This document shows, one piece after another, positions 1 through 64,000 of a DNA stretch of 64,000 nt. Position 1 is the first letter of the stretch. Each line of letters opens with the position of its first letter. The position numbers and the translations under genes were made by a program. The stretch is from Ostreococcus lucimarinus (Eukaryota): assembly GCA_000092065.1 (NCBI GenBank), contig CP000583.1; one strand, given 5' to 3'. A model generated the notes under the pieces. It had not been told where the DNA came from. It saw only the letters and a list, made by a program, of their open reading frames with translations, and searched no databases.

Positions 1-1
1 G

Positions 2-271
2 GACGAGATAAGCCGAGGGCTGAGGCACGTGGGGGCGGGGATTTTGGTGATGGCGAATAGCGGGCCGAACACGAATAAGAGTCAGTTTTTTATCACGCTC
101 GCGGCGACGCCGTGGTTGGACGGGAAGCACGCGATATTCGGTAGGGTTGAAAGCGGGATGCACGCCGTGCGCGCGATCGGGGCGGTGAAAGTTGATAAGA
201 ATGATCGACCGACGAAGGAGGTGAAGATTGTCGGCGTCACGTGCGACGATCGAGGATTCAAGTGGTACTGA
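2..271 (+). CDS. Cyclophilin-type peptidyl-prolyl cis-trans isomerase, 3' fragment (5' end lies outside the window)
   Basis: Frame 2 reads ...[38 protein letters not shown]..., the conserved C-terminal half of cyclophilin A-type PPIases (SGPNTN.SQFFI / WLDGKH.VFG signature). The ORF is open from base 2, so the gene starts upstream of the window. Confidence 0.85.
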
Positions 272-332
272 TTCAGATTAGCTCTAGATGCGTGAAATGT
301 GATGACGAAGAAGTCATTTGCTTTGTTTTTTG

Positions 333-1262
333 TTACGTCAAATCGTCTCCGGCGTCTTCGTCCGTGGTGTCGCCCGTGGGGAGGTCGGCGCCCATCTTCG
401 TAGCGACGGCGCCGAGCTCGTGTTTCGGATTGGGGAGCTTGCGCGCCAGACGCGAGAACACGATGTCCAAGAAGCGCGCGCACGAGCTATCCTCGATGGC
501 GTACTTGATTTTATCCGCATCCGCCGCGCGATACGCGGTGAGCAACCTATACGCGGTTTCTCGCTCTTCGCTCTTGTCGAACCCGGGCAACTCGTGCACG
601 TCGTTAAACGTCGCCTGCGCGCCGACGCCGTCGCCGTCGTACAATAACGCTATGATGGCGCTCAAATATGCCTTGGCTAAAGAATTCATCTGACCAGCGC
701 GCGCGCACGATGCCCCGTACTTGACGCACGCCTCGGCTGCGTCTTGATACCGCTCTGCTCGCACCAACGTCGCCCCCAACTGCTTGTGATGGTCGCTGGC
801 GTACACGTCTTTCCCATCTTCCTGCAAATTCTCGACGCAAAGCATCAACAGCGCGGCGGACGTCTTCGTATCGCTCGTTTCCAACAATCTCGCGGCCCGG
901 CTCAGCGACTCCGCGCCGACTTGCGTGCGATTCGCCATGACGTACGCGTCGTTCGCTCGTTCCGCCATCTGCAACACCGCGCCGCCGTCCAAAGGTTCAC
1001 ACTTCGTCAACAACTCCGTCGCCCTCTCCAGCGCTTTACCCGCGTGCCAGTAATTATCGAGTCGCACGTTCGCGTCTGCGCTCTTCTCCTCGGCCTCGCA
1101 CGCCATTTTGAAGTTATTCGACGCTCGGTACGCGCGCGCGGCGTCTTCATAGAGTTCGATCGCTTCGTCGTAATTTGGTTTCCAGCGCATCAACGACGGT
1201 TTCATGCGCGCATCTGCGCGCTTCATGAGATTCTTGGCGTATATCTCGTTCGTGTTGGACAT
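333..1262 (-). CDS. NAPG: gamma-soluble NSF attachment protein (gamma-SNAP)-like TPR protein
   Basis: 309-aa ORF. The ATG at 1262 is genuine (verified as cat on the + strand). The N-terminus, with MRWKPNYDEA followed by TPR-like helices, matches the gamma-SNAP LKWKPDYD N-terminal signature. Confidence 0.7.
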   Translation of the reverse strand: MSNTNEIYAKNLMKRADARMKPSLMRWKPNYDEAIELYEDAARAYRASNNFKMACEAEEKSADANVRLDNYWHAGKALERATELLTKCEPLDGGAVLQMAERANDAYVMANRTQVGAESLSRAARLLETSDTKTSAALLMLCVENLQEDGKDVYASDHHKQLGATLVRAERYQDAAEACVKYGASCARAGQMNSLAKAYLSAIIALLYDGDGVGAQATFNDVHELPGFDKSEERETAYRLLTAYRAADADKIKYAIEDSSCARFLDIVFSRLARKLPNPKHELGAVATKMGADLPTGDTTDEDAGDDLT

Positions 1263-1381
1263 CGTTAGAGGCGGCAGTGGCGCGCGCGCGCGCGAGTACC
1301 GTCGATCGAGTGCGCGGTGGGCGTTGGAAAAACAGTTGGCGAGTTGTTTGGATCTCTAATGATTAAAAGGCTATGGCGCGC

Positions 1382-2797
1382 TCACTCGTTCTTGAAAGAG
1401 CTGTCGTAGGACGCGGCGGGTTCCAATTTCTTCGCCTCCACGAGCTTGCGGACGGCTTTCATGAAATCGTCCTGAACGCAGTAATCGCGGTCGTCGCGAA
1501 TGGCGAACATTCCCGCCTCCGTGCACACGTTGCGCATGTCGGCGGCGTTGAATTCTTCGGCAATCTTGGAGATAGACTCGTAATCGATTTCACCCTCTTT
1601 GTTCAACTTTTGCGCGTGAATTTTCAAAACCTCCACGCGACCTTGCTCGTTCGGAAGCGGGATTTCAATCTTTCTGTCGAGACGACCAGGGCGCATCAAC
1701 GCCGGGTCCAACACATCGGGTCTGTTCGTCGCCATGATCATCTTGACCTTGCCAAGAACGTCGAAACCATCGAGCTGATTCAAAAGTTCCATGAGTGTAC
1801 GTTGAATCTCGCGATCGGCCGACGTGCCTTCGGAAAAGCGCTTGCCACCGATGGCGTCGATTTCGTCCATGAAGATGATGCACGGCTCGTGGTCCCGAGC
1901 GTAACCGAACATCTCTCTGATCAATCTCGCGGACTCGCCGATATACTTATCCACTATAGCGCTAGAAACAATCTTCAAAAAGTTTGCGTCGATGTTACTC
2001 GCGATCGCCTTGGCGAGGAGCGTCTTCCCCGTCCCTGGCGGTCCGTAGAGCAATACGCCCTTCGGCGGCGCGATGCCCACGCGCACAAAAAGTTCGGGAT
2101 TCATCAACGGCAACTCGATCGACTCTCTAAGCGCTCGAATCTGCTCCCCGAGCCCACCGATAGAGCTATAGTCCACGTGCCCCGTGGACTCGCTGAGCAT
2201 GTTAAACACTAACGGATCCACCTCTCGCGGCAGCGCGCGCATGATGGTTAACGTCGTCATGTCGAGCGTCACCCGCGTCCCGTTCACTAGCTTGCTCTTA
2301 TCGAGCTTCGTTCTGCACCCAACGACGTATCTCGGCCCCGAGCTCGCCTTCACGATGAATCTGTCTTCGTCCAACTGTCTCAAAACCTCCCCGATAATCT
2401 GCCCCATCGACTGCAACGCCTTCAAATCGTCCTCCGTCTTGTCAAACCTCTTTCGAATGTCAATCAACTCGAACCTCGACGCTCGCACTCTCGCATCCAA
2501 TTCCTACGTCATCGCGCGTCATCACGACAATAAACCGTCAGTCACTCGCTCGAATACGACGCCTCGCACCACCGTTCGCGTCCACGAACCATCCTTCGGT
2601 CTCTCCGTCGCGCGCGATCTCACCTTGTGCTGCAGCAACAACCCGGCGTACTTCCTCAACGCCTCCTTCCGCGGATCCGGCGGCGGCGCCCGCGGCGTCG
2701 TCATCGCTTCCCCAGAATCACCTCCCTGCGGCGTTTGCGGCGTTTCTCCCGTCGCTTGCGTCTCCATCGCGTCGTTCGCGCCGTCGTCCGTCGTCAT
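1382..2797 (-). CDS. RPT4: 26S proteasome regulatory AAA-ATPase subunit Rpt4 (PSMC6), two exons: 2797..2624 and 2503..1382
   Basis: The ORF 1382..2500 carries Walker A GPPGTGKT and Walker B (DEIDAIG) motifs and aligns to PSMC6, but the track start at 2500 is a TTG. Upstream ORF 2522..2797 (true ATG at 2797) ends ...[18 protein letters not shown] and is followed by GTGAGA. After removing 2504..2623, exon 2 starts [32 protein letters not shown]. The joined sequence aligns residue-for-residue with human PSMC6 [50 protein letters not shown]. Confidence 0.9.
2504..2623 (-). other. intron (120 nt) of Rpt4: donor AAG|GTGAGA, acceptor ACGTAG|GAA
   Basis: Homology-supported splice (see the Rpt4 feature). 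Contains GACTGACG 35 nt upstream of the acceptor and a GATGGTTCG motif. Confidence 0.85.
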
Positions 2798-2996
2798 CGC
2801 GGTCGCGATCTCGGTCCCAGTCTTCGCGCGTCTCTCGTCGCGATCGCGCGCGCGTCGGCGTCCGCGAGCGCGTCGAACGACGACGCGCGATCACCTCCGC
2901 GCGCTGTTCGCTCGCGCGTCGTCGCGGCGCGCACGTCGGCGTCGCGAAGTGCGAACGCGTCGTCCACCGAGTCAAACGACTTCACAGTCGCGCGCG

Positions 2997-4073
2997 ATGC
3001 CGCGCGTGTTCGTCCCGGGACGCGTGTGTCTGCTCGGCGAGCACTCGGATTGGGCCGGCGCGCGCGCGGCGCGCGATGGCCCGGGAGCGTGCGTCGTCGT
3101 CGGCACGCGCGAGGGCGTCAGCGCGCGGTGCGACGTCGGTGAAGGGCCGCGGTTTCGCGTGGTTGGCGCGGACGGCGACGCGTTCGAGTGCGATGTGAGC
3201 GTCGATGACGCGCTCGAGCGAGAGGCTTCGAGCGGAGGGTACTGGTCGTACGTCGCCGGGACCGCGCTGGAGGTTTTGAGGCGATTTCCGCGGTGTCGCG
3301 AGCGCGGGCTCGTCGTGGAGACGCTCGAGACGACGCTGCCGACGAGGAAAGGCTTGAGCTCGTCGGCGTGCGTCTGCGTCCTCGTGGCGCGGTGTTTCGG
3401 CGTGGCGTACGAGTTGGATCTCGAGCTGAAGGATGAGATGGAGTTGGCGTATCGAGGGGAGGCGGTGCACACGCCGAGCAAGTGTGGAGCGATGGATCAG
3501 GCGTGCGCGTACGGGAGCGAGCGCGTCGTGGCGCTCACATTCGACGGCGAAGACGTGGACGTCAGAGCGTGCGAGGTTGACGGTGAAATACACATCGTCG
3601 TGTGTGATTTGGCGGCATCGAAGAGTACGGTGCGGATTTTAGCCGATTTGCAAGGAGCTTTCGACCGAGGGGACGAGGCGCTGCGCTCGGCGCTCGGTGC
3701 CCGTAATCGAGCGCTCGTGGCCGAAGGATTAGACGCGATCAAACGCGGCGATGCGCGGGCTTTAGGCGCGGTGTATACGCGCGCACAGACCACATTTGAC
3801 GAAGCTGCGATCCACATCTGCCCATCCGAGCTCACGGCGCCTCGTTTGCGCGAGACGCTCGCCGCCGTCGCCCACGACGTTCCGGAAACTGTCTTTGGCG
3901 CGAAAGGCGTCGGAAGCCAAGGCGACGGTGCCGCGCAATTCGTGGCGGTATCTGAAGCAGCGGCTAAAACACTCCGACAGTACTTGCACGACTTTTCGGG
4001 CGGTCGGTTTAAAGTATTCGACGTCGTTCTGCGAGACGAAGAGCGCCACGCACGAACTAGCACACACAAATAG
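2997..4073 (+). CDS. GHMP-family sugar kinase (galactokinase/glucuronokinase-like)
   Basis: True ATG at 2997 (MPRVFVPGRVCLLGEHSDWAG). This resembles the galactokinase N-terminal signature GRVNLIGEH.DY. The GHMP motif PTRKGLSSSACVCV is present, and a C-terminal glycine-rich segment (GAKGVGSQGDGAA) is typical of GHMP kinases. The upstream part of the 629-aa track ORF is Arg/Ala-rich low complexity and is not considered coding. Confidence 0.7.
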   Translation: MPRVFVPGRVCLLGEHSDWAGARAARDGPGACVVVGTREGVSARCDVGEGPRFRVVGADGDAFECDVSVDDALEREASSGGYWSYVAGTALEVLRRFPRCRERGLVVETLETTLPTRKGLSSSACVCVLVARCFGVAYELDLELKDEMELAYRGEAVHTPSKCGAMDQACAYGSERVVALTFDGEDVDVRACEVDGEIHIVVCDLAASKSTVRILADLQGAFDRGDEALRSALGARNRALVAEGLDAIKRGDARALGAVYTRAQTTFDEAAIHICPSELTAPRLRETLAAVAHDVPETVFGAKGVGSQGDGAAQFVAVSEAAAKTLRQYLHDFSGGRFKVFDVVLRDEERHARTSTHK

Positions 4074-4134
4074 CGCTGTAGAAAATTCTTAGACGAATAG
4101 GCCGCATTCATCGACGCCGCGACCGGCGAACGCG

Positions 4135-4941
4135 ATGTCCGTCGACGACACCACGCTCGCGCGTTCTTTCTCCCTGCGCGGTGCCACCGCCGTCGTCACC
4201 GGTGGCACGCAAGGCCTCGGAAAAGCCATCGTCGAAGCGCTTTGCCATCACGGCTGCCGCGTATTCACCTGCGCACGCACGGCGGGAGACGTCGAGACGT
4301 GCGTCGAGGACTGGCGGCGCCGTGGATACGACGTCGATGGGTGTGTTTGCGACGTCAGTGACGCGAACGCGCGAGAAGAACTCGCGCGGAGGGTGTCGGA
4401 AAAGTTTTCGGGCGAGTTGAACATACTGGTGAGCAACGTGGGCTTTAACATTCGAAAGCCGACGGTGGAATTCACGAGCGAAGATTACCAAAGGCTGATG
4501 CGGACGAACTTAGAGGCATCATTCGAGCTTTGCAAGAGGTTTCACGCGATGTTGAAGGCGAGCGGTGATGGGAGGATCGTATTTAATTCATCCGTCGCCG
4601 GCCTCGTGTCTATCCAGAGCGGCGCTCTGTATGCAATCTCGAAGGGTGCCATGAATCAACTGACGAAGAGTCTGGCGTGCGAGTGGGCGAAAGATAACAT
4701 TCGTGTGAACGCCGTCGCGCCTTGGTACACCAACACGCCGCTCGCGAAGCAGGTGCTGAAAAACCAAGTCTACCTCAAAGCCGTCGTGGACCGAACGCCG
4801 ATGGGTCGCGTCGGCGAGCCTCACGAAGTCGGCGCCGTCGTTGCGTTTCTATGCATGCCCGCGTCCTCGTACGTCAACGGTGTCATCGTGCCAATAGATG
4901 GCGGTTTCACCGTCCACGGGTTCATCCCGCCCAAATTGTGA
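4135..4941 (+). CDS. Short-chain dehydrogenase/reductase (tropinone-reductase-like SDR)
   Basis: 268 aa, ATG at 4135 verified. [10 protein letters not shown] is the Rossmann NAD(P)-binding motif and [19 protein letters not shown] the catalytic Yxxx[15 protein letters not shown] is typical of the tropinone-reductase-like SDR subgroup. Confidence 0.85.
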
Positions 4942-5046
4942 TGTAGTTCCTAGAGCCAAGCACACGCGCGTCGCGGAGCTTCATGTCAAGCGGCGGACGT
5001 CACGCGACGTCATCGAAACGAAACGTCATATCGGGCTCGACGCGGC

Positions 5047-5904
5047 ATGTCAGCCTTCGCGCCCGCGCCGTTCGCGCCCGGTGCGCGTGAAACGCGTCAC
5101 GCGCGCGCGCCTCGCGCGCCTCGCGCGCCCCGCTCGCGCGTCGTCACCGCGCGCGCGGGAAAAGATGGCGCGAGTTTCGTCGATTGGTTGAAGAAGGAGA
5201 TCGATCTGACGTTTAATCCGCGCACGCCCGGAGCGAAGATCGCCGGGCGGTGCCCAGACACGCAGACGCAACCGAGCGAGGTGTCGAAGGATGCGATGAG
5301 CGAAGAAGAGGATGCGGAGACGCTCGGCGGGGATTTTGATTTGAGAGCGTTCACGGCGCAGCTCGAGAGGGCGATGTTGGAGGGTGGTGACGACGACGAG
5401 GGCGCGATGACTTTGACAGCCACGAAAAGCGTTTCGGTGGTGCAAACGGAAGTGGTGGATGATGTATCGATGCTCGAGGAGGAGGATGACGAGGATGGTG
5501 GTTTCGAATACGAGTTGGACGGCGCGAGCGAAGGCCCGCTCACTGGGCGCGAGTTAGCGCTGTTGTGCATTAAAAAGTACGGCAAGGCACACGACATGGC
5601 TATCAAGCACGTCAAAATGGGGTCCGGTATGAAGCGGTGGGTTAGCCTCAATCTTTACGTCGGGCATCTCGGGCAAAGATCTTACCCGCAGACGGAGGCG
5701 GAATATTTGGAACAACTAGACGTCATCGCGTATTTGATCAACACTTGGTCGCAGGCAGACTACACGCGAGTATTTTTCCGAGAGAAACCGATCGCGCGAC
5801 GAGGTTTACCATCGCGTCCGCGCGTCGATACGTGCGTCACGTTGCAGTTCGCGCGCAGCCCGACATGGGACGACGAATTAGGAGACGAATTCTTCCCCTA
5901 CTAG
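5047..5904 (+). CDS. Hypothetical protein, possibly organelle-targeted, with an acidic middle region and a conserved C-terminal domain of unknown function
   Basis: 285-aa ORF with true ATG at 5047. The N-terminus MSAFAPAPFAPGARETRHARAPRAPRAPRSRVVTARAG looks like a transit peptide. A non-low-complexity C-terminal domain (LALLCIKKYGKAHDMAIKHVKMGSGMKRWVSLNLYVGHLG...) suggests real coding sequence; no family could be assigned by eye. Confidence 0.45.
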   Translation: MSAFAPAPFAPGARETRHARAPRAPRAPRSRVVTARAGKDGASFVDWLKKEIDLTFNPRTPGAKIAGRCPDTQTQPSEVSKDAMSEEEDAETLGGDFDLRAFTAQLERAMLEGGDDDEGAMTLTATKSVSVVQTEVVDDVSMLEEEDDEDGGFEYELDGASEGPLTGRELALLCIKKYGKAHDMAIKHVKMGSGMKRWVSLNLYVGHLGQRSYPQTEAEYLEQLDVIAYLINTWSQADYTRVFFREKPIARRGLPSRPRVDTCVTLQFARSPTWDDELGDEFFPY

Positions 5905-5938
5905 ATGTAACACTACTCGCTTTCTACGTTGCTATTCG

Positions 5939-6571
5939 CTACAAATCCGGCGCTGGAAGTCCCGGCACTCGCCCCCAAACCGTCTTTGGTGTCTGTCCAG
6001 ACACATCACACAACACCCTATTGACGTCAACACGCCACTCCACCGTCGTCGATTCCGCGAACCGCCGCATCGCCTCCACGCGCTCCTCGCTCGCTCCCGC
6101 CACCCACAAAAGCGACACGTGCGGGTCCGGATCATCGTAATACTTTGGAAACCCGAGTGGAACGATCGCCTTATCCACTCTCTCGATCGCTCGCACCAAC
6201 GCCACCTTCGACGCGCTCGTCGACCCCTCCCGAAACCCCGCGGCGACGAACGCCCGCGAGCCGTCGTCGTTCGTAAACACCCGCATCGCATCAAACACCA
6301 CCTCAAACGCCTCCATATCCCTCAACTCTCGTCTCAAATTCCCAAACAACCGTTCCCAATCTCCCTTCACGCACGCAAACGTCCTCGACAGCGACACGTG
6401 CGCGCCATCCTCTCTCTTCAAATCGCTCACTTTTTCCAATTCCCCGAACGCCTCCACGAACGCGTCGAGCGTCTTCTCCGTCGCGCGCGTCGCCGCGCCC
6501 GCGCGCGCCCTGACGTGCGTCGCGTAGTTTCCCTCGACGTGTTCGAACGTCCGCTTCCGCGCCGCGCGCAT
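5939..6571 (-). CDS. USB1: U6 snRNA phosphodiesterase USB1 (2H phosphoesterase with two H-x-S/T-x motifs)
   Basis: 210 aa, ATG at 6571 verified. The N-terminal GNYATHVRA matches the USB1 GNWATHVY block. Two HxS motifs (HVSLSRT and HVSLLWV) are spaced as in USB1/Mpn1. Confidence 0.7.
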   Translation of the reverse strand: MRAARKRTFEHVEGNYATHVRARAGAATRATEKTLDAFVEAFGELEKVSDLKREDGAHVSLSRTFACVKGDWERLFGNLRRELRDMEAFEVVFDAMRVFTNDDGSRAFVAAGFREGSTSASKVALVRAIERVDKAIVPLGFPKYYDDPDPHVSLLWVAGASEERVEAMRRFAESTTVEWRVDVNRVLCDVSGQTPKTVWGRVPGLPAPDL

Positions 6572-6589
6572 GCGCGCGACCGCGTCCCG

Positions 6590-6990
6590 CGCGCGTCCGA
6601 CGGTGCCGCGGCGCGCGTCCCGCGCGTCGCGTCCCGCCCGCGCGCGCGCCGATCGATCGTTCGATCGCGCGGTCGTTCGATCTCGATCGCTCGATCTCGA
6701 TCGGCGTCTCGGGACGCGCGTCTCGGCCGTCTCGGCCGTCTCGGACGCCGCACACGGCGACGACGCGCGCGGCGACGACGCTCGAGGTGCGCGCGCGACG
6801 ACGACGACGACGACGACGACGCGAGCGCGGGAAGAAAGACGCGCGCGACGCGCGCGATGGAGAAGACGCGACGACGCGACGCGAGACGCGCGCGACGGGC
6901 GAGACGCGAACGCGCGAGGGGAACGACCCCAACGGTCGAGGGTCGACGCGCGACGCGACGCGACGCGACGCGCGATCGGTGACTGACGGC
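6590..6990. repeat. GC-rich low-complexity/microsatellite spacer ((GACGCGCG)n-like, (GACGAC)n at ~6790-6815) in the USB1/DoxX divergent promoter
   Basis: Directly visible imperfect repeats of cgcgacg/gacgcgcg and a perfect (cgacga)x6 run. Confidence 0.8.
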
Positions 6991-7017
6991 GCGCGATCGC
7001 GACAGAAATCGCGCGCG

Positions 7018-7587
7018 ATGGGGAAGAACCTGATCGTGTCGATCCTGCGCGTCGTGCCGCTGGCGCTGTACCTGCGGTCGGCGGCGTGTAAGTTTGCGAT
7101 TCCGATCGCGGGGTGCGACGGGGCGCTGTGCCCGGTGGCGCTGGGGAAACCGGGTGATTGCGCGCCGACGGCGAACACGGCGGAGCAATACGCGTGGTGT
7201 GAACACGCGTGGACGCCGTGGGCGAACGGGCTGATCGCGCGCGTGCCCGGGGTTTCGAGCGTGGCGCCGAAGATTCGATGCTCCAAGGCGGATGGGTACG
7301 AATTCGCGAAAATCATCGGCGCGCTCGAGGTGCTGGGATACCTGGCGCTGTGGACGACGCCGGCGCGGGGGGCGTTTCTGCTCACAGCCATCATGGCGGG
7401 AGCGATTCACTTTCACATGACGTTCCTGAAGGATCCGATCGGGAAGCTGACGATTCAGTTTGCGCTGTTATTCGCGTCGGCGACCATCGCGATGCTGACG
7501 ACGGAGAAGAAGGCGAAGAAGAAAGCGACGACGAAGTCAAAGTCGACTCGACGCACGACTTCATCGAGAAAGACGAAGCGAGGATAA
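7018..7587 (+). CDS. Small multi-pass membrane protein, DoxX-like (tentative)
   Basis: ATG at 7018 lies in-frame within track ORF 6787..7587. There is an N-terminal signal-like helix, then hydrophobic helices (FAKIIGALEVLGYLALW, FLLTAIMAGAIHFHMTFL, IQFALLFASATIAMLT) and a basic C-terminal tail. The helix pattern resembles the DoxX family. Confidence 0.4.
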   Translation: MGKNLIVSILRVVPLALYLRSAACKFAIPIAGCDGALCPVALGKPGDCAPTANTAEQYAWCEHAWTPWANGLIARVPGVSSVAPKIRCSKADGYEFAKIIGALEVLGYLALWTTPARGAFLLTAIMAGAIHFHMTFLKDPIGKLTIQFALLFASATIAMLTTEKKAKKKATTKSKSTRRTTSSRKTKRG

Positions 7588-7681
7588 ACTCGTGGATGAC
7601 GATGAACGTGACGCACGATCACGAACGATGGTTGCGACTTATTTAAAAAGTAATATCACGTACAGCATGTTACAAATCGCG

Positions 7682-10600
7682 TCAACACTCCGCGCGCAAC
7701 GCCTCGAGGATGAAATCGTTCACCGTCGGGCACATGGCGTCGGAGAGGATCTCACACACGTCTAAAAGCTCTTGCGCATCTTCCGCGTCCATCGCTTCGT
7801 CGAGCCATTCGAGAGTGTCTTTCGCACCGGATATCATGGAAGGGATATCGTGGAGTCGCTCGTTCAGGGTGACGGCTTCCGGCGAGCCCGTCGTCGTGGA
7901 CGCCGGCGCTTTGCCGATGGTCACCGCGTTTCCGAGGTCCGGTCGACGTTTAGGTTTGAACCACTCAAACATTTTGTTCACCAAACCGAAATAAATCAAC
8001 ATCGGTTTTAGCTTGGCGTAGCGATCGAGTTCGTTAAGCTGTTCCCACGGAACGCTCGCAGAGACGTCGACGCTCGCCGGGTACGTCGCGATTCTCGCGC
8101 ATTCGTACTTCTTCGTGTGCCTCAAAATCGCTATCAGCGCGTTGCGTCGAGACGCTTCCCATTGATCGTGCGACCAGACCGCGAGCGAAAGCACGAGTGC
8201 TGCCGGTAGGAGCGGTGAAAAGCTAAACTCGCGATCGTTCCATATCTCATCTTCGCACGAAAGGCGGGCTAGCACGGCGTTGTACTCTTCCAATCCTTTC
8301 TGCGGGCACAATGAGACTTGATGGACGAGCAATCGCACGAGGTGCGGAAGGAGACTCATGTTGCTATCTTTTCCACCGCCACGACAGTCAGCGCTGAACG
8401 ACGCCCCCATGGCGAATCGACCGAGAAGTAGGCTGACGTCCCAAGCGACTTGTCGCGCGCGCGTCGGCGGCGAAATGAACGCGCCGACAGAGAAGCAATT
8501 TTGCCACCACGCATCTACCGCGGCGGCGTATGAAGCATCTGTGACCATATTCCCCATCACCGGTAGCAAGTTGTTGCATAGTGTCTCACTGTTGCGTAAC
8601 GCAGCGCCTTCCCACTCGCGCTTGGGAGTTCTCAACGCGACGTCCGCGCGCTTGGCGGATTGGTGACACGAAAAGTGAATCGCGTTGAAGTGCGATACAG
8701 TGCATACAGTCTGAGACATATCTCCGTTCGCAGATGGAGTTGATGCAAGTTTATTGAAGCAATAGATCCCGAGAAGCTCGTTCGGTTTCAACACGTATCC
8801 TTCAAAGCAAACTCTACAAACAATTGAGTCTTGTTCGCTTTCCATAGCCATCGAGTCGTACCCTCGCAGAGATCTGGGAGAGTGAGAGACGCCGATGGTA
8901 GACGCTCCCGGACTCGAGGAGTTTTTGACTACTGTCATGCCCATTTCAGTGAGCATTTGTTGGCGCTTTGCGAGTGCCTTGCGACGATTCGCTTCTTTCG
9001 TCTCTGCTCGCAAATTATCCAAATGTTTCTGTACCAACTCGGATCCGCTCGCAAACGTCTCCAGACAGTTCTCTGCCAAAGTTCCAATATCACGCTCGGT
9101 GACTGATTCAAGTTTATGTAGTAAGTCAAGCAGTGTCGGATGTTTGGTGACGTCGAGAGTGTAGCCCAGTGTGATTCCGTTCAAAAGCTCGAGCGCAAGC
9201 GGTAAGCCACTCCGCTTCATCGCCTTATTCCACGCGTCAGAACCACGATCTTGAGACATTTCTGCCCCGAAAGCTTCAGCTTCGATGTAATTCGTGATAA
9301 ACGACACAGTTCCTTGTGACCATATCGCTTCAAGCACGCGTTGACCTGAAAAATCTCGCGGGATCGCTTCAGCCAATCTCGTTGCACATTCGAGCTCGAG
9401 CTGTAGCGCACCGTGCTGAGAGTCTTCCTCGCTCATCTCGTCAAGACGTACAAGTTTACGAATGGAAGCGTCAAAGTTCTTCGCCATGATTGCTTTTGAT
9501 TCAACGGTTGATCCCGCGAGCCTTGGAATCACACGCGCGAGGATATCGGCCTCATGCCTCTCTCGTGCTCGAATGAGCTGCTTGAGTTGAGACAGGAAAA
9601 TTTCAACGTGATTCATCTCGTGCTCGCGCACCGCTATCGCAATCGTCTGCAGCGAAGAACTACTTTTTTGAAGGCGCGGTGAACCAGGACGATGCGCTGT
9701 TTCGCTGCTCTCTTCTAATTCGCGAGCGAGCATACTGCTCGTCGATGCTGACGCTTTCAATTCACTCATTGATCCGTGGGAAGTGTCTTCTTGTTCCTCG
9801 CGCAACAGCGTCTCAATGACGAGAAGGAGTCCCTTGCCTGAACGCGAGTTCTCAGTGAAAGCTCGCGCGGCTTCGTCAAGTAAACTTGCGAGCGCTCCAA
9901 TCGCGAGCATATGTTGTCTATTCTTCTTCACGTAGCATGCTGATCGAAGGATTTCAAGAAGTTTTGCCGAAGCGTCTTCACCGCCGGCGTACAATGCAGA
10001 TGAATTGTGCCGAATCTTTGGTAACAGTTGAATCAAAGTTTTAAAGCCAACATCTTCTTGGAAAACATTTGTGCCAGCAAACTTTGTTTCGATGTCTTCG
10101 TCTTCCTCTTGTACCGGCGCGAGTTCATCAACGCGCTCTTCCGTCGCTTCGCCATCCAAACCGCTCAGGCGGAAAGTCACCGCCATTGGTGGACCGATTG
10201 GATCGTTTGGAGAAACATTTTGACGTCGCTGAGTGCCATTGAATAATGAAGGTATCCAAATTCGTTCGAAAACATCTTCCACGGAGAGATCAAGGCTGAT
10301 TATTTGATTCGAAACCAATAACTCCATCCCAAAATCATCTTCGAGCAGGCCTAACATTTCCAACTCATGACAGATGAGATTCTTGACATCTCTCATCAAC
10401 GGCTGCGCGCTCATTTGTGCAGTCGAGTATGGATTTCGCGCCATCGTGCCGGGAATGAACTCTTCTTGACTCGCACTTTTCAGTAGTCGTAAAAGATACA
10501 CCTTCGATGGCGGAGCTCGAGGTAATACCAACATCGCAAGTTCATTCAATATGATGCACAGTGGCAGACGCGTCTTGTCAACTTGGGGTCGAACATGCGC

Positions 10601-13600
10601 TCGAGCAATTTTGACGCAAATCTTCGCCACTTCTTGCTGCATCGATTCTGATGACTCCAAACAGAATGATAGAAGTTCATCAAACGTCTCAGCGGCATTC
10701 ACAGCGCTAGGCATTTGACAAATTTGCAAAGTACGCGCACACAAGACAGAGCGGACGAGCGTCTCCAATCCAGTTTTGTTGAACTCTTTCATAAATTTTG
10801 TGGACTCCTTGAAAGTATCCCTTAAGAGCATCGAAATCGCATGTAATCCAGATCCGATGTCAACATTCGTTGATGCGAAAAGCGCCTTGTCGGATGCGGT
10901 GAACTTGCAACCAATATCCAATTCTTTTTGAAGTATCGATAGTAAAATGTCCACGAGTTTGCGAGTGTCATTCAACTTCATGATGATTGACTCGCTACGA
11001 AGCGTGAGACTCAGGGCGCTGAGATAATCCGCATACGATTCCTGTTCGATGCTTTTTATTGAATCGATGAGAAGGCTTCCAACCTCGACGTTCATCTCAT
11101 CGTCTTGCCGCAACACGAGACCAAAAATTTGTAGAACTTCTCGACGAACAAACTTTGAACCGCAGTGGAGTGCAGATACAAGTATAGGAATTAAACCAGA
11201 CATATTCGCAGATTCTTTCATATCTGCGATGCTGTAATTGTCCAACACTTTCGCTGCGGCGACAATTTCCTGCAGAATGCTAGAGTTCGTCATCGCTTGC
11301 TTCACTAGATCGAGAGCCGGGAGGAGAGTGTTCTCAACGAGAACTGCATTTGAACTCAATTGTTCAGAATTTAATGTCGTGCACGCCAAGGAAATGAGCG
11401 CTGATCGCTCACCGCCCGGAGTCAAAGCCGTTCCCGCTTCCAAGCGATATGTACTAGCGTGTACCAAATCTTTAAGAAGTAAGATGTCTTGATTGCTCTG
11501 TGAAATCATCGTCCCATGCCAGGCGTTCACCTGAAGTAATGAATCGCTTGCTCTCTCAAAGGCAGCCTCGCAAAGAAATTTGGCAACTTCATCGCTCCCG
11601 GCTGCCATGTTTGATAAAACAGTGCGAACTGTGTTGCAAACCGTCAAATTAGTGATGCGAGGGTTGAGCATGCGGTTAAACAGATGGCGGTGTATGTCAC
11701 CTTGGCTGAGCGCTTTGACGCCCAAAGGCGTACGTGAAAGACTTGTGCATAATTTCAATGCACAATTCAAATAATCGCAACAGACGCCATAGTTTCCAGA
11801 TACGTTTCGTAAATCCGTTTCATCTTCCGAACTTGCTTTTGATAAGAATCGCAAAATCGCGTCGTGAATTGCGCCGCACTTGTAATTTGCGGCGATGAAT
11901 TCCATTCTTCGACCTCTGCCCACAACTTTGAACATGTGCTCAACATCTCCAGATCCCTCACCTTGCTCGAAAAGCACTCGTCTTAACGAACTTTCTGTGC
12001 TTTCGATACAGTCAGTGACACGCTTTATAGATTCCGTCTGCAGTTTCAGCTCCTCGACTGCGTTGGCGAGATCATCGCTGCTGAGCAGTTTTGGATACCG
12101 TGTGCACAACGTCGGGTGTGCACTCAATGTTGTCTGAATCTTGGCGTACCGACAGTGCCCACACTCGCTGCATATGAAAGCATCAATCTTCTCATAGTTG
12201 ATGTTTCTACAGTAACGGCATTGATACGCGTTCTCCCGGCAATTGGTGCAGATGCCATGTTTTGTGTCTGTCACTTGCCGAGCGCATCGAGGACAGTGTA
12301 ACATGGTCATCATCTTTGCTTGAACACTCTCGTGGAAAGATTTGAAAACAAAGTTCAGAGCGGATGCATCGACCGGAATTTCAAATTCAAGCTCGGCGAT
12401 GTGCGCTGAAGCAGAAAACTTCAGTGTACCGAGCAATTGCCAACGAGAGGAATCAAAAGTGCGCATGGAGCTTATATCCTTGTTCGCATCCGTACGCCAA
12501 ACTTCAACTTCCTTGACATGAATATAGCGTTTAAGCTCCGTCACGTTCATAGAAATCGACTGGATCGTCATCGATTCACGTAATTTTGTCATCGCACTAT
12601 TTTTTGTGAAAGCTTGGCTCTTCTTCAGGCTATCGAGTGTATGATCTGTGAACTCATGGCATGCAATGTACGACGTCACGTCGCGCATACTTGGCTCTGA
12701 CTCCAACCAGTACTTGTCAGACGCGTCACTTTGTAAAAGCTGACGTTGCTGCAGCGCTCGATAAAGATCTGCACGTGGATGATCGCTGACTCTCAATAAC
12801 GTGTCTTTAACGCCTTGGCAGAATTTTTCAATGCTTGTCTCAAACATAGCGATGGCATCCGTGTCAGTCATCACGATGCTCTTCGTAAACTCCAGGAGCT
12901 CATTCGCTCGATGCCCGTAGTTCCTCATGCTTTCCATCAGTACCATCAACACTCGCATTACGTCATCTCGATACGTCTCGCAAGAGTACCACATGGCTTT
13001 TAAGATGCGCGTTGCGGCAGTACGTGTATCCGATTCAACGGCAAGGAGTCCACACTTGTTGACGACAACATCCAAGTGTTGGACTATTTCTCGCATGATT
13101 GAAGTTCTGCGATGATGATCGTTCTCATCGCAGTCTCGGTAGGACTCGATGATGTGCGATATTAAGTCACATACGCTTGTGGCGAAAGCCGCCGGAAGCT
13201 GCGGCACTGCTTCCATCAAAGCTGCAACCAACTCGACCGCAAAATCAACATGCTCGAGGAAATATCGCAAGCTTTTACGACACGCCTTCGCTACTTGCGT
13301 AACTTTAAAAATAGCATCTTTCACTTCCATCAGCTCATCATACGCTACTTCATCAACATACCAATGTGAAGTAAAATTTCCACTCACGAGCTTCCGGAGA
13401 ACTGGTGCTAAATTCAACAACTCTCCAGCTCGAACTAGAAGAGCCACCTCGCCCTCTTCGTCGCCAGCGAGTTGTTTGATCATAGAAATAGCATTTTCGG
13501 AAGGACATTCTGGTGTCAGCGCGGACACGCGGGCGAGAACTTGGAGCCACTCACTTTTCTCACGCGCAGGTAAAGTACTGAGATCGAGCTTGCGAGCATT

Positions 13601-16600
13601 CGCTGAGGCATGGAGAATTGTAGAATCGAGAGCATTGATGGCGACGTCTCGAACGTTCTTCATGGGAACTTGTTGTTGGAGCAAAGCTCCATATCCTTTT
13701 TCGGCCGGCATCTCTTCTTTATCGTACGAATCGATGCGTCTTAAAAGTTCGCACGTCAACGCATACGAGTGCAAAAAAGCCTCGCGTGCGTCTTTCGTTG
13801 TGATCTCCTGTAACTGTGAGCATTCAGCCGCAATTGCGAGGCGCCAAGTAATTGCGTCGTACTCAAGAATGTCTCCACGCAGGGGCGGCAGCTTGCATAA
13901 ATCTGGATTTAAGCATTCTGAGTATGCTTCAGACAGCGATCGAACAAGTGTAGCTTGCGAACGGTACAACACGTCGTCGTTGAGCTGCATGATAGCCGAT
14001 ACAAGGTCTCGGATGCCGTTCGCTTTCGCGCACTTGTCTCGTTTGAACGCCGGATTGGGAACGAAAATACACCTTGCTTGATCTAAATTCAAGCGCTCAT
14101 TTCCACTGATCGTGGTCAGATGCCAAAGCAATGTGTCTGATGCCGCGGCGCGAACGTCCTCGCGATCGGATTTGATGAGTTTTAAGACAGATTCGACAAG
14201 ATTGGCGTCACGTTCATGAGTGAGCACAGCGATGAGAGCGTGCACGATGTGAGGTACGATCTCGTCGGCATCCCATGCTCCAGCGCCAACATGGAGCATC
14301 GCAGTCGCACTATTTGCCAATGTGGCTAAATAAGGAGATGAGTCCAACAATGCGTTTGGACGTCGGATTGCGAGACGGCCAAGTTTTCGCATCGCGCAAT
14401 AGAACTCAAAAAGGTCGTCGTCTGAGACACTCATCGGCCGCTTCAAAATTCGAGGACAGATGCGTTCGGCAACCTTGTGACCGAATAATAACGTTGAGTT
14501 ATCTTTGATGTTAACTGCTGTCAGCGTATTATCGCGAGTGTGGACACTCAATACTTTCCAGGCGATAAACTTCGCTGAACGATGTGCTGGGGTTTCCAAT
14601 GTAACAAATTGCCTTTTCCTCAACATTGATTCGTAGCACACGCGCAGCTTGCTCGATTTCAAGTCAAGCTCGCAGTGTCGCAGCGCCTGGATGATTGAAG
14701 TCGTACCGCTCAGCCACGCTGAAGAATCTGTGATCTCACTATCCTTTTGACGAACCAAGTGGCGCCTAGCACGACTCACGTGAGATGCAAGCGCATCATC
14801 AATCGCCTGAGTTTCGCTATCACGCTCAACTTTCATGTCTGCTTCAAATACATCCTCGTTGCACGCATACACCTCCATTCGGTCGATACGTATGCATAGC
14901 TGATTCACAGACTCAGCAACAAATTTGAGCTTTAGCGGTTGCGTACTACTTTTGATGGTATTAGACTCTGAGCATGTGAACGGCACGTCGTACCATCTCT
15001 TTGATTCGCGTTCAAATTTGACCACTCTTCCCCCAGGAAGGATGAGCTTTGAAGGCGCATGAGACTGCACCGTCATACCGCCAACATGAATTCGAACGCC
15101 TCGAATAACACGTAGATCTCCGCCTCCTAACTCCAATGTTAAATGTGCATCGTCAGAATTTGCCGATTCTATGTAACCGTCGTCTGATTGTAGGACGCCA
15201 CGCAACGCCGCCGGAAGTGATCCTCGATTGAAAGATCCGCCGAAGTCAACATTCGACGTTACCTTGGCAAGTTTCTCAAAAAAGTCGTACGGAAATCTCG
15301 TCACACTCGTCGAAACTTCTTCAGTACGTGCTTCTAAGAATTGACTTTTCGGCGTAGGTGACGACTTCACGGCTTCGTAAGAGTTGATTTGCATCGAACC
15401 ATCGCTGCGCAAAATGATCAGTGCAGATGGAAATTCTCCAGATCCCGTTTTCTGATATCCCACATGACCAACGACGCTTGCAGAAGAAGGAGGTATGGAG
15501 ATTATGCTCGCTTCTAAACCATCAAACACCAGTAGTGCAGCAGAATCGCCCATGGAATCCGTACTGACAAAAACTTGCGCAGGAATTTGCAACGTTGCAT
15601 CTGGACCCGGTTTGTTTGGTAAACAGAAATCTGACACCCTAAATGAGTGATGACTATCATTCAGCTTAGCTTTATTGAGCATTGCGACGGTCACTTTATT
15701 TTCCTCGTTTCGTTCGACACACGAAATGATAACTTCACCGTCGTTCGTGCTGACGATGATAACGTCGTGCGTTTCTGAGTGCATGACAGCTTGCGCACCA
15801 TTCGTATTTTGAATGTCGATTTTACTCGACTCAGTCAATTGAACGATCTCGTTTGCCTGTTTCATTCGCACTTCTTGCACATGCACATCACTTTCACTCG
15901 TTGTCATTGCGTTGCATACATGACCACGGAGTGCAGAGGCGAACCACGCTGACGAAGTGATGCAAGCCGGCGAAGTAGAAATTGTACACACGGGTGTGTA
16001 TGCATCGCAACTCAGGTCATACACACTAGTTGAGTGCTGTCCAGTGATGGAGAACAAATACGTAGAGTTCGAAACCCAAGAAGCGTCTATGATGAGCTCA
16101 AAATCATGCTCACCCGCCGGGGTTCCAAGTCGCAACCTGTCGAGAATTTCTCCGCCTCGGCCAAGTGTGCATATTTGCACCTCGTGTAAACCGACAACGG
16201 CGAGGTAATCTTTGTTCATATGGTTGAATTGAACCTTCATCACCTCGAAACCAATCAAATTCCTAGACAATGGTCTGATACCAACCTTATCTCCGAGTCG
16301 AACTGCCTTATTCTCGCTATTCGTCGGTTGCGCGCCTACGACGATATTCGCGTCCAGAATTGAAAGCTTGTCGCCTTCCGCTATGGCGAGATGCCCATCT
16401 CTCGAGCAAGCTGCGGTATTTCTGACAATGACACCGGAAAGCAGTAACTCTTGTACTTGTGCTTTGCTAGGTACCGGTCCGACTTCGAAGGATCCAGCTT
16501 TGAAATTACGAGCGACGTGTAGCGTGGCGTCAGTGTCTTTGACTTTGATCTCCAAACCATCATCAGCCAAGCTTTGGTCTACTCGTGTAACATCGTCTTC

Positions 16601-19111
16601 ATGTAACGGCCTGAACCACGATACGAGTACACTTTCTAACTTGTCCTGCACTTTCGCTTTTTGCAAAGCCATCTTAAGCGCTTCGAGCGCTGAGACAGAG
16701 CAAAGACGTCGAGCGAGGTTCGGCTCGTAAGATTCTTCCATGGATTCTTCACCTTCAGAATCACTGCCTGGATCTATTTCGAAGCGATCGGCCGCCTTTT
16801 CTGACGTTGTTCGACGTGCATTTACGTCTTCCAAGTCGCGTCCGTTTAAACAATAACATCTGTGTTGGGGCGCTGGAGTCGCACCGTCCGCACCGCAGTC
16901 GCAGAAAAATCTTGACTTTCTAGAGTACGCCACTCGATGTCCCGAATGACAGGTTTTCGCGCAGTTGCTGCAGCATCCACGGCTTGCAACAAGATTACAG
17001 TCATAGCAGAAATACCAATGCTGTTCTTGAAACGACTCACCACTTGTCACGAACGTACAGAGCCCAGATGATACGTCCGTCATATCGTTCGGCTCTGCCC
17101 CGTCGTTCGTATCGTCGTGTGGTAACAGTATTCGGTCGCGCAAGCGGTCGCGATTTCCTTCATCTTGCGCGACAAGGCGCCCCCAAAGCTGTGGGAGCGT
17201 GTTACGTGCGGATTCTTCACCTGAAGGTCGGTCGACGGCGAGCGTCGCAACGGCAGCGTCAAGGACCGCATCCAAGCGCGCAAGTCGGCTTTCGAGCAGT
17301 TCATCCGATGGATTGTCATCCAGTAGATTTTCTGGCATCGCAAATAAATTTCCCAACTCGTCTTGAAGGTTCAAGGCAACGGTCCTAGCGTTCTCACTCG
17401 CAGCTTCTAAATCGTCCTCTGCCTGGTCCCGAAGTGCGAGTTGAGCGTCATTTGTCTCCGTCGGCGTGATATGAGCGGCAGCGAGCTGTTCGACGAGCGG
17501 CATCGACACCAGTTCGTGATTCGCGTTTTTCCTTTCACGCAGCACAAAGCTTACCATCCGTATGGCAGGAATAAATCTTAAAATCTTTGCATCTTCTCCG
17601 GCGAATAGTTTCGCTCGTTCCAAAGTCGCAAGAAGGCACTCCGCAATTGAAGTCGGTCCGTCGCGCTGGCAGCCTAAACCAAGTCGAATCAGCGTCAATG
17701 GGGCAGAGTCTAAAATCAATTTATTCGCTTTCGCCACCGTGAAGCGTTCATCCAATAGGAACGAATCGGGGAACTCTCCTAGAACCGTGGCGAGCAGTCC
17801 GGTCACGCACCCGTGAGATTCATCATTTACGTCGTCGTTGCTCATCATTGCTTCCAGAAATTTCACCACGGAATCTCGAACGTCTAAATCACTGCCGCAG
17901 AGTCTAATCAACACACTCTTTGCCACTGCTTTGCGAGGGAATAAAGCGAAAGATGAATCGATCTTGCGTGCATTTTCCGTGCTCGAAACAGCCACTGTGT
18001 ACAGTGCGCTCGCGAGGGCGCACGACGTTTCGCCCGACAATTCGGTCCAATCTGACGAATTGACGAAGACTGCGACGACGCCTGCGATAAACTTATACTC
18101 ATTATCCGTTAAATGCGGCCCGAGAAGCGTGCACGCCCTTTCGCATTCCAAAACGATGCGATCCGTCACGCGGATCTCTGTGTTCGTGTTAAGCGCCTCC
18201 AAGCACAACTGCGCCATCAGCCGTGGCACCTCTCCCAATCGCATCGCCGTTTTCCCGAGCTTTTGACGCAAAAGAACTGAGCATCGCTCAAGCGTTGAAC
18301 GGTACAGCTCGACGATTAAACCATCCATGGGCGAACTCACCCGCGACGTCTCGCCGCTCACGGAGAATTCCTCAACCGACTCGGAGAGCGCGTGCATGAG
18401 CGCAACCTCTTCGCTCGCCGCGAACTCGCTCACATCGCTCAACGCCCCACTTTCGCAGCGCAACCGTTCCATTATCTTCGCAGACCACCTCTCGGCGTAC
18501 GTTCGCGACGTGCACGCGCGAAGAACGTCTCCCCACCTCGCCGCGAAGTCGCCGTCTCTCCCCGCGTCGGCGCGCTCGAGCGCGAACGCCGCCATCTTCA
18601 TCGCCGTAAAGTACGCATCATAAACCGCCTGTTCATCATCTCTCAACGCCGCACTCAACGCGCTTCCGCACGCCGTGAACGTCCCCACGCACGCTTCACA
18701 AGCCTCCAACGCCGCCGCGCGTCCTCGCGTCGTCGCTCGCCCTCCCAAGACCTCGTCCAATCCGTCCCCGCGTTCGACCAGCGCCTTCAGGCAGTGCGGC
18801 GCAAGCGCGTGCGACGCCATCTTCGACGACCCACGCGACGTCTGTTTCGCCGCCCGTCGCAGCGCTCGCACGAGCTCTTCCAGCCCATCGTTCGCGTCGT
18901 CTTCCTCTTCGTTCGTCCCGATGCGCGTCGCCGTCGTCGTCCTCGTCATCATCGTCGCTTCCGCGTCCCCACCGTCGTCGTCGTCCATCGCGCGCGCGCG
19001 CGCGTCCTCGCGAGACCTCGCGTTCGCGCTCTCGCGCGTCTCGTCGTCCGTCGCCGCGCGCGCGACGCCGCGGTCGCCCGCGCGTCGCGTCGCGTCCGAA
19101 TCGGCATTCAT
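7682..19111 (-). CDS. UBR4: Giant E3 ubiquitin ligase UBR4/BIG homolog (3809 aa) encoded by one uninterrupted 11.4-kb ORF
   Basis: ATG at 19111 verified. It contains a UBR-box zinc finger (CTFVTSGESFQEQHWYFCYDCNLVASRGCCSNCAKTCHSGHRVAYSRKSRFFCDCGADG, near nt ~16.9-17.1 kb). A Cys-rich module (HCPRCARQVTDTKHGICTNCRENAYQCRYCRNINYEKIDAFICSECGHCRYAKI) is present. The C-terminal block ...CRVCFEGYVLKPNELLGIYCFNK...SHFNAIHFSCH...REWEGAALRNSETLCNNLLPV is characteristic of UBR4/BIG. No in-frame stop over 11,430 nt. Confidence 0.85.
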   Translation of the reverse strand: MNADSDATRRAGDRGVARAATDDETRESANARSREDARARAMDDDDGGDAEATMMTRTTTATRIGTNEEEDDANDGLEELVRALRRAAKQTSRGSSKMASHALAPHCLKALVERGDGLDEVLGGRATTRGRAAALEACEACVGTFTACGSALSAALRDDEQAVYDAYFTAMKMAAFALERADAGRDGDFAARWGDVLRACTSRTYAERWSAKIMERLRCESGALSDVSEFAASEEVALMHALSESVEEFSVSGETSRVSSPMDGLIVELYRSTLERCSVLLRQKLGKTAMRLGEVPRLMAQLCLEALNTNTEIRVTDRIVLECERACTLLGPHLTDNEYKFIAGVVAVFVNSSDWTELSGETSCALASALYTVAVSSTENARKIDSSFALFPRKAVAKSVLIRLCGSDLDVRDSVVKFLEAMMSNDDVNDESHGCVTGLLATVLGEFPDSFLLDERFTVAKANKLILDSAPLTLIRLGLGCQRDGPTSIAECLLATLERAKLFAGEDAKILRFIPAIRMVSFVLRERKNANHELVSMPLVEQLAAAHITPTETNDAQLALRDQAEDDLEAASENARTVALNLQDELGNLFAMPENLLDDNPSDELLESRLARLDAVLDAAVATLAVDRPSGEESARNTLPQLWGRLVAQDEGNRDRLRDRILLPHDDTNDGAEPNDMTDVSSGLCTFVTSGESFQEQHWYFCYDCNLVASRGCCSNCAKTCHSGHRVAYSRKSRFFCDCGADGATPAPQHRCYCLNGRDLEDVNARRTTSEKAADRFEIDPGSDSEGEESMEESYEPNLARRLCSVSALEALKMALQKAKVQDKLESVLVSWFRPLHEDDVTRVDQSLADDGLEIKVKDTDATLHVARNFKAGSFEVGPVPSKAQVQELLLSGVIVRNTAACSRDGHLAIAEGDKLSILDANIVVGAQPTNSENKAVRLGDKVGIRPLSRNLIGFEVMKVQFNHMNKDYLAVVGLHEVQICTLGRGGEILDRLRLGTPAGEHDFELIIDASWVSNSTYLFSITGQHSTSVYDLSCDAYTPVCTISTSPACITSSAWFASALRGHVCNAMTTSESDVHVQEVRMKQANEIVQLTESSKIDIQNTNGAQAVMHSETHDVIIVSTNDGEVIISCVERNEENKVTVAMLNKAKLNDSHHSFRVSDFCLPNKPGPDATLQIPAQVFVSTDSMGDSAALLVFDGLEASIISIPPSSASVVGHVGYQKTGSGEFPSALIILRSDGSMQINSYEAVKSSPTPKSQFLEARTEEVSTSVTRFPYDFFEKLAKVTSNVDFGGSFNRGSLPAALRGVLQSDDGYIESANSDDAHLTLELGGGDLRVIRGVRIHVGGMTVQSHAPSKLILPGGRVVKFERESKRWYDVPFTCSESNTIKSSTQPLKLKFVAESVNQLCIRIDRMEVYACNEDVFEADMKVERDSETQAIDDALASHVSRARRHLVRQKDSEITDSSAWLSGTTSIIQALRHCELDLKSSKLRVCYESMLRKRQFVTLETPAHRSAKFIAWKVLSVHTRDNTLTAVNIKDNSTLLFGHKVAERICPRILKRPMSVSDDDLFEFYCAMRKLGRLAIRRPNALLDSSPYLATLANSATAMLHVGAGAWDADEIVPHIVHALIAVLTHERDANLVESVLKLIKSDREDVRAAASDTLLWHLTTISGNERLNLDQARCIFVPNPAFKRDKCAKANGIRDLVSAIMQLNDDVLYRSQATLVRSLSEAYSECLNPDLCKLPPLRGDILEYDAITWRLAIAAECSQLQEITTKDAREAFLHSYALTCELLRRIDSYDKEEMPAEKGYGALLQQQVPMKNVRDVAINALDSTILHASANARKLDLSTLPAREKSEWLQVLARVSALTPECPSENAISMIKQLAGDEEGEVALLVRAGELLNLAPVLRKLVSGNFTSHWYVDEVAYDELMEVKDAIFKVTQVAKACRKSLRYFLEHVDFAVELVAALMEAVPQLPAAFATSVCDLISHIIESYRDCDENDHHRRTSIMREIVQHLDVVVNKCGLLAVESDTRTAATRILKAMWYSCETYRDDVMRVLMVLMESMRNYGHRANELLEFTKSIVMTDTDAIAMFETSIEKFCQGVKDTLLRVSDHPRADLYRALQQRQLLQSDASDKYWLESEPSMRDVTSYIACHEFTDHTLDSLKKSQAFTKNSAMTKLRESMTIQSISMNVTELKRYIHVKEVEVWRTDANKDISSMRTFDSSRWQLLGTLKFSASAHIAELEFEIPVDASALNFVFKSFHESVQAKMMTMLHCPRCARQVTDTKHGICTNCRENAYQCRYCRNINYEKIDAFICSECGHCRYAKIQTTLSAHPTLCTRYPKLLSSDDLANAVEELKLQTESIKRVTDCIESTESSLRRVLFEQGEGSGDVEHMFKVVGRGRRMEFIAANYKCGAIHDAILRFLSKASSEDETDLRNVSGNYGVCCDYLNCALKLCTSLSRTPLGVKALSQGDIHRHLFNRMLNPRITNLTVCNTVRTVLSNMAAGSDEVAKFLCEAAFERASDSLLQVNAWHGTMISQSNQDILLLKDLVHASTYRLEAGTALTPGGERSALISLACTTLNSEQLSSNAVLVENTLLPALDLVKQAMTNSSILQEIVAAAKVLDNYSIADMKESANMSGLIPILVSALHCGSKFVRREVLQIFGLVLRQDDEMNVEVGSLLIDSIKSIEQESYADYLSALSLTLRSESIIMKLNDTRKLVDILLSILQKELDIGCKFTASDKALFASTNVDIGSGLHAISMLLRDTFKESTKFMKEFNKTGLETLVRSVLCARTLQICQMPSAVNAAETFDELLSFCLESSESMQQEVAKICVKIARAHVRPQVDKTRLPLCIILNELAMLVLPRAPPSKVYLLRLLKSASQEEFIPGTMARNPYSTAQMSAQPLMRDVKNLICHELEMLGLLEDDFGMELLVSNQIISLDLSVEDVFERIWIPSLFNGTQRRQNVSPNDPIGPPMAVTFRLSGLDGEATEERVDELAPVQEEDEDIETKFAGTNVFQEDVGFKTLIQLLPKIRHNSSALYAGGEDASAKLLEILRSACYVKKNRQHMLAIGALASLLDEAARAFTENSRSGKGLLLVIETLLREEQEDTSHGSMSELKASASTSSMLARELEESSETAHRPGSPRLQKSSSSLQTIAIAVREHEMNHVEIFLSQLKQLIRARERHEADILARVIPRLAGSTVESKAIMAKNFDASIRKLVRLDEMSEEDSQHGALQLELECATRLAEAIPRDFSGQRVLEAIWSQGTVSFITNYIEAEAFGAEMSQDRGSDAWNKAMKRSGLPLALELLNGITLGYTLDVTKHPTLLDLLHKLESVTERDIGTLAENCLETFASGSELVQKHLDNLRAETKEANRRKALAKRQQMLTEMGMTVVKNSSSPGASTIGVSHSPRSLRGYDSMAMESEQDSIVCRVCFEGYVLKPNELLGIYCFNKLASTPSANGDMSQTVCTVSHFNAIHFSCHQSAKRADVALRTPKREWEGAALRNSETLCNNLLPVMGNMVTDASYAAAVDAWWQNCFSVGAFISPPTRARQVAWDVSLLLGRFAMGASFSADCRGGGKDSNMSLLPHLVRLLVHQVSLCPQKGLEEYNAVLARLSCEDEIWNDREFSFSPLLPAALVLSLAVWSHDQWEASRRNALIAILRHTKKYECARIATYPASVDVSASVPWEQLNELDRYAKLKPMLIYFGLVNKMFEWFKPKRRPDLGNAVTIGKAPASTTTGSPEAVTLNERLHDIPSMISGAKDTLEWLDEAMDAEDAQELLDVCEILSDAMCPTVNDFILEALRAEC

Positions 19112-19591
19112 CTCGCGTCGCGTCGCGCGCGCGTCGTCGTCGTCGCTCGCGTTCGCTCGCGTCGCGCGCGTCTCGCGCGTCTCGCGTCGCGTCGCTCGCG
19201 CGCGCGTCGCGGCGTCGCGATGCGCGGCGCGCGCGTCGCGGCGTCGCCGACGGACGACGGCGGTTACGCCGCGTCACCGGACTGTTTGCCTGTGCGGACA
19301 GACGGATATGGACATACAGTGCGCCGACTGTTTCGCGCGCGCGTCCGCGACGTCCGCGACGCGGGCGCGACGCAGACGTCGGCGCGCGCGCGCGGGGTCG
19401 CACCGTCGCGCGAACGCGCGCGCGGTTTTATCCGCATCGGTTCGCGCGCGCGCGGCGCGCGAAGGCGCGTCGCAGAGGCGCGGAGACGGCGATCGCCGTC
19501 GCCCGCGCGGGACGCGCATCGCGCGGCGCGAACGAAGCGACGACGCCGGCGACGACGCGATCTCGACGGACGCGCGCGCGGAAGCGCGAAC

Positions 19592-21440
19592 GATGGATGC
19601 GACTGCGGTGACACCGCCGACGCGGTCGAGGTCGCCGCCGACGCCGCCGAGCGCGAGCGGGGGAGGGAAGGGAGGGACGGCGGGCGGCGCCGCGGCGCCG
19701 GCGAGCGCGAAGCGAGCGAAGCGAGTCGACGGGCTCGGTGTCGATGCGCTCGGGAACGCGCCGGACGTGGATGAACGAGGAGAGTTGATGTTTGGATGCG
19801 AAAAGTGTGGGTTCGAGCCGGACGGGTGCGAGGCGTGTTTGGGCGGACCGCCGATTCGGAGCGCGTGCGCGTGGGACGAAGCGCGCGCGAGGGACGTGCC
19901 GCCTGTGAAGACGTACAGACCGACGGAGCAGGAGTGGGCGGGCGATCCTTTGGAGTACATAAATTCCATTCGTCCAGAGGCGGAGAAATATGGGGTGTGT
20001 AACATCATTCCCCCGGCGAGTTGGCAGCCCGAGTTTTGCTTGCCTGGGAAGGAAAAGTTGCGGTTTCGGACGAGAATACAGGCGTTGAACGAGTTGCAGA
20101 ATCGACCCGCGGGGCCGAGCGCGAGGGCGCGAGCGAAGATGCTCGAAGAAGAGAAGAACGGGGTCAAATCGACGAAGAATCAGGGCGTGGCGTCGGGTGG
20201 ACGCATGAGCGGCGGACGCATGGGCGCCTCGGCGCAAGCCGACGCGGACGCCGTAGCGGAAAAGTATGGCTTCCAACAAGGACAACGACACAATTTGGCG
20301 ACTTTGGAGCGATACTCGAAATATTTCAAGCGAAAATACTTCAGCAAAAATGGAAAACCGGTGGAGAACGTGACGGTGAAAGATATGGAAGGGGAATTTT
20401 GGCGTCTCATCGAGGACAACAAGGGGCGAAGCGTCGAGGTGATTTACGGCGCCGACATCGCCACCATGGACGTCGGAAGTGGATTCGCAAAGAAAGGTAG
20501 CGCGTCGTGTCCGCCTGGGCAAGAGCGTTACGCTGAAAGTCCGTGGAACGTGTGCAACATGCCGTACAATTCAGAAAGCTGTTTGAGTCACGTCGAGGCG
20601 ACCACGGGCATCACCGTGCCTTGGTTGTACTTTGGCATGACGATGTCCGCGTTTTGCTGGCACGTCGAAGATCACAACTTTTACAGCGTCAACTATCACC
20701 ACTTTGGCGCACCGAAGGTTTGGTATTCCATTCCCGCCACGCACTCAAAACAGTTTGAAGAGGTGATGCGCAAGCGTTTGCCGCATTTATTTCAATCGCA
20801 ACCAGACTTGCTCCACAGCTTGGTCACCATCTTGTCCCCGAAAGTGCTGCAAGACGAAGGAATTCCCGTGTATCGCGTGGAACAACACCCGCGAAGTTAC
20901 ATTATCACTTTCCCGTACGCGTACCACGCTGGGTTCAACACAGGTTTCAATTGCGCCGAGGCAGTCAACTTTGCACCAATAGACTGGTTACCCTTTGGCG
21001 TCGGCGCCACGGAGCGTTACGTGAGCGATAAGCGATATCAATCCGTGGCACACGACCAGCTATTATCTACTCTCACGGAGAGCGCACATAAGCACCCGCG
21101 GTTCCCTCCGGTTCTTGCCGAGGTAATGCGAGTGCGAGTCAAGGAAGAAGACGAACGTCGCACCGCGGCAAAGAGATCCGTCGCGCACGAAGTTCGCATG
21201 AAAAACACCACAGAAGCGCCAGACTTTAACGAACGCGATTGTACGACATGTTTGGCCGATTTGAACTGGTCCTGTGTCACGTGCGCGTGCACGTTCGCGA
21301 AGAGTCGCGGTTACGCCTACTGCCTGCGGTGCGTCAAAGCGTGCGAGTGCGAGGCAGAAAAACGCACGCTCTTCTTTAGGAACACGCTCGACGAACTACG
21401 CGAAAAGGTTCGCACGCTCGAAAATCTAGCAAGCATGTAA
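19592..21440 (+). CDS. JmjC histone lysine demethylase (JmjN + JmjC + C5HC2 zinc finger; KDM5/JMJ14-like). Start codon uncertain (ATG at 19307 or 19592)
   Basis: JmjN (VPPVKTYRPTEQEWAGDPLEYINSIRPEAEKYGVCNIIPPASWQP). JmjC with Fe(II)/2-OG residues (HVEDHNFYSVNYHHFGAPKVWYSIP...). C5HC2 finger (CTTCLADLNWSCVTCACTFAKSRGYAYCLRCVKACEC). The 5' 900 nt of track ORF 18675.. is Arg-rich low complexity that overlaps the UBR4 start in antisense; it is treated as promoter/5' UTR. Confidence 0.8.
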
Positions 21441-21455
21441 ACGACATGTGTGTAA
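21436..21455 (+). promoter_or_regulatory. Candidate poly(A) signals (TGTAA x2), one overlapping the JmjC stop codon
   Basis: catgTAA and tgtgTAAtg within 15 nt of the stop. TGTAA is the green-algal poly(A) signal (established for Chlamydomonas; assumed here). Similar TGTAA motifs are found 25-45 nt past the stops of the NARFL (55840), LRR-gene/43186-gene pair (43165) and TPR/KH pair (60012). Confidence 0.3.
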
Positions 21456-21483
21456 TGTACAATTGTGCTAATGTACGGCTATA

Positions 21484-22368
21484 CTACCAACCATCTGAAG
21501 TTAAATCGCCGCTCATACTGGCCTCGACTTGTCGCAGCGTTCCGTTATCATACAAAATCATATCGTGGCGGCTTTGCACGCTCAACAGCAAACCAGGCTG
21601 CCCACCGAGCACCTTAGTCAACGTTTCGTCGTCCGTTACGCTCAGCTTTTCCTTCAACGCCTCGATGTTCTCTCGAAAGTCGCGAACGTCCCACAGCTCT
21701 GGGAAATCCGAAAGAATCTTGTCCCATCGCAAGCGCGGCGCGCACGCGCGCAAATCACTGATCTTCTTTTGCAGCTCATCCGCATCAGCGAGCAATAAAC
21801 TCGGCCTCGCCGCGACCATCCTTTCCAAATTCGCCTCTGGTAAGATGTCTTTCAATCGAATCATCGCCAAAGCCACGTCTGGCACGCGCGCCGCCAGCCG
21901 CGTCACGTCCGCGATCCTAATGTCCCCCATCCGCCCCTCCAGCCCCGGCACGAGCGTAAACAACTGCGCCAGCCGCTTCCCAACCTCATCCTCGTCGATT
22001 CCGAGCTCATCGCTCACCGTCATCACGCAAAACCGCATCTTCCCGGCGTCGTCCCAGCCCGGCTGTTCGCTGATGTTCTCCGAAGCCTCCTCCTCTCCCA
22101 CGATGTCCCCCAATTCGTTCACCAAGTGCGCCTTACGCTTCGACTTATACGTCCCGACGTTCCACGTCCCATCCGCGAGCTCACGCAGCGCGCCGATCGC
22201 GTCCTCGGTGACTCGCTCGCCCTCCGTCGCCCGCGCGGTGGCGCGTTCGCGTCCCGAACCACACCATCGCGCGCGCGCGCGTCGCGCCGTCGTCGTCGTC
22301 GTCGTCGTCAGCGCGCGCGTCATCGTCGACGCCGACGGACTCGCGGTCGTTCGCACCACCAACGCCAT
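21484..22368 (-). CDS. mTERF-domain-like protein (tentative). The likely ATG is at 22368 or 22323; the track ORF extends to 22509
   Basis: Repeated helical motifs with P.LL..S spacing (RMVAARPSLLLADADELQKKISDL, TKVLGGQPGLLLSVQSR, VPDVALAMIRLKDILPEANL) recall mTERF repeats. The N-terminus contains a poly-Thr tract encoded by the (GTC/GAC)n microsatellite at ~22290-22440. Confidence 0.4.
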   Translation of the reverse strand: MALVVRTTASPSASTMTRALTTTTTTTARRARARWCGSGRERATARATEGERVTEDAIGALRELADGTWNVGTYKSKRKAHLVNELGDIVGEEEASENISEQPGWDDAGKMRFCVMTVSDELGIDEDEVGKRLAQLFTLVPGLEGRMGDIRIADVTRLAARVPDVALAMIRLKDILPEANLERMVAARPSLLLADADELQKKISDLRACAPRLRWDKILSDFPELWDVRDFRENIEALKEKLSVTDDETLTKVLGGQPGLLLSVQSRHDMILYDNGTLRQVEASMSGDLTSDGW

Positions 22369-22566
22369 CGTCGTCGTCGTCGTCGTCGCGCGTCGTCGTG
22401 CGTCGTCGCGCGTCGTCGCGCGTCGCCGTCGCCGCGTCGCCGTAGGCGCCGCGCGCGGTGTGATTATCGACGAATCGCGAATGCGCGGTGCGCGCGGTCT
22501 GCGCGGCACACCGCGCCGACGCCGCGACTCGACCGATCGACCGAGCGAGCGACCGAGACATAAACC

Positions 22567-24253
22567 ATGGGCGTGTGTGGATCATCGCCCGCGGTGCCGG
22601 TGCGTCGCGCGACGCGAACGCGAACGACGCGAACGACGCGTGTGGAATAATCGTGGCGTCGAATTGCCACGTTGAATTCCCGCGCGCGATCGAGCGCGCG
22701 ACCGCGATGGGAACGCGCGATGAGGCGATGAGAACGGTGATAGGGGCGTGAAGAGCGAGACGTGAATCGAGACTGACCGCGCGCGTGATCGTTGACGCGT
22801 TTCGCGCGAGTAGTATGAGGAAACGAATAAGCGGACGGGGAAGCAGAATCCCGTGGGGAAAACCGCGCGACCGTCGAGCGTGCTCGGACGGGAAACGCCG
22901 GATGTGAATGATTTATTTGAGTTCCACGAAGAACTTGGACGCGGTCAGTTCGGGACGACGTTCTTGGTGACAGAAAAGGCGACCGGTCGTAAGTGCGCGT
23001 GCAAGGCTATCTCTAAGCGTCAATTGTCGAACGCCGAGGACATTGAAGAGGTGAGAAATGAAGTGAGAATTCTTCATCACCTCGCCGGTCACGAGCACGT
23101 CGTCGAACTCGTCGGTGCGTATGAAGGAAGCAAGCACGTGTACATCGTCATGGAACTCTTGTCCGGCGGCGAATTGTTCGATCGCATTGTTGAAAAGGGC
23201 AAGTACAGTGAAAAGGACGCGTCCGAGACGGTGCGCACCATCGTTGAAACTGTTCAATACTGCCACGAGTTGAGCGTCATGCACCGTGATTTGAAGCCTG
23301 AAAATTTTGTCTTGAAGAATAAGGATAAGAATTCTCCGGTCTGCGCTATCGATTTCGGTTTATCTACGTTCTTCCGCGAGAACCAAGTCTTCATGGATCT
23401 TGTCGGGAGCCCGTACTACGTTGCGCCGGAAGTATTGCGTCGTCGATACTCAAACGAATCCGACGTCTGGTCATGCGGTATCATCCTTTACATTCTCTTG
23501 TCTGGTGTCCCGCCGTTCTGGGCTCAAACCGAGCAAGGAATTTTCGACGCCATCTTGCAAGGCGCACTGGATCTCGAGAGCGACCCATGGCCGAAGATCA
23601 GTGCGGAGGCGAAAGAACTCATCTCTGGCATGCTCCAAGCGGACCCGAAGAAGCGCCTGACGGCGGCTCAAGTGTTGAAACACCCGTGGGTGGCTGATCC
23701 GAACGTTGCGCCGAAGACAAAGCTAGACAACGTCGTGTTCAAGCGGTTCAAGAACTTTGCTGGTATTTCCAAGTTCAAGAGGATGGGTTTGATGGCGATG
23801 GCTCGCACCATGACTGCGGACGAAGTCGCTGGCTTGAGAGAACTCTTCAAGAGCTTCGATACCGACAACTCTGGTACGATTTCCATCGACGAACTTCGCC
23901 AAGGCTTGAAACTCAAGTCTGCGGGTCCCGCAATGGAGGAACTCCGCACACTCATGAAGACTATTGACGTCGATGGCAGCGGCGAACTTGACTACGAAGA
24001 GTTCATTGCCGCTACGCTCGCGCAATCGAGACAAGCGTCCGACGCCGCTGTGAGACGCGCTTTTGATTACTTTGATACCGATGGGGATGGTTCCATCACG
24101 GTGCAAGAATTTGAACAAGCCTTCAAAAAGATGTCTGATGTTGAGCGTGCCAACTTGGGAGACATTGGCGAGTTGATTGCCAGCGCCGACACTGACGGTG
24201 ATGGTTGCATCGATTTCAACGAGTTTATGGCTATGATGAAAGCGGACAAGTAG
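22567..24253 (+). CDS. CDPK: Calcium-dependent protein kinase (CDPK): Ser/Thr kinase domain, junction, four EF-hands. Two exons: 22567..22599 and 22814..24253
   Basis: The ORF 22853..24253 has a GTG (not ATG) track start and no in-frame ATG before the kinase GRGQFG loop. The kinase motifs (HRDLKPENF, DFGLS) and four EF-hand loops (DTDNSGTIS, DVDGSGELD, DTDGDGSIT, DTDGDGCID) are clear. Upstream ATG 22567 encodes MGVCGSSPAVP, an N-myristoylation (G2) plus palmitoylation (C4) consensus typical of CDPK N-termini. It is followed by GTGCGT. ACTGAC lies at 22772-22777 and TAG| at 22811-22813, restoring the kinase frame. Confidence 0.8.
22600..22813 (+). other. intron (214 nt) of CDPK: donor CCG|GTGCGT, acceptor GAGTAG|TAT
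   Basis: Model based on frame restoration and motif pattern. The first usable YAG downstream of ACTGAC (branch A at 22776, 36 nt upstream). Confidence 0.55.
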
Positions 24254-24459
24254 GCTGCGCGCGCTTCGCTGGGCCGTATTTAATACTGCCGGTACTTTAT
24301 TTTCAATCTCTCGTTTTTCATATAATTAACAAGAAGGTAACGTAAATGAGAAACGAAGCGCTCCGCGCTCGTCGCTCGCAACCAACGCGCAAACATTTGC
24401 CATCGCGTACTATCGTAGACGAACGGCGACGAAACCATCGTAACAGAAGGCGCGACTGA

Positions 24460-25057
24460 TTAAACGCCCACCTTGACGAGCTCCATCTCGAAAATGAGCA
24501 CGGAGTCCGGCTTGATGAGCGGCGTAGGGGATGATTTACCGTACGCCAGCTCGGACGGAATTACGAGTTCCCACTTATCGCCCTCCTTCATGAGCTGCAT
24601 CGCCTCGGTCCAGCCACTGATGACTTGATTCGGCGCGAACGTCGTCGGTTGACCGCGCTTGTACGACGAATCAAACTCCTCGCCCTGGATATTCTTCCCA
24701 GAGTAGTGACACGAGCACGGCGTCGACTTCGAGGGCGAGGGCCCACCCTCCGGTCCAGATTTCAAAACGCGATACTGCAACCCCGACGGCAGCTCGACCA
24801 CGCCCGGTTTCAACTTATTGGCCTGCGTCGCGCGACGAACCATCGTCGTCAGTCCACATCGCGTCGTCGGACGCGTCCGGTTCGTCGAGTCATCGAACCA
24901 TCCCATCATCGCGCGCGCGCATTCGTTCGCCGCGCACCGCGAGAAACGCCGCGCCGTCGCTCTTCGCGTCCGCCATGCCGCCGACGAACGCGCAACCGAT
25001 CAACGCGATCACCGCCAGGACGAGCGCGAGCGTCGTCGATCGTCGCCCGCGAGCCAT
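24460..25057 (-). CDS. FKBP-type peptidyl-prolyl isomerase with N-terminal signal peptide (secretory/ER-type). Exons 25057..24938 and 24822..24460
   Basis: FKBP domain (LPSGLQYRVLKSGPEG...FDSSYKRGQPTTFAPNQVISGWTEAMQLMKEGDKWELVIPSELAYG...LIFEMELV). Upstream ATG 25057 (out of frame with the domain) encodes MARGRRSTTLALVLAVIALIGCAFVGGMADAKSDGAAFLA, i.e. a signal peptide. It is followed by GTGCGC; removing 24823..24937 (115 nt, ACTGAC 24 nt before CAG|) joins it in-frame to ANKLKPGVVELPSGLQY. Alternative: a cytosolic form starting at ATG-ATG 24909. Confidence 0.75.
24823..24937 (-). other. intron (115 nt) of FKBP: donor GCG|GTGCGC, acceptor CGCAG|GCC
   Basis: Frame-shifting intron (length 1 mod 3), consistent with the two ORF frames. 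Contains GACTGACG and GATGGTTCG (x2). Confidence 0.55.
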
Positions 25058-25077
25058 CGCGGAGTGCGGATTCGCCG

Positions 25078-25145
25078 ATCGCGCGCGCGTCGACCGATCG
25101 ATCGACCGATCGATCGATCGATCGACCGATCGATCGACCGACCGC
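25078..25145. repeat. (CGATCGAC)n-type microsatellite in the FKBP / GATA-gene divergent spacer
   Basis: cgaccgatcgatcgaccgatcgatcgatcgatcgaccgatcgatcgaccgacc seen directly. Confidence 0.85.
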
Positions 25146-25341
25146 GTCGAGCGTCGGCCGAATCCGATCGCGACGCGACGATTCGATTCGTCACACTGGT
25201 CGAGACGCGCGTCGAGACGCGCGCGCGCGCTCGACGCGCGCGCGGCACACGACGACGACGACGCGCGCGGCGCGCGACGAGTGATTTTTAGAGAAAGCTC
25301 GCGCGCGCGACGCGACGCGACGCGACGAGGGCGCGGCGGGG

Positions 25342-27313
25342 ATGACGGCGAAGAAACGCGCGGAGGAACGCGCGAGGCGAGGGGAGACGAAGCGCTGCGG
25401 CAACGCGCCGTGCGGGAGCGAGGTGGGACGATCGATCGGCGCGATCGCGGACGACGGGACTGACGATGATTGGTAATCGTGCGCGCAGGAGACGCCGATG
25501 TGGCGTAAGGGGTGGATCGATGATGATGGGGTTGAGGTGGACTTGTGTAACGCGTGCGGTGCGCGGCGCGCGCGCGACGAGACGAAGACGACGCGAAAGC
25601 GCGCGGACGACGATGCGCGTGACACGCGACTGACGCGCGCGCGCTTGAATCGTAGGTTTGATTTTCAAGCGAGGGTGGTGGTGCGCGTGGTGTGCGTTGC
25701 CGTATCGCAAAGTGGGTGAAAACGATGAGGCGTTGCGTTCGCGGTGGGTTCCTTGCGAGTATTGTCATCGGTTTACACATTACGACTGCGAGAAACGCGA
25801 AGCGCCGGAGGCTTTGGAGGCTGAGCGATACGCGTGTCCGACGTGCAGAAATTTGAAAAAACTTCCGAAGCCTGCGAAAGAGATTGACCCCCCGAAGAGC
25901 TCGGAGGCGCAAATGATCGATGGACTTTTGGTGGTGATTCGTCCGTACGATCGAGCGCCGAAGAAATTCGACGAGGTCGGGGAAGTAAAGATCGTCAAGA
26001 AGACCGCGCATCGCCCGAGCGTGTCCACGAAACGTCCACGAAGTGCAGATGGGAAATCAAGCCGCACCGCACGAGTGCTCAAGTCGTCGTCTTCGGAGAA
26101 AGAGAAGAAGAAGCTTCCGTTATCGTCGAATGCGCCGCGGCGCGCAGTGTCAAAATCGATTCGCGGAGGCAAGCCGACGGGGCTCGCATCACTGGCCAAG
26201 GTGGCGACTCGAGTGTTACCAGAGCGTATGGTTCGATCTGAAGCTTACAAACGCGCGCAAGCAGCAGAGGAAGCGAAAGAGGAGGAGCTCGCATTGAGTA
26301 CTCGTCGAAGCGGACGCGCGCCAAAGGAGTTGGCGAAGGCCGCCGGGCAAGATTTCTTGCACGAACCTCGACATCAATCTCGTCCAAGTCAACCAGTTTT
26401 TCGAAGCGGTGTCCGTCAGCAGTCAACTGTCAATGAATCGTTGTACGCCGAACCTTTTTACGGTCAACACGGTGGTCTTGGTTTCGCCGCATCCATGGAA
26501 GCGCGATTGGTACACAACGAATTGTCACCGCAAGGCGTCCTGTATCCCGAAGAAACGGGTGGTATGGTTGGTCCGCTACGTACGTTGGGTATGGGTACTA
26601 AGACTCCGGATCAAACCTTCGTTCGACGACCCCCGCTCGCTCCAAAGCAGCAACGCGGGTCTCCAAAAGTTCCAGACCAATTGACGTCTTCGACGGTGAA
26701 GAAGTCAATTCGTCGGGAAAGCGGAGGGCGCGCGGAAGAACACGAGCTCATGACGGTTGCATCACAATTGATCGAGGCACAGTGTGAAGCATACGATCAA
26801 TACACGGTCACAATCAATGTTTGTAGACTGCTGAACAAGCTCGACGTGATGCGCGGATACACGACGCGCGATATGATCGTCAAGTTCAATTTGCATCGCA
26901 TCGTTGGAGATCTCTTGATGAATGATGACATTCGCATCCGTCTTGCGGCTGACAAGTTGCTGAAAATTCCATCATGGCGCGAGGCTATCTGCGGAAACGC
27001 GACGCCTCAGCGTTCGATGCAATTGCCCGTGATGCCGACGCACCAGCCTTTCGCATCGTTACAAGCCGCTCCTTCGATGGAGGCGGCTGCACCGCCGACG
27101 CATATCGTGAGCAAGCCCGTACCACGACGTCCTCGAGCGCCACGCGAAGCGAAAGCAATGGCCTTAATGGCGTCGCAGTCTTCACCCACCGAGACGATCA
27201 CTCCACCTCAGACTCAGTATCCGTACTTTGAGACGGCGAGCCAGGATGTCGCTGACATCGACAACGCGCTCTTGCTCTCTGGTGGTCAAGATGCGAGTCA
27301 ACGAATGATTTAG
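25342..27313 (+). CDS. GATA-like zinc finger + PHD-like (C4HC3) finger protein, at least 3 exons: 25342..25422, 25489..25558, 25656..27313. 5' end uncertain
   Basis: The frame-1 segment encodes ETPMWRKGWIDDDGVEVDLCNACG (GATA signature TP.WR...LCNACG). The frame-2 ORF encodes LIFKRGWWCAWCALPYRK...WVPCEYCHRFTHYDCEKRE...YACPTC (PHD-like); its track start is a TTG. Two short introns with donors GTGGGA/GTGCGC each have ACTGAC 22-27 nt upstream of the first YAG. Intron 2 splits the Gly codon of LCNACG (G|GT). The first Cys pair (CGNAPC) lies in exon 1. Confidence 0.5.
25423..25488 (+). other. intron (66 nt) in GATA/PHD gene: donor GAG|GTGGGA, acceptor CGCGCAG|GAG
   Basis: Removes an in-frame TAA that interrupts the zinc finger. 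ACTGAC at ~25457-25462. Confidence 0.45.
25559..25655 (+). other. intron (97 nt) in GATA/PHD gene: donor TGCG|GTGCGC, acceptor TCGTAG|GTT
   Basis: Joins frame 1 to frame 2 and regenerates the Gly codon of LCNACG. ACTGAC at 25628-25633, 22 nt upstream of the AG. Confidence 0.55.
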
Positions 27314-27346
27314 AAGAAATGTGCGCGTGAATTTTACTACACTCTA

Positions 27347-28870
27347 CTAAAGTTCGTCTCGAACGCTCGGATTCGCACTCGTGCCTTCTTCGCCCAAAAG
27401 GTCTTCATCTTCTTTGTCAGCATCTTCGTTGGCGTCTTCCATAACGTTGTCTTCGGGAATTGGTGGTGTTGGTTTCGGAGGCTGCGGCGGTTTCTTTTGT
27501 TTGGCATCGAACGTCCAACCCGCGGGTTTTGATTTCGGCAAACGCGCCGATCCTCGCGGTGCCTTTGGAGATGACGAGTCACACTGCGCGACTTCGCGCT
27601 CAAGCATCGCGTTGCGTTGTCTCAACGCGAGGTTTTCCTTTTGAAGCGTTTCGAGCTCCTCTAATGAGCCAGCGGCTTCGGTGTATTCGTTCGCCATATC
27701 ACGATGAGCCGCGGTGAGTCCCGCGAGACCGCACAACCATTGCTCAGGGACGAGAGTTTTGTCACCCTTACCGTGACCGTCGAGCAAATCGAGCAAATCG
27801 GCTTTGATGAATTCCCACGCGCTTGGCGGCGGCATCAACTCGTAAGCTTGCTCTTCTTGACCTTCCACCGCTTGCGCATACTCGGGATGAATTGAGTTCG
27901 CAGCGAGCTCCCAAACGGCGTTTGCGCATACGACATCGATCGTCGATTCCATCATCGCTGCGTATCCGAGTTCGCGCTCGGCCTCAATCAAAGTCTCGGC
28001 GATTTCGTAATAGTTAAGCGTTTCGTTTTGTCGACGAATCAATCTCACCTCTACTCGTTTCGCATGATCATCGTCTTCTATGCTTTCCATCTTCGGCACG
28101 AATAACAACCCGGCGACCCCTGCTTCGTGAAATGGCAATCCCATGATGTACCTCGATCCGACGAGCGACGACGCCCTGGCGTACGCCACCTTCCCGTCGA
28201 ACGATTTTGCCAACACTTTCAACCACGGCACCTCCTCCAATAAAATCGCCCGCACTACCGTCTCATTACGTTCGACAAACTCTAACACTTCGTGTCTCGA
28301 GCGCACCTCCTCCACCTCCTCGAATCGATTCTCTGGAACGTACTTCACCAGCCAATTCGCCAACGCGGCGCCGTCGGTCGCGTCCCCTTCGAACATGTGC
28401 ATCTCGTTACTTATCGCCAGCGCGATGAACCCGCACCCCGCCTTCCTCGCTCTCGCGCGCATCCCGTGTCGATCCGTTGGTTTCGAGAGCGCCTTCACCT
28501 CCGCGATTCTCGACACATCCGTCCCTTCGTGCGTCGCCTCCGCCACGACGACGTCTCGCAGTCGTCCCGCGCCGTCGATCGCCCGCGCGAACCGTCGCCA
28601 CGACGCTTTCACGCTCGAGCCCTCGCAATACGACGACGTGTCTTCGGGAAACACACCGAGGACGTAATCTGCGCTGGCGCTCATGAGCTTCATCTCGATC
28701 TCGACGAATCGCACGCGCGCGACGGTTTTCGGCAGCGCCAGCGCGGTGTCGTTCGCGTCGCCTCCTATGGCGAACGCGTGCGCTCGAGGCGCGTCCGCGC
28801 GCGACGAGCGAACCATCAGCGCGCATGCGACCGCCAGCGCGCACGCGCGCGCGAGGCGACGACGTCTCAT
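27347..28870 (-). CDS. ER-lumenal protein of unknown function (signal peptide + C-terminal RDEL)
   Basis: The likely ATG at 28870 encodes MRRRRLARACALAVACALMVRSSRA (cleavable signal). The C-terminus ...SVRDEL is a KDEL-type retrieval motif. About 507 aa with a coiled-coil segment (EELETLQKENLALRQRNAMLEREV). No recognisable catalytic motif (no CxxC). The track ORF start 29014 is a GTG. Confidence 0.5.
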   Translation of the reverse strand: MRRRRLARACALAVACALMVRSSRADAPRAHAFAIGGDANDTALALPKTVARVRFVEIEMKLMSASADYVLGVFPEDTSSYCEGSSVKASWRRFARAIDGAGRLRDVVVAEATHEGTDVSRIAEVKALSKPTDRHGMRARARKAGCGFIALAISNEMHMFEGDATDGAALANWLVKYVPENRFEEVEEVRSRHEVLEFVERNETVVRAILLEEVPWLKVLAKSFDGKVAYARASSLVGSRYIMGLPFHEAGVAGLLFVPKMESIEDDDHAKRVEVRLIRRQNETLNYYEIAETLIEAERELGYAAMMESTIDVVCANAVWELAANSIHPEYAQAVEGQEEQAYELMPPPSAWEFIKADLLDLLDGHGKGDKTLVPEQWLCGLAGLTAAHRDMANEYTEAAGSLEELETLQKENLALRQRNAMLEREVAQCDSSSPKAPRGSARLPKSKPAGWTFDAKQKKPPQPPKPTPPIPEDNVMEDANEDADKEDEDLLGEEGTSANPSVRDEL

Positions 28871-29090
28871 CGCTCGAGGCGCGGAATGCAGGTCGAACGC
28901 CAACCGGATTACCGTCGACGCCGGCGGATTACGGTTGGCGACGCGTCGTCGAAGTCGCGATGCGTTCGCTAGATATTGTATCCTCGTATTACATTCATGC
29001 GTGCATTCATTCACTCATTCATTCACTCACTCATCGCGCCGTTTCATCAATCATCCGTCGCGTCGCGTCGCCGCGCGACGGTCGCCGCCC

Positions 29091-29591
29091 TCACGCGCGC
29101 TTCTCCTTCGCCTTCGACGCCTCTCTCAACTCGCTCAGCTCGCTTCGCATCCCCAACCAAAACATCAGCGCTCCCACGAGGGCGATGTTCTTAAAAAACA
29201 TAATCATTTCGATTCCCGCCGTCGCCTCGTCGCCCAGCACCGCGGCTTCGCTCGCGCTTCGCCAAAACGGATGCATCGCGAGCGACACGCTCAGCGTGAA
29301 CAGAATCAACATCTTCGCCCCGAGCGCGTACCCGCACGCGAAGAGCGCGGATCCCGCGAGCTCCACGACCGTCGCCGCTCTCACCAGCGCGTGATCGCTC
29401 GGAAGCAGCGCGCAGAGATCGACGCCGACGTTGGCGTTGATTGAAGATTTGAGCGACCGCAGCGCCGGCGTGACGGATTGGAAGAGCGCGGCGTCGGCGC
29501 CGTGCGCGCGAAGGGCGCGCCATTTCTCCAGGGCGCTGGCGAGGAAGATGAAAGAGAAGAGCGCGCGGCCGATGGCGGTGGTCGCGGCCAT
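29091..29591 (-). CDS. Small four-helix membrane protein, DoxX-like (tentative). ATG at 29591
   Basis: MAATTAIGRALFSFIFLASALEKW..., then three further hydrophobic helices and a basic/acidic C-terminal tail. Similar topology to the ORF at 7018..7587. The track start 29681 is a TTG. Confidence 0.4.
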   Translation of the reverse strand: MAATTAIGRALFSFIFLASALEKWRALRAHGADAALFQSVTPALRSLKSSINANVGVDLCALLPSDHALVRAATVVELAGSALFACGYALGAKMLILFTLSVSLAMHPFWRSASEAAVLGDEATAGIEMIMFFKNIALVGALMFWLGMRSELSELREASKAKEKRA

Positions 29592-29768
29592 GGTCGCGTC
29601 GAGGAGTGACGCGGCGGTCGAAGCGAGCGCGCGAGCGCGTGATTCGACCGATTGGCGCGTTTGAAGCGTTGGATTGGACAAACAACAGCCGCGTGTGTTG
29701 GGTTATTAAAATCGTCTCGAGCGTGTCTTCGCTTGGTGCGACGCGATTTCGACGCCATGAATGTGCGC

Positions 29769-31757
29769 TCACGAAGAGCGGCGGACGCGGCGCTTGGACG
29801 GGGTCTTCTTCTCGTCTTCGGCCGGCGGCTCGTTTTCGTCGCCCTCGTTTTCGTCGTCGTCGTCCTCCTTGACGTCGTCGTCCTTCTTCTTCTTCGCGTC
29901 CTTGGCTTGTTGCGCCTTCTTCGACTTTTGCTCGTCGGTCGGGCGCATGAACTTGACGGCGATGAAGAGAATGATCAACGCGATGGGGAGAGTGACGAAA
30001 GTGAGGTAGTAGTGGAGGGCGTTGGTGGCAAAGTGCGACATGGCATCTTGCGCGAAGACGCCGACGGGGCCCGGGATTTTGTCGGCGATGGACTCGAAGA
30101 AACGGAGACCGATCGGAGCCGAGGGCTCGCGAGCGGCTTCGGCGTCAGCCTTGGCCTTCGCTTCTTGTTCACGAGCTTCGACGGCAGAGTTCACCGCTTC
30201 AGCCTTGGCCTCAAACGCATCCTTACCGAAAGCCTTGACGGCGGCGATGTCTTCGTCGGCGACAATGTTGTCGAGCACTAAGCCCTTGGACATGGTCCAG
30301 ACTTCGACACCAACGGCACCAATCTTACCGATGTTCGCCAATGGAGTCTTGTCTTCGTAGAACTTCGGGTTCGCGATTTGCTTCGGCTTCCATTCGCCCT
30401 TGTACTTCGGGTTGTCGATCATCGGCGCGTACCACTTGCCCTTGTACTCCGGGTTGGGCTTTTCCGGACGAGTCCACTCGCCGCAACCAGAAACTTCGGC
30501 GCACGCCGGGTTGGGCACCATCGGAGCTTCCCAGTCACCGTCTTCTTCGACGTCCCAGTCTTCGGGGATGACGGCTTCCTCGTCTTCGACTTGGGCCGGT
30601 TCGTCGTCGAGCCAGTCATCCGGCTTGACGGCGTCCATGTCCGGAATCATCGCCGGAGCGTCTTCGTCCCAGTCCGCCGGCTTCTTCGCCTTGGGATCCG
30701 GAATCTTGTCTTCATCGACCCAATCTTCGGGCTTCTTGTCATCGGGATCGTCAATCTCCTTGGGCGGGTTGAACGGCGGCTCAAAGTCCTCGAACAGAGA
30801 GCCCGTGCGTTCCTCCTTGCCGTCGATGGAGACGGTGTACGTGTTATCCTCGTTGACCTCCAAAGAGTAGAGATGCACCTTCTCGTCGACCGGCATGCGC
30901 GGCGGGTTCTTCAAGTGCTTCTCTTCGACTTCGCCGTCGAGCGGGGACTTGTGCTTGAAGATGACGTGCACCTTGTTCGTACCGCCGCACTTATCCGGAC
31001 CAAACATCACCGTGTACGGCGTGTCTCCGTCGAACGAATCCGCGTCGTACTCGTCGGCGTTCAAGTACTTCAAGTACGCACCACCGCATTCCAACCCTTC
31101 TTCTTGGCGCGCTTCGAACTGAAGCGCGAAACCGTTGGACGGATCGAGCGGGGAAGACAACGCCTTGGACACGCCGTAGTGCTGCGCCTCCTTCGGAAGG
31201 TACAACCCGTAGTCATCCGTATCCTTCGCCTTCTTCGCGATCGCCTTACCTACATCGCGCGAAACCATCGATCGTTCGAGTCAGTCACGCATCGCGACGC
31301 GCGTTTCGTCCCATCCACCGCCGTCGTCCCCCCGTCGTCGATTCCCGTCCCGTCGCCGTCGCTCGCGCTCGCGCGATCTCGGATCTCCGTCTCGCCTCGC
31401 GCGTCCCCCTCCCGCCCCTCCGCGCGCGCCTCGACGCCCGCTCGACCCTCTCCCGCGCCTCCGCGCGTCTTCCCGCGCCCGCGCGTCCGTCCTCGCGCGC
31501 GCGTCCCGATCGTTCGCGCGTCATCCCTCGCGCCTCCGCCATCGAATCTCGTCGAAGCCGCCGTCCATCGCGATGGGCGTCTTCTTGCGCGATCGTCGCG
31601 TCGCGCGTCGCGCACCCGTGTACTTGGCCTCGCTCGAGCGCGTCCATCCCGCGAGCGCGCCGTCGTCGAACGTCTCCGCGAGCTTGAGCGCGCTCGCGGG
31701 CGCGCAGAGCGCGCCGAGGGCGACCGCGCACGCGACGCGCGTCGCGCGCGTCGGCAT
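29769..31757 (-). CDS. CNX: Calnexin (ER lectin chaperone). Exons 31757..31616 (signal peptide + start of lectin domain) and 31249..29769
   Basis: Exon 2 has the calnexin lectin domain ([10 protein letters not shown]), the proline-rich P-domain repeats (KPEDWDE.., PDW.D.E, GxW.P..I.NP.Y), a C-terminal TM helix ([14 protein letters not shown]) and a charged tail. The track ORF lacks a signal peptide. Upstream ATG 31757 encodes [47 protein letters not shown], matching the calreticulin/calnexin N-terminus (FLDGDGWTSRW...KY). It ends at G|GTGCGC. Acceptor TGTAG| at 31250, with ACTGAC 33 nt upstream. Confidence 0.85.
31250..31615 (-). other. intron (366 nt) of calnexin: donor ACGG|GTGCGC (phase 1), acceptor GATGTAG|GT
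   Basis: Phase-1 junction recreates a Gly codon (G+GT). Contains GTGACTGAC and GATCGATGGTTTCG near the 3' end. Confidence 0.6.
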
Positions 31758-32337
31758 CGCGTCGTCGAGTGGCGACGCGACGCGGCGATCGCGCGCCAAT
31801 CGGATCGCGCGGCGCGTGCGATCGCGCGCGCGTGGGCATACAGTGAGGCGATCGGACGCGCGGAGACAGAGAGATCTCGGGGAGGGTGTTTCGCCCGGGG
31901 CGCGCGTCTCGCCCGGGGAGGGTTTTTCGCCCGGGGAGGGTTTTTCGCGTCGTCGTCGGACGAGGGTGGTTTCGCGCGTCGCGACGGCGCGACGGCGACG
32001 CACCGCGGCGCGCGGCGCGCGAACGATGCGCGCGACGACGACGACGACGACGACGCGCGGGCGAGGACGCGGACGCGTCCGACCGCGCGGGCGGCGCGAG
32101 GACGCGCGGACGGCGCGAGGACGCGCGACGCGCGGCGACGGACGGGACGACGCGCGCGCGATCGATCGACGCGCGGTGACGGTCGCGAAGGCGGCGCTCG
32201 CGCTGGGGGAGGCGCTCGCGTTCCCGTGGCTCACGGAGGCGGCGACGCGGCCGCGCGCGAACGGGGACGAGGACGTGCGAACGGGGACGCGGGCGTGGTT
32301 CGCGTCGTTGCTGCCCGCGGAGCGCGACGCGAGGGCG

Positions 32338-32730
32338 ATGGAGGAGGCGGTCGCGGCGCTGGCGCGCGGCGAGCGGGCGTTGGGGGAGAAAAATGCGAAA
32401 GCCGCGATCGAGGCGCTGTCGAAGATCGAGACGCTGGTGCCGCGGGAGTACAAGCTGAATCAACGCGCCGGGTTGCTGCTGAGCGAGGCGTACAAGCTCG
32501 CGGGCGATAACGCGAGGTATCTGGAGTATAAAAATCGCGTGTGGTGGTGGGGAAGGGGTTTGCGATGGCCGGGTTGGTACATAATCGCGTATCTGAGCGC
32601 TCGAAGCGCGTATTTCGACGCTAAAGAGGACGACGAGGCGGCGTTTTCGATGTCGGAAGCCGGCGTCGTCGCGCCGCTGTGGGTCGGTTTGCTGTTCCTG
32701 CTCGTGGAATACGGCTTGCCCGATTACTAG
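32338..32730 (+). CDS. Possible small tail-anchored helical-repeat protein (FIS1/TOM20-like?). Very tentative
   Basis: In-frame ATG 32338 within track ORF 31573..32730. This is the only non-low-complexity reading of the ~1-kb gap between the calnexin 5' end and the BRCT gene: ...LSEAYKLAGDNARYLEYKNRV... followed by a C-terminal hydrophobic helix (VVAPLWVGLLFLLVEYGL). The competing 509-aa antisense ORF is Arg/Ala-rich junk. Confidence 0.2.
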   Translation: MEEAVAALARGERALGEKNAKAAIEALSKIETLVPREYKLNQRAGLLLSEAYKLAGDNARYLEYKNRVWWWGRGLRWPGWYIIAYLSARSAYFDAKEDDEAAFSMSEAGVVAPLWVGLLFLLVEYGLPDY

Positions 32731-32951
32731 CGGATAGATTGCGGATAGATAGCGGATAGATAACGCGCGGTTAGTTGACGATTTGTTTGTTTCATCATTA
32801 TTTGCGCGCATCATCGCGCATCATCATTTGCGCGCCGTCGTCCGCGAGCCTCGAGCGACGACTCTGCGCGAGCGCTCCGAGCGGTCGAGCATCTGGAAGA
32901 CGTCACCGTCGCGCGCGCGACGTGCGTCGGCGTCCCGCGCGCGCGCGACGC

Positions 32952-34625
32952 ATGCCGTGGCGCGGACGCGCGCGAGAGGCACGCGTACCTCGCGCGTTCG
33001 ACGCGAACCGAAGCCTCAGACGCGGCGCGAACGGTGTCGACGACGCCGAGGACGATGCGCCTCGACAAACCAGGCACTCGCGCGCGACGACGTCGTGCGT
33101 CGTCTCTTCGCCGCCGCGCGACGACGAAAGACTGAGCGATTTGTTCGCGGGCGCGACGTTCTACTTCGACGGGTACGTCCCCGAGGGCGCGAGCGTCGTG
33201 CGGACGCTCGCGGAGCGACACGGGGGGAGGGTGGCGCTGGTGTGGAGCAAGACGGCGAAGATTACGCACTACGTCGTCGAGGATTACGGATGCATGGACG
33301 AAATGGCGCGAGATAGACATAGAAGAGGCAAGAGTAAAGAAATGCGATGCGTGCGCTCGTCCTGGATCATGCGATCGATCGATGATGGGCGACTGGTTGA
33401 GGATTACGCCGCGCACGCGCCGAGAGGGACGCCGCGCGCGTCTCCGAAGAAATCGAAGCGAGAGGCGGCGCTGACGGAGATGGATTTGGTGGACCTCATC
33501 ATCGACACCGCGTGGAACGGTACCGGTGGTGTGTCGACGCAGAAGGCGCTGCGCGAGACGTGGGTGATTCGCGTGATTTTTGACCGCGTCGTCAAGGTGA
33601 TGCAGGACGGCAGGACGAAGGACGCCGACGTTCGATTGATTTCATTCAAGGCGTATAACGCGTTGAAACAAGTCGTTCACGAAAGGTGGATCGTGCCAGT
33701 GAGTGCATCGGAGGCGTTAGTTCACATCGAAGGCACAAAAAACATAGGTAAGCGAAACAATTTCGTCACTTCGCAATCGTCGCCGACGGATGCGGCGCAG
33801 GCGCTCGAGTGGATTATGGTGGATGAAAAGGGCGTCAACGTAACCGCGACGATGCACGACGTCCGTAGTGACGGTTGGGATCCGTCGTGGTTAACCGAGC
33901 GCGCTTCAGCGGACGCTTCAGTGGGAGTCGTGACGCGGCGCGCGAGTCGAGCCGCGGCGGCGTCGCAGGATGAGCAAGATTTGCCAACTTTGTCTCAATT
34001 GTCAAACATTGATCCGGAAGATTTGGAGGCGCTCGACCCTCAGACTAGATACGAGTGGTCTAAAGCGCGCGCGGATAGAGAGAATCAGCGCTTACAACAT
34101 CGAAATGTGGCGAACTCTTCGGCGTTCCAGCTACTGAAGGCGTGCGGCTCGGGAAAAGCCGGAAAAGCCATCAAGACGAGGCGACCGGCGCCGGTCGCCG
34201 CGTCTTCGCCAGCGAAACGTCAAATCACTACGCGTAAAGGCGCGCAGCGCGCTGGCGTCAAGAAGAGTGCACAAATGCCGATCACGGCGTACGCCAGTCC
34301 TGTGAAGGAAAAAGGAGGACAAGAAGCGGCGCGACGTTCGTGCGTCGGCGAACCCGTCATGGCGAGCACATCCGTGCACACCGCAACTCTCTTGCATGCT
34401 CTAGAAAGAGTTCTCAGCGTCGACGCGCAATGTCCAGTCGACGACCGCGTTGATGTCGTCGCCGAAATCGTACGATTGCACATCGAAGAGCTCGCGCACG
34501 ACGGACGCCGACAAGAAGTCAGAGCCGTGCGCTGCGGACTCGAAAATTTGTACAGCGATCATCCGAGCTGGGTCGCGGCGCGCGCGAACATCTTGACCGC
34601 GACGGCATCATTAGCGAAACAATAG
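32952..34625 (+). CDS. BRCT-domain protein
   Basis: ATG 32952 in-frame in the track ORF. N-terminal BRCT fold signature (LFAGATFYFDGYVPEG...VVRTLAERHGGRVALVWSKTAKITHYVVEDYG...VRSSWIMRSIDDGRLVEDYA, with the conserved W...C/S and terminal aromatic). The rest is unassigned. Confidence 0.55.
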   Translation: MPWRGRAREARVPRAFDANRSLRRGANGVDDAEDDAPRQTRHSRATTSCVVSSPPRDDERLSDLFAGATFYFDGYVPEGASVVRTLAERHGGRVALVWSKTAKITHYVVEDYGCMDEMARDRHRRGKSKEMRCVRSSWIMRSIDDGRLVEDYAAHAPRGTPRASPKKSKREAALTEMDLVDLIIDTAWNGTGGVSTQKALRETWVIRVIFDRVVKVMQDGRTKDADVRLISFKAYNALKQVVHERWIVPVSASEALVHIEGTKNIGKRNNFVTSQSSPTDAAQALEWIMVDEKGVNVTATMHDVRSDGWDPSWLTERASADASVGVVTRRASRAAAASQDEQDLPTLSQLSNIDPEDLEALDPQTRYEWSKARADRENQRLQHRNVANSSAFQLLKACGSGKAGKAIKTRRPAPVAASSPAKRQITTRKGAQRAGVKKSAQMPITAYASPVKEKGGQEAARRSCVGEPVMASTSVHTATLLHALERVLSVDAQCPVDDRVDVVAEIVRLHIEELAHDGRRQEVRAVRCGLENLYSDHPSWVAARANILTATASLAKQ

Positions 34626-34696
34626 AAGTAATCGGTGTAGAAAACAGTAGCGAGCAGTAACGAAAAACAGTAGCGAGCAGTGACGAAGAGGGTCGT

Positions 34697-35299
34697 CTAC
34701 GCCGCCGCTTGGTCGGCGCTCGGATCCCACAAAATTTCCACGAGGACCTCGTTCGTTCTCATGATGCCGGGCGTCCACGGCGGATTATATCCCGCGTACT
34801 GCACGACGGTTTTCTCTCCGTGCGCCAGCTGAACGCCCGCAGCCTTCAACGCTTTCTTTAACGCCTCCGTCTGCGCTTCGATCTCTTCCTTCCGCATCCT
34901 TCCAGAAAATCTTCGCGCCGCCATCGTCCTCGCCGGCACGTCCTTCACCGCCACCTCGGGATCGAGCGCCCTCGGCGCTTGCGCCGCGCCCTCCGGAAAC
35001 TTACTCTTCGGCAGCACGAACTGCATCACGTATCGCGTCGCCGCCGTCGCGTCCGGCGTCATGAACACCGGCGCCGTCATCGCGATCTTCTCGTCCCGCG
35101 CGTTCCTCGGCTTCGACAGCACGCCGATGTACTTTGCGAGTCGCATGAAAGATTTGCCCTGCTCGTCGCGCTCGCGCGGGTCGTACGTCGTCTCGATCAC
35201 GCAGCACGCCTCGTACGTTCGCACCTCGTACCCATCGCACGCGCGCGCGACGTCGTACCGCGGTTGCTCCTCGGAGATCCGTCCGAGCGCGCTCCCCAT
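34697..35299 (-). CDS. SOUL/heme-binding protein (HBP) family protein
   Basis: 200 aa with a true ATG. YEVRTYEACCVIETTYD...FMRLAKYIGV...TAPVFMTPD...YAGYNPPWTPGIMRTNEVLVEI matches SOUL/HBP2 conserved blocks. Confidence 0.75.
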   Translation of the reverse strand: MGSALGRISEEQPRYDVARACDGYEVRTYEACCVIETTYDPRERDEQGKSFMRLAKYIGVLSKPRNARDEKIAMTAPVFMTPDATAATRYVMQFVLPKSKFPEGAAQAPRALDPEVAVKDVPARTMAARRFSGRMRKEEIEAQTEALKKALKAAGVQLAHGEKTVVQYAGYNPPWTPGIMRTNEVLVEILWDPSADQAAA

Positions 35300-35346
35300 G
35301 GTCGACGAGTGACGTCGCGGCGACGACGTCGCGACACGCCGCCGCG

Positions 35347-36045
35347 ATGGCGACGACGGCGCGCGCGCAACGCGCGGTCGGGAAGCGCGCGGTCGCGCGC
35401 GGTCGAGACGCGCGTCGCGCGCGCGCGACGGCGGCGCGCGCGACGACGGCGAGCGCGACGCGCACGCGACGCGCGATGCTCGCGGTGCCGCCCGCGGTGC
35501 TCGCGGCGGCGCTGGCGATCGCGCCGACGCCGCGCGCGCGCGCCGAGGGGAAGCAAGATCGAGGGTGCGAGACGTGCAGCGATTCGAACTCGGCGATGAA
35601 CGACGGCGACAAGGTGTTCGTCGTCTCGGCGAGCGGGCTGAGGTACTTGGACCTGAAGGTGGGCGACGGCGCGGAGGCGGCGCCGGGAAAACGAGCGGTG
35701 ATCGATTGGGTCGGGTACACGGCTGGATATCAGGCGAAGAAGATCGAGTCGACGAGGGAGACGGACGAACCGTTCGTGTTCACGATCGGAGGCGGTGAGG
35801 CGATTCCTGGGTTTGAAGAAGCCGTCGCGGGGATGAAAGTCGGAGGCGTTCGAAGAATTGAAATTCCGGGCGAGTTGGAGGAAAAACTCGGATATTCGCG
35901 CGATAAGGCGCTGAGATATAACGTCGGCCCGAAGCCGACGTCTTTCGGAGGTCAGCGCACGTTGGATTTTGTTTTAGACAATCAAACGTTGCGAGACTTT
36001 AACCGCACGCTGTTGTTTGATATTCGTCTCTCCGCGTTGCGGTGA
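35347..36045 (+). CDS. FKBP-type PPIase with bipartite transit peptide and twin-arginine motif (thylakoid-lumen-type FKBP)
   Basis: ATG 35347 verified. The N-terminus is Arg/Ala/Thr-rich, then RTRRAMLAVPPAVLAAALAIAPTPRARA (RR + hydrophobic core + AxA). The FKBP domain follows (SGLRYLDLKVGDGAEAAPGKRAVIDWVGYTAGY...FVFTIGGGEAIPGFEEAVAGMKVGGVRRIEIPGELEEKLGY). Confidence 0.75.
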   Translation: MATTARAQRAVGKRAVARGRDARRARATAARATTASATRTRRAMLAVPPAVLAAALAIAPTPRARAEGKQDRGCETCSDSNSAMNDGDKVFVVSASGLRYLDLKVGDGAEAAPGKRAVIDWVGYTAGYQAKKIESTRETDEPFVFTIGGGEAIPGFEEAVAGMKVGGVRRIEIPGELEEKLGYSRDKALRYNVGPKPTSFGGQRTLDFVLDNQTLRDFNRTLLFDIRLSALR

Positions 36046-36108
36046 AAAGTTTCTTGAATTTTTTGTGATACTATTACAACCGATTTTGACGACGCGCCCC
36101 GATAGATG

Positions 36109-37113
36109 TCAAAAGAACAGCGCGCGCGCGAGCGACACCGCGGCGTTGGCTAAGAGAACTGATATTCCCGCGACGAGCGCGAGAAACATCGCGACGTATC
36201 TGCGATGCGGCTTCGGCTTCAGCTCGTCGGAATCGGGCACAACGGCGCGCCACATTCGATCATCCAGATAGCTCGTGCCTTCGCTCACAGTTTTCTCCAA
36301 CTCCACCGTTTGCCAATGCATCCCACGCGCGGGATCCCACACGAGTTCAGTTCGCATGCCGCCCGACGGTGTCACCGATCCCGCGACGCTGAGCGTCACG
36401 TTTTCGCACTGCGATCGTCCGAGCGCCTCCACGATGACGTCGGCGACGTCATTTCTTGAAACCTTCCCCGCGTGTACGTGAGCGTCACCGCTCCCGAGCA
36501 GCACACGTCGGTTTCCAGTCTCATCTTTCGCGCACTCCTCGTCGTCGCTCAGATTCCCCGGCCTCACGATGACGTACTTCATCCCGTTCTTCGCCTCTCT
36601 GCAAATCTTACGAATCGCAATCTCCCCCGCGAGCTGCCACTGAATCGTCATGCTCAGCACGACATTCAACAAAACAGCGATCCAATCGAACGCGGGATAT
36701 CCCACCGACATCCCAGTCACCCTGACGAACCGCGCGCACCCCGCATCCGCCGCGCATCGCGCCAGCGTCTCCACCGCGCCGTAGTTGACGTTGCGCGGGT
36801 GCGCCGCCTCTCGCTCCGGCGACCCATCGACCGCGAGAACGTCGCTCAACCTCGCTATGCGCTGCGCGCCGAAGCACGCGATCACGGCGGAGGTGCCCTC
36901 GCACGCGCGCGCGCAATCCTCCGCGCGCGTCGCGTCGCCCTGGATGACTTGAACGCCCGCCATGGAAGCCAACTTCTTCGCGCCCTCAGACGACGCGTCG
37001 CGCGCCATCACGCGCACGCCGCCGCCGCCGCGCTCGATCAAGCGCTCCACCACGCGCGCGCCGACTCGACCGGTGCCGCCGACGACGAGCGTGAGCGGCG
37101 CGACCGGCGTCAT
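36109..37113 (-). CDS. NAD(P)-binding Rossmann-fold protein (NmrA/atypical-SDR-like) with C-terminal membrane anchor
   Basis: ATG 37113 verified. The N-terminus LTLVVGGTGRVGARVVERL is a GxxGxxG dinucleotide-binding motif. The C-terminus RRYVAMFLALVAGISVLLANAAVSLARALFF is a hydrophobic tail-anchor. Confidence 0.55.
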   Translation of the reverse strand: MTPVAPLTLVVGGTGRVGARVVERLIERGGGGVRVMARDASSEGAKKLASMAGVQVIQGDATRAEDCARACEGTSAVIACFGAQRIARLSDVLAVDGSPEREAAHPRNVNYGAVETLARCAADAGCARFVRVTGMSVGYPAFDWIAVLLNVVLSMTIQWQLAGEIAIRKICREAKNGMKYVIVRPGNLSDDEECAKDETGNRRVLLGSGDAHVHAGKVSRNDVADVIVEALGRSQCENVTLSVAGSVTPSGGMRTELVWDPARGMHWQTVELEKTVSEGTSYLDDRMWRAVVPDSDELKPKPHRRYVAMFLALVAGISVLLANAAVSLARALFF

Positions 37114-37208
37114 CGCGAGTCAAAGCGCGAGCGAGTGACGGCGCGTCAGACCGCGACGCGAGCGCGAGCGTGTCCACCGAAACGCGCCGAGGCGAGAGCA
37201 GACGAAAG

Positions 37209-39122
37209 ATGTCGTCCGCGGGCATGCCTTACGGGCTGCAGGCCATGTTAAAGGTGCGGGAGACGCGCGCGCGATCGCGTCAACGTCCGCCGCGATGGCG
37301 ATGCGATGGCGTGATGATTAAGACGCGAGCGTCGCGCGACGCGCGCGCGGGACGGGCGCGCGCGACGTCGAAACGGTCGCGATCGATGTTTTGACGACGT
37401 CGCGACGTCGCGAACGTCGTTCGCGATGCGGCGCGTTGGTGACGATCGAAGATCATCAATCGCGCGTCGCGCGCGCGAAGACCCAGAGTCAACGAGACTG
37501 ACTGACGGACGAACGCACGAACGTAGGATGGACATAAACACCTGAGTGGACTCGATGAGGCGGTGATACGAAACATTGAAGCGTGTAAACAGTTGTCGAA
37601 GATCACGCGGACGTCCCTTGGGCCGAATGGCATGAATAAGATGGTCATCAACCACTTGGAACGTTTATTCGTGACGAGCGACGCGGCGGTGATCGTGCGA
37701 GAGTTGGAGGTGGCGCACCCGGCGGCGAGGTTGATTGTGATGGCGGCGCAATCGCAAGAGAGAGAGATGGGCGACGGAACGAATTTTGTGGTGAGTTTTG
37801 GGGGTGAGCTGTTGGGATTGGCGGAGGAGCTGGTGCGCGAGGGGTTGCACCCGAGCGAAATCATCGAAGGATACGAAAAGGCGGCGGCGAAGGCGTTGGA
37901 GTGGATGCAAGAGCTCGTGATTCCGGGCAGTGAAGTTTTGGACGTGCGTGATGTGAAGGCGACGGCGGGTCGAATCAAGGGCACGCTTAGCTCAAAGCAG
38001 CACGGGTTCGAGGACAAGTTGTCCATGGTCGTGGCCGAGGCGAGCGTCGACGTGTTGCCCAAGAATCCTTTGAATTTCAACGTCGACAACGTTCGCACGA
38101 CGAAGATTCCGGGGAGTTCTTTATCCGATTGCACCGTCGTTCAAGGTATGGTCATTCGACGAGGCGTTGAAGGGACGATTCGATCGCAGAAGAACGCCAA
38201 GGTGGCGGTGTTCGGATGCGCTGTCGACACGTCGACGACGGAAACCAAGGGGACAGTTTTAATTTCATCAGCGAGCGAACTCGAGGCGTACAGCAAGGGC
38301 GAGGAGGCGAAGATGGAAGAGTACATTAAAAACATCGCCGACAGCGGTGCTAAAGTGATCGTTTCCGGTCAGTCGTTCGGGGAAATGGCCATTCACTTCA
38401 TCGAAAGATACGGTTTGATGGCAATCAAAATTCCGTCCAAGTTTGAACTTCGACGCTTTTGCCGCGCGACGAACGCGCGAGGTTTAGTCAAACTCGATCG
38501 CCCGGAGGCAGATGAGCTCGGGTTCGCGTCTAGCATCGAAGTTCGAGAAATCGGTGGCACGCAATGCATCGTGTTGTCCCAAGATGATCACACGTCTCGC
38601 GTCGCCACCGTCATTCTGCGTGGTTCAACGGAGAGCGCTCTCGACGACATGGAACGCGCCGTGGACGACGGCGTCAACGCATTCAAAGCGCTCACGAAAG
38701 ACTCGCGCACGCTTCCTGCGGGAGGTGCAACGGAAATCGAACTCGCACACAGGCTCGCCGCGTACGGCCGCAAACAAACTGGATTAGATCAGTACGCCAT
38801 TCAAAAGTTTGCGCAGGCGCTCGAAATCGTTCCCAGAACGCTCGCCGAAAACGCCGGCGCGAACGCTACGGACAGCGTCTACAACCTCTACGCCGCGCAT
38901 GCAAATGGCGAGGTAAACGCCGGGATCGATATCACTGGCGACAACTCTTACGTCGATCTCGGCGCCACGCAAGGCATTTACGACGTGTTCCTCGTCAAGT
39001 ACTGGGCGCTCAAGTACGCCGTCGACGCCGTGTGCACGGTGCTTCGCGTCGACACCATCATCATGTCCAAGTTCGCGGGCGCCGGCGGCGGCGCCGCCCC
39101 TCCAGGCGGTGAAGAAGACTAA
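37209..39122 (+). CDS. CCT8: T-complex protein 1 subunit theta (CCT8). Exons 37209..37253 and 37527..39122
   Basis: Group II chaperonin motifs (GPNGMNKMVINHLE, GDGTNFVV, the ATP-binding NAGA.A..). The track start 37563 is a GTG. Upstream ATG 37209 encodes MSSAGMPYGLQAMLK followed by GTGCGG. Removing 37254..37526 (273 nt, in-frame, ends CGTAG|, ACTGACTGAC ~25 nt upstream) gives MSSAGMPYGLQAMLKDGHKHLSGLDEAVIRNIEACKQL. This aligns with human CCT8 ...GFAQMLKEGAKHFSGLEEAVYRNIQACKEL. Confidence 0.9.
37254..37526 (+). other. intron (273 nt) of CCT8: donor AAG|GTGCGG, acceptor ACGTAG|GAT
   Basis: Homology-supported. GAGACTGACTGACGG lies 25 nt upstream of the acceptor. Confidence 0.8.
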
Positions 39123-39258
39123 TACGCGACGTCACAAAATCACCGAATCGCCGCGTTCCGCGCGCGCGATCGACGTTCATTAGAGGATTGTTACGCAGGG
39201 CGATTTGCCGACTCACCGACTCCCAACTAACGAACTCGCGTCACTTCCCGTCGACGGC

Positions 39259-39873
39259 ATGCGCGCCGCCGTCTCCCTCGCGCGCGCCGCTCTCGCGCCA
39301 TCGACGTCCGCGCGCGCGCGCGACCGTTCGCGACGCGCCGCCGTCCCGCGCGCGGGCTCCGACGCGTCGTCGTCGTCGTCTTCGTCGTCGAACGACGTTC
39401 GCCTTCGCCTCGACCCCGAACCCGATTCCGCGCTCGGTGCGCACGGCCTCGGCACGCACAAGATCCATCGCGGACGAAGAATACTAGCGTTCGAACCCGC
39501 GCGCAAGTTCGTGTGGTTTTTAGCGCTGAGAGACGAGGAGGAATGGCGGGACTGGTGCGCGAATTCGAGACGCGGGGCGGTGTTCATTCCTCGCGACCCC
39601 GCGGCGGCGTACGCGGACGACGGATGGTGCGGTTGGGACGATTGGCTCGGGCTGACGGTGGATTTCGAAACGGCGCGAGCGTGGGCGAGAGAACAAGGGT
39701 TCGAGAGTCAACAGGATTGGTGGTCGAAGACGGCGGCGCTGCCGCACAGAATTCCCGAACGTCCCGCGCAGTTCTTTCGGAACAAGGGGTGGTCTGGATA
39801 CGGCGATTTTTTGGGGTTGGACGCCGAGGATGATGATAACGAAGGACAGAACGCGAGCGTCGACGAGCGATGA
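39259..39873 (+). CDS. Hypothetical protein (Trp-rich, possible transit peptide)
   Basis: In-frame ATG 39259 (MRAAVSLARAALAPSTSARARDRSRRAAVPRAGSD...); the track start 39205 is a TTG. Trp-rich, non-repetitive C-terminal region (WRDWCANSRRGAVFIPRD...GWCGWDDWLGL...DWWSK...GWSGYGDFLGLD). No family assigned. Confidence 0.35.
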   Translation: MRAAVSLARAALAPSTSARARDRSRRAAVPRAGSDASSSSSSSSNDVRLRLDPEPDSALGAHGLGTHKIHRGRRILAFEPARKFVWFLALRDEEEWRDWCANSRRGAVFIPRDPAAAYADDGWCGWDDWLGLTVDFETARAWAREQGFESQQDWWSKTAALPHRIPERPAQFFRNKGWSGYGDFLGLDAEDDDNEGQNASVDER

Positions 39874-39954
39874 GCGTTTCGAATCGTTGGGCGGTTTATT
39901 CTTTCGTCTGCGCTCGCGCCGCGGCCGTTTTAACTTAATTTACATTTATGGTCA

Positions 39955-40938
39955 TCAGCTGAGGTTGCTAATCAATGTGAGCGAAAACGCACGCCATAAA
40001 TATGCCATAAAGGTGACATCCCCGTTGTACTCCTCCGACGTGGCGCCGAACGCGCGAGTGAGCCTCGCGCGTGACTCCACGAGCGCCGCTCGACAAGAAT
40101 CGAGCTCTGGTCTCGCGACATCGAACGAGAGCAACACCACTCCAGCGTCCCTAGACACGTTCCAAAACGCGCTCGGGTGATAATCGTTCACGACGTGCAC
40201 AGAACCCACCTCGAGCGCGCGCGTTTCGTCCCCCGAACGCAACCCAGCGGCTTTGCCGTGCAATCCCGCGTCTCGGGCCAACACCACGTGCGCGCGCCAG
40301 TACCCGTCCGAGAGCCCCGTCGTCACGCGTCCCGTCGCGCTCGACGCCCCGCCCGCCCCAGGACTCAGCACCCAAATCTTTCCATTGAATCCACCCACCG
40401 ACGCCACGACCGCGGACGTGCTCGGAAAGCACCTCGCCGCCAAGCGACTCGGCGCGTCGAGCGTCGCGTCGTGTAACGGAATCGTCCCCCATCCCGCGTC
40501 CCGCATCTTCTCGCTCGGCTGCCGCGCGTCCGCGACGTCTCCACCGACCCCACTCAACTCACCCTTCCCCTCGCACGCTCCTCGCACGAACGACGCTAAC
40601 TCTCTCGCGAACGCCGGCGCGTTGTCCCGAACCGCCTCCGCGAACGTCGCCGTCGTCTCCCTCTCGAACGCCCCATCGCCTCGTTTCCGTCGGTACCGTC
40701 CCAGCGCGAGTCCATAAAACGCAAACACCGGCCGTCCGCACCACGCGCGCCAGTACGGGAGCACCAGCGCGCTGACGCACAGCGCGCACGCCGTCCCGAT
40801 GTGTCCCTTTCGTTCGTATCCTCGCGCCGACAGCGTCAGGACGAGCGCACCGTACGGCGCCGCGAACGCCATCCATCGCGCGTGGTCTCCGAGCGCTCGA
40901 GTCCTCGGTCGTCGTCGCGCCGCGCGCTCGCGCGCCAT
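39955..40938 (-). CDS. Hypothetical membrane protein (two N-terminal TM helices), family not recognised
   Basis: ATG 40938 verified. Hydrophobic helices AFAAPYGALVLTLSA and TACALCVSALVLPYWRAW, then a ~230-aa soluble domain without recognisable motifs. Confidence 0.35.
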   Translation of the reverse strand: MARERAARRRPRTRALGDHARWMAFAAPYGALVLTLSARGYERKGHIGTACALCVSALVLPYWRAWCGRPVFAFYGLALGRYRRKRGDGAFERETTATFAEAVRDNAPAFARELASFVRGACEGKGELSGVGGDVADARQPSEKMRDAGWGTIPLHDATLDAPSRLAARCFPSTSAVVASVGGFNGKIWVLSPGAGGASSATGRVTTGLSDGYWRAHVVLARDAGLHGKAAGLRSGDETRALEVGSVHVVNDYHPSAFWNVSRDAGVVLLSFDVARPELDSCRAALVESRARLTRAFGATSEEYNGDVTFMAYLWRAFSLTLISNLS

Positions 40939-41027
40939 CGCGTCGTCCCGAAATGCGGAAAATTACATTCATTAATCTTCGCGCGCGCGCGCGTCACTCG
41001 GCGACGCGCGGACGCGCGGACGCGACG

Positions 41028-43121
41028 ATGGCGCGGCGCGCGGACGTCGACGCCCTCATCGTCGGCTTCGAGCGGTGCGCGAGCACCGCGCCGCTGTTCG
41101 CCGAGGACTCGAGCAGCGACGAGCGCGCGAGCGCGCGACGGCTCGAGGACGCGCGCGACGACGCGCGCGACCGGAGCGCGTCCGACAGCGATTGGTCCGA
41201 CGCGGAGCTGCGCGAGAGCGATGGGGCGGCGTTCGATGAAAAACCGCCGAGCGCGGCGCAGGGGGGCGGACGGCCGTGGGCGCACGCGGCGAGGGCGCGA
41301 AGACGCGCGCGAAGGGCGGCGAGGGCGGAGGCGAAGGCGAACGACGCGAGCGCGGAGGAAGGAGACGAAATGATGGTTGGATCGGGAGTGTTCATCGGTG
41401 ATTTGCACGCGGACGCGACGCTGGAGATATTGAGACATCTGACGCCTCGAGACGTGGCGAGGGTGGCGGCGACGAGGAAGAAGGAACGAAATATGTTGGT
41501 GGGGAAGACGAGCGAAATCGCGGAGGCGGCGTGGGGACGGGTGAAGCTGCGTAAGGGTGAGAGCGCGAGTAAGGCGCTGGCGACGCTTCGGTGCGTGGCC
41601 AAGGATACTTTAAAGGAGCTGGATGTGAGTTCGGTGCGTGGTATGCGTAAGGCGGAATTGTTGGCGACGATGGAGGCGTGCGAGGCGTTGCGAGAGTTTC
41701 GCGCCGTGGATATGGGTGAGATGGGTAAACTCACGACAAAGGACGTCCGCGCGTACGCGAGAGCCATCGGGACGCGATTGCGAAAGATAACGTGCGATTT
41801 GGGACATAAAATTTTGTATGACCCGATAAGGCGCGATCCCACGGCCAAGTACGTCGACGTTTATGACGATAACGTGCAGGATTTGGTGGAAACGTTGGCC
41901 ATCCCGCAACTTCACGTTCGGCGTCTGAAATTGCATAGCTCGGATCCAGGGAGCGTTCGAGCGGCGGCGGTGGCGGCAGCATCCAATGGACCGAATAAAG
42001 TGGAGTCGTTCGATGCGAGCTGGAGCTTGAGAATTTCAAACGAAGGCGCTCGCGCGGTTGCAGAGGTGCTTGCTCAAGGTTGGGATTTGAAGCGTCTCGC
42101 GTTACGCAAAGTGAACATCTCCGATGACGGCGCGGTGAGCTTGGCTGAGGCCATCAAGGCATCGGCGGAAAGTGGCACAAGTAAACTTCGATGGCTCGAT
42201 CTCGGATCAAACGACGTACGAAGCCGAGGTGCGGTGGCAATTGGCGAGGCGCTCGAGCATCCGGGCGTGAATATTACTCGCTTGACGCTTCGGGGCAACG
42301 GCATATGCTCTGAGGGTATGGATGCACTCGGCAAAGGTATCTCGATGTCGAGCACGCTTCGTCGCATTGATCTTGCACACAACGGTTTCGGAGATCGAGG
42401 TGCGATCGCGTTCGCAGACGCGCTCTCGCGTGGCACGGCGCCGAATCTCCGAGTCCTTCTTCTCGGCTTTAATTCAATCGGCCCGGATGGTATGCGTGCT
42501 TTGATGCAAGCGTTGATGCATACGGACGTGGAGCACTTGGACGTGGGATGTAACGTTATTGGAGCGTCGGGTGCGAAAGCTATCGCCGAAATGATCAACT
42601 CGACGCGTCTTAAAAGTCTCAATCTTGCGTGCAACAACATTGGCTTGCGAGGCGAGCGTTCGGGCCTCACTGCTTTGGCGAAGGCTTTGGAGAAGAACAA
42701 AACGCTCGAGATTTTGAATTTACGCGGAAATGCGCTGCACACAAATTGCGCTCAAGATATTGCGGACGTCTTGTTAGAAGAGACGGCGCTAATTCAGCTC
42801 AACGTCGGATACAACGAGCTGTACGACAATGGCGCATGGGAAATCGCAGAGGCGCTCGAGGAAAACACCACGCTTCTTGGCTTGGATTTTCAGCGCAACG
42901 AAGTCACTGACGCTGGCGCGAGTAACATTGCCAAGACATTGGCAGTAAATTCTATCATTCAGGAAATCGATTTGCGAAGTAACATGATCAGCTCCGAGGG
43001 CGTCGCGAAACTTCAGCCGTACGGGTTGAAGACGAATACTCGCTGGCAACTCGAGCCTCCGAAGTACAAGGAGAAGCCGAAACCGCGTTTTTCCGCTCGG
43101 AAGCCAAAGGCAAATAAGTAG
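41028..43121 (+). CDS. F-box-like + RNI-type leucine-rich-repeat protein
   Basis: ATG 41028 in-frame. Acidic/Ser-rich N-terminus, an F-box-like helix (IGDLHADATLEILRHLTPRDVARVAATRK), then ~12 ribonuclease-inhibitor-like LRRs (L.L..N.IG..GA.AL..AL..N..L..L.L..N.I). Confidence 0.7.
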   Translation: MARRADVDALIVGFERCASTAPLFAEDSSSDERASARRLEDARDDARDRSASDSDWSDAELRESDGAAFDEKPPSAAQGGGRPWAHAARARRRARRAARAEAKANDASAEEGDEMMVGSGVFIGDLHADATLEILRHLTPRDVARVAATRKKERNMLVGKTSEIAEAAWGRVKLRKGESASKALATLRCVAKDTLKELDVSSVRGMRKAELLATMEACEALREFRAVDMGEMGKLTTKDVRAYARAIGTRLRKITCDLGHKILYDPIRRDPTAKYVDVYDDNVQDLVETLAIPQLHVRRLKLHSSDPGSVRAAAVAAASNGPNKVESFDASWSLRISNEGARAVAEVLAQGWDLKRLALRKVNISDDGAVSLAEAIKASAESGTSKLRWLDLGSNDVRSRGAVAIGEALEHPGVNITRLTLRGNGICSEGMDALGKGISMSSTLRRIDLAHNGFGDRGAIAFADALSRGTAPNLRVLLLGFNSIGPDGMRALMQALMHTDVEHLDVGCNVIGASGAKAIAEMINSTRLKSLNLACNNIGLRGERSGLTALAKALEKNKTLEILNLRGNALHTNCAQDIADVLLEETALIQLNVGYNELYDNGAWEIAEALEENTTLLGLDFQRNEVTDAGASNIAKTLAVNSIIQEIDLRSNMISSEGVAKLQPYGLKTNTRWQLEPPKYKEKPKPRFSARKPKANK

Positions 43122-43185
43122 AGACTCGAAAGAGTTTGCATCACAATAGTACAGTATTAAGCGTGTTGTTTTACATTTTCGTTTG

Positions 43186-46100
43186 CTAATCTTTCTTTGA
43201 GTGCCGTTCGTTGAACGAGACGTCGCGGTGAACTTCTTCCTTGCGCGACGAGTTATCTCTAAGCCATTCACGGAGATTATCGAATTCACCTCGGAACGAA
43301 ATCTGTGGATGCTTGGCTAATATATCCAACATAAGGTATGGCATCGCAAGATCGGATATGGCCTTTTGAGATGGGACCGAATTGAGCGCCAACGCCAGTG
43401 TGCACCCGATGACGGCGCGCGTGATGCCCTCAGATTCGGCGCCGAAATCTTTCAAGGCGTTCTTCAAGACTCTTAGCGAAGATTCGCCTTGGTTGGTCTT
43501 AACTAACATGAATGCCACCTTAGCGCGATGATTCTCCTTGACGAGCGCCCAAATAGCTGTGGCGCCCCACTGTTGCAACTCAATGTTGCTGGAAGACTTC
43601 GACATGGCGTCTAAGATGGCCTTGAACATGTCGCCACTGATAACAGATGCGTCCGACTGGCAGCGTTTGAGCGTCAAGTTACTCGACGTAAGCATGTGAA
43701 TTAGCGCGCAGGCACCAGTACAGAAAGTCGCATCACCAATAGTGATAGCGTGCGCCAAAGCAGCAAGGCCTCCATTCAGCACGATTGCGATGCCAACGGT
43801 TGGTTCCTCGTAGAACATGTTTGCGAGAGCTTCAGAGGCTTCAACGTGCATTCTGCTGTCACGTGCTTTCAAAACCGAAATAGCTTCGTTTATGGTCCAC
43901 TCATGTTTACTGCGTTCCTTCACTTCTCCAAAACTGGGTTGCTTACTACGAAGATGCGAAGACTTTCCTTCCCCACTTTGATGCAGGTTCTCTCCAGAGA
44001 AGTTACGCTGCAGCGCGCTCATTTGCTTCCCATCATCAACCTCATCTTGCTTAGCCGACTTTGACTCCGCACCTCGGGTGTCAAAAGCATCCAAACCAGA
44101 CTGAGAATGAATAGCTTGAAGCGATGAATTTGCGTCATTGAGGCTAGAGCGTTGACGCTCGTCTTGCCCTTGATTTTGCGCACTCGTCCTCGCTTTTGGC
44201 GCCGTCTCGGCGCGATCTGGTCTAGAGCGTTGACGTTCGTCTTGCCCTTGATTTTGCGCACTCGTCCTCACTTTTGGCGCCGTCTCAGCGCGATCTGGTC
44301 TAGATCGTTGACGTTCGTCTTCCTCTTGATTTTGCGCACTCGTCCTCACTTTTGGCGCCGTCTCAGCGCGATCTGGTCTAGATCGTTGACGTTCGTCTTC
44401 CTCTTGATTTTGCGCACTCGTCCTCACTTTTGGCGCCGTCTCAGCGCGATCTGGTCTAGATCGTTGACGTTCGTCTTCCTCTTGATTTTGCGCACTCGTC
44501 CTCACTTTTGGCGCCGTCTCAGCGCGATCTGGTCTAGATCGTTGACGTTCGTCTTCCTCTTGATTTTGCGCACTCGTCCTCACTTTTGGCGCCGTCTCAG
44601 CGCGATCTGGTCTGGATCGTTGACGTTCGTCTTCCTCTTGATTTTGCGCACTCGTCCTCACTTTTGGCGCCGGCGTCAACGCGCTTTCGTCCTCTGAGGC
44701 TTGTGCAAATAACTTTTGCGCCTTAATATGATCGTTTGAAAGTTGAGAATCCTCTTGCGTCCCGGATTCGAGCGCACTTTCCGCGGCGTTTCGCTCCGTC
44801 CGGGATACGGGGTTACTTCGAGAGGTAGATTTCGCACCGCCTCTATCGCCTCTGATCCAATCACGCAACGAACCAAACTCACCGTGAAAGGAAATGCCTT
44901 GATTTTCGCTGAGTGCTTTTCGCACATCGCTGCGCAACCCACGTTCAACCAGTTGGTCTTGAATCTCTTTGTTGTCTTTTGCAAGGGAAAGAATGCATCC
45001 GAGAAACTTGCGAATGGTCGACACATACTGGTTAGATCCAACGTCAGCGCGCGCCTGGCTCAACCCTTCTTTGAGGAAATCCATGACTTGCGGGCCGCAA
45101 TCCATGACATTCTGTTGCGCAAATTTACCACCAACACCGGTGTACGCCCAGAGAGCGTGCGCTGCTTCAGCTTTCATCTCCAGATCATCTGAGTGACGCA
45201 CCACTGCGTCCATGATTGCAGACGGCAAGATCTTGAAACGCACTTGTTTCATCAGTCGCATCATCGTGCTTGGATCCGTAAGCAAGGCGCGCAAGACACG
45301 CATACACGCATACATCATGTCGGGATTGTACAAATAGTAACGCAAGCACTCCACCGCCGTGCGAGGACCACCGCACGTGAGAACAAGGTATGCACATCCC
45401 TTCTCCGTGATCCGCGCCAATGCGAGCAGGGAGCGGTAAGCGATTTCTTCGCTTTCCGCCTTCGACACGCCAGCAACCGAGCCTGGAGGATTAAGAGCAA
45501 TCTTGCATAGCATCATAATCACTCTTTTCTTCGCGAAATAAATGCCTTCCTTCGTGATTCCACGCGCCGTCATGTGTGAGCGCAGAGCTGACGCTCTCTG
45601 CTGCTGTTCAATAACTTTCTTCTCGCGATCATCCTTCGGTTTCTTCGACTGTTTATCGTTCGACTCATTAGCATCACGTCCTCCTGGAGTTCGTGCTTTC
45701 GGTGTTTCATCGTCGGGAGCGAAAGATGGCGACTCGTATTCTTCTTTGATCCAATCTTTGAGGGACGAAAACTCGCCGGCAAACGAAAGTGAAGGATTTT
45801 CGGTAAGTGTCTTGCGAATCATCGCGCGATAACCCTCATTTACCAAGAAGTTTTGCATGGTCTTGTTGCCGTTCGCAAGTGATAAGAGCATACCCACAAT
45901 TTTGTGACGGTACTTGGCGTTCGGATCCTTTTCTTTGATCTTCAGATCGTTGAGTGATGTCTTAACGTAACGCAAAAATCCGGAGCTCTTGCAACGTTCT
46001 TGAGCAAGCTTTCCTCCCAACGTATTCGATGCCCACAAGGCATGAGCCCCTTCGCCAACGATGTCAATTTCGCCGGCATGAAGACCAGTCGCGTGCGAAA

Positions 46101-47274
46101 TGGCGTTGGGAAGCAATCTGAAGCGCTGTTGCTTTTTGATGTGCATCATCGTGGACATATTGCTCTCCAGTGCTCGCATCAACTTGAAAGCCGCGACGAC
46201 GACGTCGGGATTCGTTTCGTAGAGCTTCAAGCAGTCGAAAGCGCATCGATTGCCTCCAAGAGTGAGAATCATAAAAGCACTGCTCTTGTGCGCGAGACGC
46301 GCTAGTCCCTCGATGCAACGTTGGGCGATCGCTTCCGAGTCCTCCTTTGTCATTCCTTGGGCGACACCAGGAGGCTTGATCGCCATACAAATCATCGACG
46401 ACACCGCGCGCTTTCGAGCGTCGTATGTGCTCATCATTGACCGCTGACGCATCACCGTAGCTTTAGTTCCGCTGCGGGCGACGACACGTACCTCCTCGAC
46501 TCTATCTGGCCCCTGAGTCGGCGGTGCGCGCAAAGCCCGCGCAGGCGCCGCCGGTCGAGGCTTGTGGCTCCGCGTACGATCTTGCGTCGCCTCTTCTGTC
46601 GTGTTTGTGATGCGACGCGCTTTTGTTTCGTCATCCAACTCCGCCGCGCGTCGCTGGTTGATTGAAAATTGCGACTTCGTCGCGTGTCTTCCCTCAAGCC
46701 ACTCGAGCGCCAAGTGCAAGTCATTCACCCTGATCGCGTCCAAAGCCATCTCCCCATCCTCATACGAGTACCCCAGCATCACCAGCTGCGCGATCACCGT
46801 CACTCGACTCGCCAATTCCGGTGCAATCTTCACCGGCAACGACATCGCCACCGGCATGTCGAAGCCCTCCTGCTCGTATCGCACGCGCGCCACCTCGCCC
46901 TGCAACTGCCGAAACGCCGACGACAAATCAGCCACGCGCTGTTGCGCCTGTCTCAGCTCCTCTCGCTCGCGTTCGATGATTTCATTCGTCCCTTCCGCCG
47001 GTCGCTCTTGCAGCTCCTTCACCGTCGCCTTCAAGTTGGCCACCTCTTGTTCGCTCAGCGACAGCGCCGTGAGCGCGTTGCGCATGGCGCTCGACGCCTG
47101 CGCCAGCATCTGCTGACTCGACGCCGTCTTCGCTCGCAGCGCCTGCTGCGCCGCTTCGATCGCTCGATCAAACTCGTGCTTCGGCACCATTCCATCCACG
47201 ACCTCGACGTCCATGGACAGCGTGTTACTCCCTCCCACCGTCGGCGACCGATCGTCTCGCGCGACCTCCGCCAT
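43186..47274 (-). CDS. Large (1362 aa) protein: N-terminal coiled coil + UBA-like domain, three copies of an unrecognised ~180-aa domain, and an internal 26-aa x8 tandem repeat
   Basis: ATG 47274 verified. UBA-like segment (ELASRVTVIAQLVMLGYSYEDGEMALDAIRVNDLHLALEWLEG). Three homologous modules each end in [IL]SF.GEF..L[RK][DE]W[IL] (..SLSFAGEFSSLKDWIKEE, ..GISFHGEFGSLRDWIRGD, ..QISFRGEFDNLREWLRDN). Eight tandem copies of APKVRTSAQNQEEDERQRSRPDRAET lie between modules 2 and 3. Confidence 0.7.
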   Translation of the reverse strand: MAEVARDDRSPTVGGSNTLSMDVEVVDGMVPKHEFDRAIEAAQQALRAKTASSQQMLAQASSAMRNALTALSLSEQEVANLKATVKELQERPAEGTNEIIEREREELRQAQQRVADLSSAFRQLQGEVARVRYEQEGFDMPVAMSLPVKIAPELASRVTVIAQLVMLGYSYEDGEMALDAIRVNDLHLALEWLEGRHATKSQFSINQRRAAELDDETKARRITNTTEEATQDRTRSHKPRPAAPARALRAPPTQGPDRVEEVRVVARSGTKATVMRQRSMMSTYDARKRAVSSMICMAIKPPGVAQGMTKEDSEAIAQRCIEGLARLAHKSSAFMILTLGGNRCAFDCLKLYETNPDVVVAAFKLMRALESNMSTMMHIKKQQRFRLLPNAISHATGLHAGEIDIVGEGAHALWASNTLGGKLAQERCKSSGFLRYVKTSLNDLKIKEKDPNAKYRHKIVGMLLSLANGNKTMQNFLVNEGYRAMIRKTLTENPSLSFAGEFSSLKDWIKEEYESPSFAPDDETPKARTPGGRDANESNDKQSKKPKDDREKKVIEQQQRASALRSHMTARGITKEGIYFAKKRVIMMLCKIALNPPGSVAGVSKAESEEIAYRSLLALARITEKGCAYLVLTCGGPRTAVECLRYYLYNPDMMYACMRVLRALLTDPSTMMRLMKQVRFKILPSAIMDAVVRHSDDLEMKAEAAHALWAYTGVGGKFAQQNVMDCGPQVMDFLKEGLSQARADVGSNQYVSTIRKFLGCILSLAKDNKEIQDQLVERGLRSDVRKALSENQGISFHGEFGSLRDWIRGDRGGAKSTSRSNPVSRTERNAAESALESGTQEDSQLSNDHIKAQKLFAQASEDESALTPAPKVRTSAQNQEEDERQRSRPDRAETAPKVRTSAQNQEEDERQRSRPDRAETAPKVRTSAQNQEEDERQRSRPDRAETAPKVRTSAQNQEEDERQRSRPDRAETAPKVRTSAQNQEEDERQRSRPDRAETAPKVRTSAQNQGQDERQRSRPDRAETAPKARTSAQNQGQDERQRSSLNDANSSLQAIHSQSGLDAFDTRGAESKSAKQDEVDDGKQMSALQRNFSGENLHQSGEGKSSHLRSKQPSFGEVKERSKHEWTINEAISVLKARDSRMHVEASEALANMFYEEPTVGIAIVLNGGLAALAHAITIGDATFCTGACALIHMLTSSNLTLKRCQSDASVISGDMFKAILDAMSKSSSNIELQQWGATAIWALVKENHRAKVAFMLVKTNQGESSLRVLKNALKDFGAESEGITRAVIGCTLALALNSVPSQKAISDLAMPYLMLDILAKHPQISFRGEFDNLREWLRDNSSRKEEVHRDVSFNERHSKKD
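44110..44700 (-). repeat. 78-bp near-perfect tandem repeat, ~8 copies, in-frame within the 1362-aa CDS
   Basis: Directly visible: period-78 units (..cttgattttgcgcactcgtcctcacttttggcgccgtctcagcgcgatctggtctagatcgttgacgttcgtcttcct..). They are nearly identical except for copies at the array edges. Confidence 0.9.
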
Positions 47275-47525
47275 GATCGCCGCAATTCGTTTTCACGCGT
47301 CGCGTTTCTCCGCCGTCGTCGCGTTCGATCGCGCGCGCGCCGCTTTTCTTCGCGTCGATCGCGCGTCGCGGACGTCCGTCGCCGTCGTCGCGCGCCGTGC
47401 GTCGTCGAATGCGGCACAATTCAATTCGACGAGGTGTTGTCCCGGTGGCTCGAACAATCATCGCGGCCGCACACGCGCGCGCGCGACGTGCGCGAGCGCG
47501 AGCGAGGGGAAAACGCGCGGAAAAG

Positions 47526-49112
47526 ATGAACGCCGAGGCGCGACAGACGCTGCACGCGCTCATGAGCGCGGCTGAAAACCGCACGTGTGCGGATTGCGCG
47601 ACGCACAACCCAGACTGGGCGAGCGTGAACCACGGGATATTCCTCTGCCTGAACTGCAGCGGCGTCCATCGATCGCTGGGCGTGCACGTGAGCTTCGTGC
47701 GGTCGGCGACGATGGACTCTTGGAGCGCGGAACAGTTGGCGTCGATGCGGTGCTCGAGTAACGAGAAGATGAATGCGTTTTTGGAAAAGTATGGGACGGC
47801 GCGCGGGACGAGCGCGCGGGTGAAATACGAGAGCGCGGCGGCGCAGGCGTGGCGGGAAAAGGTGCGATGTGCGGTGCAGGGGAAGGAGTGGAAAAAGCCA
47901 AAGGGGCTGAAGAGCGGTGGAGGCTCGGGGGAGGGGAGAGAGGGGGGTAGAAAGCCGAGCGGGAGCGGGTCGTCGGAGTTGTTTCAATTTGAGGATACAA
48001 ACGAGAGGAAGAAGAGCTCGGGGAAGACGAACGCGAAGGGTGGGTACGACTTATCCACCGGACAAGGGTCATTGGTGAGCAAGCGGTACGTGCATCACGA
48101 CGACGGGTGGGTGCCGCCACCGCCGCCGTTACCGAAAGGCGCGAAGGCAGGGGAGTTTTTACACGGATTGACGCCGCACGAGTGGGTGGCGTTTCTGAAA
48201 AAGTGTGCGAGTCAAGACGATCGAACGTATCACTTGAAGAACATGACGGAAGAAGAGCGCGCACAAGTCGTTGCGGCGATGTCTGGTCAACCCATTCCGC
48301 CGCGCTCTGGGAAGAAGCACGTGCCAAAAATGACGAGCGACGCGGCGACAAATTCTTCCGCGAGTGATTTGAAGACGTTGAATCCATTCGATGGTTTCGG
48401 TAGTAGTAGTGGTGGGGATGATTTTTTCGACGATAGCGGAGCGGCGAGAAAGGAAAAGAAGTCGAAGAAGGAGAAGAAGGAAAAAAAGGAGAAGAAGGAA
48501 AAGTCATCGGCGAACGACAATGAGACGGAGCTTGAGCGACGCATGCGAGAAGCGGGCGAGGCGGCGAAAGCTTTAGCGCGCGAACGCATGCTTGTGAACC
48601 CGAACCGCGCGCAAGAAGATGCTTCTTCGTCTGTGTACGCCGTGCCACAGAAGAAGAAACCATCTTATTCACCAAAGCAATCGTATTTTCACGGAAGCTC
48701 AAATCTCGGCTCTGGTGCGTCTTCGCGGTACGCCGGCTTCGGGAACACGTCTTCGAATCCGAAGGCTCAGGATTGGCAAGACAAGGTAAAGGTTGGGATG
48801 GAGTCTGCTAAAGGCTGGTTGTCTGGGACACTAAAGGGTATCGCGGCCAAGCTTGACAATACTGCCAGCGCGCAGCGTACAGCGCCGCCACCGTCTTACA
48901 ATCAGACGCCCGGCCACTATCAACCGGCAGGACGCCCACCAGAAGTGGCGTCGTACGAGCCACCGCAGGTGCAATCGTACACTCGTCCGCCGAGACCGTC
49001 CCCGAAAGCAAAAGCCGAAAAGTTCTACAGTTCGTCGGATTCTGACAGTAGTGAAGATGAAGACACCCCAGAGAAGCTCGCGTCCGACTTTTCAAATTTG
49101 ATGGATAAGTGA
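47526..49112 (+). CDS. ADP-ribosylation factor GTPase-activating protein (ArfGAP)
   Basis: ATG 47526 ([66 protein letters not shown]) is the canonical ArfGAP C4 zinc-finger/Arg-finger domain. The track start 47397 is a GTG. Ser/Gly/Lys-rich C-terminal tail. Confidence 0.85.
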
Positions 49113-49138
49113 ATGTTTGTATTGCTATCAACTATTGT

Positions 49139-50353
49139 CTATCGTCTAGGTCTCGTTAAAACCCCGCCCTGAACGATCGCTCGCAACAACGCACGAGATG
49201 GTACATCGGACATGTGATAGTGGGGGAAACCGCCGCTTGTCGAGACTCTAAAATGCTCTGAGACGAGCGCTTCGGGAATTTTCACTTTCGGCCACCATGC
49301 GGAGGTATCGAATTCTCCGTAATGCGCTGGGAACTGGTCAAGTAGGAACTCGTCAGGAATGTTCGACAACAACAGCATATCTTCGAGGAAGTAGATGAGG
49401 ATTTCGCCAGCCAAGTTGAGCGCGATCCAAACGCTCAAGCCTATGGCGATGCGCTTTACCCATTTCATACGCCAACCGGTGCCTTGCATCAAGTAAGCCT
49501 CGACTTTATTCATCACTCGAAAATAAATGATCATATCCCCTCGCTCGTTTGTCCCTGGTTTGTGGAAACCTTCGCCTTTTATGACTTTCTCCTCTCCTTT
49601 GCGAATCGTGTGCGAATTCGGTTTGACTGCGAGCTTAATTTCCCTGCCGCTGATGCTGCGGGTAGTGATGACGCATCCGTTCACCGCTTGCCGTGGCTCG
49701 AGCGCGACCCACGTGGCGATGTCAGAGCCATCGTTAACGCGATCAAACCTCGCGTGCGGTCGTTCGCGAATGACAAACATCACGGACTGCAAATCGTTCC
49801 CGCTCGGCGTGAACTTCAACTCAAACCCCTCTCGCCAACCCCTGTGCACTCGCACGGTGAAAACGTGACTCTTCTGCACCACCTTACGCGTTCGTTCATC
49901 TACCCCAAGCACCATAACCCCCTCTCGTCGCACACATCCACTGTACAACTCTTCTAAATCGCACCACAATTCCCGCACCACGCACTCTCGAATCCCGAGC
50001 GCCTCGCAATACATCATCCTCGCTTGCTCCGCCTCAAAGTGATCATACACCCCCGGCTCCTCAAACATCTTCATCCCGATGTCATCGTACTCTTTCCTTT
50101 GTTCAGGATCAGAAAGCACGCTATACGCGTGTCCAATCTCTTGGAATCGCATCTTCGCCGCCTCCTTCGCCGCGTCGTCGCCCGACACCTTGTCCGGGTG
50201 GTTCAATTTCGCCAACTTGTGATACGCCTTGCGCACGTCCGCGCCCGTGATTTTCGGCGACTTCTCCAGCCCGAGCACTTCGTAAAGCTCTCGTTTCGGC
50301 GCAGACGTCGTCGCGGACGCATCCGCGCCATCCTCGCGTCGTCCGCGCGCCAT
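49139..50353 (-). CDS. DnaJ (J-domain) protein with C-terminal TM segment (DNAJB12/14-like ER-membrane type)
   Basis: True ATG 50353 (MARGRRED...); the track start 50371 is a GTG. J domain ELYEVLGLEKSPKITGADVRKAYHKLAKLNHPDKV with the HPD tripeptide. C-terminal hydrophobic helix (RIAIGLSVWIALNLAGEILIYFL). Confidence 0.8.
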   Translation of the reverse strand: MARGRREDGADASATTSAPKRELYEVLGLEKSPKITGADVRKAYHKLAKLNHPDKVSGDDAAKEAAKMRFQEIGHAYSVLSDPEQRKEYDDIGMKMFEEPGVYDHFEAEQARMMYCEALGIRECVVRELWCDLEELYSGCVRREGVMVLGVDERTRKVVQKSHVFTVRVHRGWREGFELKFTPSGNDLQSVMFVIRERPHARFDRVNDGSDIATWVALEPRQAVNGCVITTRSISGREIKLAVKPNSHTIRKGEEKVIKGEGFHKPGTNERGDMIIYFRVMNKVEAYLMQGTGWRMKWVKRIAIGLSVWIALNLAGEILIYFLEDMLLLSNIPDEFLLDQFPAHYGEFDTSAWWPKVKIPEALVSEHFRVSTSGGFPHYHMSDVPSRALLRAIVQGGVLTRPRR

Positions 50354-50634
50354 TTCGTTTGCCAGTTTCACCGAGTGCGCGGTCGAGGGCGTCGGTCCCG
50401 AGGCGGTTTCGCCGCGCCGCGCGCCTCGCGCGCGGCGCCGAGCGACGCGCGCGCGCGTGCGACCGCGCGCGTCGCTCGCGGCGAGATCAACGTCGACGCG
50501 TCGCGCTGTGCGTCCTCAAAGGCTCTCCGACGCGACGCGAGAGACATCGTCTTCGTCTTCATCATCGTTCATCGTTCATCGTCATCGTGCGACGCGCGCG
50601 TCGATCGCGGCTCGACCCAGCGACGCGACGCGCG

Positions 50635-53600
50635 ATGTCGCGCGCAAAGTTCGCGTTTCGCCGGCGACACAGCCGCTTCGTCCTCGATGAGCTGTACTCG
50701 GACGACGACGGTAGCGATGACGAGTTTTCGCAATTCCCAGACGGATTGCCACCGCCGCAGGCGCACGCGGCGGCGCACGCGGGCGTGGATCACGTGCGGA
50801 TATCGTTTTTGGAAGCGCGGGCGTTCGGCGATCGCGCCAAGGGAGCGATGGCGGAGGGAGCGTATCTAGGGATGAGGAACGCGATATTGGAGCGATGGGC
50901 GATCGACGGCGCGTGCGGGACGGCGCTCGAGGAAAAAGACGTCGCGCGGGCGCTCGGGGCGCGCGAGGCGGACGACGTGGCGTATGCGGTGGATTTGTTT
51001 CGGTGGTTGGAGGAGAACGGGGGGATAAACTATGGGATCTTCAAGGAGGCGGCGAAACGCGAGAGCGACGCCGAGACGAAGGCGGACGCGGACGCGAAGG
51101 ATGGGGACGCGCCGACAGAGGCGCGGGTGACGAAAGCGTTGATTGCGGTGCTTAGATCGGCGGATTTAACGGTGGATACCGAGAAGGCGATTCGTCACAA
51201 GCTCGAGGCGCGCATGGGTGTTGGATTGAAGGAGTTTAAACCAGTCATTCGCGAGACGATTGAAAAGTTTTTGGCCAATCCGAGCGAGTTCGCGGACGTC
51301 GAGGACGACGCCGATGACGCCGGAGAGACGATTACGATGGCTGAGATTCCATCGCGACCGGCCCTTGTGGATGCGCGACCGACGATCGTGATCGGGGCCG
51401 GACCCGCCGGTCTCGCAGCGGCGACGATGCTTCGGCGACAAGGTTGCGAAGTCGTCGTTCTTGAAGCGCGTGATCGCGTCGGAGGGCGTGTGTACACGGA
51501 TTCAGAAACCTTCAGCGCTCCCGTAGATCTGGGTGCGTCAATCGTCACTGGCGTGAGTGAAGATCCTAAGCAACGCACTGGGATGCCATGGCTCGGCGTT
51601 CGCGCTGATCCCAGCGGCGTCGTCGCCAAACAGCTGGGCTTGAATCTCGTCGAACTTCGTGAAGGCTGTCCGCTGTACGACACCAAGACTGGTGAACAAG
51701 TTTCAAAGGAAATGGACGAGAAAGTAGAGCGCATCCGTGACTTGGTCATGGATGAAGCTCGCGCCAAGGTGGATGCGGGCGGGGAAAGCCAAATGATAGG
51801 CGCTTCGCTTGGCGAGGCTTTGAAGGAGGCGACGGAGAATTACTTTTTGAAGCTCGTACAAGACGACGGCAACGACAGTGATGATAGTGAGACACACGCC
51901 GCTGTACGGACCGAGCAGGCGGCTCGAATGGGTCAGACCGAACGCCGCCTGCTCGATTGGCACTGGGCTAATCTTGAGTACGGTTGCAGCGCATCGTTGA
52001 ATGATATTTCGTTACCACACTGGAACCAAGACGAGACGTTCGGGGGGTTCGGCGGTGCACACTGCATGGTTAGTGGTGGCTATGGAACGATCATGTCTCG
52101 ACTGGCGGAGGGTCTTGATGTTCGTCTCGGTATGCCTGTTGCCGAAGTGCGTCACGATGCAAACGGCGTTGTCGTTGAAACGAAAGATGGGCAGCAGATT
52201 GAAGGTGCTTCCGTCGTCGTCACCGTCCCGCTTGGTTGTCTCAAGGCTGGTGACGTGAAGTTCAGCCCACCGCTCGGAGATATGAAGTCGAGCGCGGTTG
52301 AGCGTCTCGGCTACGGAAACTTGAACAAAGTTATCCTTGAATTTGACGAGGCGTTTTGGGATCAATCGGTTGATTATTTTGGCTCCGCCATCGATAGTGC
52401 AGAGAATCGCGGGCGAAGTTTTATGTTTTGGAACTTAGTGCCAGTAAGTGGCAAGCCCATGCTGATCTCTCTCATCGCCGGCGACGCCGCGAAATCGGCT
52501 GAAACCGAAGGTTCGGAGTCCATAGTGAAATCTGTTCTTGCGACGCTGGCGAGAATCTGTTTCCCGGAAGATCCGTCGAAGATGCCTCCTTTGAAGCAAT
52601 CTCTCGTTACTCGATGGCAGTCCGATCCCTATGCGCGAGGATCGTACTCCTACGTTGCCACTGGCTCGAAGGGAGCTTCTGATTACGACGATTTGGGTAA
52701 GCCCGAAGGACGCGTGCTCTTCGCGGGTGAACACACCTGTAAGGAACATCCAGACACTGTTGGCGGTGCGATGCTCACCGGTTGGCGTGCGGCGCGTCAA
52801 GCGCTGGCGATCGCTCGCGGAAAAGAGGTGCACGATGAAGTGTTCAATTTGGATGAAATGCGCGCGGCGATCGCGAAGCGTAACGTCGATGTGGAGTACG
52901 CATTGGATGAAGAGGAGAACGCGCTCGACCACGTCATCGATCCGAGCGAGTTGTATCGTCGACGTGCGCAAGAAGATTACCTCGCCGATGCGGGTAAAGA
53001 GGAGGCAAAAATCATTTACCGCATTATGTCTGCGGTAGAAACTGGCGAAAAAGTTGACGTTCCAATCGAATTCGCCACTGTCATGTTGAAATTGAGAACC
53101 GTTCCGGGCCGAAGAGCGATGATCAACGCTTTGGTTGATGACGTAAGCGCAAGCGATCGCCGAGACTGGGCGCTGAAGCACGAGGGTTTGGCCCTTCTCA
53201 ACGAATGGATGCTTGATTCGAAGAATCATGCGAAGACATCGGAGACTTTAGTGCTGATGAGGCGCATGTTGGAGCTGTTGTTGGTGATTCCGTCAGATCT
53301 CGCCGCGCTTCGTGCGAGCGGCATCCCGAGGACGCTCAAGAATCGCTTCCAAACGCACCAAGACGGACGCGTCCGTCAACTCGCACGTCAATGCGGCCAC
53401 AAGTGGATGCAGGCACTTAGCCGTAAATCTGCTGGTTTGCCGCCGATTGATGACGTGGAGGAGGAGACGAAGAAGAAGGTAGTGCCGGTGCGAAAGAAGC
53501 CATCGCACCTCGGCGCAGCAGTGTTACTTGGGAACGCCACTGTCGAGCAAATGGACGTCGCCAACGACGATGCAGAAGAGACCATCGAAGTCAAACACGT

Positions 53601-54234
53601 CATCGATCCGGTGAAAACCGCTGAGGAAATTCAAGCGAAACGTGATGCCATGATAAGCGCTGCGCACGATTTACCGGAGGGCCAAGCCGCGCTCGCGGCG
53701 CGACAAGCGGCTGAACGCGCGGCGGAACAAGTCAAGGAAGCCATGCGTTTAGCCGAAGAAGCTCAGCGCGCCGCTCGCGAAGCTGAAATCGCGGCGACGG
53801 CTGGTGTCCGCATGTCTAAGAAGAATGTCATCGCATCGTTTGACTCATTCAACGACGCAGCGAGCGCAAAGCGTGAACGCGCCAAGAACAAGAAGCGCAA
53901 GGCTGCGGATGGCGACGATGACGACGATGACGACGATGACGATGAGACACCAGAAATTTCACTTGACGACTATCTCGCTAGAATCAGAAAGCAAGTGCGT
54001 CATTACGTGCACGAGCAGCTTCAAGACAAGCGCGAACGAGGAATCGTCACCAAAGCCGAGTGCAAAAAACTCGAAGAAAAAGTCGTAGAGAAAATTTTGG
54101 ACAATTCCGGTGGCGTCAACGACACCTCCAAGGCGTTCATGACGAGCAAGCGCAAGGAAAAAATCAAAAATCTCATCGGAGCGTACTGCCAATCCACCGT
54201 GAACGCCCGAAAGAAGAGTAAACATTCGCAATAA
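50635..54234 (+). CDS. LSD1-like lysine-specific histone demethylase (SWIRM + flavin amine oxidase) with a long C-terminal extension
   Basis: ATG 50635 in-frame. SWIRM domain (...FLEARAFGDRAKGAMAEGAYLGMRNAILERW...). FAD dinucleotide motif IVIGAGPAGLAAATMLRRQGCEVVVLEARDRVGGRV. Amine-oxidase core through ...LFAGEHTCKEHPDTVGGAMLTGWRAARQ. The C-terminal ~450 aa has a coiled coil, a poly-Asp run, and a DEK-C-like terminal helix bundle (DDYLARIRKQVRHYVHEQL...). Confidence 0.85.
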   Translation: MSRAKFAFRRRHSRFVLDELYSDDDGSDDEFSQFPDGLPPPQAHAAAHAGVDHVRISFLEARAFGDRAKGAMAEGAYLGMRNAILERWAIDGACGTALEEKDVARALGAREADDVAYAVDLFRWLEENGGINYGIFKEAAKRESDAETKADADAKDGDAPTEARVTKALIAVLRSADLTVDTEKAIRHKLEARMGVGLKEFKPVIRETIEKFLANPSEFADVEDDADDAGETITMAEIPSRPALVDARPTIVIGAGPAGLAAATMLRRQGCEVVVLEARDRVGGRVYTDSETFSAPVDLGASIVTGVSEDPKQRTGMPWLGVRADPSGVVAKQLGLNLVELREGCPLYDTKTGEQVSKEMDEKVERIRDLVMDEARAKVDAGGESQMIGASLGEALKEATENYFLKLVQDDGNDSDDSETHAAVRTEQAARMGQTERRLLDWHWANLEYGCSASLNDISLPHWNQDETFGGFGGAHCMVSGGYGTIMSRLAEGLDVRLGMPVAEVRHDANGVVVETKDGQQIEGASVVVTVPLGCLKAGDVKFSPPLGDMKSSAVERLGYGNLNKVILEFDEAFWDQSVDYFGSAIDSAENRGRSFMFWNLVPVSGKPMLISLIAGDAAKSAETEGSESIVKSVLATLARICFPEDPSKMPPLKQSLVTRWQSDPYARGSYSYVATGSKGASDYDDLGKPEGRVLFAGEHTCKEHPDTVGGAMLTGWRAARQALAIARGKEVHDEVFNLDEMRAAIAKRNVDVEYALDEEENALDHVIDPSELYRRRAQEDYLADAGKEEAKIIYRIMSAVETGEKVDVPIEFATVMLKLRTVPGRRAMINALVDDVSASDRRDWALKHEGLALLNEWMLDSKNHAKTSETLVLMRRMLELLLVIPSDLAALRASGIPRTLKNRFQTHQDGRVRQLARQCGHKWMQALSRKSAGLPPIDDVEEETKKKVVPVRKKPSHLGAAVLLGNATVEQMDVANDDAEETIEVKHVIDPVKTAEEIQAKRDAMISAAHDLPEGQAALAARQAAERAAEQVKEAMRLAEEAQRAAREAEIAATAGVRMSKKNVIASFDSFNDAASAKRERAKNKKRKAADGDDDDDDDDDDETPEISLDDYLARIRKQVRHYVHEQLQDKRERGIVTKAECKKLEEKVVEKILDNSGGVNDTSKAFMTSKRKEKIKNLIGAYCQSTVNARKKSKHSQ

Positions 54235-54310
54235 CACTCACTCACGTTTTAGTACTGCCGAGCACCCACCCATCCTTCGTTGGCCGCGCCACACGACACC
54301 TCGCGGCGTC

Positions 54311-55801
54311 ATGTTCTCGGGCGCGGTGAAGATCGCGCCCGACGCTCTGAACGACTTCATCGCCCCCTCGCAGGACTGCGTCGTCGCTCTCGACGGTGGT
54401 AAGCTCAAACTCGACGACGATGGTGCCGTCGGCGCGTCTTCCGAAGACGCCTTCTCCACCGGCGAAGTCGCCCTGCGTCGACGTAAACCGCGCGAAGACG
54501 ACGCCATGGCCGTGGATGCCGAGCCAACGTCGACTTTCACACCGACGATGACGCAGGGCGACGCGCTGAAGGTGTCGCTGAGCGATTGCTTGGCGTGCAG
54601 CGGTTGCGTGACGAGCGCGGAGAGCGTGCTGCTGGAACAACAATCCGTGGATGAGTTCGCACAGGCGTGCGCGCGCGCGCGGAGCGACGGAACGAGCGTC
54701 GTCGTCGCGAGCGTCAGCCCGCAGTCGTTGATGAGCCTGAGCGAGGCGTATGGATTGGGAGTGGAGGAGACGCGCGCGCGGCTTGGCGGGCTGTTGAAGG
54801 CGGGATTCGGCGCGGCGAGGGCGTTTGATACGTCATTTAGTCGGGATATAGCGCTCGTGGAGACGTTTGCAGAGTTTACGGAGTGGATGCGAGACGGCGC
54901 GAGGACGCCGATGTTGGCGAGTGCGTGTCCGGGGTGGGTGTGTTACGCGGAGAAGACGCACGGCGAACTCGCGGTGCCGCACATGGCAACGACGAAGAGT
55001 CCGCAGCAAATCATGGGAAGGTTTGTGAAGAGCGCGGTCGCGCGCGAACTTGGCGTACCAGCACATAACGTGTACCACGTGAGCGTGATGCCGTGCTACG
55101 ACAAAAAGCTCGAGGCGACTCGCGATGATTTCGAGAGCGACGGTGTCAAGGATGTCGACGTCGTGCTCACGACGGGCGAGGTGGCTTTGTTATTAGAAAA
55201 GGCTGGTTTGTGCCATTTGAGAGACGCGCCGGCAAATGATTTTGACGCATTCGTGAGCACAAACGAACAAGCACCAGAAAGTGTGTGCGCAGCGCCGGCG
55301 GTATCGGGATCTGGGGGATACGCCGAGTACGTTTTCCGGCGCGCGGCGGCGGAGTTGTTCAATGCTCCGATAACTGGAGAGATTGACTGGGTCAAGATGC
55401 GCAACGCGGACATGCGTGAGGCCACACTAACGATCAATGGTGAAGCTGTTCTACGCGTGGCTGTCGCGTATGGTTTCAGAAACATTCAAAATCTTGTTCG
55501 AAGCATCAAATTAAAAAAGAGCAAGCACCATTTCGTCGAGATAATGGCGTGTCCTTCGGGATGCTTGAATGGCGGCGGTCAAATCCCAGCGCGCGAGGGA
55601 ACTGCGAACAAAGAATTGATCGACAGACTGGATGATACGTATAGGGAAAACGCACGCGCACGACCGATGGCGGATGTGTCGACGCTCTATCGCGAATGGA
55701 TCGGCGGAAATCCAGGATCGTCAAACGCTCGCGAAGCGCTTCGAACGCAATATCACATTCGCGCAAAATCCGTCGGAGTCGTCCAACTGAACAGTTGGTA
55801 G
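54311..55801 (+). CDS. NARFL: Cytosolic Fe-S assembly factor Nar1/NARFL ([FeFe]-hydrogenase-like protein)
   Basis: ATG 54311 verified. The N-terminus MFSGAVKIAPDALNDFIAPSQDCV matches the Nar1 DLNDFISPALAC signature. The H-cluster-like domain Cys motifs are present (CLACSGCVTS, ASACPGWVCYAEK, VMPCYDKKLEA, MACPSGCLNGGGQ). Confidence 0.8.
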   Translation: MFSGAVKIAPDALNDFIAPSQDCVVALDGGKLKLDDDGAVGASSEDAFSTGEVALRRRKPREDDAMAVDAEPTSTFTPTMTQGDALKVSLSDCLACSGCVTSAESVLLEQQSVDEFAQACARARSDGTSVVVASVSPQSLMSLSEAYGLGVEETRARLGGLLKAGFGAARAFDTSFSRDIALVETFAEFTEWMRDGARTPMLASACPGWVCYAEKTHGELAVPHMATTKSPQQIMGRFVKSAVARELGVPAHNVYHVSVMPCYDKKLEATRDDFESDGVKDVDVVLTTGEVALLLEKAGLCHLRDAPANDFDAFVSTNEQAPESVCAAPAVSGSGGYAEYVFRRAAAELFNAPITGEIDWVKMRNADMREATLTINGEAVLRVAVAYGFRNIQNLVRSIKLKKSKHHFVEIMACPSGCLNGGGQIPAREGTANKELIDRLDDTYRENARARPMADVSTLYREWIGGNPGSSNAREALRTQYHIRAKSVGVVQLNSW

Positions 55802-55856
55802 CTGCTAGCTAGATCTAGGTATAGAGTTACAAACAGCGTTGTAATTGAGTAATAGG

Positions 55857-57497
55857 TTAAAAGACGCTTCTTGGCCGCGGTCCGACGTCAAGCTTGATTT
55901 CATCCGGGCGCAGGGTAATCAAAGCTTTTGGCTTTGGCGCGCTCGATCCCGGGGGAAGACGTAGTTCGCACGCGTTGCAAATAAGTGCGAGTAAAAGAAC
56001 ACTCTCCATCATAGCGAACCCAGTGCCGATGCACACGCGAGGGCCGCCTCCAAACGGGAAGTATGCGTCATTTGGTCCGAGATTTTTCAACGCATCGCGC
56101 GCCAACGTTCCTTCCGAATACGGACTTTTCACCAACCATCGTTCGGGTTTGAACGCTTTGGGGTCGTTCCAATACTGCGAATCTCTTTGAATCAGATACG
56201 GAGCGATCAGAACAGTGGTTCCTTTCGTAATGAACACATCAGATCGAAGCTCCACATCTCTCGCGGCGCATCGACCCACCATGTAAGCTGGCGGGCGAAT
56301 GCGAAGCGTCTCAAGGATACACGCTTCGGTGTACGGAAGTTTCGAGAAATCACTCGCATCGAGCGACGAGCCAGCATTTTCCTTGGTTTTCAAGTGTTGT
56401 CGGACCTCGGTGGCTATCTTATCGCCCACATATGGCCTTTCAGCGATGAGCGCGCACGCCCATGACAACAAAATTGCGCTTGTCTCTTGTCCCGCAACCA
56501 TGAGTGTCATGAGCTCATCGCGAAGGGCTTTGTCCGACATCCCCGTTGCGTCGTTGCCGTCACCCTCGTTCTCATCCTTTTCAAGCAACAAACGATCGAG
56601 CAAGTCCAATTCATTATTTTGTTCTCCACTCGCCATGGCTCGACGACGTTTGGCAATGATACTGTACACCTCCTCATCGAGTCTTTTGACCGCATCGTTG
56701 TACCGCACGTTATCAAAAGTCGGCGCCCACTCGGGAATAATCATTCCCGTCGCCGCTCGCCGACCAAAAAATTCAAAGCTATCCTTAATCGCACCATTAA
56801 TCTTACTCGCTCTCGCACCGACGACGTCTGCCCCGAACAACGCACTCGCCACAATTTCCAACGTTGCATCGTTAAAATCCGCGTACACGTCCCGCCTTCC
56901 CCGCCTCGACCACGTCTTATTCACTAACCTCTCACCTACCTCAATCATGCACCGCGCGTACGTCTCGACCGCCGCCTTGCGAAACGCCGGATTACTCAAC
57001 CGTCGCTGTCGAGCCCACGTCTCGCCGTCGCTCACCAATAACCCATTCCCCGCCAACGACGATCCAGGAAAGAACGCCGTGCCATCTTTTTGAAAACATT
57101 CGCTCTGATCCACCAAAACCGCTCTCGCCAGCGCCGGCGAGCTGACGAGGACGACGTTTTCTCCCGCGAGCGTCAGCCCGACTGCGTCGCCGTGCGCCTC
57201 TCTCGCGCGTTCCAAAAACTTTAACGGATCGTACACCAACTCCAGCGCCACGTCCTCGCGCGGTCCTCGCGGAAATCGCGCTGGCTTTACGTTCGCGTTT
57301 CCCGCGACGTCGCGCGCGACGCCACCGAGCGCGCGAAGCGTCGCGACGGCGACCGCGTCCAGCGTCCCTCGAAGCGCATCGTCTTCCCCAGCCTTCGTCG
57401 CCCCCGACCGTCGCGCGCGCCCGGACGCGCGCGCGCGACGCCCCGAGCATCGCCCCGCGCGCGCCACGCGCGCGCCGCCGCGCGTCGCCGTCGACAT
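55857..57497 (-). CDS. Cytochrome P450 with N-terminal transit-peptide-like extension (possibly CYP97-type carotenoid hydroxylase)
   Basis: ATG 57497 verified. Heme-binding loop FPFGGGPRVCIGTGFA, ExxR (ETLRIRP), I-helix AGQETSA. The N-terminal 45 aa are Arg/Ala/Ser-rich. The CYP97 assignment is inferred from the transit peptide plus length and is not verified. Confidence 0.8.
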   Translation of the reverse strand: MSTATRGGARVARAGRCSGRRARASGRARRSGATKAGEDDALRGTLDAVAVATLRALGGVARDVAGNANVKPARFPRGPREDVALELVYDPLKFLERAREAHGDAVGLTLAGENVVLVSSPALARAVLVDQSECFQKDGTAFFPGSSLAGNGLLVSDGETWARQRRLSNPAFRKAAVETYARCMIEVGERLVNKTWSRRGRRDVYADFNDATLEIVASALFGADVVGARASKINGAIKDSFEFFGRRAATGMIIPEWAPTFDNVRYNDAVKRLDEEVYSIIAKRRRAMASGEQNNELDLLDRLLLEKDENEGDGNDATGMSDKALRDELMTLMVAGQETSAILLSWACALIAERPYVGDKIATEVRQHLKTKENAGSSLDASDFSKLPYTEACILETLRIRPPAYMVGRCAARDVELRSDVFITKGTTVLIAPYLIQRDSQYWNDPKAFKPERWLVKSPYSEGTLARDALKNLGPNDAYFPFGGGPRVCIGTGFAMMESVLLLALICNACELRLPPGSSAPKPKALITLRPDEIKLDVGPRPRSVF

Positions 57498-57513
57498 CGC
57501 GCGCGCCGTCGCG

Positions 57514-57567
57514 CAGTGTCGAGCGCCACTCGTCGACGTGCAGTGTCGAGCGCCACTCGTCGACGAT
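57514..57567. repeat. 27-bp perfect direct duplication (cagtgtcgagcgccactcgtcgacgtg x2) immediately 5' of the P450 start codon
   Basis: Seen directly. It lies in the P450 5' UTR/promoter, 17-70 nt upstream of ATG 57497 (minus strand). Confidence 0.8.
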
Positions 57568-57636
57568 CGCCGCGCGCGCTTCGATCGACCTCCGCGTCGC
57601 CGGCGACCGGGCGACGAACGGCGCGCGCGTCACCAC

Positions 57637-57852
57637 ATGGGCGTCCTCGCGAACCTGTTCGGCGGCTCGAAGTCGTCGAAAACGACGCCCAAGGCGCCGC
57701 AAACGCCGCACGCGAGTTGCGCGCAATCGAGCGGTGGCGGCGCGCGCGGCGCGTGCGGAAGCGCGGGGAGCGCGTGCCCGTGGAGGGATTGCCGGTGCGG
57801 AGCGAATTGTAAGTGCGGAGCGAATTGTAAGTGCGGGAGCGTGCGACGGTAG
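57637..57852 (+). CDS. Candidate small Cys-rich metallothionein-like protein (71 aa). Speculative
   Basis: ATG 57637 ... ACPWRDCRCGANCKCGANCKCGSVRR*. There are 9 Cys, with C-x-C-G-x-N-C-K-C-G repeats generated by an 18-bp tandem duplication (tgcggagcgaattgtaag x2, ~57795-57830). It lies in the divergent spacer between the P450 and DHHC genes. Confidence 0.3.
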   Translation: MGVLANLFGGSKSSKTTPKAPQTPHASCAQSSGGGARGACGSAGSACPWRDCRCGANCKCGANCKCGSVRR

Positions 57853-57944
57853 ACGGGCGAGCGCGCGATCGGGATCGCGGGTGGATAACGCGGCGCGAAC
57901 GGGACGGGCGAGAGGGGACGCGCGGCGAGGATTGGACGAACGTG

Positions 57945-58865
57945 ATGGCGGAAAACGTCGGAATGAACCGAAGAGTACGCGCGCGGACGTGCGCGCGACG
58001 GTGCGTGGGGAAACTGAACCTGCCGGTGGTGCTGGTGCTCGGGATGTACTCTTACGTGTACGAGACGACGAAGACGTACGCGTTTCACGAAGGACGCGCG
58101 GGAGGGCTGGCGGAGCTCGTCTTCGCGCTCACCGCGGGGCTGGGGATGGTTATGTATGCGTGCACGGTGTTGAGAGATCCGGGGAGGGTTCCGGGGGATT
58201 ACGTGCCCAAGGTTGAGGAGGGAGACGCGCTTGTGGAGGCGAAACGGAAAGGCGGGGGATTTCGATTTTGTCAAAAGTGCGAACGGCACAAACCGCCGCG
58301 GACGCATCACTGTCGCGTGTGTAAGCGGTGCGTGTTGCGCATGGATCATCACTGTGTTTGGGTGAATAACTGCGTGGGGCACTATAATTACAAGAGTTTC
58401 TTCTTGTTTTTGTTTTACGCCACGATTTCGCTGTGCCAAGCGGCGTACCATCTCGGAAATTTTGCGGCGAGTGAAATCTTCAACCCGCGCGGGTCCAAGT
58501 TTGACGACTACAAAGCTTCCTCGCTCGTCATCGGATGTTTGGTGGTAACGTGCACGCTCACGATCGCCCTCGCCGCACTCTTCGTGTGGCACGTGCGACT
58601 CGTGGTGAACAACAAGACGACCATCGAGCACTACGAAGGCGTGCGTTCGAGATACAACAACATCCCCACCGTCGTCGAGCATCCATACTCGCTCGGTTTG
58701 CTCGCCAACTTGCGAGAGATACTAGGTAGAAATGTTTTGTTCTGGTTCACCCCGGGTTGCAAAATTAGCGGCGACGGCACGCGGTATCCGAATGTTTTGG
58801 AAATGTCGCGAGAGCGATGGGACCGAACCGTTCGCACCAAGGAGCGCGAGCTCACGGTGCTCTAA
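57945..58865 (+). CDS. DHHC-type protein S-acyltransferase (palmitoyltransferase)
   Basis: ATG 57945 in-frame in the track ORF. Four TM helices flank the DHHC-CRD: CQKCERHKPPRTHHCRVCKRCVLRMDHHCVWVNNCVGHYNYKSF. Confidence 0.8.
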   Translation: MAENVGMNRRVRARTCARRCVGKLNLPVVLVLGMYSYVYETTKTYAFHEGRAGGLAELVFALTAGLGMVMYACTVLRDPGRVPGDYVPKVEEGDALVEAKRKGGGFRFCQKCERHKPPRTHHCRVCKRCVLRMDHHCVWVNNCVGHYNYKSFFLFLFYATISLCQAAYHLGNFAASEIFNPRGSKFDDYKASSLVIGCLVVTCTLTIALAALFVWHVRLVVNNKTTIEHYEGVRSRYNNIPTVVEHPYSLGLLANLREILGRNVLFWFTPGCKISGDGTRYPNVLEMSRERWDRTVRTKERELTVL

Positions 58866-59002
58866 TCTTTTCGCCCCGCCGCGGCGTTGAATTAATAATG
58901 ACACACACAAGCTATATTCATCACGCTTCATCGCGACGATGACACGCGTCGGAGTCTCGCGTCGAACGTTCCGTCGTCCGCGGCGTCACTTCGCGCCTCG
59001 CC

Positions 59003-60001
59003 ATGGTGATTGCCCAGCGCAGCCTCCGCGTCGTCCTCGCGTGCGCGCTCGCGCTTCTCGCGCTCGCCTGCACCGCGCGCGCGCACGCACCGGTGCTGCC
59101 GAACCTCCCGAACCTCCCTCCGAACCTGCACGCCGCGCTGTCGACCGTGGACGTGTCGAAATGTCCCGAGCACAAGAGCGGACATCGTCGCGCCAACACC
59201 GCCGGGAACGCGCACCTGAAGCGCGGCGCGCACGACACCGCGCTCGCGTGCTACGTCGCCGCGCTGTCGTCCAAGATGAATTTCCCGCCCGCGCTGTACG
59301 GAGTGGGAGAGACGTTCGCGAGGCGCGCGCCGGGCGGATTTGAGCTCGCGCGAGAGAGTTTCGAGCTCGCGCTTCGACACTGGCCAGAATACGCGGACGC
59401 GGCGATCGCGCTTGGTGATCTGTGGAGCGCGGTTCGGGGAGATCGAGCGCGAGCGGAGACGTATTACGCGCGCGCGACAAAGGCGAAACCGGGAGATGCG
59501 CTGTCGTGGGAAGCGTTGGCGTCGAATCAATACGAGGATGGACGATTGGACGACGCGTTGGCGTCGTACAACGAGGCGTTGAATGCGGTTCGACAAGCGC
59601 CTGGATTGTATTTTAGTCGAGGAAAGGTGCATCGCGCGAAGAAGGATTACGGCGCGTGCGTCGAGGACGCGCAACAGGCGCTGAAGCTAGCGGAGAACTT
59701 TGGACAGGCGTATCATTTATTGGCAACGTGCGAGGAAAAGTTGCTCGGCGCCGCGGCACTTGAAGTGGATGCGCACTACCGCGCGGCGATCGAACACGAA
59801 CCCGAATTCGCGGACCACTTTTTGGACTTTGTGCATTTCATTTATCGCAACGACGAATCGCGCCTGAAGGAGGCGCGAGAAATCTTGAGCAAAGCGCACG
59901 CGTCGATGGAGGACAACGGCGAACGCGCCAAGCTCGAGCGAGGCACGCGAGAGTTTGAAGAATTTGCGTCGCGCAGGGCGCACGATAACAGCGAGCTTTA
60001 A
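59003..60001 (+). CDS. Secreted/organelle-lumen TPR-repeat protein
   Basis: ATG 59003 verified. The N-terminus MVIAQRSLRVVLACALALLALACTARAHA is a signal peptide. Several TPR-like units follow (AHLKRGAHDTALACYVAAL..., YARATKAKPGDALSWEALASNQYEDGRLDDALASYNEALN...). Confidence 0.55.
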   Translation: MVIAQRSLRVVLACALALLALACTARAHAPVLPNLPNLPPNLHAALSTVDVSKCPEHKSGHRRANTAGNAHLKRGAHDTALACYVAALSSKMNFPPALYGVGETFARRAPGGFELARESFELALRHWPEYADAAIALGDLWSAVRGDRARAETYYARATKAKPGDALSWEALASNQYEDGRLDDALASYNEALNAVRQAPGLYFSRGKVHRAKKDYGACVEDAQQALKLAENFGQAYHLLATCEEKLLGAAALEVDAHYRAAIEHEPEFADHFLDFVHFIYRNDESRLKEAREILSKAHASMEDNGERAKLERGTREFEEFASRRAHDNSEL

Positions 60002-60035
60002 TTCACAATTACATGCACAGCGTAATAATACGTTT

Positions 60036-61773
60036 TCATCCTAATCTGTCCGCCATCGCTCCCCAGGTATCGTTGAGGCGACTGTACGGTTTTCTGTCGT
60101 CGCGGCGCGGACCTCCTCCACGACTCGGTCCTCCTCGCCCTCTATCGCCTCCTCGCCCTCTATCGCCTCCTCGCGATGGACCCGGCGGGCCGGGTGGAAC
60201 GATGTGCGCCCACTTGCAGCTATTACCGCGTCGGCATCGACCGACGCTAAAGTCGTAGCACCGTTGCTGGCCGCCGTTCCCGCCGTTCGCCGATACTCGA
60301 TGGCCGTTCAAGACGTCGCGCATGGCGTCTCTAGCCCGCCCACGCGCGCCCTTATCGTGACTGAAAATGAGCACTAGTTCTTTCTCTGGCTCATCATCCG
60401 GATCGGGTATGTTGAAGCAAAACGTTCCAGTGTTTTGTTCGATGAGCCGGAGCGTGGCGCCGCCTGTGCCGTAGATACGGCTGATGCCGCCGAAGCCAGA
60501 TTTACACGGGAAAACGGTGACATCGTTGCGATCTTTAAACGAAATATCCGTTCCTAACGTCCCTTTCTGTTGCTTCAACAACCATCGAATGTAGTCCCAA
60601 CATCTCGCGCGTTCGTCGCGATCGCCAGTCATGATGCCGAGCATGCCGACGTACTCAAACGAGCACCCGGACGCCTTCGCGATTTTCCTTCGCGTCGATC
60701 CCTGCATCGAAAAATATACACTCAGTCAGTTTCCGTTCATAGCGCAGTTTGATGAGAAGATAAAACGAAAAAGAGTGGTTGATGAATGTACGGGTAGACA
60801 TGAAAGCGTTCACTCGCTGGACGGCATACTGGCCCACAGCGGCGAGACAGAAAACACCCGCATATTTCAGACAGAATTTATTCTTCGCACGAAAGAGAGC
60901 TCGAGTGATCTAACGTCCGACATGGTTTTGCCCCGGACGGATCTACTCGTCGTGCGTAAAATCAACAAAGAAGTACGAGAAAACGAATCGCGCGCGCGCG
61001 CGATCGAGACGACCTACCTCACGCCCCACCGCGAAACTCAACTCTTCCTCGTTCGCGAACGGCCACACGTCGAAACCCCAGCCGTCTCCCAAACCGTCTC
61101 CCGGCTGCTCAAACCTAATCTTCAGCTTCTTCTCCTCGTCCACGAACGTCCCAGGAATCTTACGCTCGATAGAACTCATCACTTGAAGTTCGCTTCCTCG
61201 CCTGCCTTTCCTATCCCCGCATATAATCAACTTCTCCGGCGCGTCCTCGGGATCCGTCGTCGGCTTGCCAAAGAACAGCAGCGTCCCGTTGTCGGCTTCA
61301 ATCCTTCGCAAACCTTGACCCGCCTTCCCCGTGACGTACGCCGTGCAATCCCCGGGCACTTCCATCACGCTCACATCCTCCATCACCGTCGACGTATCGA
61401 CGATTATCTTCCCCACTCGCTGTCGCAGCACCCACTCCACGTATCGCTTCGCCTTCGCGCGCGCCTCGGCGCTCCCCGAAATGTCCAGTCTCTGCCCCTC
61501 CGCGGCGTCGCCCTCGATCGCGGTGATCTCCAGCCGCGCGCCGGAGACGCGCATGAGCTTACGCTTCGTCGCGCCCTTGGCGCCGATCAAGAAACGGGCG
61601 TCATCGGTGGTTATCGTCGTCGAATCGACCTCGTCGGCGGGTCGCGGCGGCGCCGTCGACGACGGGTCGCGCGGCGCGTTCGCGTCGACGGGGGCGTCCC
61701 GGACGTCGACGTCGGGTTCGGGGGAGCGCTGGCGACCACCCTCATCGTCGTACGTCGGGACGTCCGCGTCCAT
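60036..61773 (-). CDS. KH-domain + CCCH zinc-finger RNA-binding protein. Exons ~61773..61018 and 60701..60036
   Basis: Exon 1 has KH-like GxxG loops (FLIGAKGATKRKL, YVTGKAGQGLRRI). Exon 2 has another KH-like unit, a CCCH finger (CYDFSVGRCRRGNSCKWAH) and RGG/GDRGRGG repeats. The junction is GAG|GTAGGT at 61017, then an AT-richer 316-nt intron with AACTGACTGAG 25 nt before GATGCAG|GGA at 60702. The track 'MQ' start of the downstream ORF is intronic. The likely ATG is MDADVPTYDD near 61773. Confidence 0.65.
60702..61017 (-). other. intron (316 nt) of KH/CCCH gene: donor GAG|GTAGGT, acceptor GATGCAG|GGA
   Basis: The upstream ORF runs into a stop 24 codons past the donor. The intron is visibly AT-richer than flanking exons. 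ACTGAC branch-like motif present. Confidence 0.6.
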
Positions 61774-61954
61774 GACCGCGACGAGGCGCGGAGAGCGCGA
61801 CAATGGCGATCGATCGAGATCCACGGGGACGCCGCGAAGGCGGTCGCGGCGCGGCGCGGCGCGATTCGTGGGAATCGTGGTAATGTACAGCGCGCTCGCG
61901 AAGCTATGGGCTAATGAACTAGAAAAAAAAGAAAACGAAACGGCGACGCGGCGC

Positions 61955-62929
61955 TCAGCCGGTGAAGTAAAAGTCCATCTCCTCGGTGGTCTTGTTGAGC
62001 TCGTGAACGTTGACCTCGTCCCAGGGGACGAAGACGAGCGTGGAGAGACCTCGGTTGGCGACGCGAACCTCCGCGGTGCCGTCGAACTTTTGGGCGCAGA
62101 TGCCGAGACCTCGACGGTAGAGCGCCTCTTCGTCGTCGACGGCGCGCCATTCTTCGTCTGTGGGCGTGGGGGGGTCGTTATCGCCGTCAACCATGGCTAT
62201 CTTGACGACGTCCAGTCGGTTCGACGCGCCGGGCTTGTTCTGCCGAAGGCGAACCCAAAAATAAGTCGCGCTCCACTCGCCGTTCGATTTCGGTCGAATC
62301 GCCTCGCAGCGCACTCGATCTTCACCGTCGATCGTGTATCCTCCGTGGCAGACCTCGTTCGAGCGCGCGCACGCCGCTCGATCCTTGAGAAGCTTGGCTT
62401 CATCGCGCAGCCGCCGCGGCGACGTCTTGCACACGAACTCGCCCGTGCGGTAGAATCTAAAGTACCTATAATACGCCACCAAGTGGCAGCACTTCGCGTT
62501 CTCCATAGTCTTCGCCCCGGGCTTGATGTAGGTGTTCCTGCTGACGTACAGCCCGTCCGTGCGCAAGCGCAAGCGTTGCTGGAACATGGCGCGATAGCTC
62601 CCGTGTCTGCTTTTGCGCGCCGCCGTCTCCGCGGCGCTCTCTCGGTGCGCGAACGCGTCCACGCAGAAACCGCGCCAGACATCGATGTCGTGCGCGTACA
62701 CAAAGTCTCGAAACGCCGCGCACGTCGTGGCGAGTCGAGCGAACGCGCGCGGGCCGAGGCGCGAGGCGATTTCACAGAGCGAGTTTTCATCCAGCGCGCG
62801 CAGGATGGCGGGGACGTCCGCAGCGCACGGCGGTGGTCTCGCGCGACGGTCGTAGAAGGCGAGCCATGGACGGTTGAACATACTTCCGTCGTCGGCGGCG
62901 CGTGAGCGCGCCATGACGTCGGACGCCAT
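61955..62929 (-). CDS. F-box protein
   Basis: ATG 62929 (MASDVMARSRAADDG...); the track start 62962 is a GTG. F-box helix-loop (VPAILRALDENSLCEIASRLGPRAFARLATTCAAFRDFV). The C-terminal domain is non-repetitive and unassigned. Confidence 0.55.
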   Translation of the reverse strand: MASDVMARSRAADDGSMFNRPWLAFYDRRARPPPCAADVPAILRALDENSLCEIASRLGPRAFARLATTCAAFRDFVYAHDIDVWRGFCVDAFAHRESAAETAARKSRHGSYRAMFQQRLRLRTDGLYVSRNTYIKPGAKTMENAKCCHLVAYYRYFRFYRTGEFVCKTSPRRLRDEAKLLKDRAACARSNEVCHGGYTIDGEDRVRCEAIRPKSNGEWSATYFWVRLRQNKPGASNRLDVVKIAMVDGDNDPPTPTDEEWRAVDDEEALYRRGLGICAQKFDGTAEVRVANRGLSTLVFVPWDEVNVHELNKTTEEMDFYFTG

Positions 62930-63064
62930 GGACGCGGGCGCGCGAGGGCGCTCGAAGGGCACTTCGAGATGTGCGGACGACGTCGCCGGCGCGGTCGGGA
63001 ATCGGACGCGCGCTCTGCGTGACTAACTAACTGTTCCACTACAAATCAAAAACACTCCTCCTAG

Positions 63065-64000
63065 TTATCCCTGCTTCATCGGGTCGAACGAATCGAACGC
63101 TTCGACGAAGGCGGTCGTGCGCTCGGTTTCCTTCGCTTCGTCCTCCATGCAACTTTGCCAGTTCGCGCGCTCGGGAGCCTTGATGAGGTGAGAGATGACT
63201 TCGCGACCGAGCTGCATCCAGTGTTTCTCACCTCTCTCGATGGAGCGGATCAGGATGCAACCGTCTGGAAGATGCACGGCGTAGTATTCGCCGTCGCCAG
63301 CGACGGATTTGATGGCGGCTTGCGCGTCGGCGGCGTTCGCCGGAGGTTCGAGCTTCGTCCACGAAAAGTCTAAACGTTTCGCCGCTTGCTTGAATATCTT
63401 CTCCGAGAGCACAGCGCGATCGGCTTCGACGGGCACACAGTTCATGTGGCAGTGATTTCCACCTTTGCTTAGCAACTCGAGATAACGCTCGAAAATCACG
63501 AGCTTGTGACTCTTTGACTCGGCGTAACGACGCAACGCGCCAATGTAATTCCACATTTCAGTCGCCGTGCTCTCGGGTACGTTTGCAAAACACGGCAAGT
63601 GCTCGACGGGAACTATTTGACAGTGCTCATGCGTGAGACCACCCTTGTCCATGCTCACGAAACACTCGGAGCCTATGCTCGCTACCAAGTGCAAATCCTT
63701 CTCGTTTGACAAGCAGAACCAGCATCCGCCCGGGGCGACGCCCGGGGTCGGCCGACGCGGCTGTCGTTCCGATGGTGCATTTGCCATCTCCACCGTGATA
63801 TCTCTGCCGAAGAATGACGCTTGATTGCGCTCGAGTGCGGCTTGCGCTCCCTCCACAGTGGTGAATGAAATCCAACCGTAACCGCGACTTCGGTTGTTGT
63901 CTCGGTTGCGCGCCAATCTGAGGTCCACCAATTCGCCGCACTCACCAAAATACTCCGCGATGGCGCCTTCTTCGGCGTCCCACGACAAGTTTCGGACGTA
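63065..64000 (-). CDS. RRM + CwfJ C-terminal (CWF19-like, HIT-like) domain protein, 5' partial (runs off window end)
   Basis: RRM-like segment (GYGWISFTTVEGAQAALERNQASFFGRDITVEMA). CwfJ_C-type block (GCWFCLSNEKDLHLVASIGSECFVSMDKGGLTHEHCQIVPVEHLPCF). The C-terminus is at 63065; the ORF is open to the window edge. Confidence 0.65.
   Translation of the reverse strand, partial: YVRNLSWDAEEGAIAEYFGECGELVDLRLARNRDNNRSRGYGWISFTTVEGAQAALERNQASFFGRDITVEMANAPSERQPRRPTPGVAPGGCWFCLSNEKDLHLVASIGSECFVSMDKGGLTHEHCQIVPVEHLPCFANVPESTATEMWNYIGALRRYAESKSHKLVIFERYLELLSKGGNHCHMNCVPVEADRAVLSEKIFKQAAKRLDFSWTKLEPPANAADAQAAIKSVAGDGEYYAVHLPDGCILIRSIERGEKHWMQLGREVISHLIKAPERANWQSCMEDEAKETERTTAFVEAFDSFDPMKQG

Follow-up and report, generated by a model that had tools for sequence, protein, structure and literature searches.

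Introns of the window and their splice signals

The window, a stretch of 64,000 nt from Ostreococcus lucimarinus strain CCE9901, has a GC content of 0.58. Its gene order matches that of O. tauri CAID01000003.2 (chromosome 3 syntenic), and three of the four window proteins that we looked up are exact CCE9901 entries, located on a record of 982,987 bp. By its GC content, protein matches and synteny, the window lies outside the low-GC outlier (BOC1) region and is part of a normal-GC chromosome.

Eight introns interrupt genes in this window; below, slashes mark splice sites, and the internal length runs from the end of the ACTGAC motif to the last intron base. The gene for the 26S proteasome ATPase Rpt4 (minus strand) carries a 120-nt intron at 2504..2623 (CAAG/GTGAGAT ... 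GACTGACG ... 33 nt ... CGTAG/), behind a first exon of 58 codons (2624-2797). In the CDPK gene (plus strand), an exon of 11 codons (22567-22599) specifying MGVCGSSPAVP precedes a 214-nt intron at 22600..22813 (GCCG/GTGCGTC ... GACTGACC ... 36 nt ... AGTAG/). The FKBP gene (minus strand) has a 40-codon signal peptide exon (24938-25057) and a 115-nt intron at 24823..24937 (CGCG/GTGCGCG ... GACTGACG ... 25 nt ... CGCAG/). Two introns occur in the GATA/PHD gene (plus strand): intron 1 of 66 nt at 25423..25488 (CGAG/GTGGGAC ... GACTGACG ... 24 nt ... CGCAG/), after an exon of 27 codons (25342-25422), and intron 2 of 97 nt at 25559..25655 (TGCG/GTGCGCG ... GACTGACG ... 21 nt ... CGTAG/), after exon 2 (25489-25558). 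The longest, of 366 nt, lies in the calnexin gene (minus strand) at 31250..31615 (ACGG/GTGCGCG ... GACTGACT ... 30 nt ... TGTAG/), where exon 1 (31616-31757; 47 codons plus 1 nt) encodes a signal peptide. The CCT8 gene (plus strand) combines a 15-codon exon (37209-37253) with a 273-nt intron at 37254..37526 (AAAG/GTGCGGG ... GACTGACTGACG ... 24 or 20 nt for the two tandem motif copies ... CGTAG/), and the KH/CCCH gene (minus strand) contains a mid-gene intron of 316 nt with a GC content of 0.48 at 60702..61017 (TGAG/GTAGGTC ... AACTGACT ... 23 nt ... TGCAG/), behind an exon of 252 codons that includes the KH domain (61018-61773).

All eight have a GT donor and a YAG acceptor exactly where the initial annotation had placed them, and the donors are those that it had reported (GTGAGA, GTGCGT, three times GTGCGC, GTGGGA, GTGCGG and GTAGGT). 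They are close to a GTGCGT(G) consensus: five begin with GTGCG and seven with GTGNG, the exception being GTAGG(T). The acceptors are five GTAG and three CAG, which corrects an earlier tally of four GTAG, three CAG and one TAG. ACTGAC is present in every intron, ending 21-36 nt from the last intron base (24 nt for the CCT8 copy counted here), and the first YAG downstream of it is always the intron end, as had been claimed; in the CDPK and KH introns, an intervening GAG is bypassed. A G directly precedes ACTGAC in seven of the eight, while the extended GACTGACG occurs in four at the position given above, and in five if the second copy of the CCT8 tandem is counted. There is no polypyrimidine tract between branch motif and AG, where pyrimidines make up only 33-52% of the bases.

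Intron length varies more than five-fold (66-366 nt) and GC content from 0.48 to 0.73. Seven of the eight introns interrupt the first 25% of their coding sequence; short first exons, said to be a general feature, are found in six genes (11-58 codons) and not in the KH gene. These eight introns were detected in a search for missing N-termini and for the ACTGAC motif itself, and this ascertainment inflates the motif frequency of 8/8 as well as the 5′ bias. The 5′ exons do hold the pieces that were expected of them (the CDPK N-terminus, the FKBP and calnexin signal peptides, a GATA finger across a junction), and the open reading frame track is misleading as to gene starts: its “M” residues at 2500, 22853, 25658, 37563, 50371 and 62962 are TTG or GTG codons.

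Evidence for splicing and conservation

For four of the introns, precise excision can be read from Logan contigs, which are assemblies of public reads. Fourteen intron-less contigs (L005-L018), from 14 sequencing runs, show gaps of exactly 120, 214, 115 and 273 nt with respect to the window, coinciding with 2504-2623 (Rpt4; L013-L018), 22600-22813 (CDPK; L005-L010), 24823-24937 (FKBP; L005 and L007) and 37254-37526 (CCT8; L011 and L012). The spliced translations of all four genes are exact proteins in databases: the Rpt4 product of 431 aa is the open reading frame of MMETSP Transcript_2427, the FKBP product of 160 aa is XP_001416984.1, and the CDPK (490 aa) and CCT8 (546 aa) products are present in the protein collection; the CCT8 junction is also identical in XP_001416701.1, which begins at the second ATG. 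In these transcript-like contigs, which we infer from their structure and size to be RNA-derived, the Rpt4, CDPK, FKBP and CCT8 introns have been excised with precision.

At the other four junctions, splicing restores contiguous conserved sequence at the level of residues. A Pfam GATA match (residues 24-56) spans the GATA intron 1 junction with the consensus spacing C-x4-TPxWR, and across intron 2 the spliced LCNACG/LIFKRGWWC is contiguous in a distant homologue, P0249 (LCNACGLLWKRGWFC). The spliced calnexin N-terminus, ETF..W..S..KYT/GKA, aligns to distant calnexins. In the KH gene, SFAVGRE/GSTRRKIAKASGC is contiguous in homologues P0259-P0267, and in P0250, from an Ostreococcus relative, a read-through insert of ~103 aa sits exactly at the junction. 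The exact spliced proteins of calnexin, GATA (two junctions) and KH, including six polymorphic variants, are absent from the protein collection. We consider all eight introns real, the two GATA, the calnexin and the KH junctions being drawn from homology.

Among 11 orthologous introns from O. tauri and two uncultured relatives (L020 and L022), eight have ACTGAC, two ATTGAC and one GCTGAC; elsewhere, these introns have diverged so far that their interiors do not align. Orthologues of the CDPK intron exist in O. tauri and L020, and those of GATA intron 1 in L019 and L020. O. tauri has a calnexin intron of 172 nt at the same place, within an annotated 535-aa model, and the P0250 KH intron reads GTACGC ... 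GCTGAC ... CGCAG. The FKBP intron is truly absent in one lineage, L020. The motif is therefore not “invariant”, as the initial annotation had it: orthologues carry variants, and its genome-wide frequency is 87% (PMC2483917).

Motif statistics and a candidate ninth intron

ACTGAC is not enriched window-wide, with 21 copies as compared to 23.4 ± 4.8 expected from Markov-1 simulations. The introns, 1,567 nt on the sense strand, hold nine of these 21 copies as opposed to an expected 0.15 (P ~9e-14), and the chance probability of finding the motif 18-40 nt from the 3′ end of all eight introns is ~5e-22; it is by position only that ACTGAC exceeds chance. The proposed re-annotation rule, GTG[ACG][GC]...ACTGAC...YAG, fares poorly: it has 13 matches in the window, barely above the 8.9 ± 3.0 expected by chance, and four of these matches fall within coding frames that have no interruption (two in the coding sense, two in antisense orientation to a gene).

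In 7.5 kb of non-coding sequence, a single ACTGAC copy occurs outside the eight introns. It belongs to a likely ninth intron of 219 nt, predicted from sequence in a 5′UTR at 6787..7005 (plus strand; CGAG/GTGCGCG ... GACTGACG ... 18 nt ... GACAG/), that would end 12 nt upstream of the ATG at 7018 of a gene for a DoxX-like protein of 189 aa. GenBank XP_001416695.1 (266 aa, partial) reads the same stretch as an Arg-rich tail and appears to translate a 5′UTR intron.

With the intron signals, gene models can be repaired both for Ostreococcus and for marine metagenome bins, which is of practical rather than conceptual value. Bacterial-style gene callers truncate or mistranslate the N-termini of such genes. 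GenBank has only a partial calnexin model, from which the signal-peptide exon is missing, spliced Rpt4 and CDPK proteins are absent among NCBI entries, and the model of the O. tauri GATA orthologue lacks the GATA finger exons.

Interpretation and comparison with known introns

We interpret the eight as canonical U2-type GT-AG spliceosomal introns (probability about 0.93), of a strong-signal class that Mamiellophyceae have on all their chromosomes of normal GC. The universal branch consensus is CTRAY; because the motif fits it and keeps a fixed spacing from the first YAG, we infer that the A of ACTGAC is probably the branch nucleotide. SF1/BBP would be the first to bind ACUGAC, which would later pair with the GUAGUA box of U2 snRNA. 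In this duplex, the G of ACUGAC would form a G-U wobble, while the A at its fifth position would bulge as the branch nucleotide; the first YAG past the branch would serve as the 3′ splice site, GAG being skipped. Given the lack of a polypyrimidine tract, most of the recognition information would reside in the branch motif and in the GUGCG donor, as it does in other eukaryotes that have few introns. The 5′ bias would fit a history in which 3′ introns were preferentially lost, 5′ introns that enhance expression were retained, or both happened. Excision, fixed spacing, retention in orthologues and two published surveys (PMC2483917, PMC3879977) bear out the earlier proposal that ACTGAC is the branch-point signal of stereotyped introns in a compact, intron-poor genome.

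If the boundaries had been drawn with GTG...ACTGAC...YAG, the 8/8 frequency could be circular and the motif without a role in splicing, as its unexceptional window-wide count and the modest yield of the composite rule would allow. This idea is largely refuted: intron-less contigs, exact spliced proteins and homology confirm the boundaries independently of the motif, ACTGAC-type motifs are kept in 11 orthologous introns despite turnover of the remaining sequence, and an EST-based genome-wide set has 87% ACTGAC (PMC2483917). It is slightly less improbable that the intron-less contigs are genomic DNA of strains with precise intron loss, in which case splicing would not be directly shown. L011 and L013 do cover several genes on both strands, as genomic DNA would, and the FKBP intron of L020 exemplifies genuine absence. 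However, all 14 contigs, from separate runs, lack an intron, while the other contigs fetched that cover these regions, of up to nearly 1 Mb, retain them; most intron-less contigs have the size of transcripts (1.5-2.2 kb), two opposite-strand introns are missing together in L005 and L007, one spliced product equals an MMETSP transcriptome frame, and L009 continues for 32 nt inside the FKBP intron, as is expected of unspliced RNA.

A role of ACTGAC mainly as a DNA or RNA expression element (intron-mediated enhancement or a factor-binding site) is equally hard to credit. Such a role would suit the location of seven of the eight introns within the first 25% of the coding sequence and the over-representation of introns in highly expressed O. 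lucimarinus genes (PMC2367439), but it is from the 3′ splice site that the motif keeps its distance (21-36 nt), and neither from the ATG nor from the transcription start, over a more than five-fold range of intron lengths; it also occurs in the mid-gene KH intron and fits the branch consensus. Least credible is a mobile family of Micromonas-like introner elements, in which ACTGAC would be conserved as part of a repeat. Although the IE-C introners of Micromonas RCC299 also contain GACTGACG (PMC3879977), an all-against-all BLAST of the nine sequences yielded only short CGCG/GACG low-complexity matches that also hit intergenic and coding DNA of the window, lengths range from 66 to 366 nt, and positions common to O. 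tauri imply old introns, not recent insertions. A further reading, unlikely yet less remote than these, concerns how the canonical introns are recognised: a GC-rich branch-acceptor spacer without polypyrimidine tract and an atypical GUGCGU donor make a yeast-like mode conceivable, dominated by the branch point, independent of U2AF and possibly with co-adapted U1/SF1. In its mechanism it would differ from the splicing of the signal-poor, AT-rich chromosome-2 introns in the same nucleus, so that a single cell would have two modes of intron definition, a question raised by Irimia & Roy (PMC2483917).

The canonical reading agrees with the introns that Irimia & Roy described (2008; PLoS Genet 4:e1000148, PMC2483917) in the same species and normal-GC compartment. 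Of their EST-confirmed non-chromosome-2 introns, 87.2% have ACTGAC and 66.5% GACTGACG; the donor consensus is the atypical GTGCGTG, CGCAG is the favoured acceptor (here, CGCAG/CGTAG), and the branch-to-AG distance peaks broadly at ~20-35 nt (here, 21-36 nt). We see no substantive difference, with the motif in 8/8 here and 87% there; the KH intron departs by its lower GC (0.48) and its GTAGGT donor. The donor, the branch motif and their spacing relative to the acceptor had thus been published before, and the finding is correct without being new. Micromonas canonical introns are similar in donor (AG/GTGCGT), NCTGAC branch motif and small number per gene outside low-GC outlier regions, but Verhelst et al. 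(2013, PMC3879977) report their branch at 43-52 nt before the acceptor, as compared to 21-36 nt here. BOC1 introns of Mamiellales, in the low-GC region of chromosome 2, share the genome, GT-AG boundaries and presumably the spliceosome; they are dense, AT-rich relative to exons, 40-65 nt long and have no detectable branch motif (PMC3491373), and at 66-366 nt, with GC 0.48-0.73 and ACTGAC in all, the eight introns do not belong to that class. Nor are they of the U12 type (minor spliceosome), having GTGNG or GTAGG donors and an ACTGAC branch. U12-type introns have an [AG]TATCCTT donor and a TCCTTAAC branch near the 3′ end.

Saccharomyces cerevisiae and other hemiascomycetes have intron-poor genomes with 5′-biased introns, a GTATGT donor and a TACTAAC branch box. 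The eight introns resemble theirs in a near-invariant, information-rich branch site, a strong donor, a weak or absent polypyrimidine tract and few, mostly 5′, introns, and differ in ACTGAC versus ACTAAC and GTGCGT versus GTATGT. The likeness of green-alga introns to those of yeast is independent convergence, and earlier literature had established such convergence, towards information-rich branch sites, as a general trait of genomes with few introns.

Splice signals and excision of the eight introns

The signal set proposed in the initial annotation (donor, ACTGAC, YAG) is present in all eight intervals. The branch octamer is GACTGACG in the introns of the Rpt4 (2504-2623, -; CAAG/GTGAGAT, 33 nt, acceptor CGTAG; distances run from the end of ACTGAC to the end of the intron), FKBP (24823-24937, -; CGCG/GTGCGCG, 25 nt, CGCAG) and GATA genes (intron 1: 25423-25488, +; CGAG/GTGGGAC, 24 nt, CGCAG; intron 2: 25559-25655, +; TGCG/GTGCGCG, 21 nt, CGTAG). 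It is GACTGACC in the CDPK intron (22600-22813, +; GCCG/GTGCGTC, 36 nt, AGTAG), GACTGACT in calnexin (31250-31615, -; ACGG/GTGCGCG, 30 nt, TGTAG), GACTGACTGACG in CCT8 (37254-37526, +; AAAG/GTGCGGG, 24/20 nt, CGTAG) and AACTGACT in the KH/CCCH gene (60702-61017, -; TGAG/GTAGGTC, 23 nt, TGCAG). The CCT8 intron has a tandem branch motif, ACTGACTGAC (37497-37506, +), so that either of two adenosines 4 nt apart could serve as the branch. As proposed, the acceptor is the first YAG downstream of ACTGAC in 8/8 introns; the only AGs in between are GAG, in the CDPK and KH introns. Of the sequence between branch and acceptor only 33-52% is pyrimidine, so that a polypyrimidine tract is absent.

We built seven spliced proteins in silico from the genes concerned, and their Pfam identities are AAA proteasome ATPase, kinase with EF-hands, FKBP, GATA, calreticulin family, TCP-1 and KH. 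By exact look-up, the Rpt4 protein (431 aa) equals an MMETSP transcriptome ORF and the FKBP protein (160 aa) equals XP_001416984.1; the CDPK protein (490 aa) is matched exactly on short contigs and the CCT8 protein (546 aa) on two Logan contigs, 3.5 and 8.4 kb long. For CCT8, the annotated 541-aa model has the identical junction, starting at the second ATG. Matched spliced products are encoded by 14 contigs (L005-L018), each from a different sequencing run, SRR28369057, SRR28369097, ERR3586709 and DRR066263 among them. Their identity to the window is 97.5-100%, and their alignment gaps are exactly 2504-2623, 22600-22813, 24823-24937 and 37254-37526. Most are 1.5-2.2 kb long, L005 and L007 simultaneously lack two introns on opposite strands, and one product is an MMETSP ORF: these features point to RNA-derived assemblies. 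Two intron-less contigs, L011 (window 35544-42121) and L005 (22519-25065), span several neighbouring genes on both strands, which suggests overlapping transcripts or UTRs in a very compact genome. Another, L009, reaches 32 nt into the FKBP intron, suggesting unspliced or antisense RNA.

No exact match exists in the protein collection for spliced GATA, calnexin and KH, or for six variants carrying polymorphisms taken from cluster representatives; the four junctions of these genes were therefore tested via homology. The spliced calnexin N-terminus (17 residues) aligns with ETF..W..S..KYxGK, conserved in distant calnexins; ORF-only proteins of other Ostreococcus lineages diverge exactly upstream of the junction glycine, and the equivalent site in O. 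tauri carries a 172-nt intron, inside an annotated 535-aa model. At GATA intron 1 (CGSE/ETPMWR), the Pfam GATA match crosses the junction with consensus spacing, while the intron 2 junction (LCNACG/LIFKRGWWC) is uninterrupted in P0249, a distant homologue. The KH junction (SFAVGRE/GSTRRKIAKASGC) is uninterrupted in six distant homologues, and in a 69%-identical Ostreococcus relative a read-through insert of ~103 aa lies exactly there. Excision is precise, at the GT and the first YAG, with a conserved motif at a fixed distance.

Conservation of the branch motif

The comparison covered three syntenic loci: L019 (O. tauri), L020 (an uncultured Ostreococcus-like contig) and L022 (a contig of another relative). 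In O. tauri, the branch is GACTGACG in the CDPK intron (GTGCGTC, 24 nt, ATAG), the calnexin intron (GTGCGTG, 32 nt, CGTAG) and GATA intron 1 (GTGCGCG, 25 nt, TGTAG); GATA intron 2 (L019 9907-9998, +; GTGCGTC, 22 nt, CATAG) and the FKBP intron (9233-9357, -; GTGCGAT, 32 nt, CGCAG) have the one-base variant GATTGACG. In L020, GACTGACG recurs in the CDPK intron (GTGCGCG, 49 nt, CGCAG) and in GATA introns 1 and 2 (20 and 21 nt, CGCAG and CGTAG), and GACTGACC is found in the calnexin intron (36 nt, CGCAG), where the contig ends before the donor. The KH intron of L022 (~2674-2983; GTACGC, 36 nt, CGCAG) has another one-base variant, CGCTGACC. The motif is thus near-invariant, although not strictly invariant as first described. 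Since it persists while the intron interiors of these orthologues do not align with those of the window, the core TGAC and its flanks are kept by selection. The FKBP gene of L020 (8916-9398, -), orthologous to window 24340-25057, lacks the intron that O. lucimarinus and O. tauri share; presence or absence therefore varies within the genus.

Gene models, motif placement and a candidate ninth intron

The initial annotation placed the introns near gene 5' ends, which is true of six genes (first exons of 58, 11, 40, 27, 47 and 15 codons), but the KH intron lies mid-gene, behind an exon 1 of 252 codons (61018-61773) that holds the KH domain. Seven of the eight introns interrupt the coding sequence within its first quarter (P ~4e-4 under uniformity, a figure biased by the initial search for missing N-termini). 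The listed ORF starts are indeed TTG/GTG codons. The value that remains in these signals lies in repairing gene models: GenBank O. lucimarinus calnexin (29769-31757, -) is a 364-aa partial protein without the 5' exon, the spliced Rpt4 (1382-2797, -) and CDPK (22567-24253, +) proteins are missing among NCBI entries, and the O. tauri PHD/GATA model (L019 10001-11779) begins MIYKRGWWC, without both GATA-finger exons.

Across the whole window, ACTGAC shows no enrichment (21 observed vs 23.4 +/- 4.8 in first-order Markov simulations), but its placement is strongly non-random: nine copies lie within 1,567 sense-strand intron bases (0.15 expected, P ~9e-14), and the chance that each of the eight validated introns has a copy 18-40 nt from its 3' end is ~5e-22. 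In ~7.5 kb of non-coding sequence, both strands taken together, there are 10 copies: nine in the eight introns and one in the intron-like interval 6787-7005. The practical rule offered for re-annotation, scanned as GTG[ACG][GC]...ACTGAC...12-45 nt...YAG, proved unspecific, with 13 hits vs 8.9 +/- 3.0 expected in the window. Four hits were rejected as introns because each is covered by an uninterrupted coding ORF. Two, +42906 in the LRR gene and -12016 in the giant gene, are coding-sense, in-frame segments with normal codon scores, the former encoding recognisable LRR repeats; the other two, +15563 in the giant gene and -38373 in CCT8, run antisense to these genes.

The interval 6787-7005 (+; CGAG/GTGCGCG, GACTGACG, 18 nt, GACAG) is predicted from its signals as a probable ninth intron, in a 5'UTR. 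It ends 12 nt upstream of the ATG (7018) of a 189-aa DoxX-like gene; GenBank XP_001416695.1 (266 aa, partial) reads it as an Arg-rich N-terminal tail. Two population contigs covering it (L023, L026) are >99% identical to the window and hence offer no conservation contrast. Its 25-nt spliced junction had 0 matches in metagenome_contigs, and neither had the 26-nt calnexin junction intended as positive control (0 matches); this collection is evidently poor in spliced cDNA, and its junction negatives are uninformative because the control also gave nothing. Adjoining the candidate is an HVSL/USB1-type 2H phosphoesterase gene (5939-6571, -; PF09749, E = 5e-27), of a family that acts in U6 snRNA 3'-end processing.

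The 1.2-kb "gap" at 31758-32951 was rejected as a site of hidden exons: it holds a small conserved gene (~32137-32730, +; 61% aa identity to O. tauri L019 16553-17011) with a W-rich hydrophobic C-terminus and no Pfam family match. Scans of the window against Rfam and for tRNAs were negative, with no sign of known RNAs hosted in introns. A single 3,809-aa ORF (7682-19111, -) encodes a UBR4/BIG-like E3 ligase, whose orthologue has zf-UBR and E3_UbLigase_R4. The ORF has a GC3 of only 0.54, and GC in its central part (8-16 kb) is 0.48-0.49 vs 0.57-0.63 around it.

Intron recognition and comparison with known introns

The universal branch consensus is CURAY, which ACUGAC fits. From established spliceosome biology, base pairing between ACUGAC and the U2 GUAGUA box would involve a single G-U wobble and bulge out the fifth-position A as the branch nucleotide; the first YAG downstream would then serve as 3' splice site, and the recognition information would be carried by donor and branch, with no polypyrimidine tract.

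An identity as introners was rejected, as all-against-all BLAST of the introns gave CGCG low-complexity matches only. Nor are the eight introns of the U12 type, or like the short, AT-rich introns of chromosome 2. The window, with 58% GC and CGCG-rich, encodes three exact CCE9901 proteins among four intron-less ORF products looked up (XP_001416993.1, XP_001416693.1, XP_001416709.1) and shares the gene order of O. tauri CAID01000003.2; it therefore belongs to a normal-GC chromosome, outside the low-GC half of chromosome 2.

In O. lucimarinus, introns confirmed by ESTs and lying outside chromosome 2 carry ACTGAC in 87.2% and GACTGACG in 66.5% of cases; their donor GTGCGTG is atypical (4.8 bits), their branch-to-AG distances peak at ~20-35 nt and their preferred acceptor is CGCAG, a pattern that was taken to mean that intron-poor genomes converge on strong 3' signals (Irimia & Roy 2008, PMC2483917). 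The observation is confirmed and its initial interpretation supported: the pattern, published for the same species, is already known and not new, and it agrees with the canonical mamiellophycean intron, AG/GTGCGT plus NCTGAC (Verhelst et al. 2013, PMC3879977).
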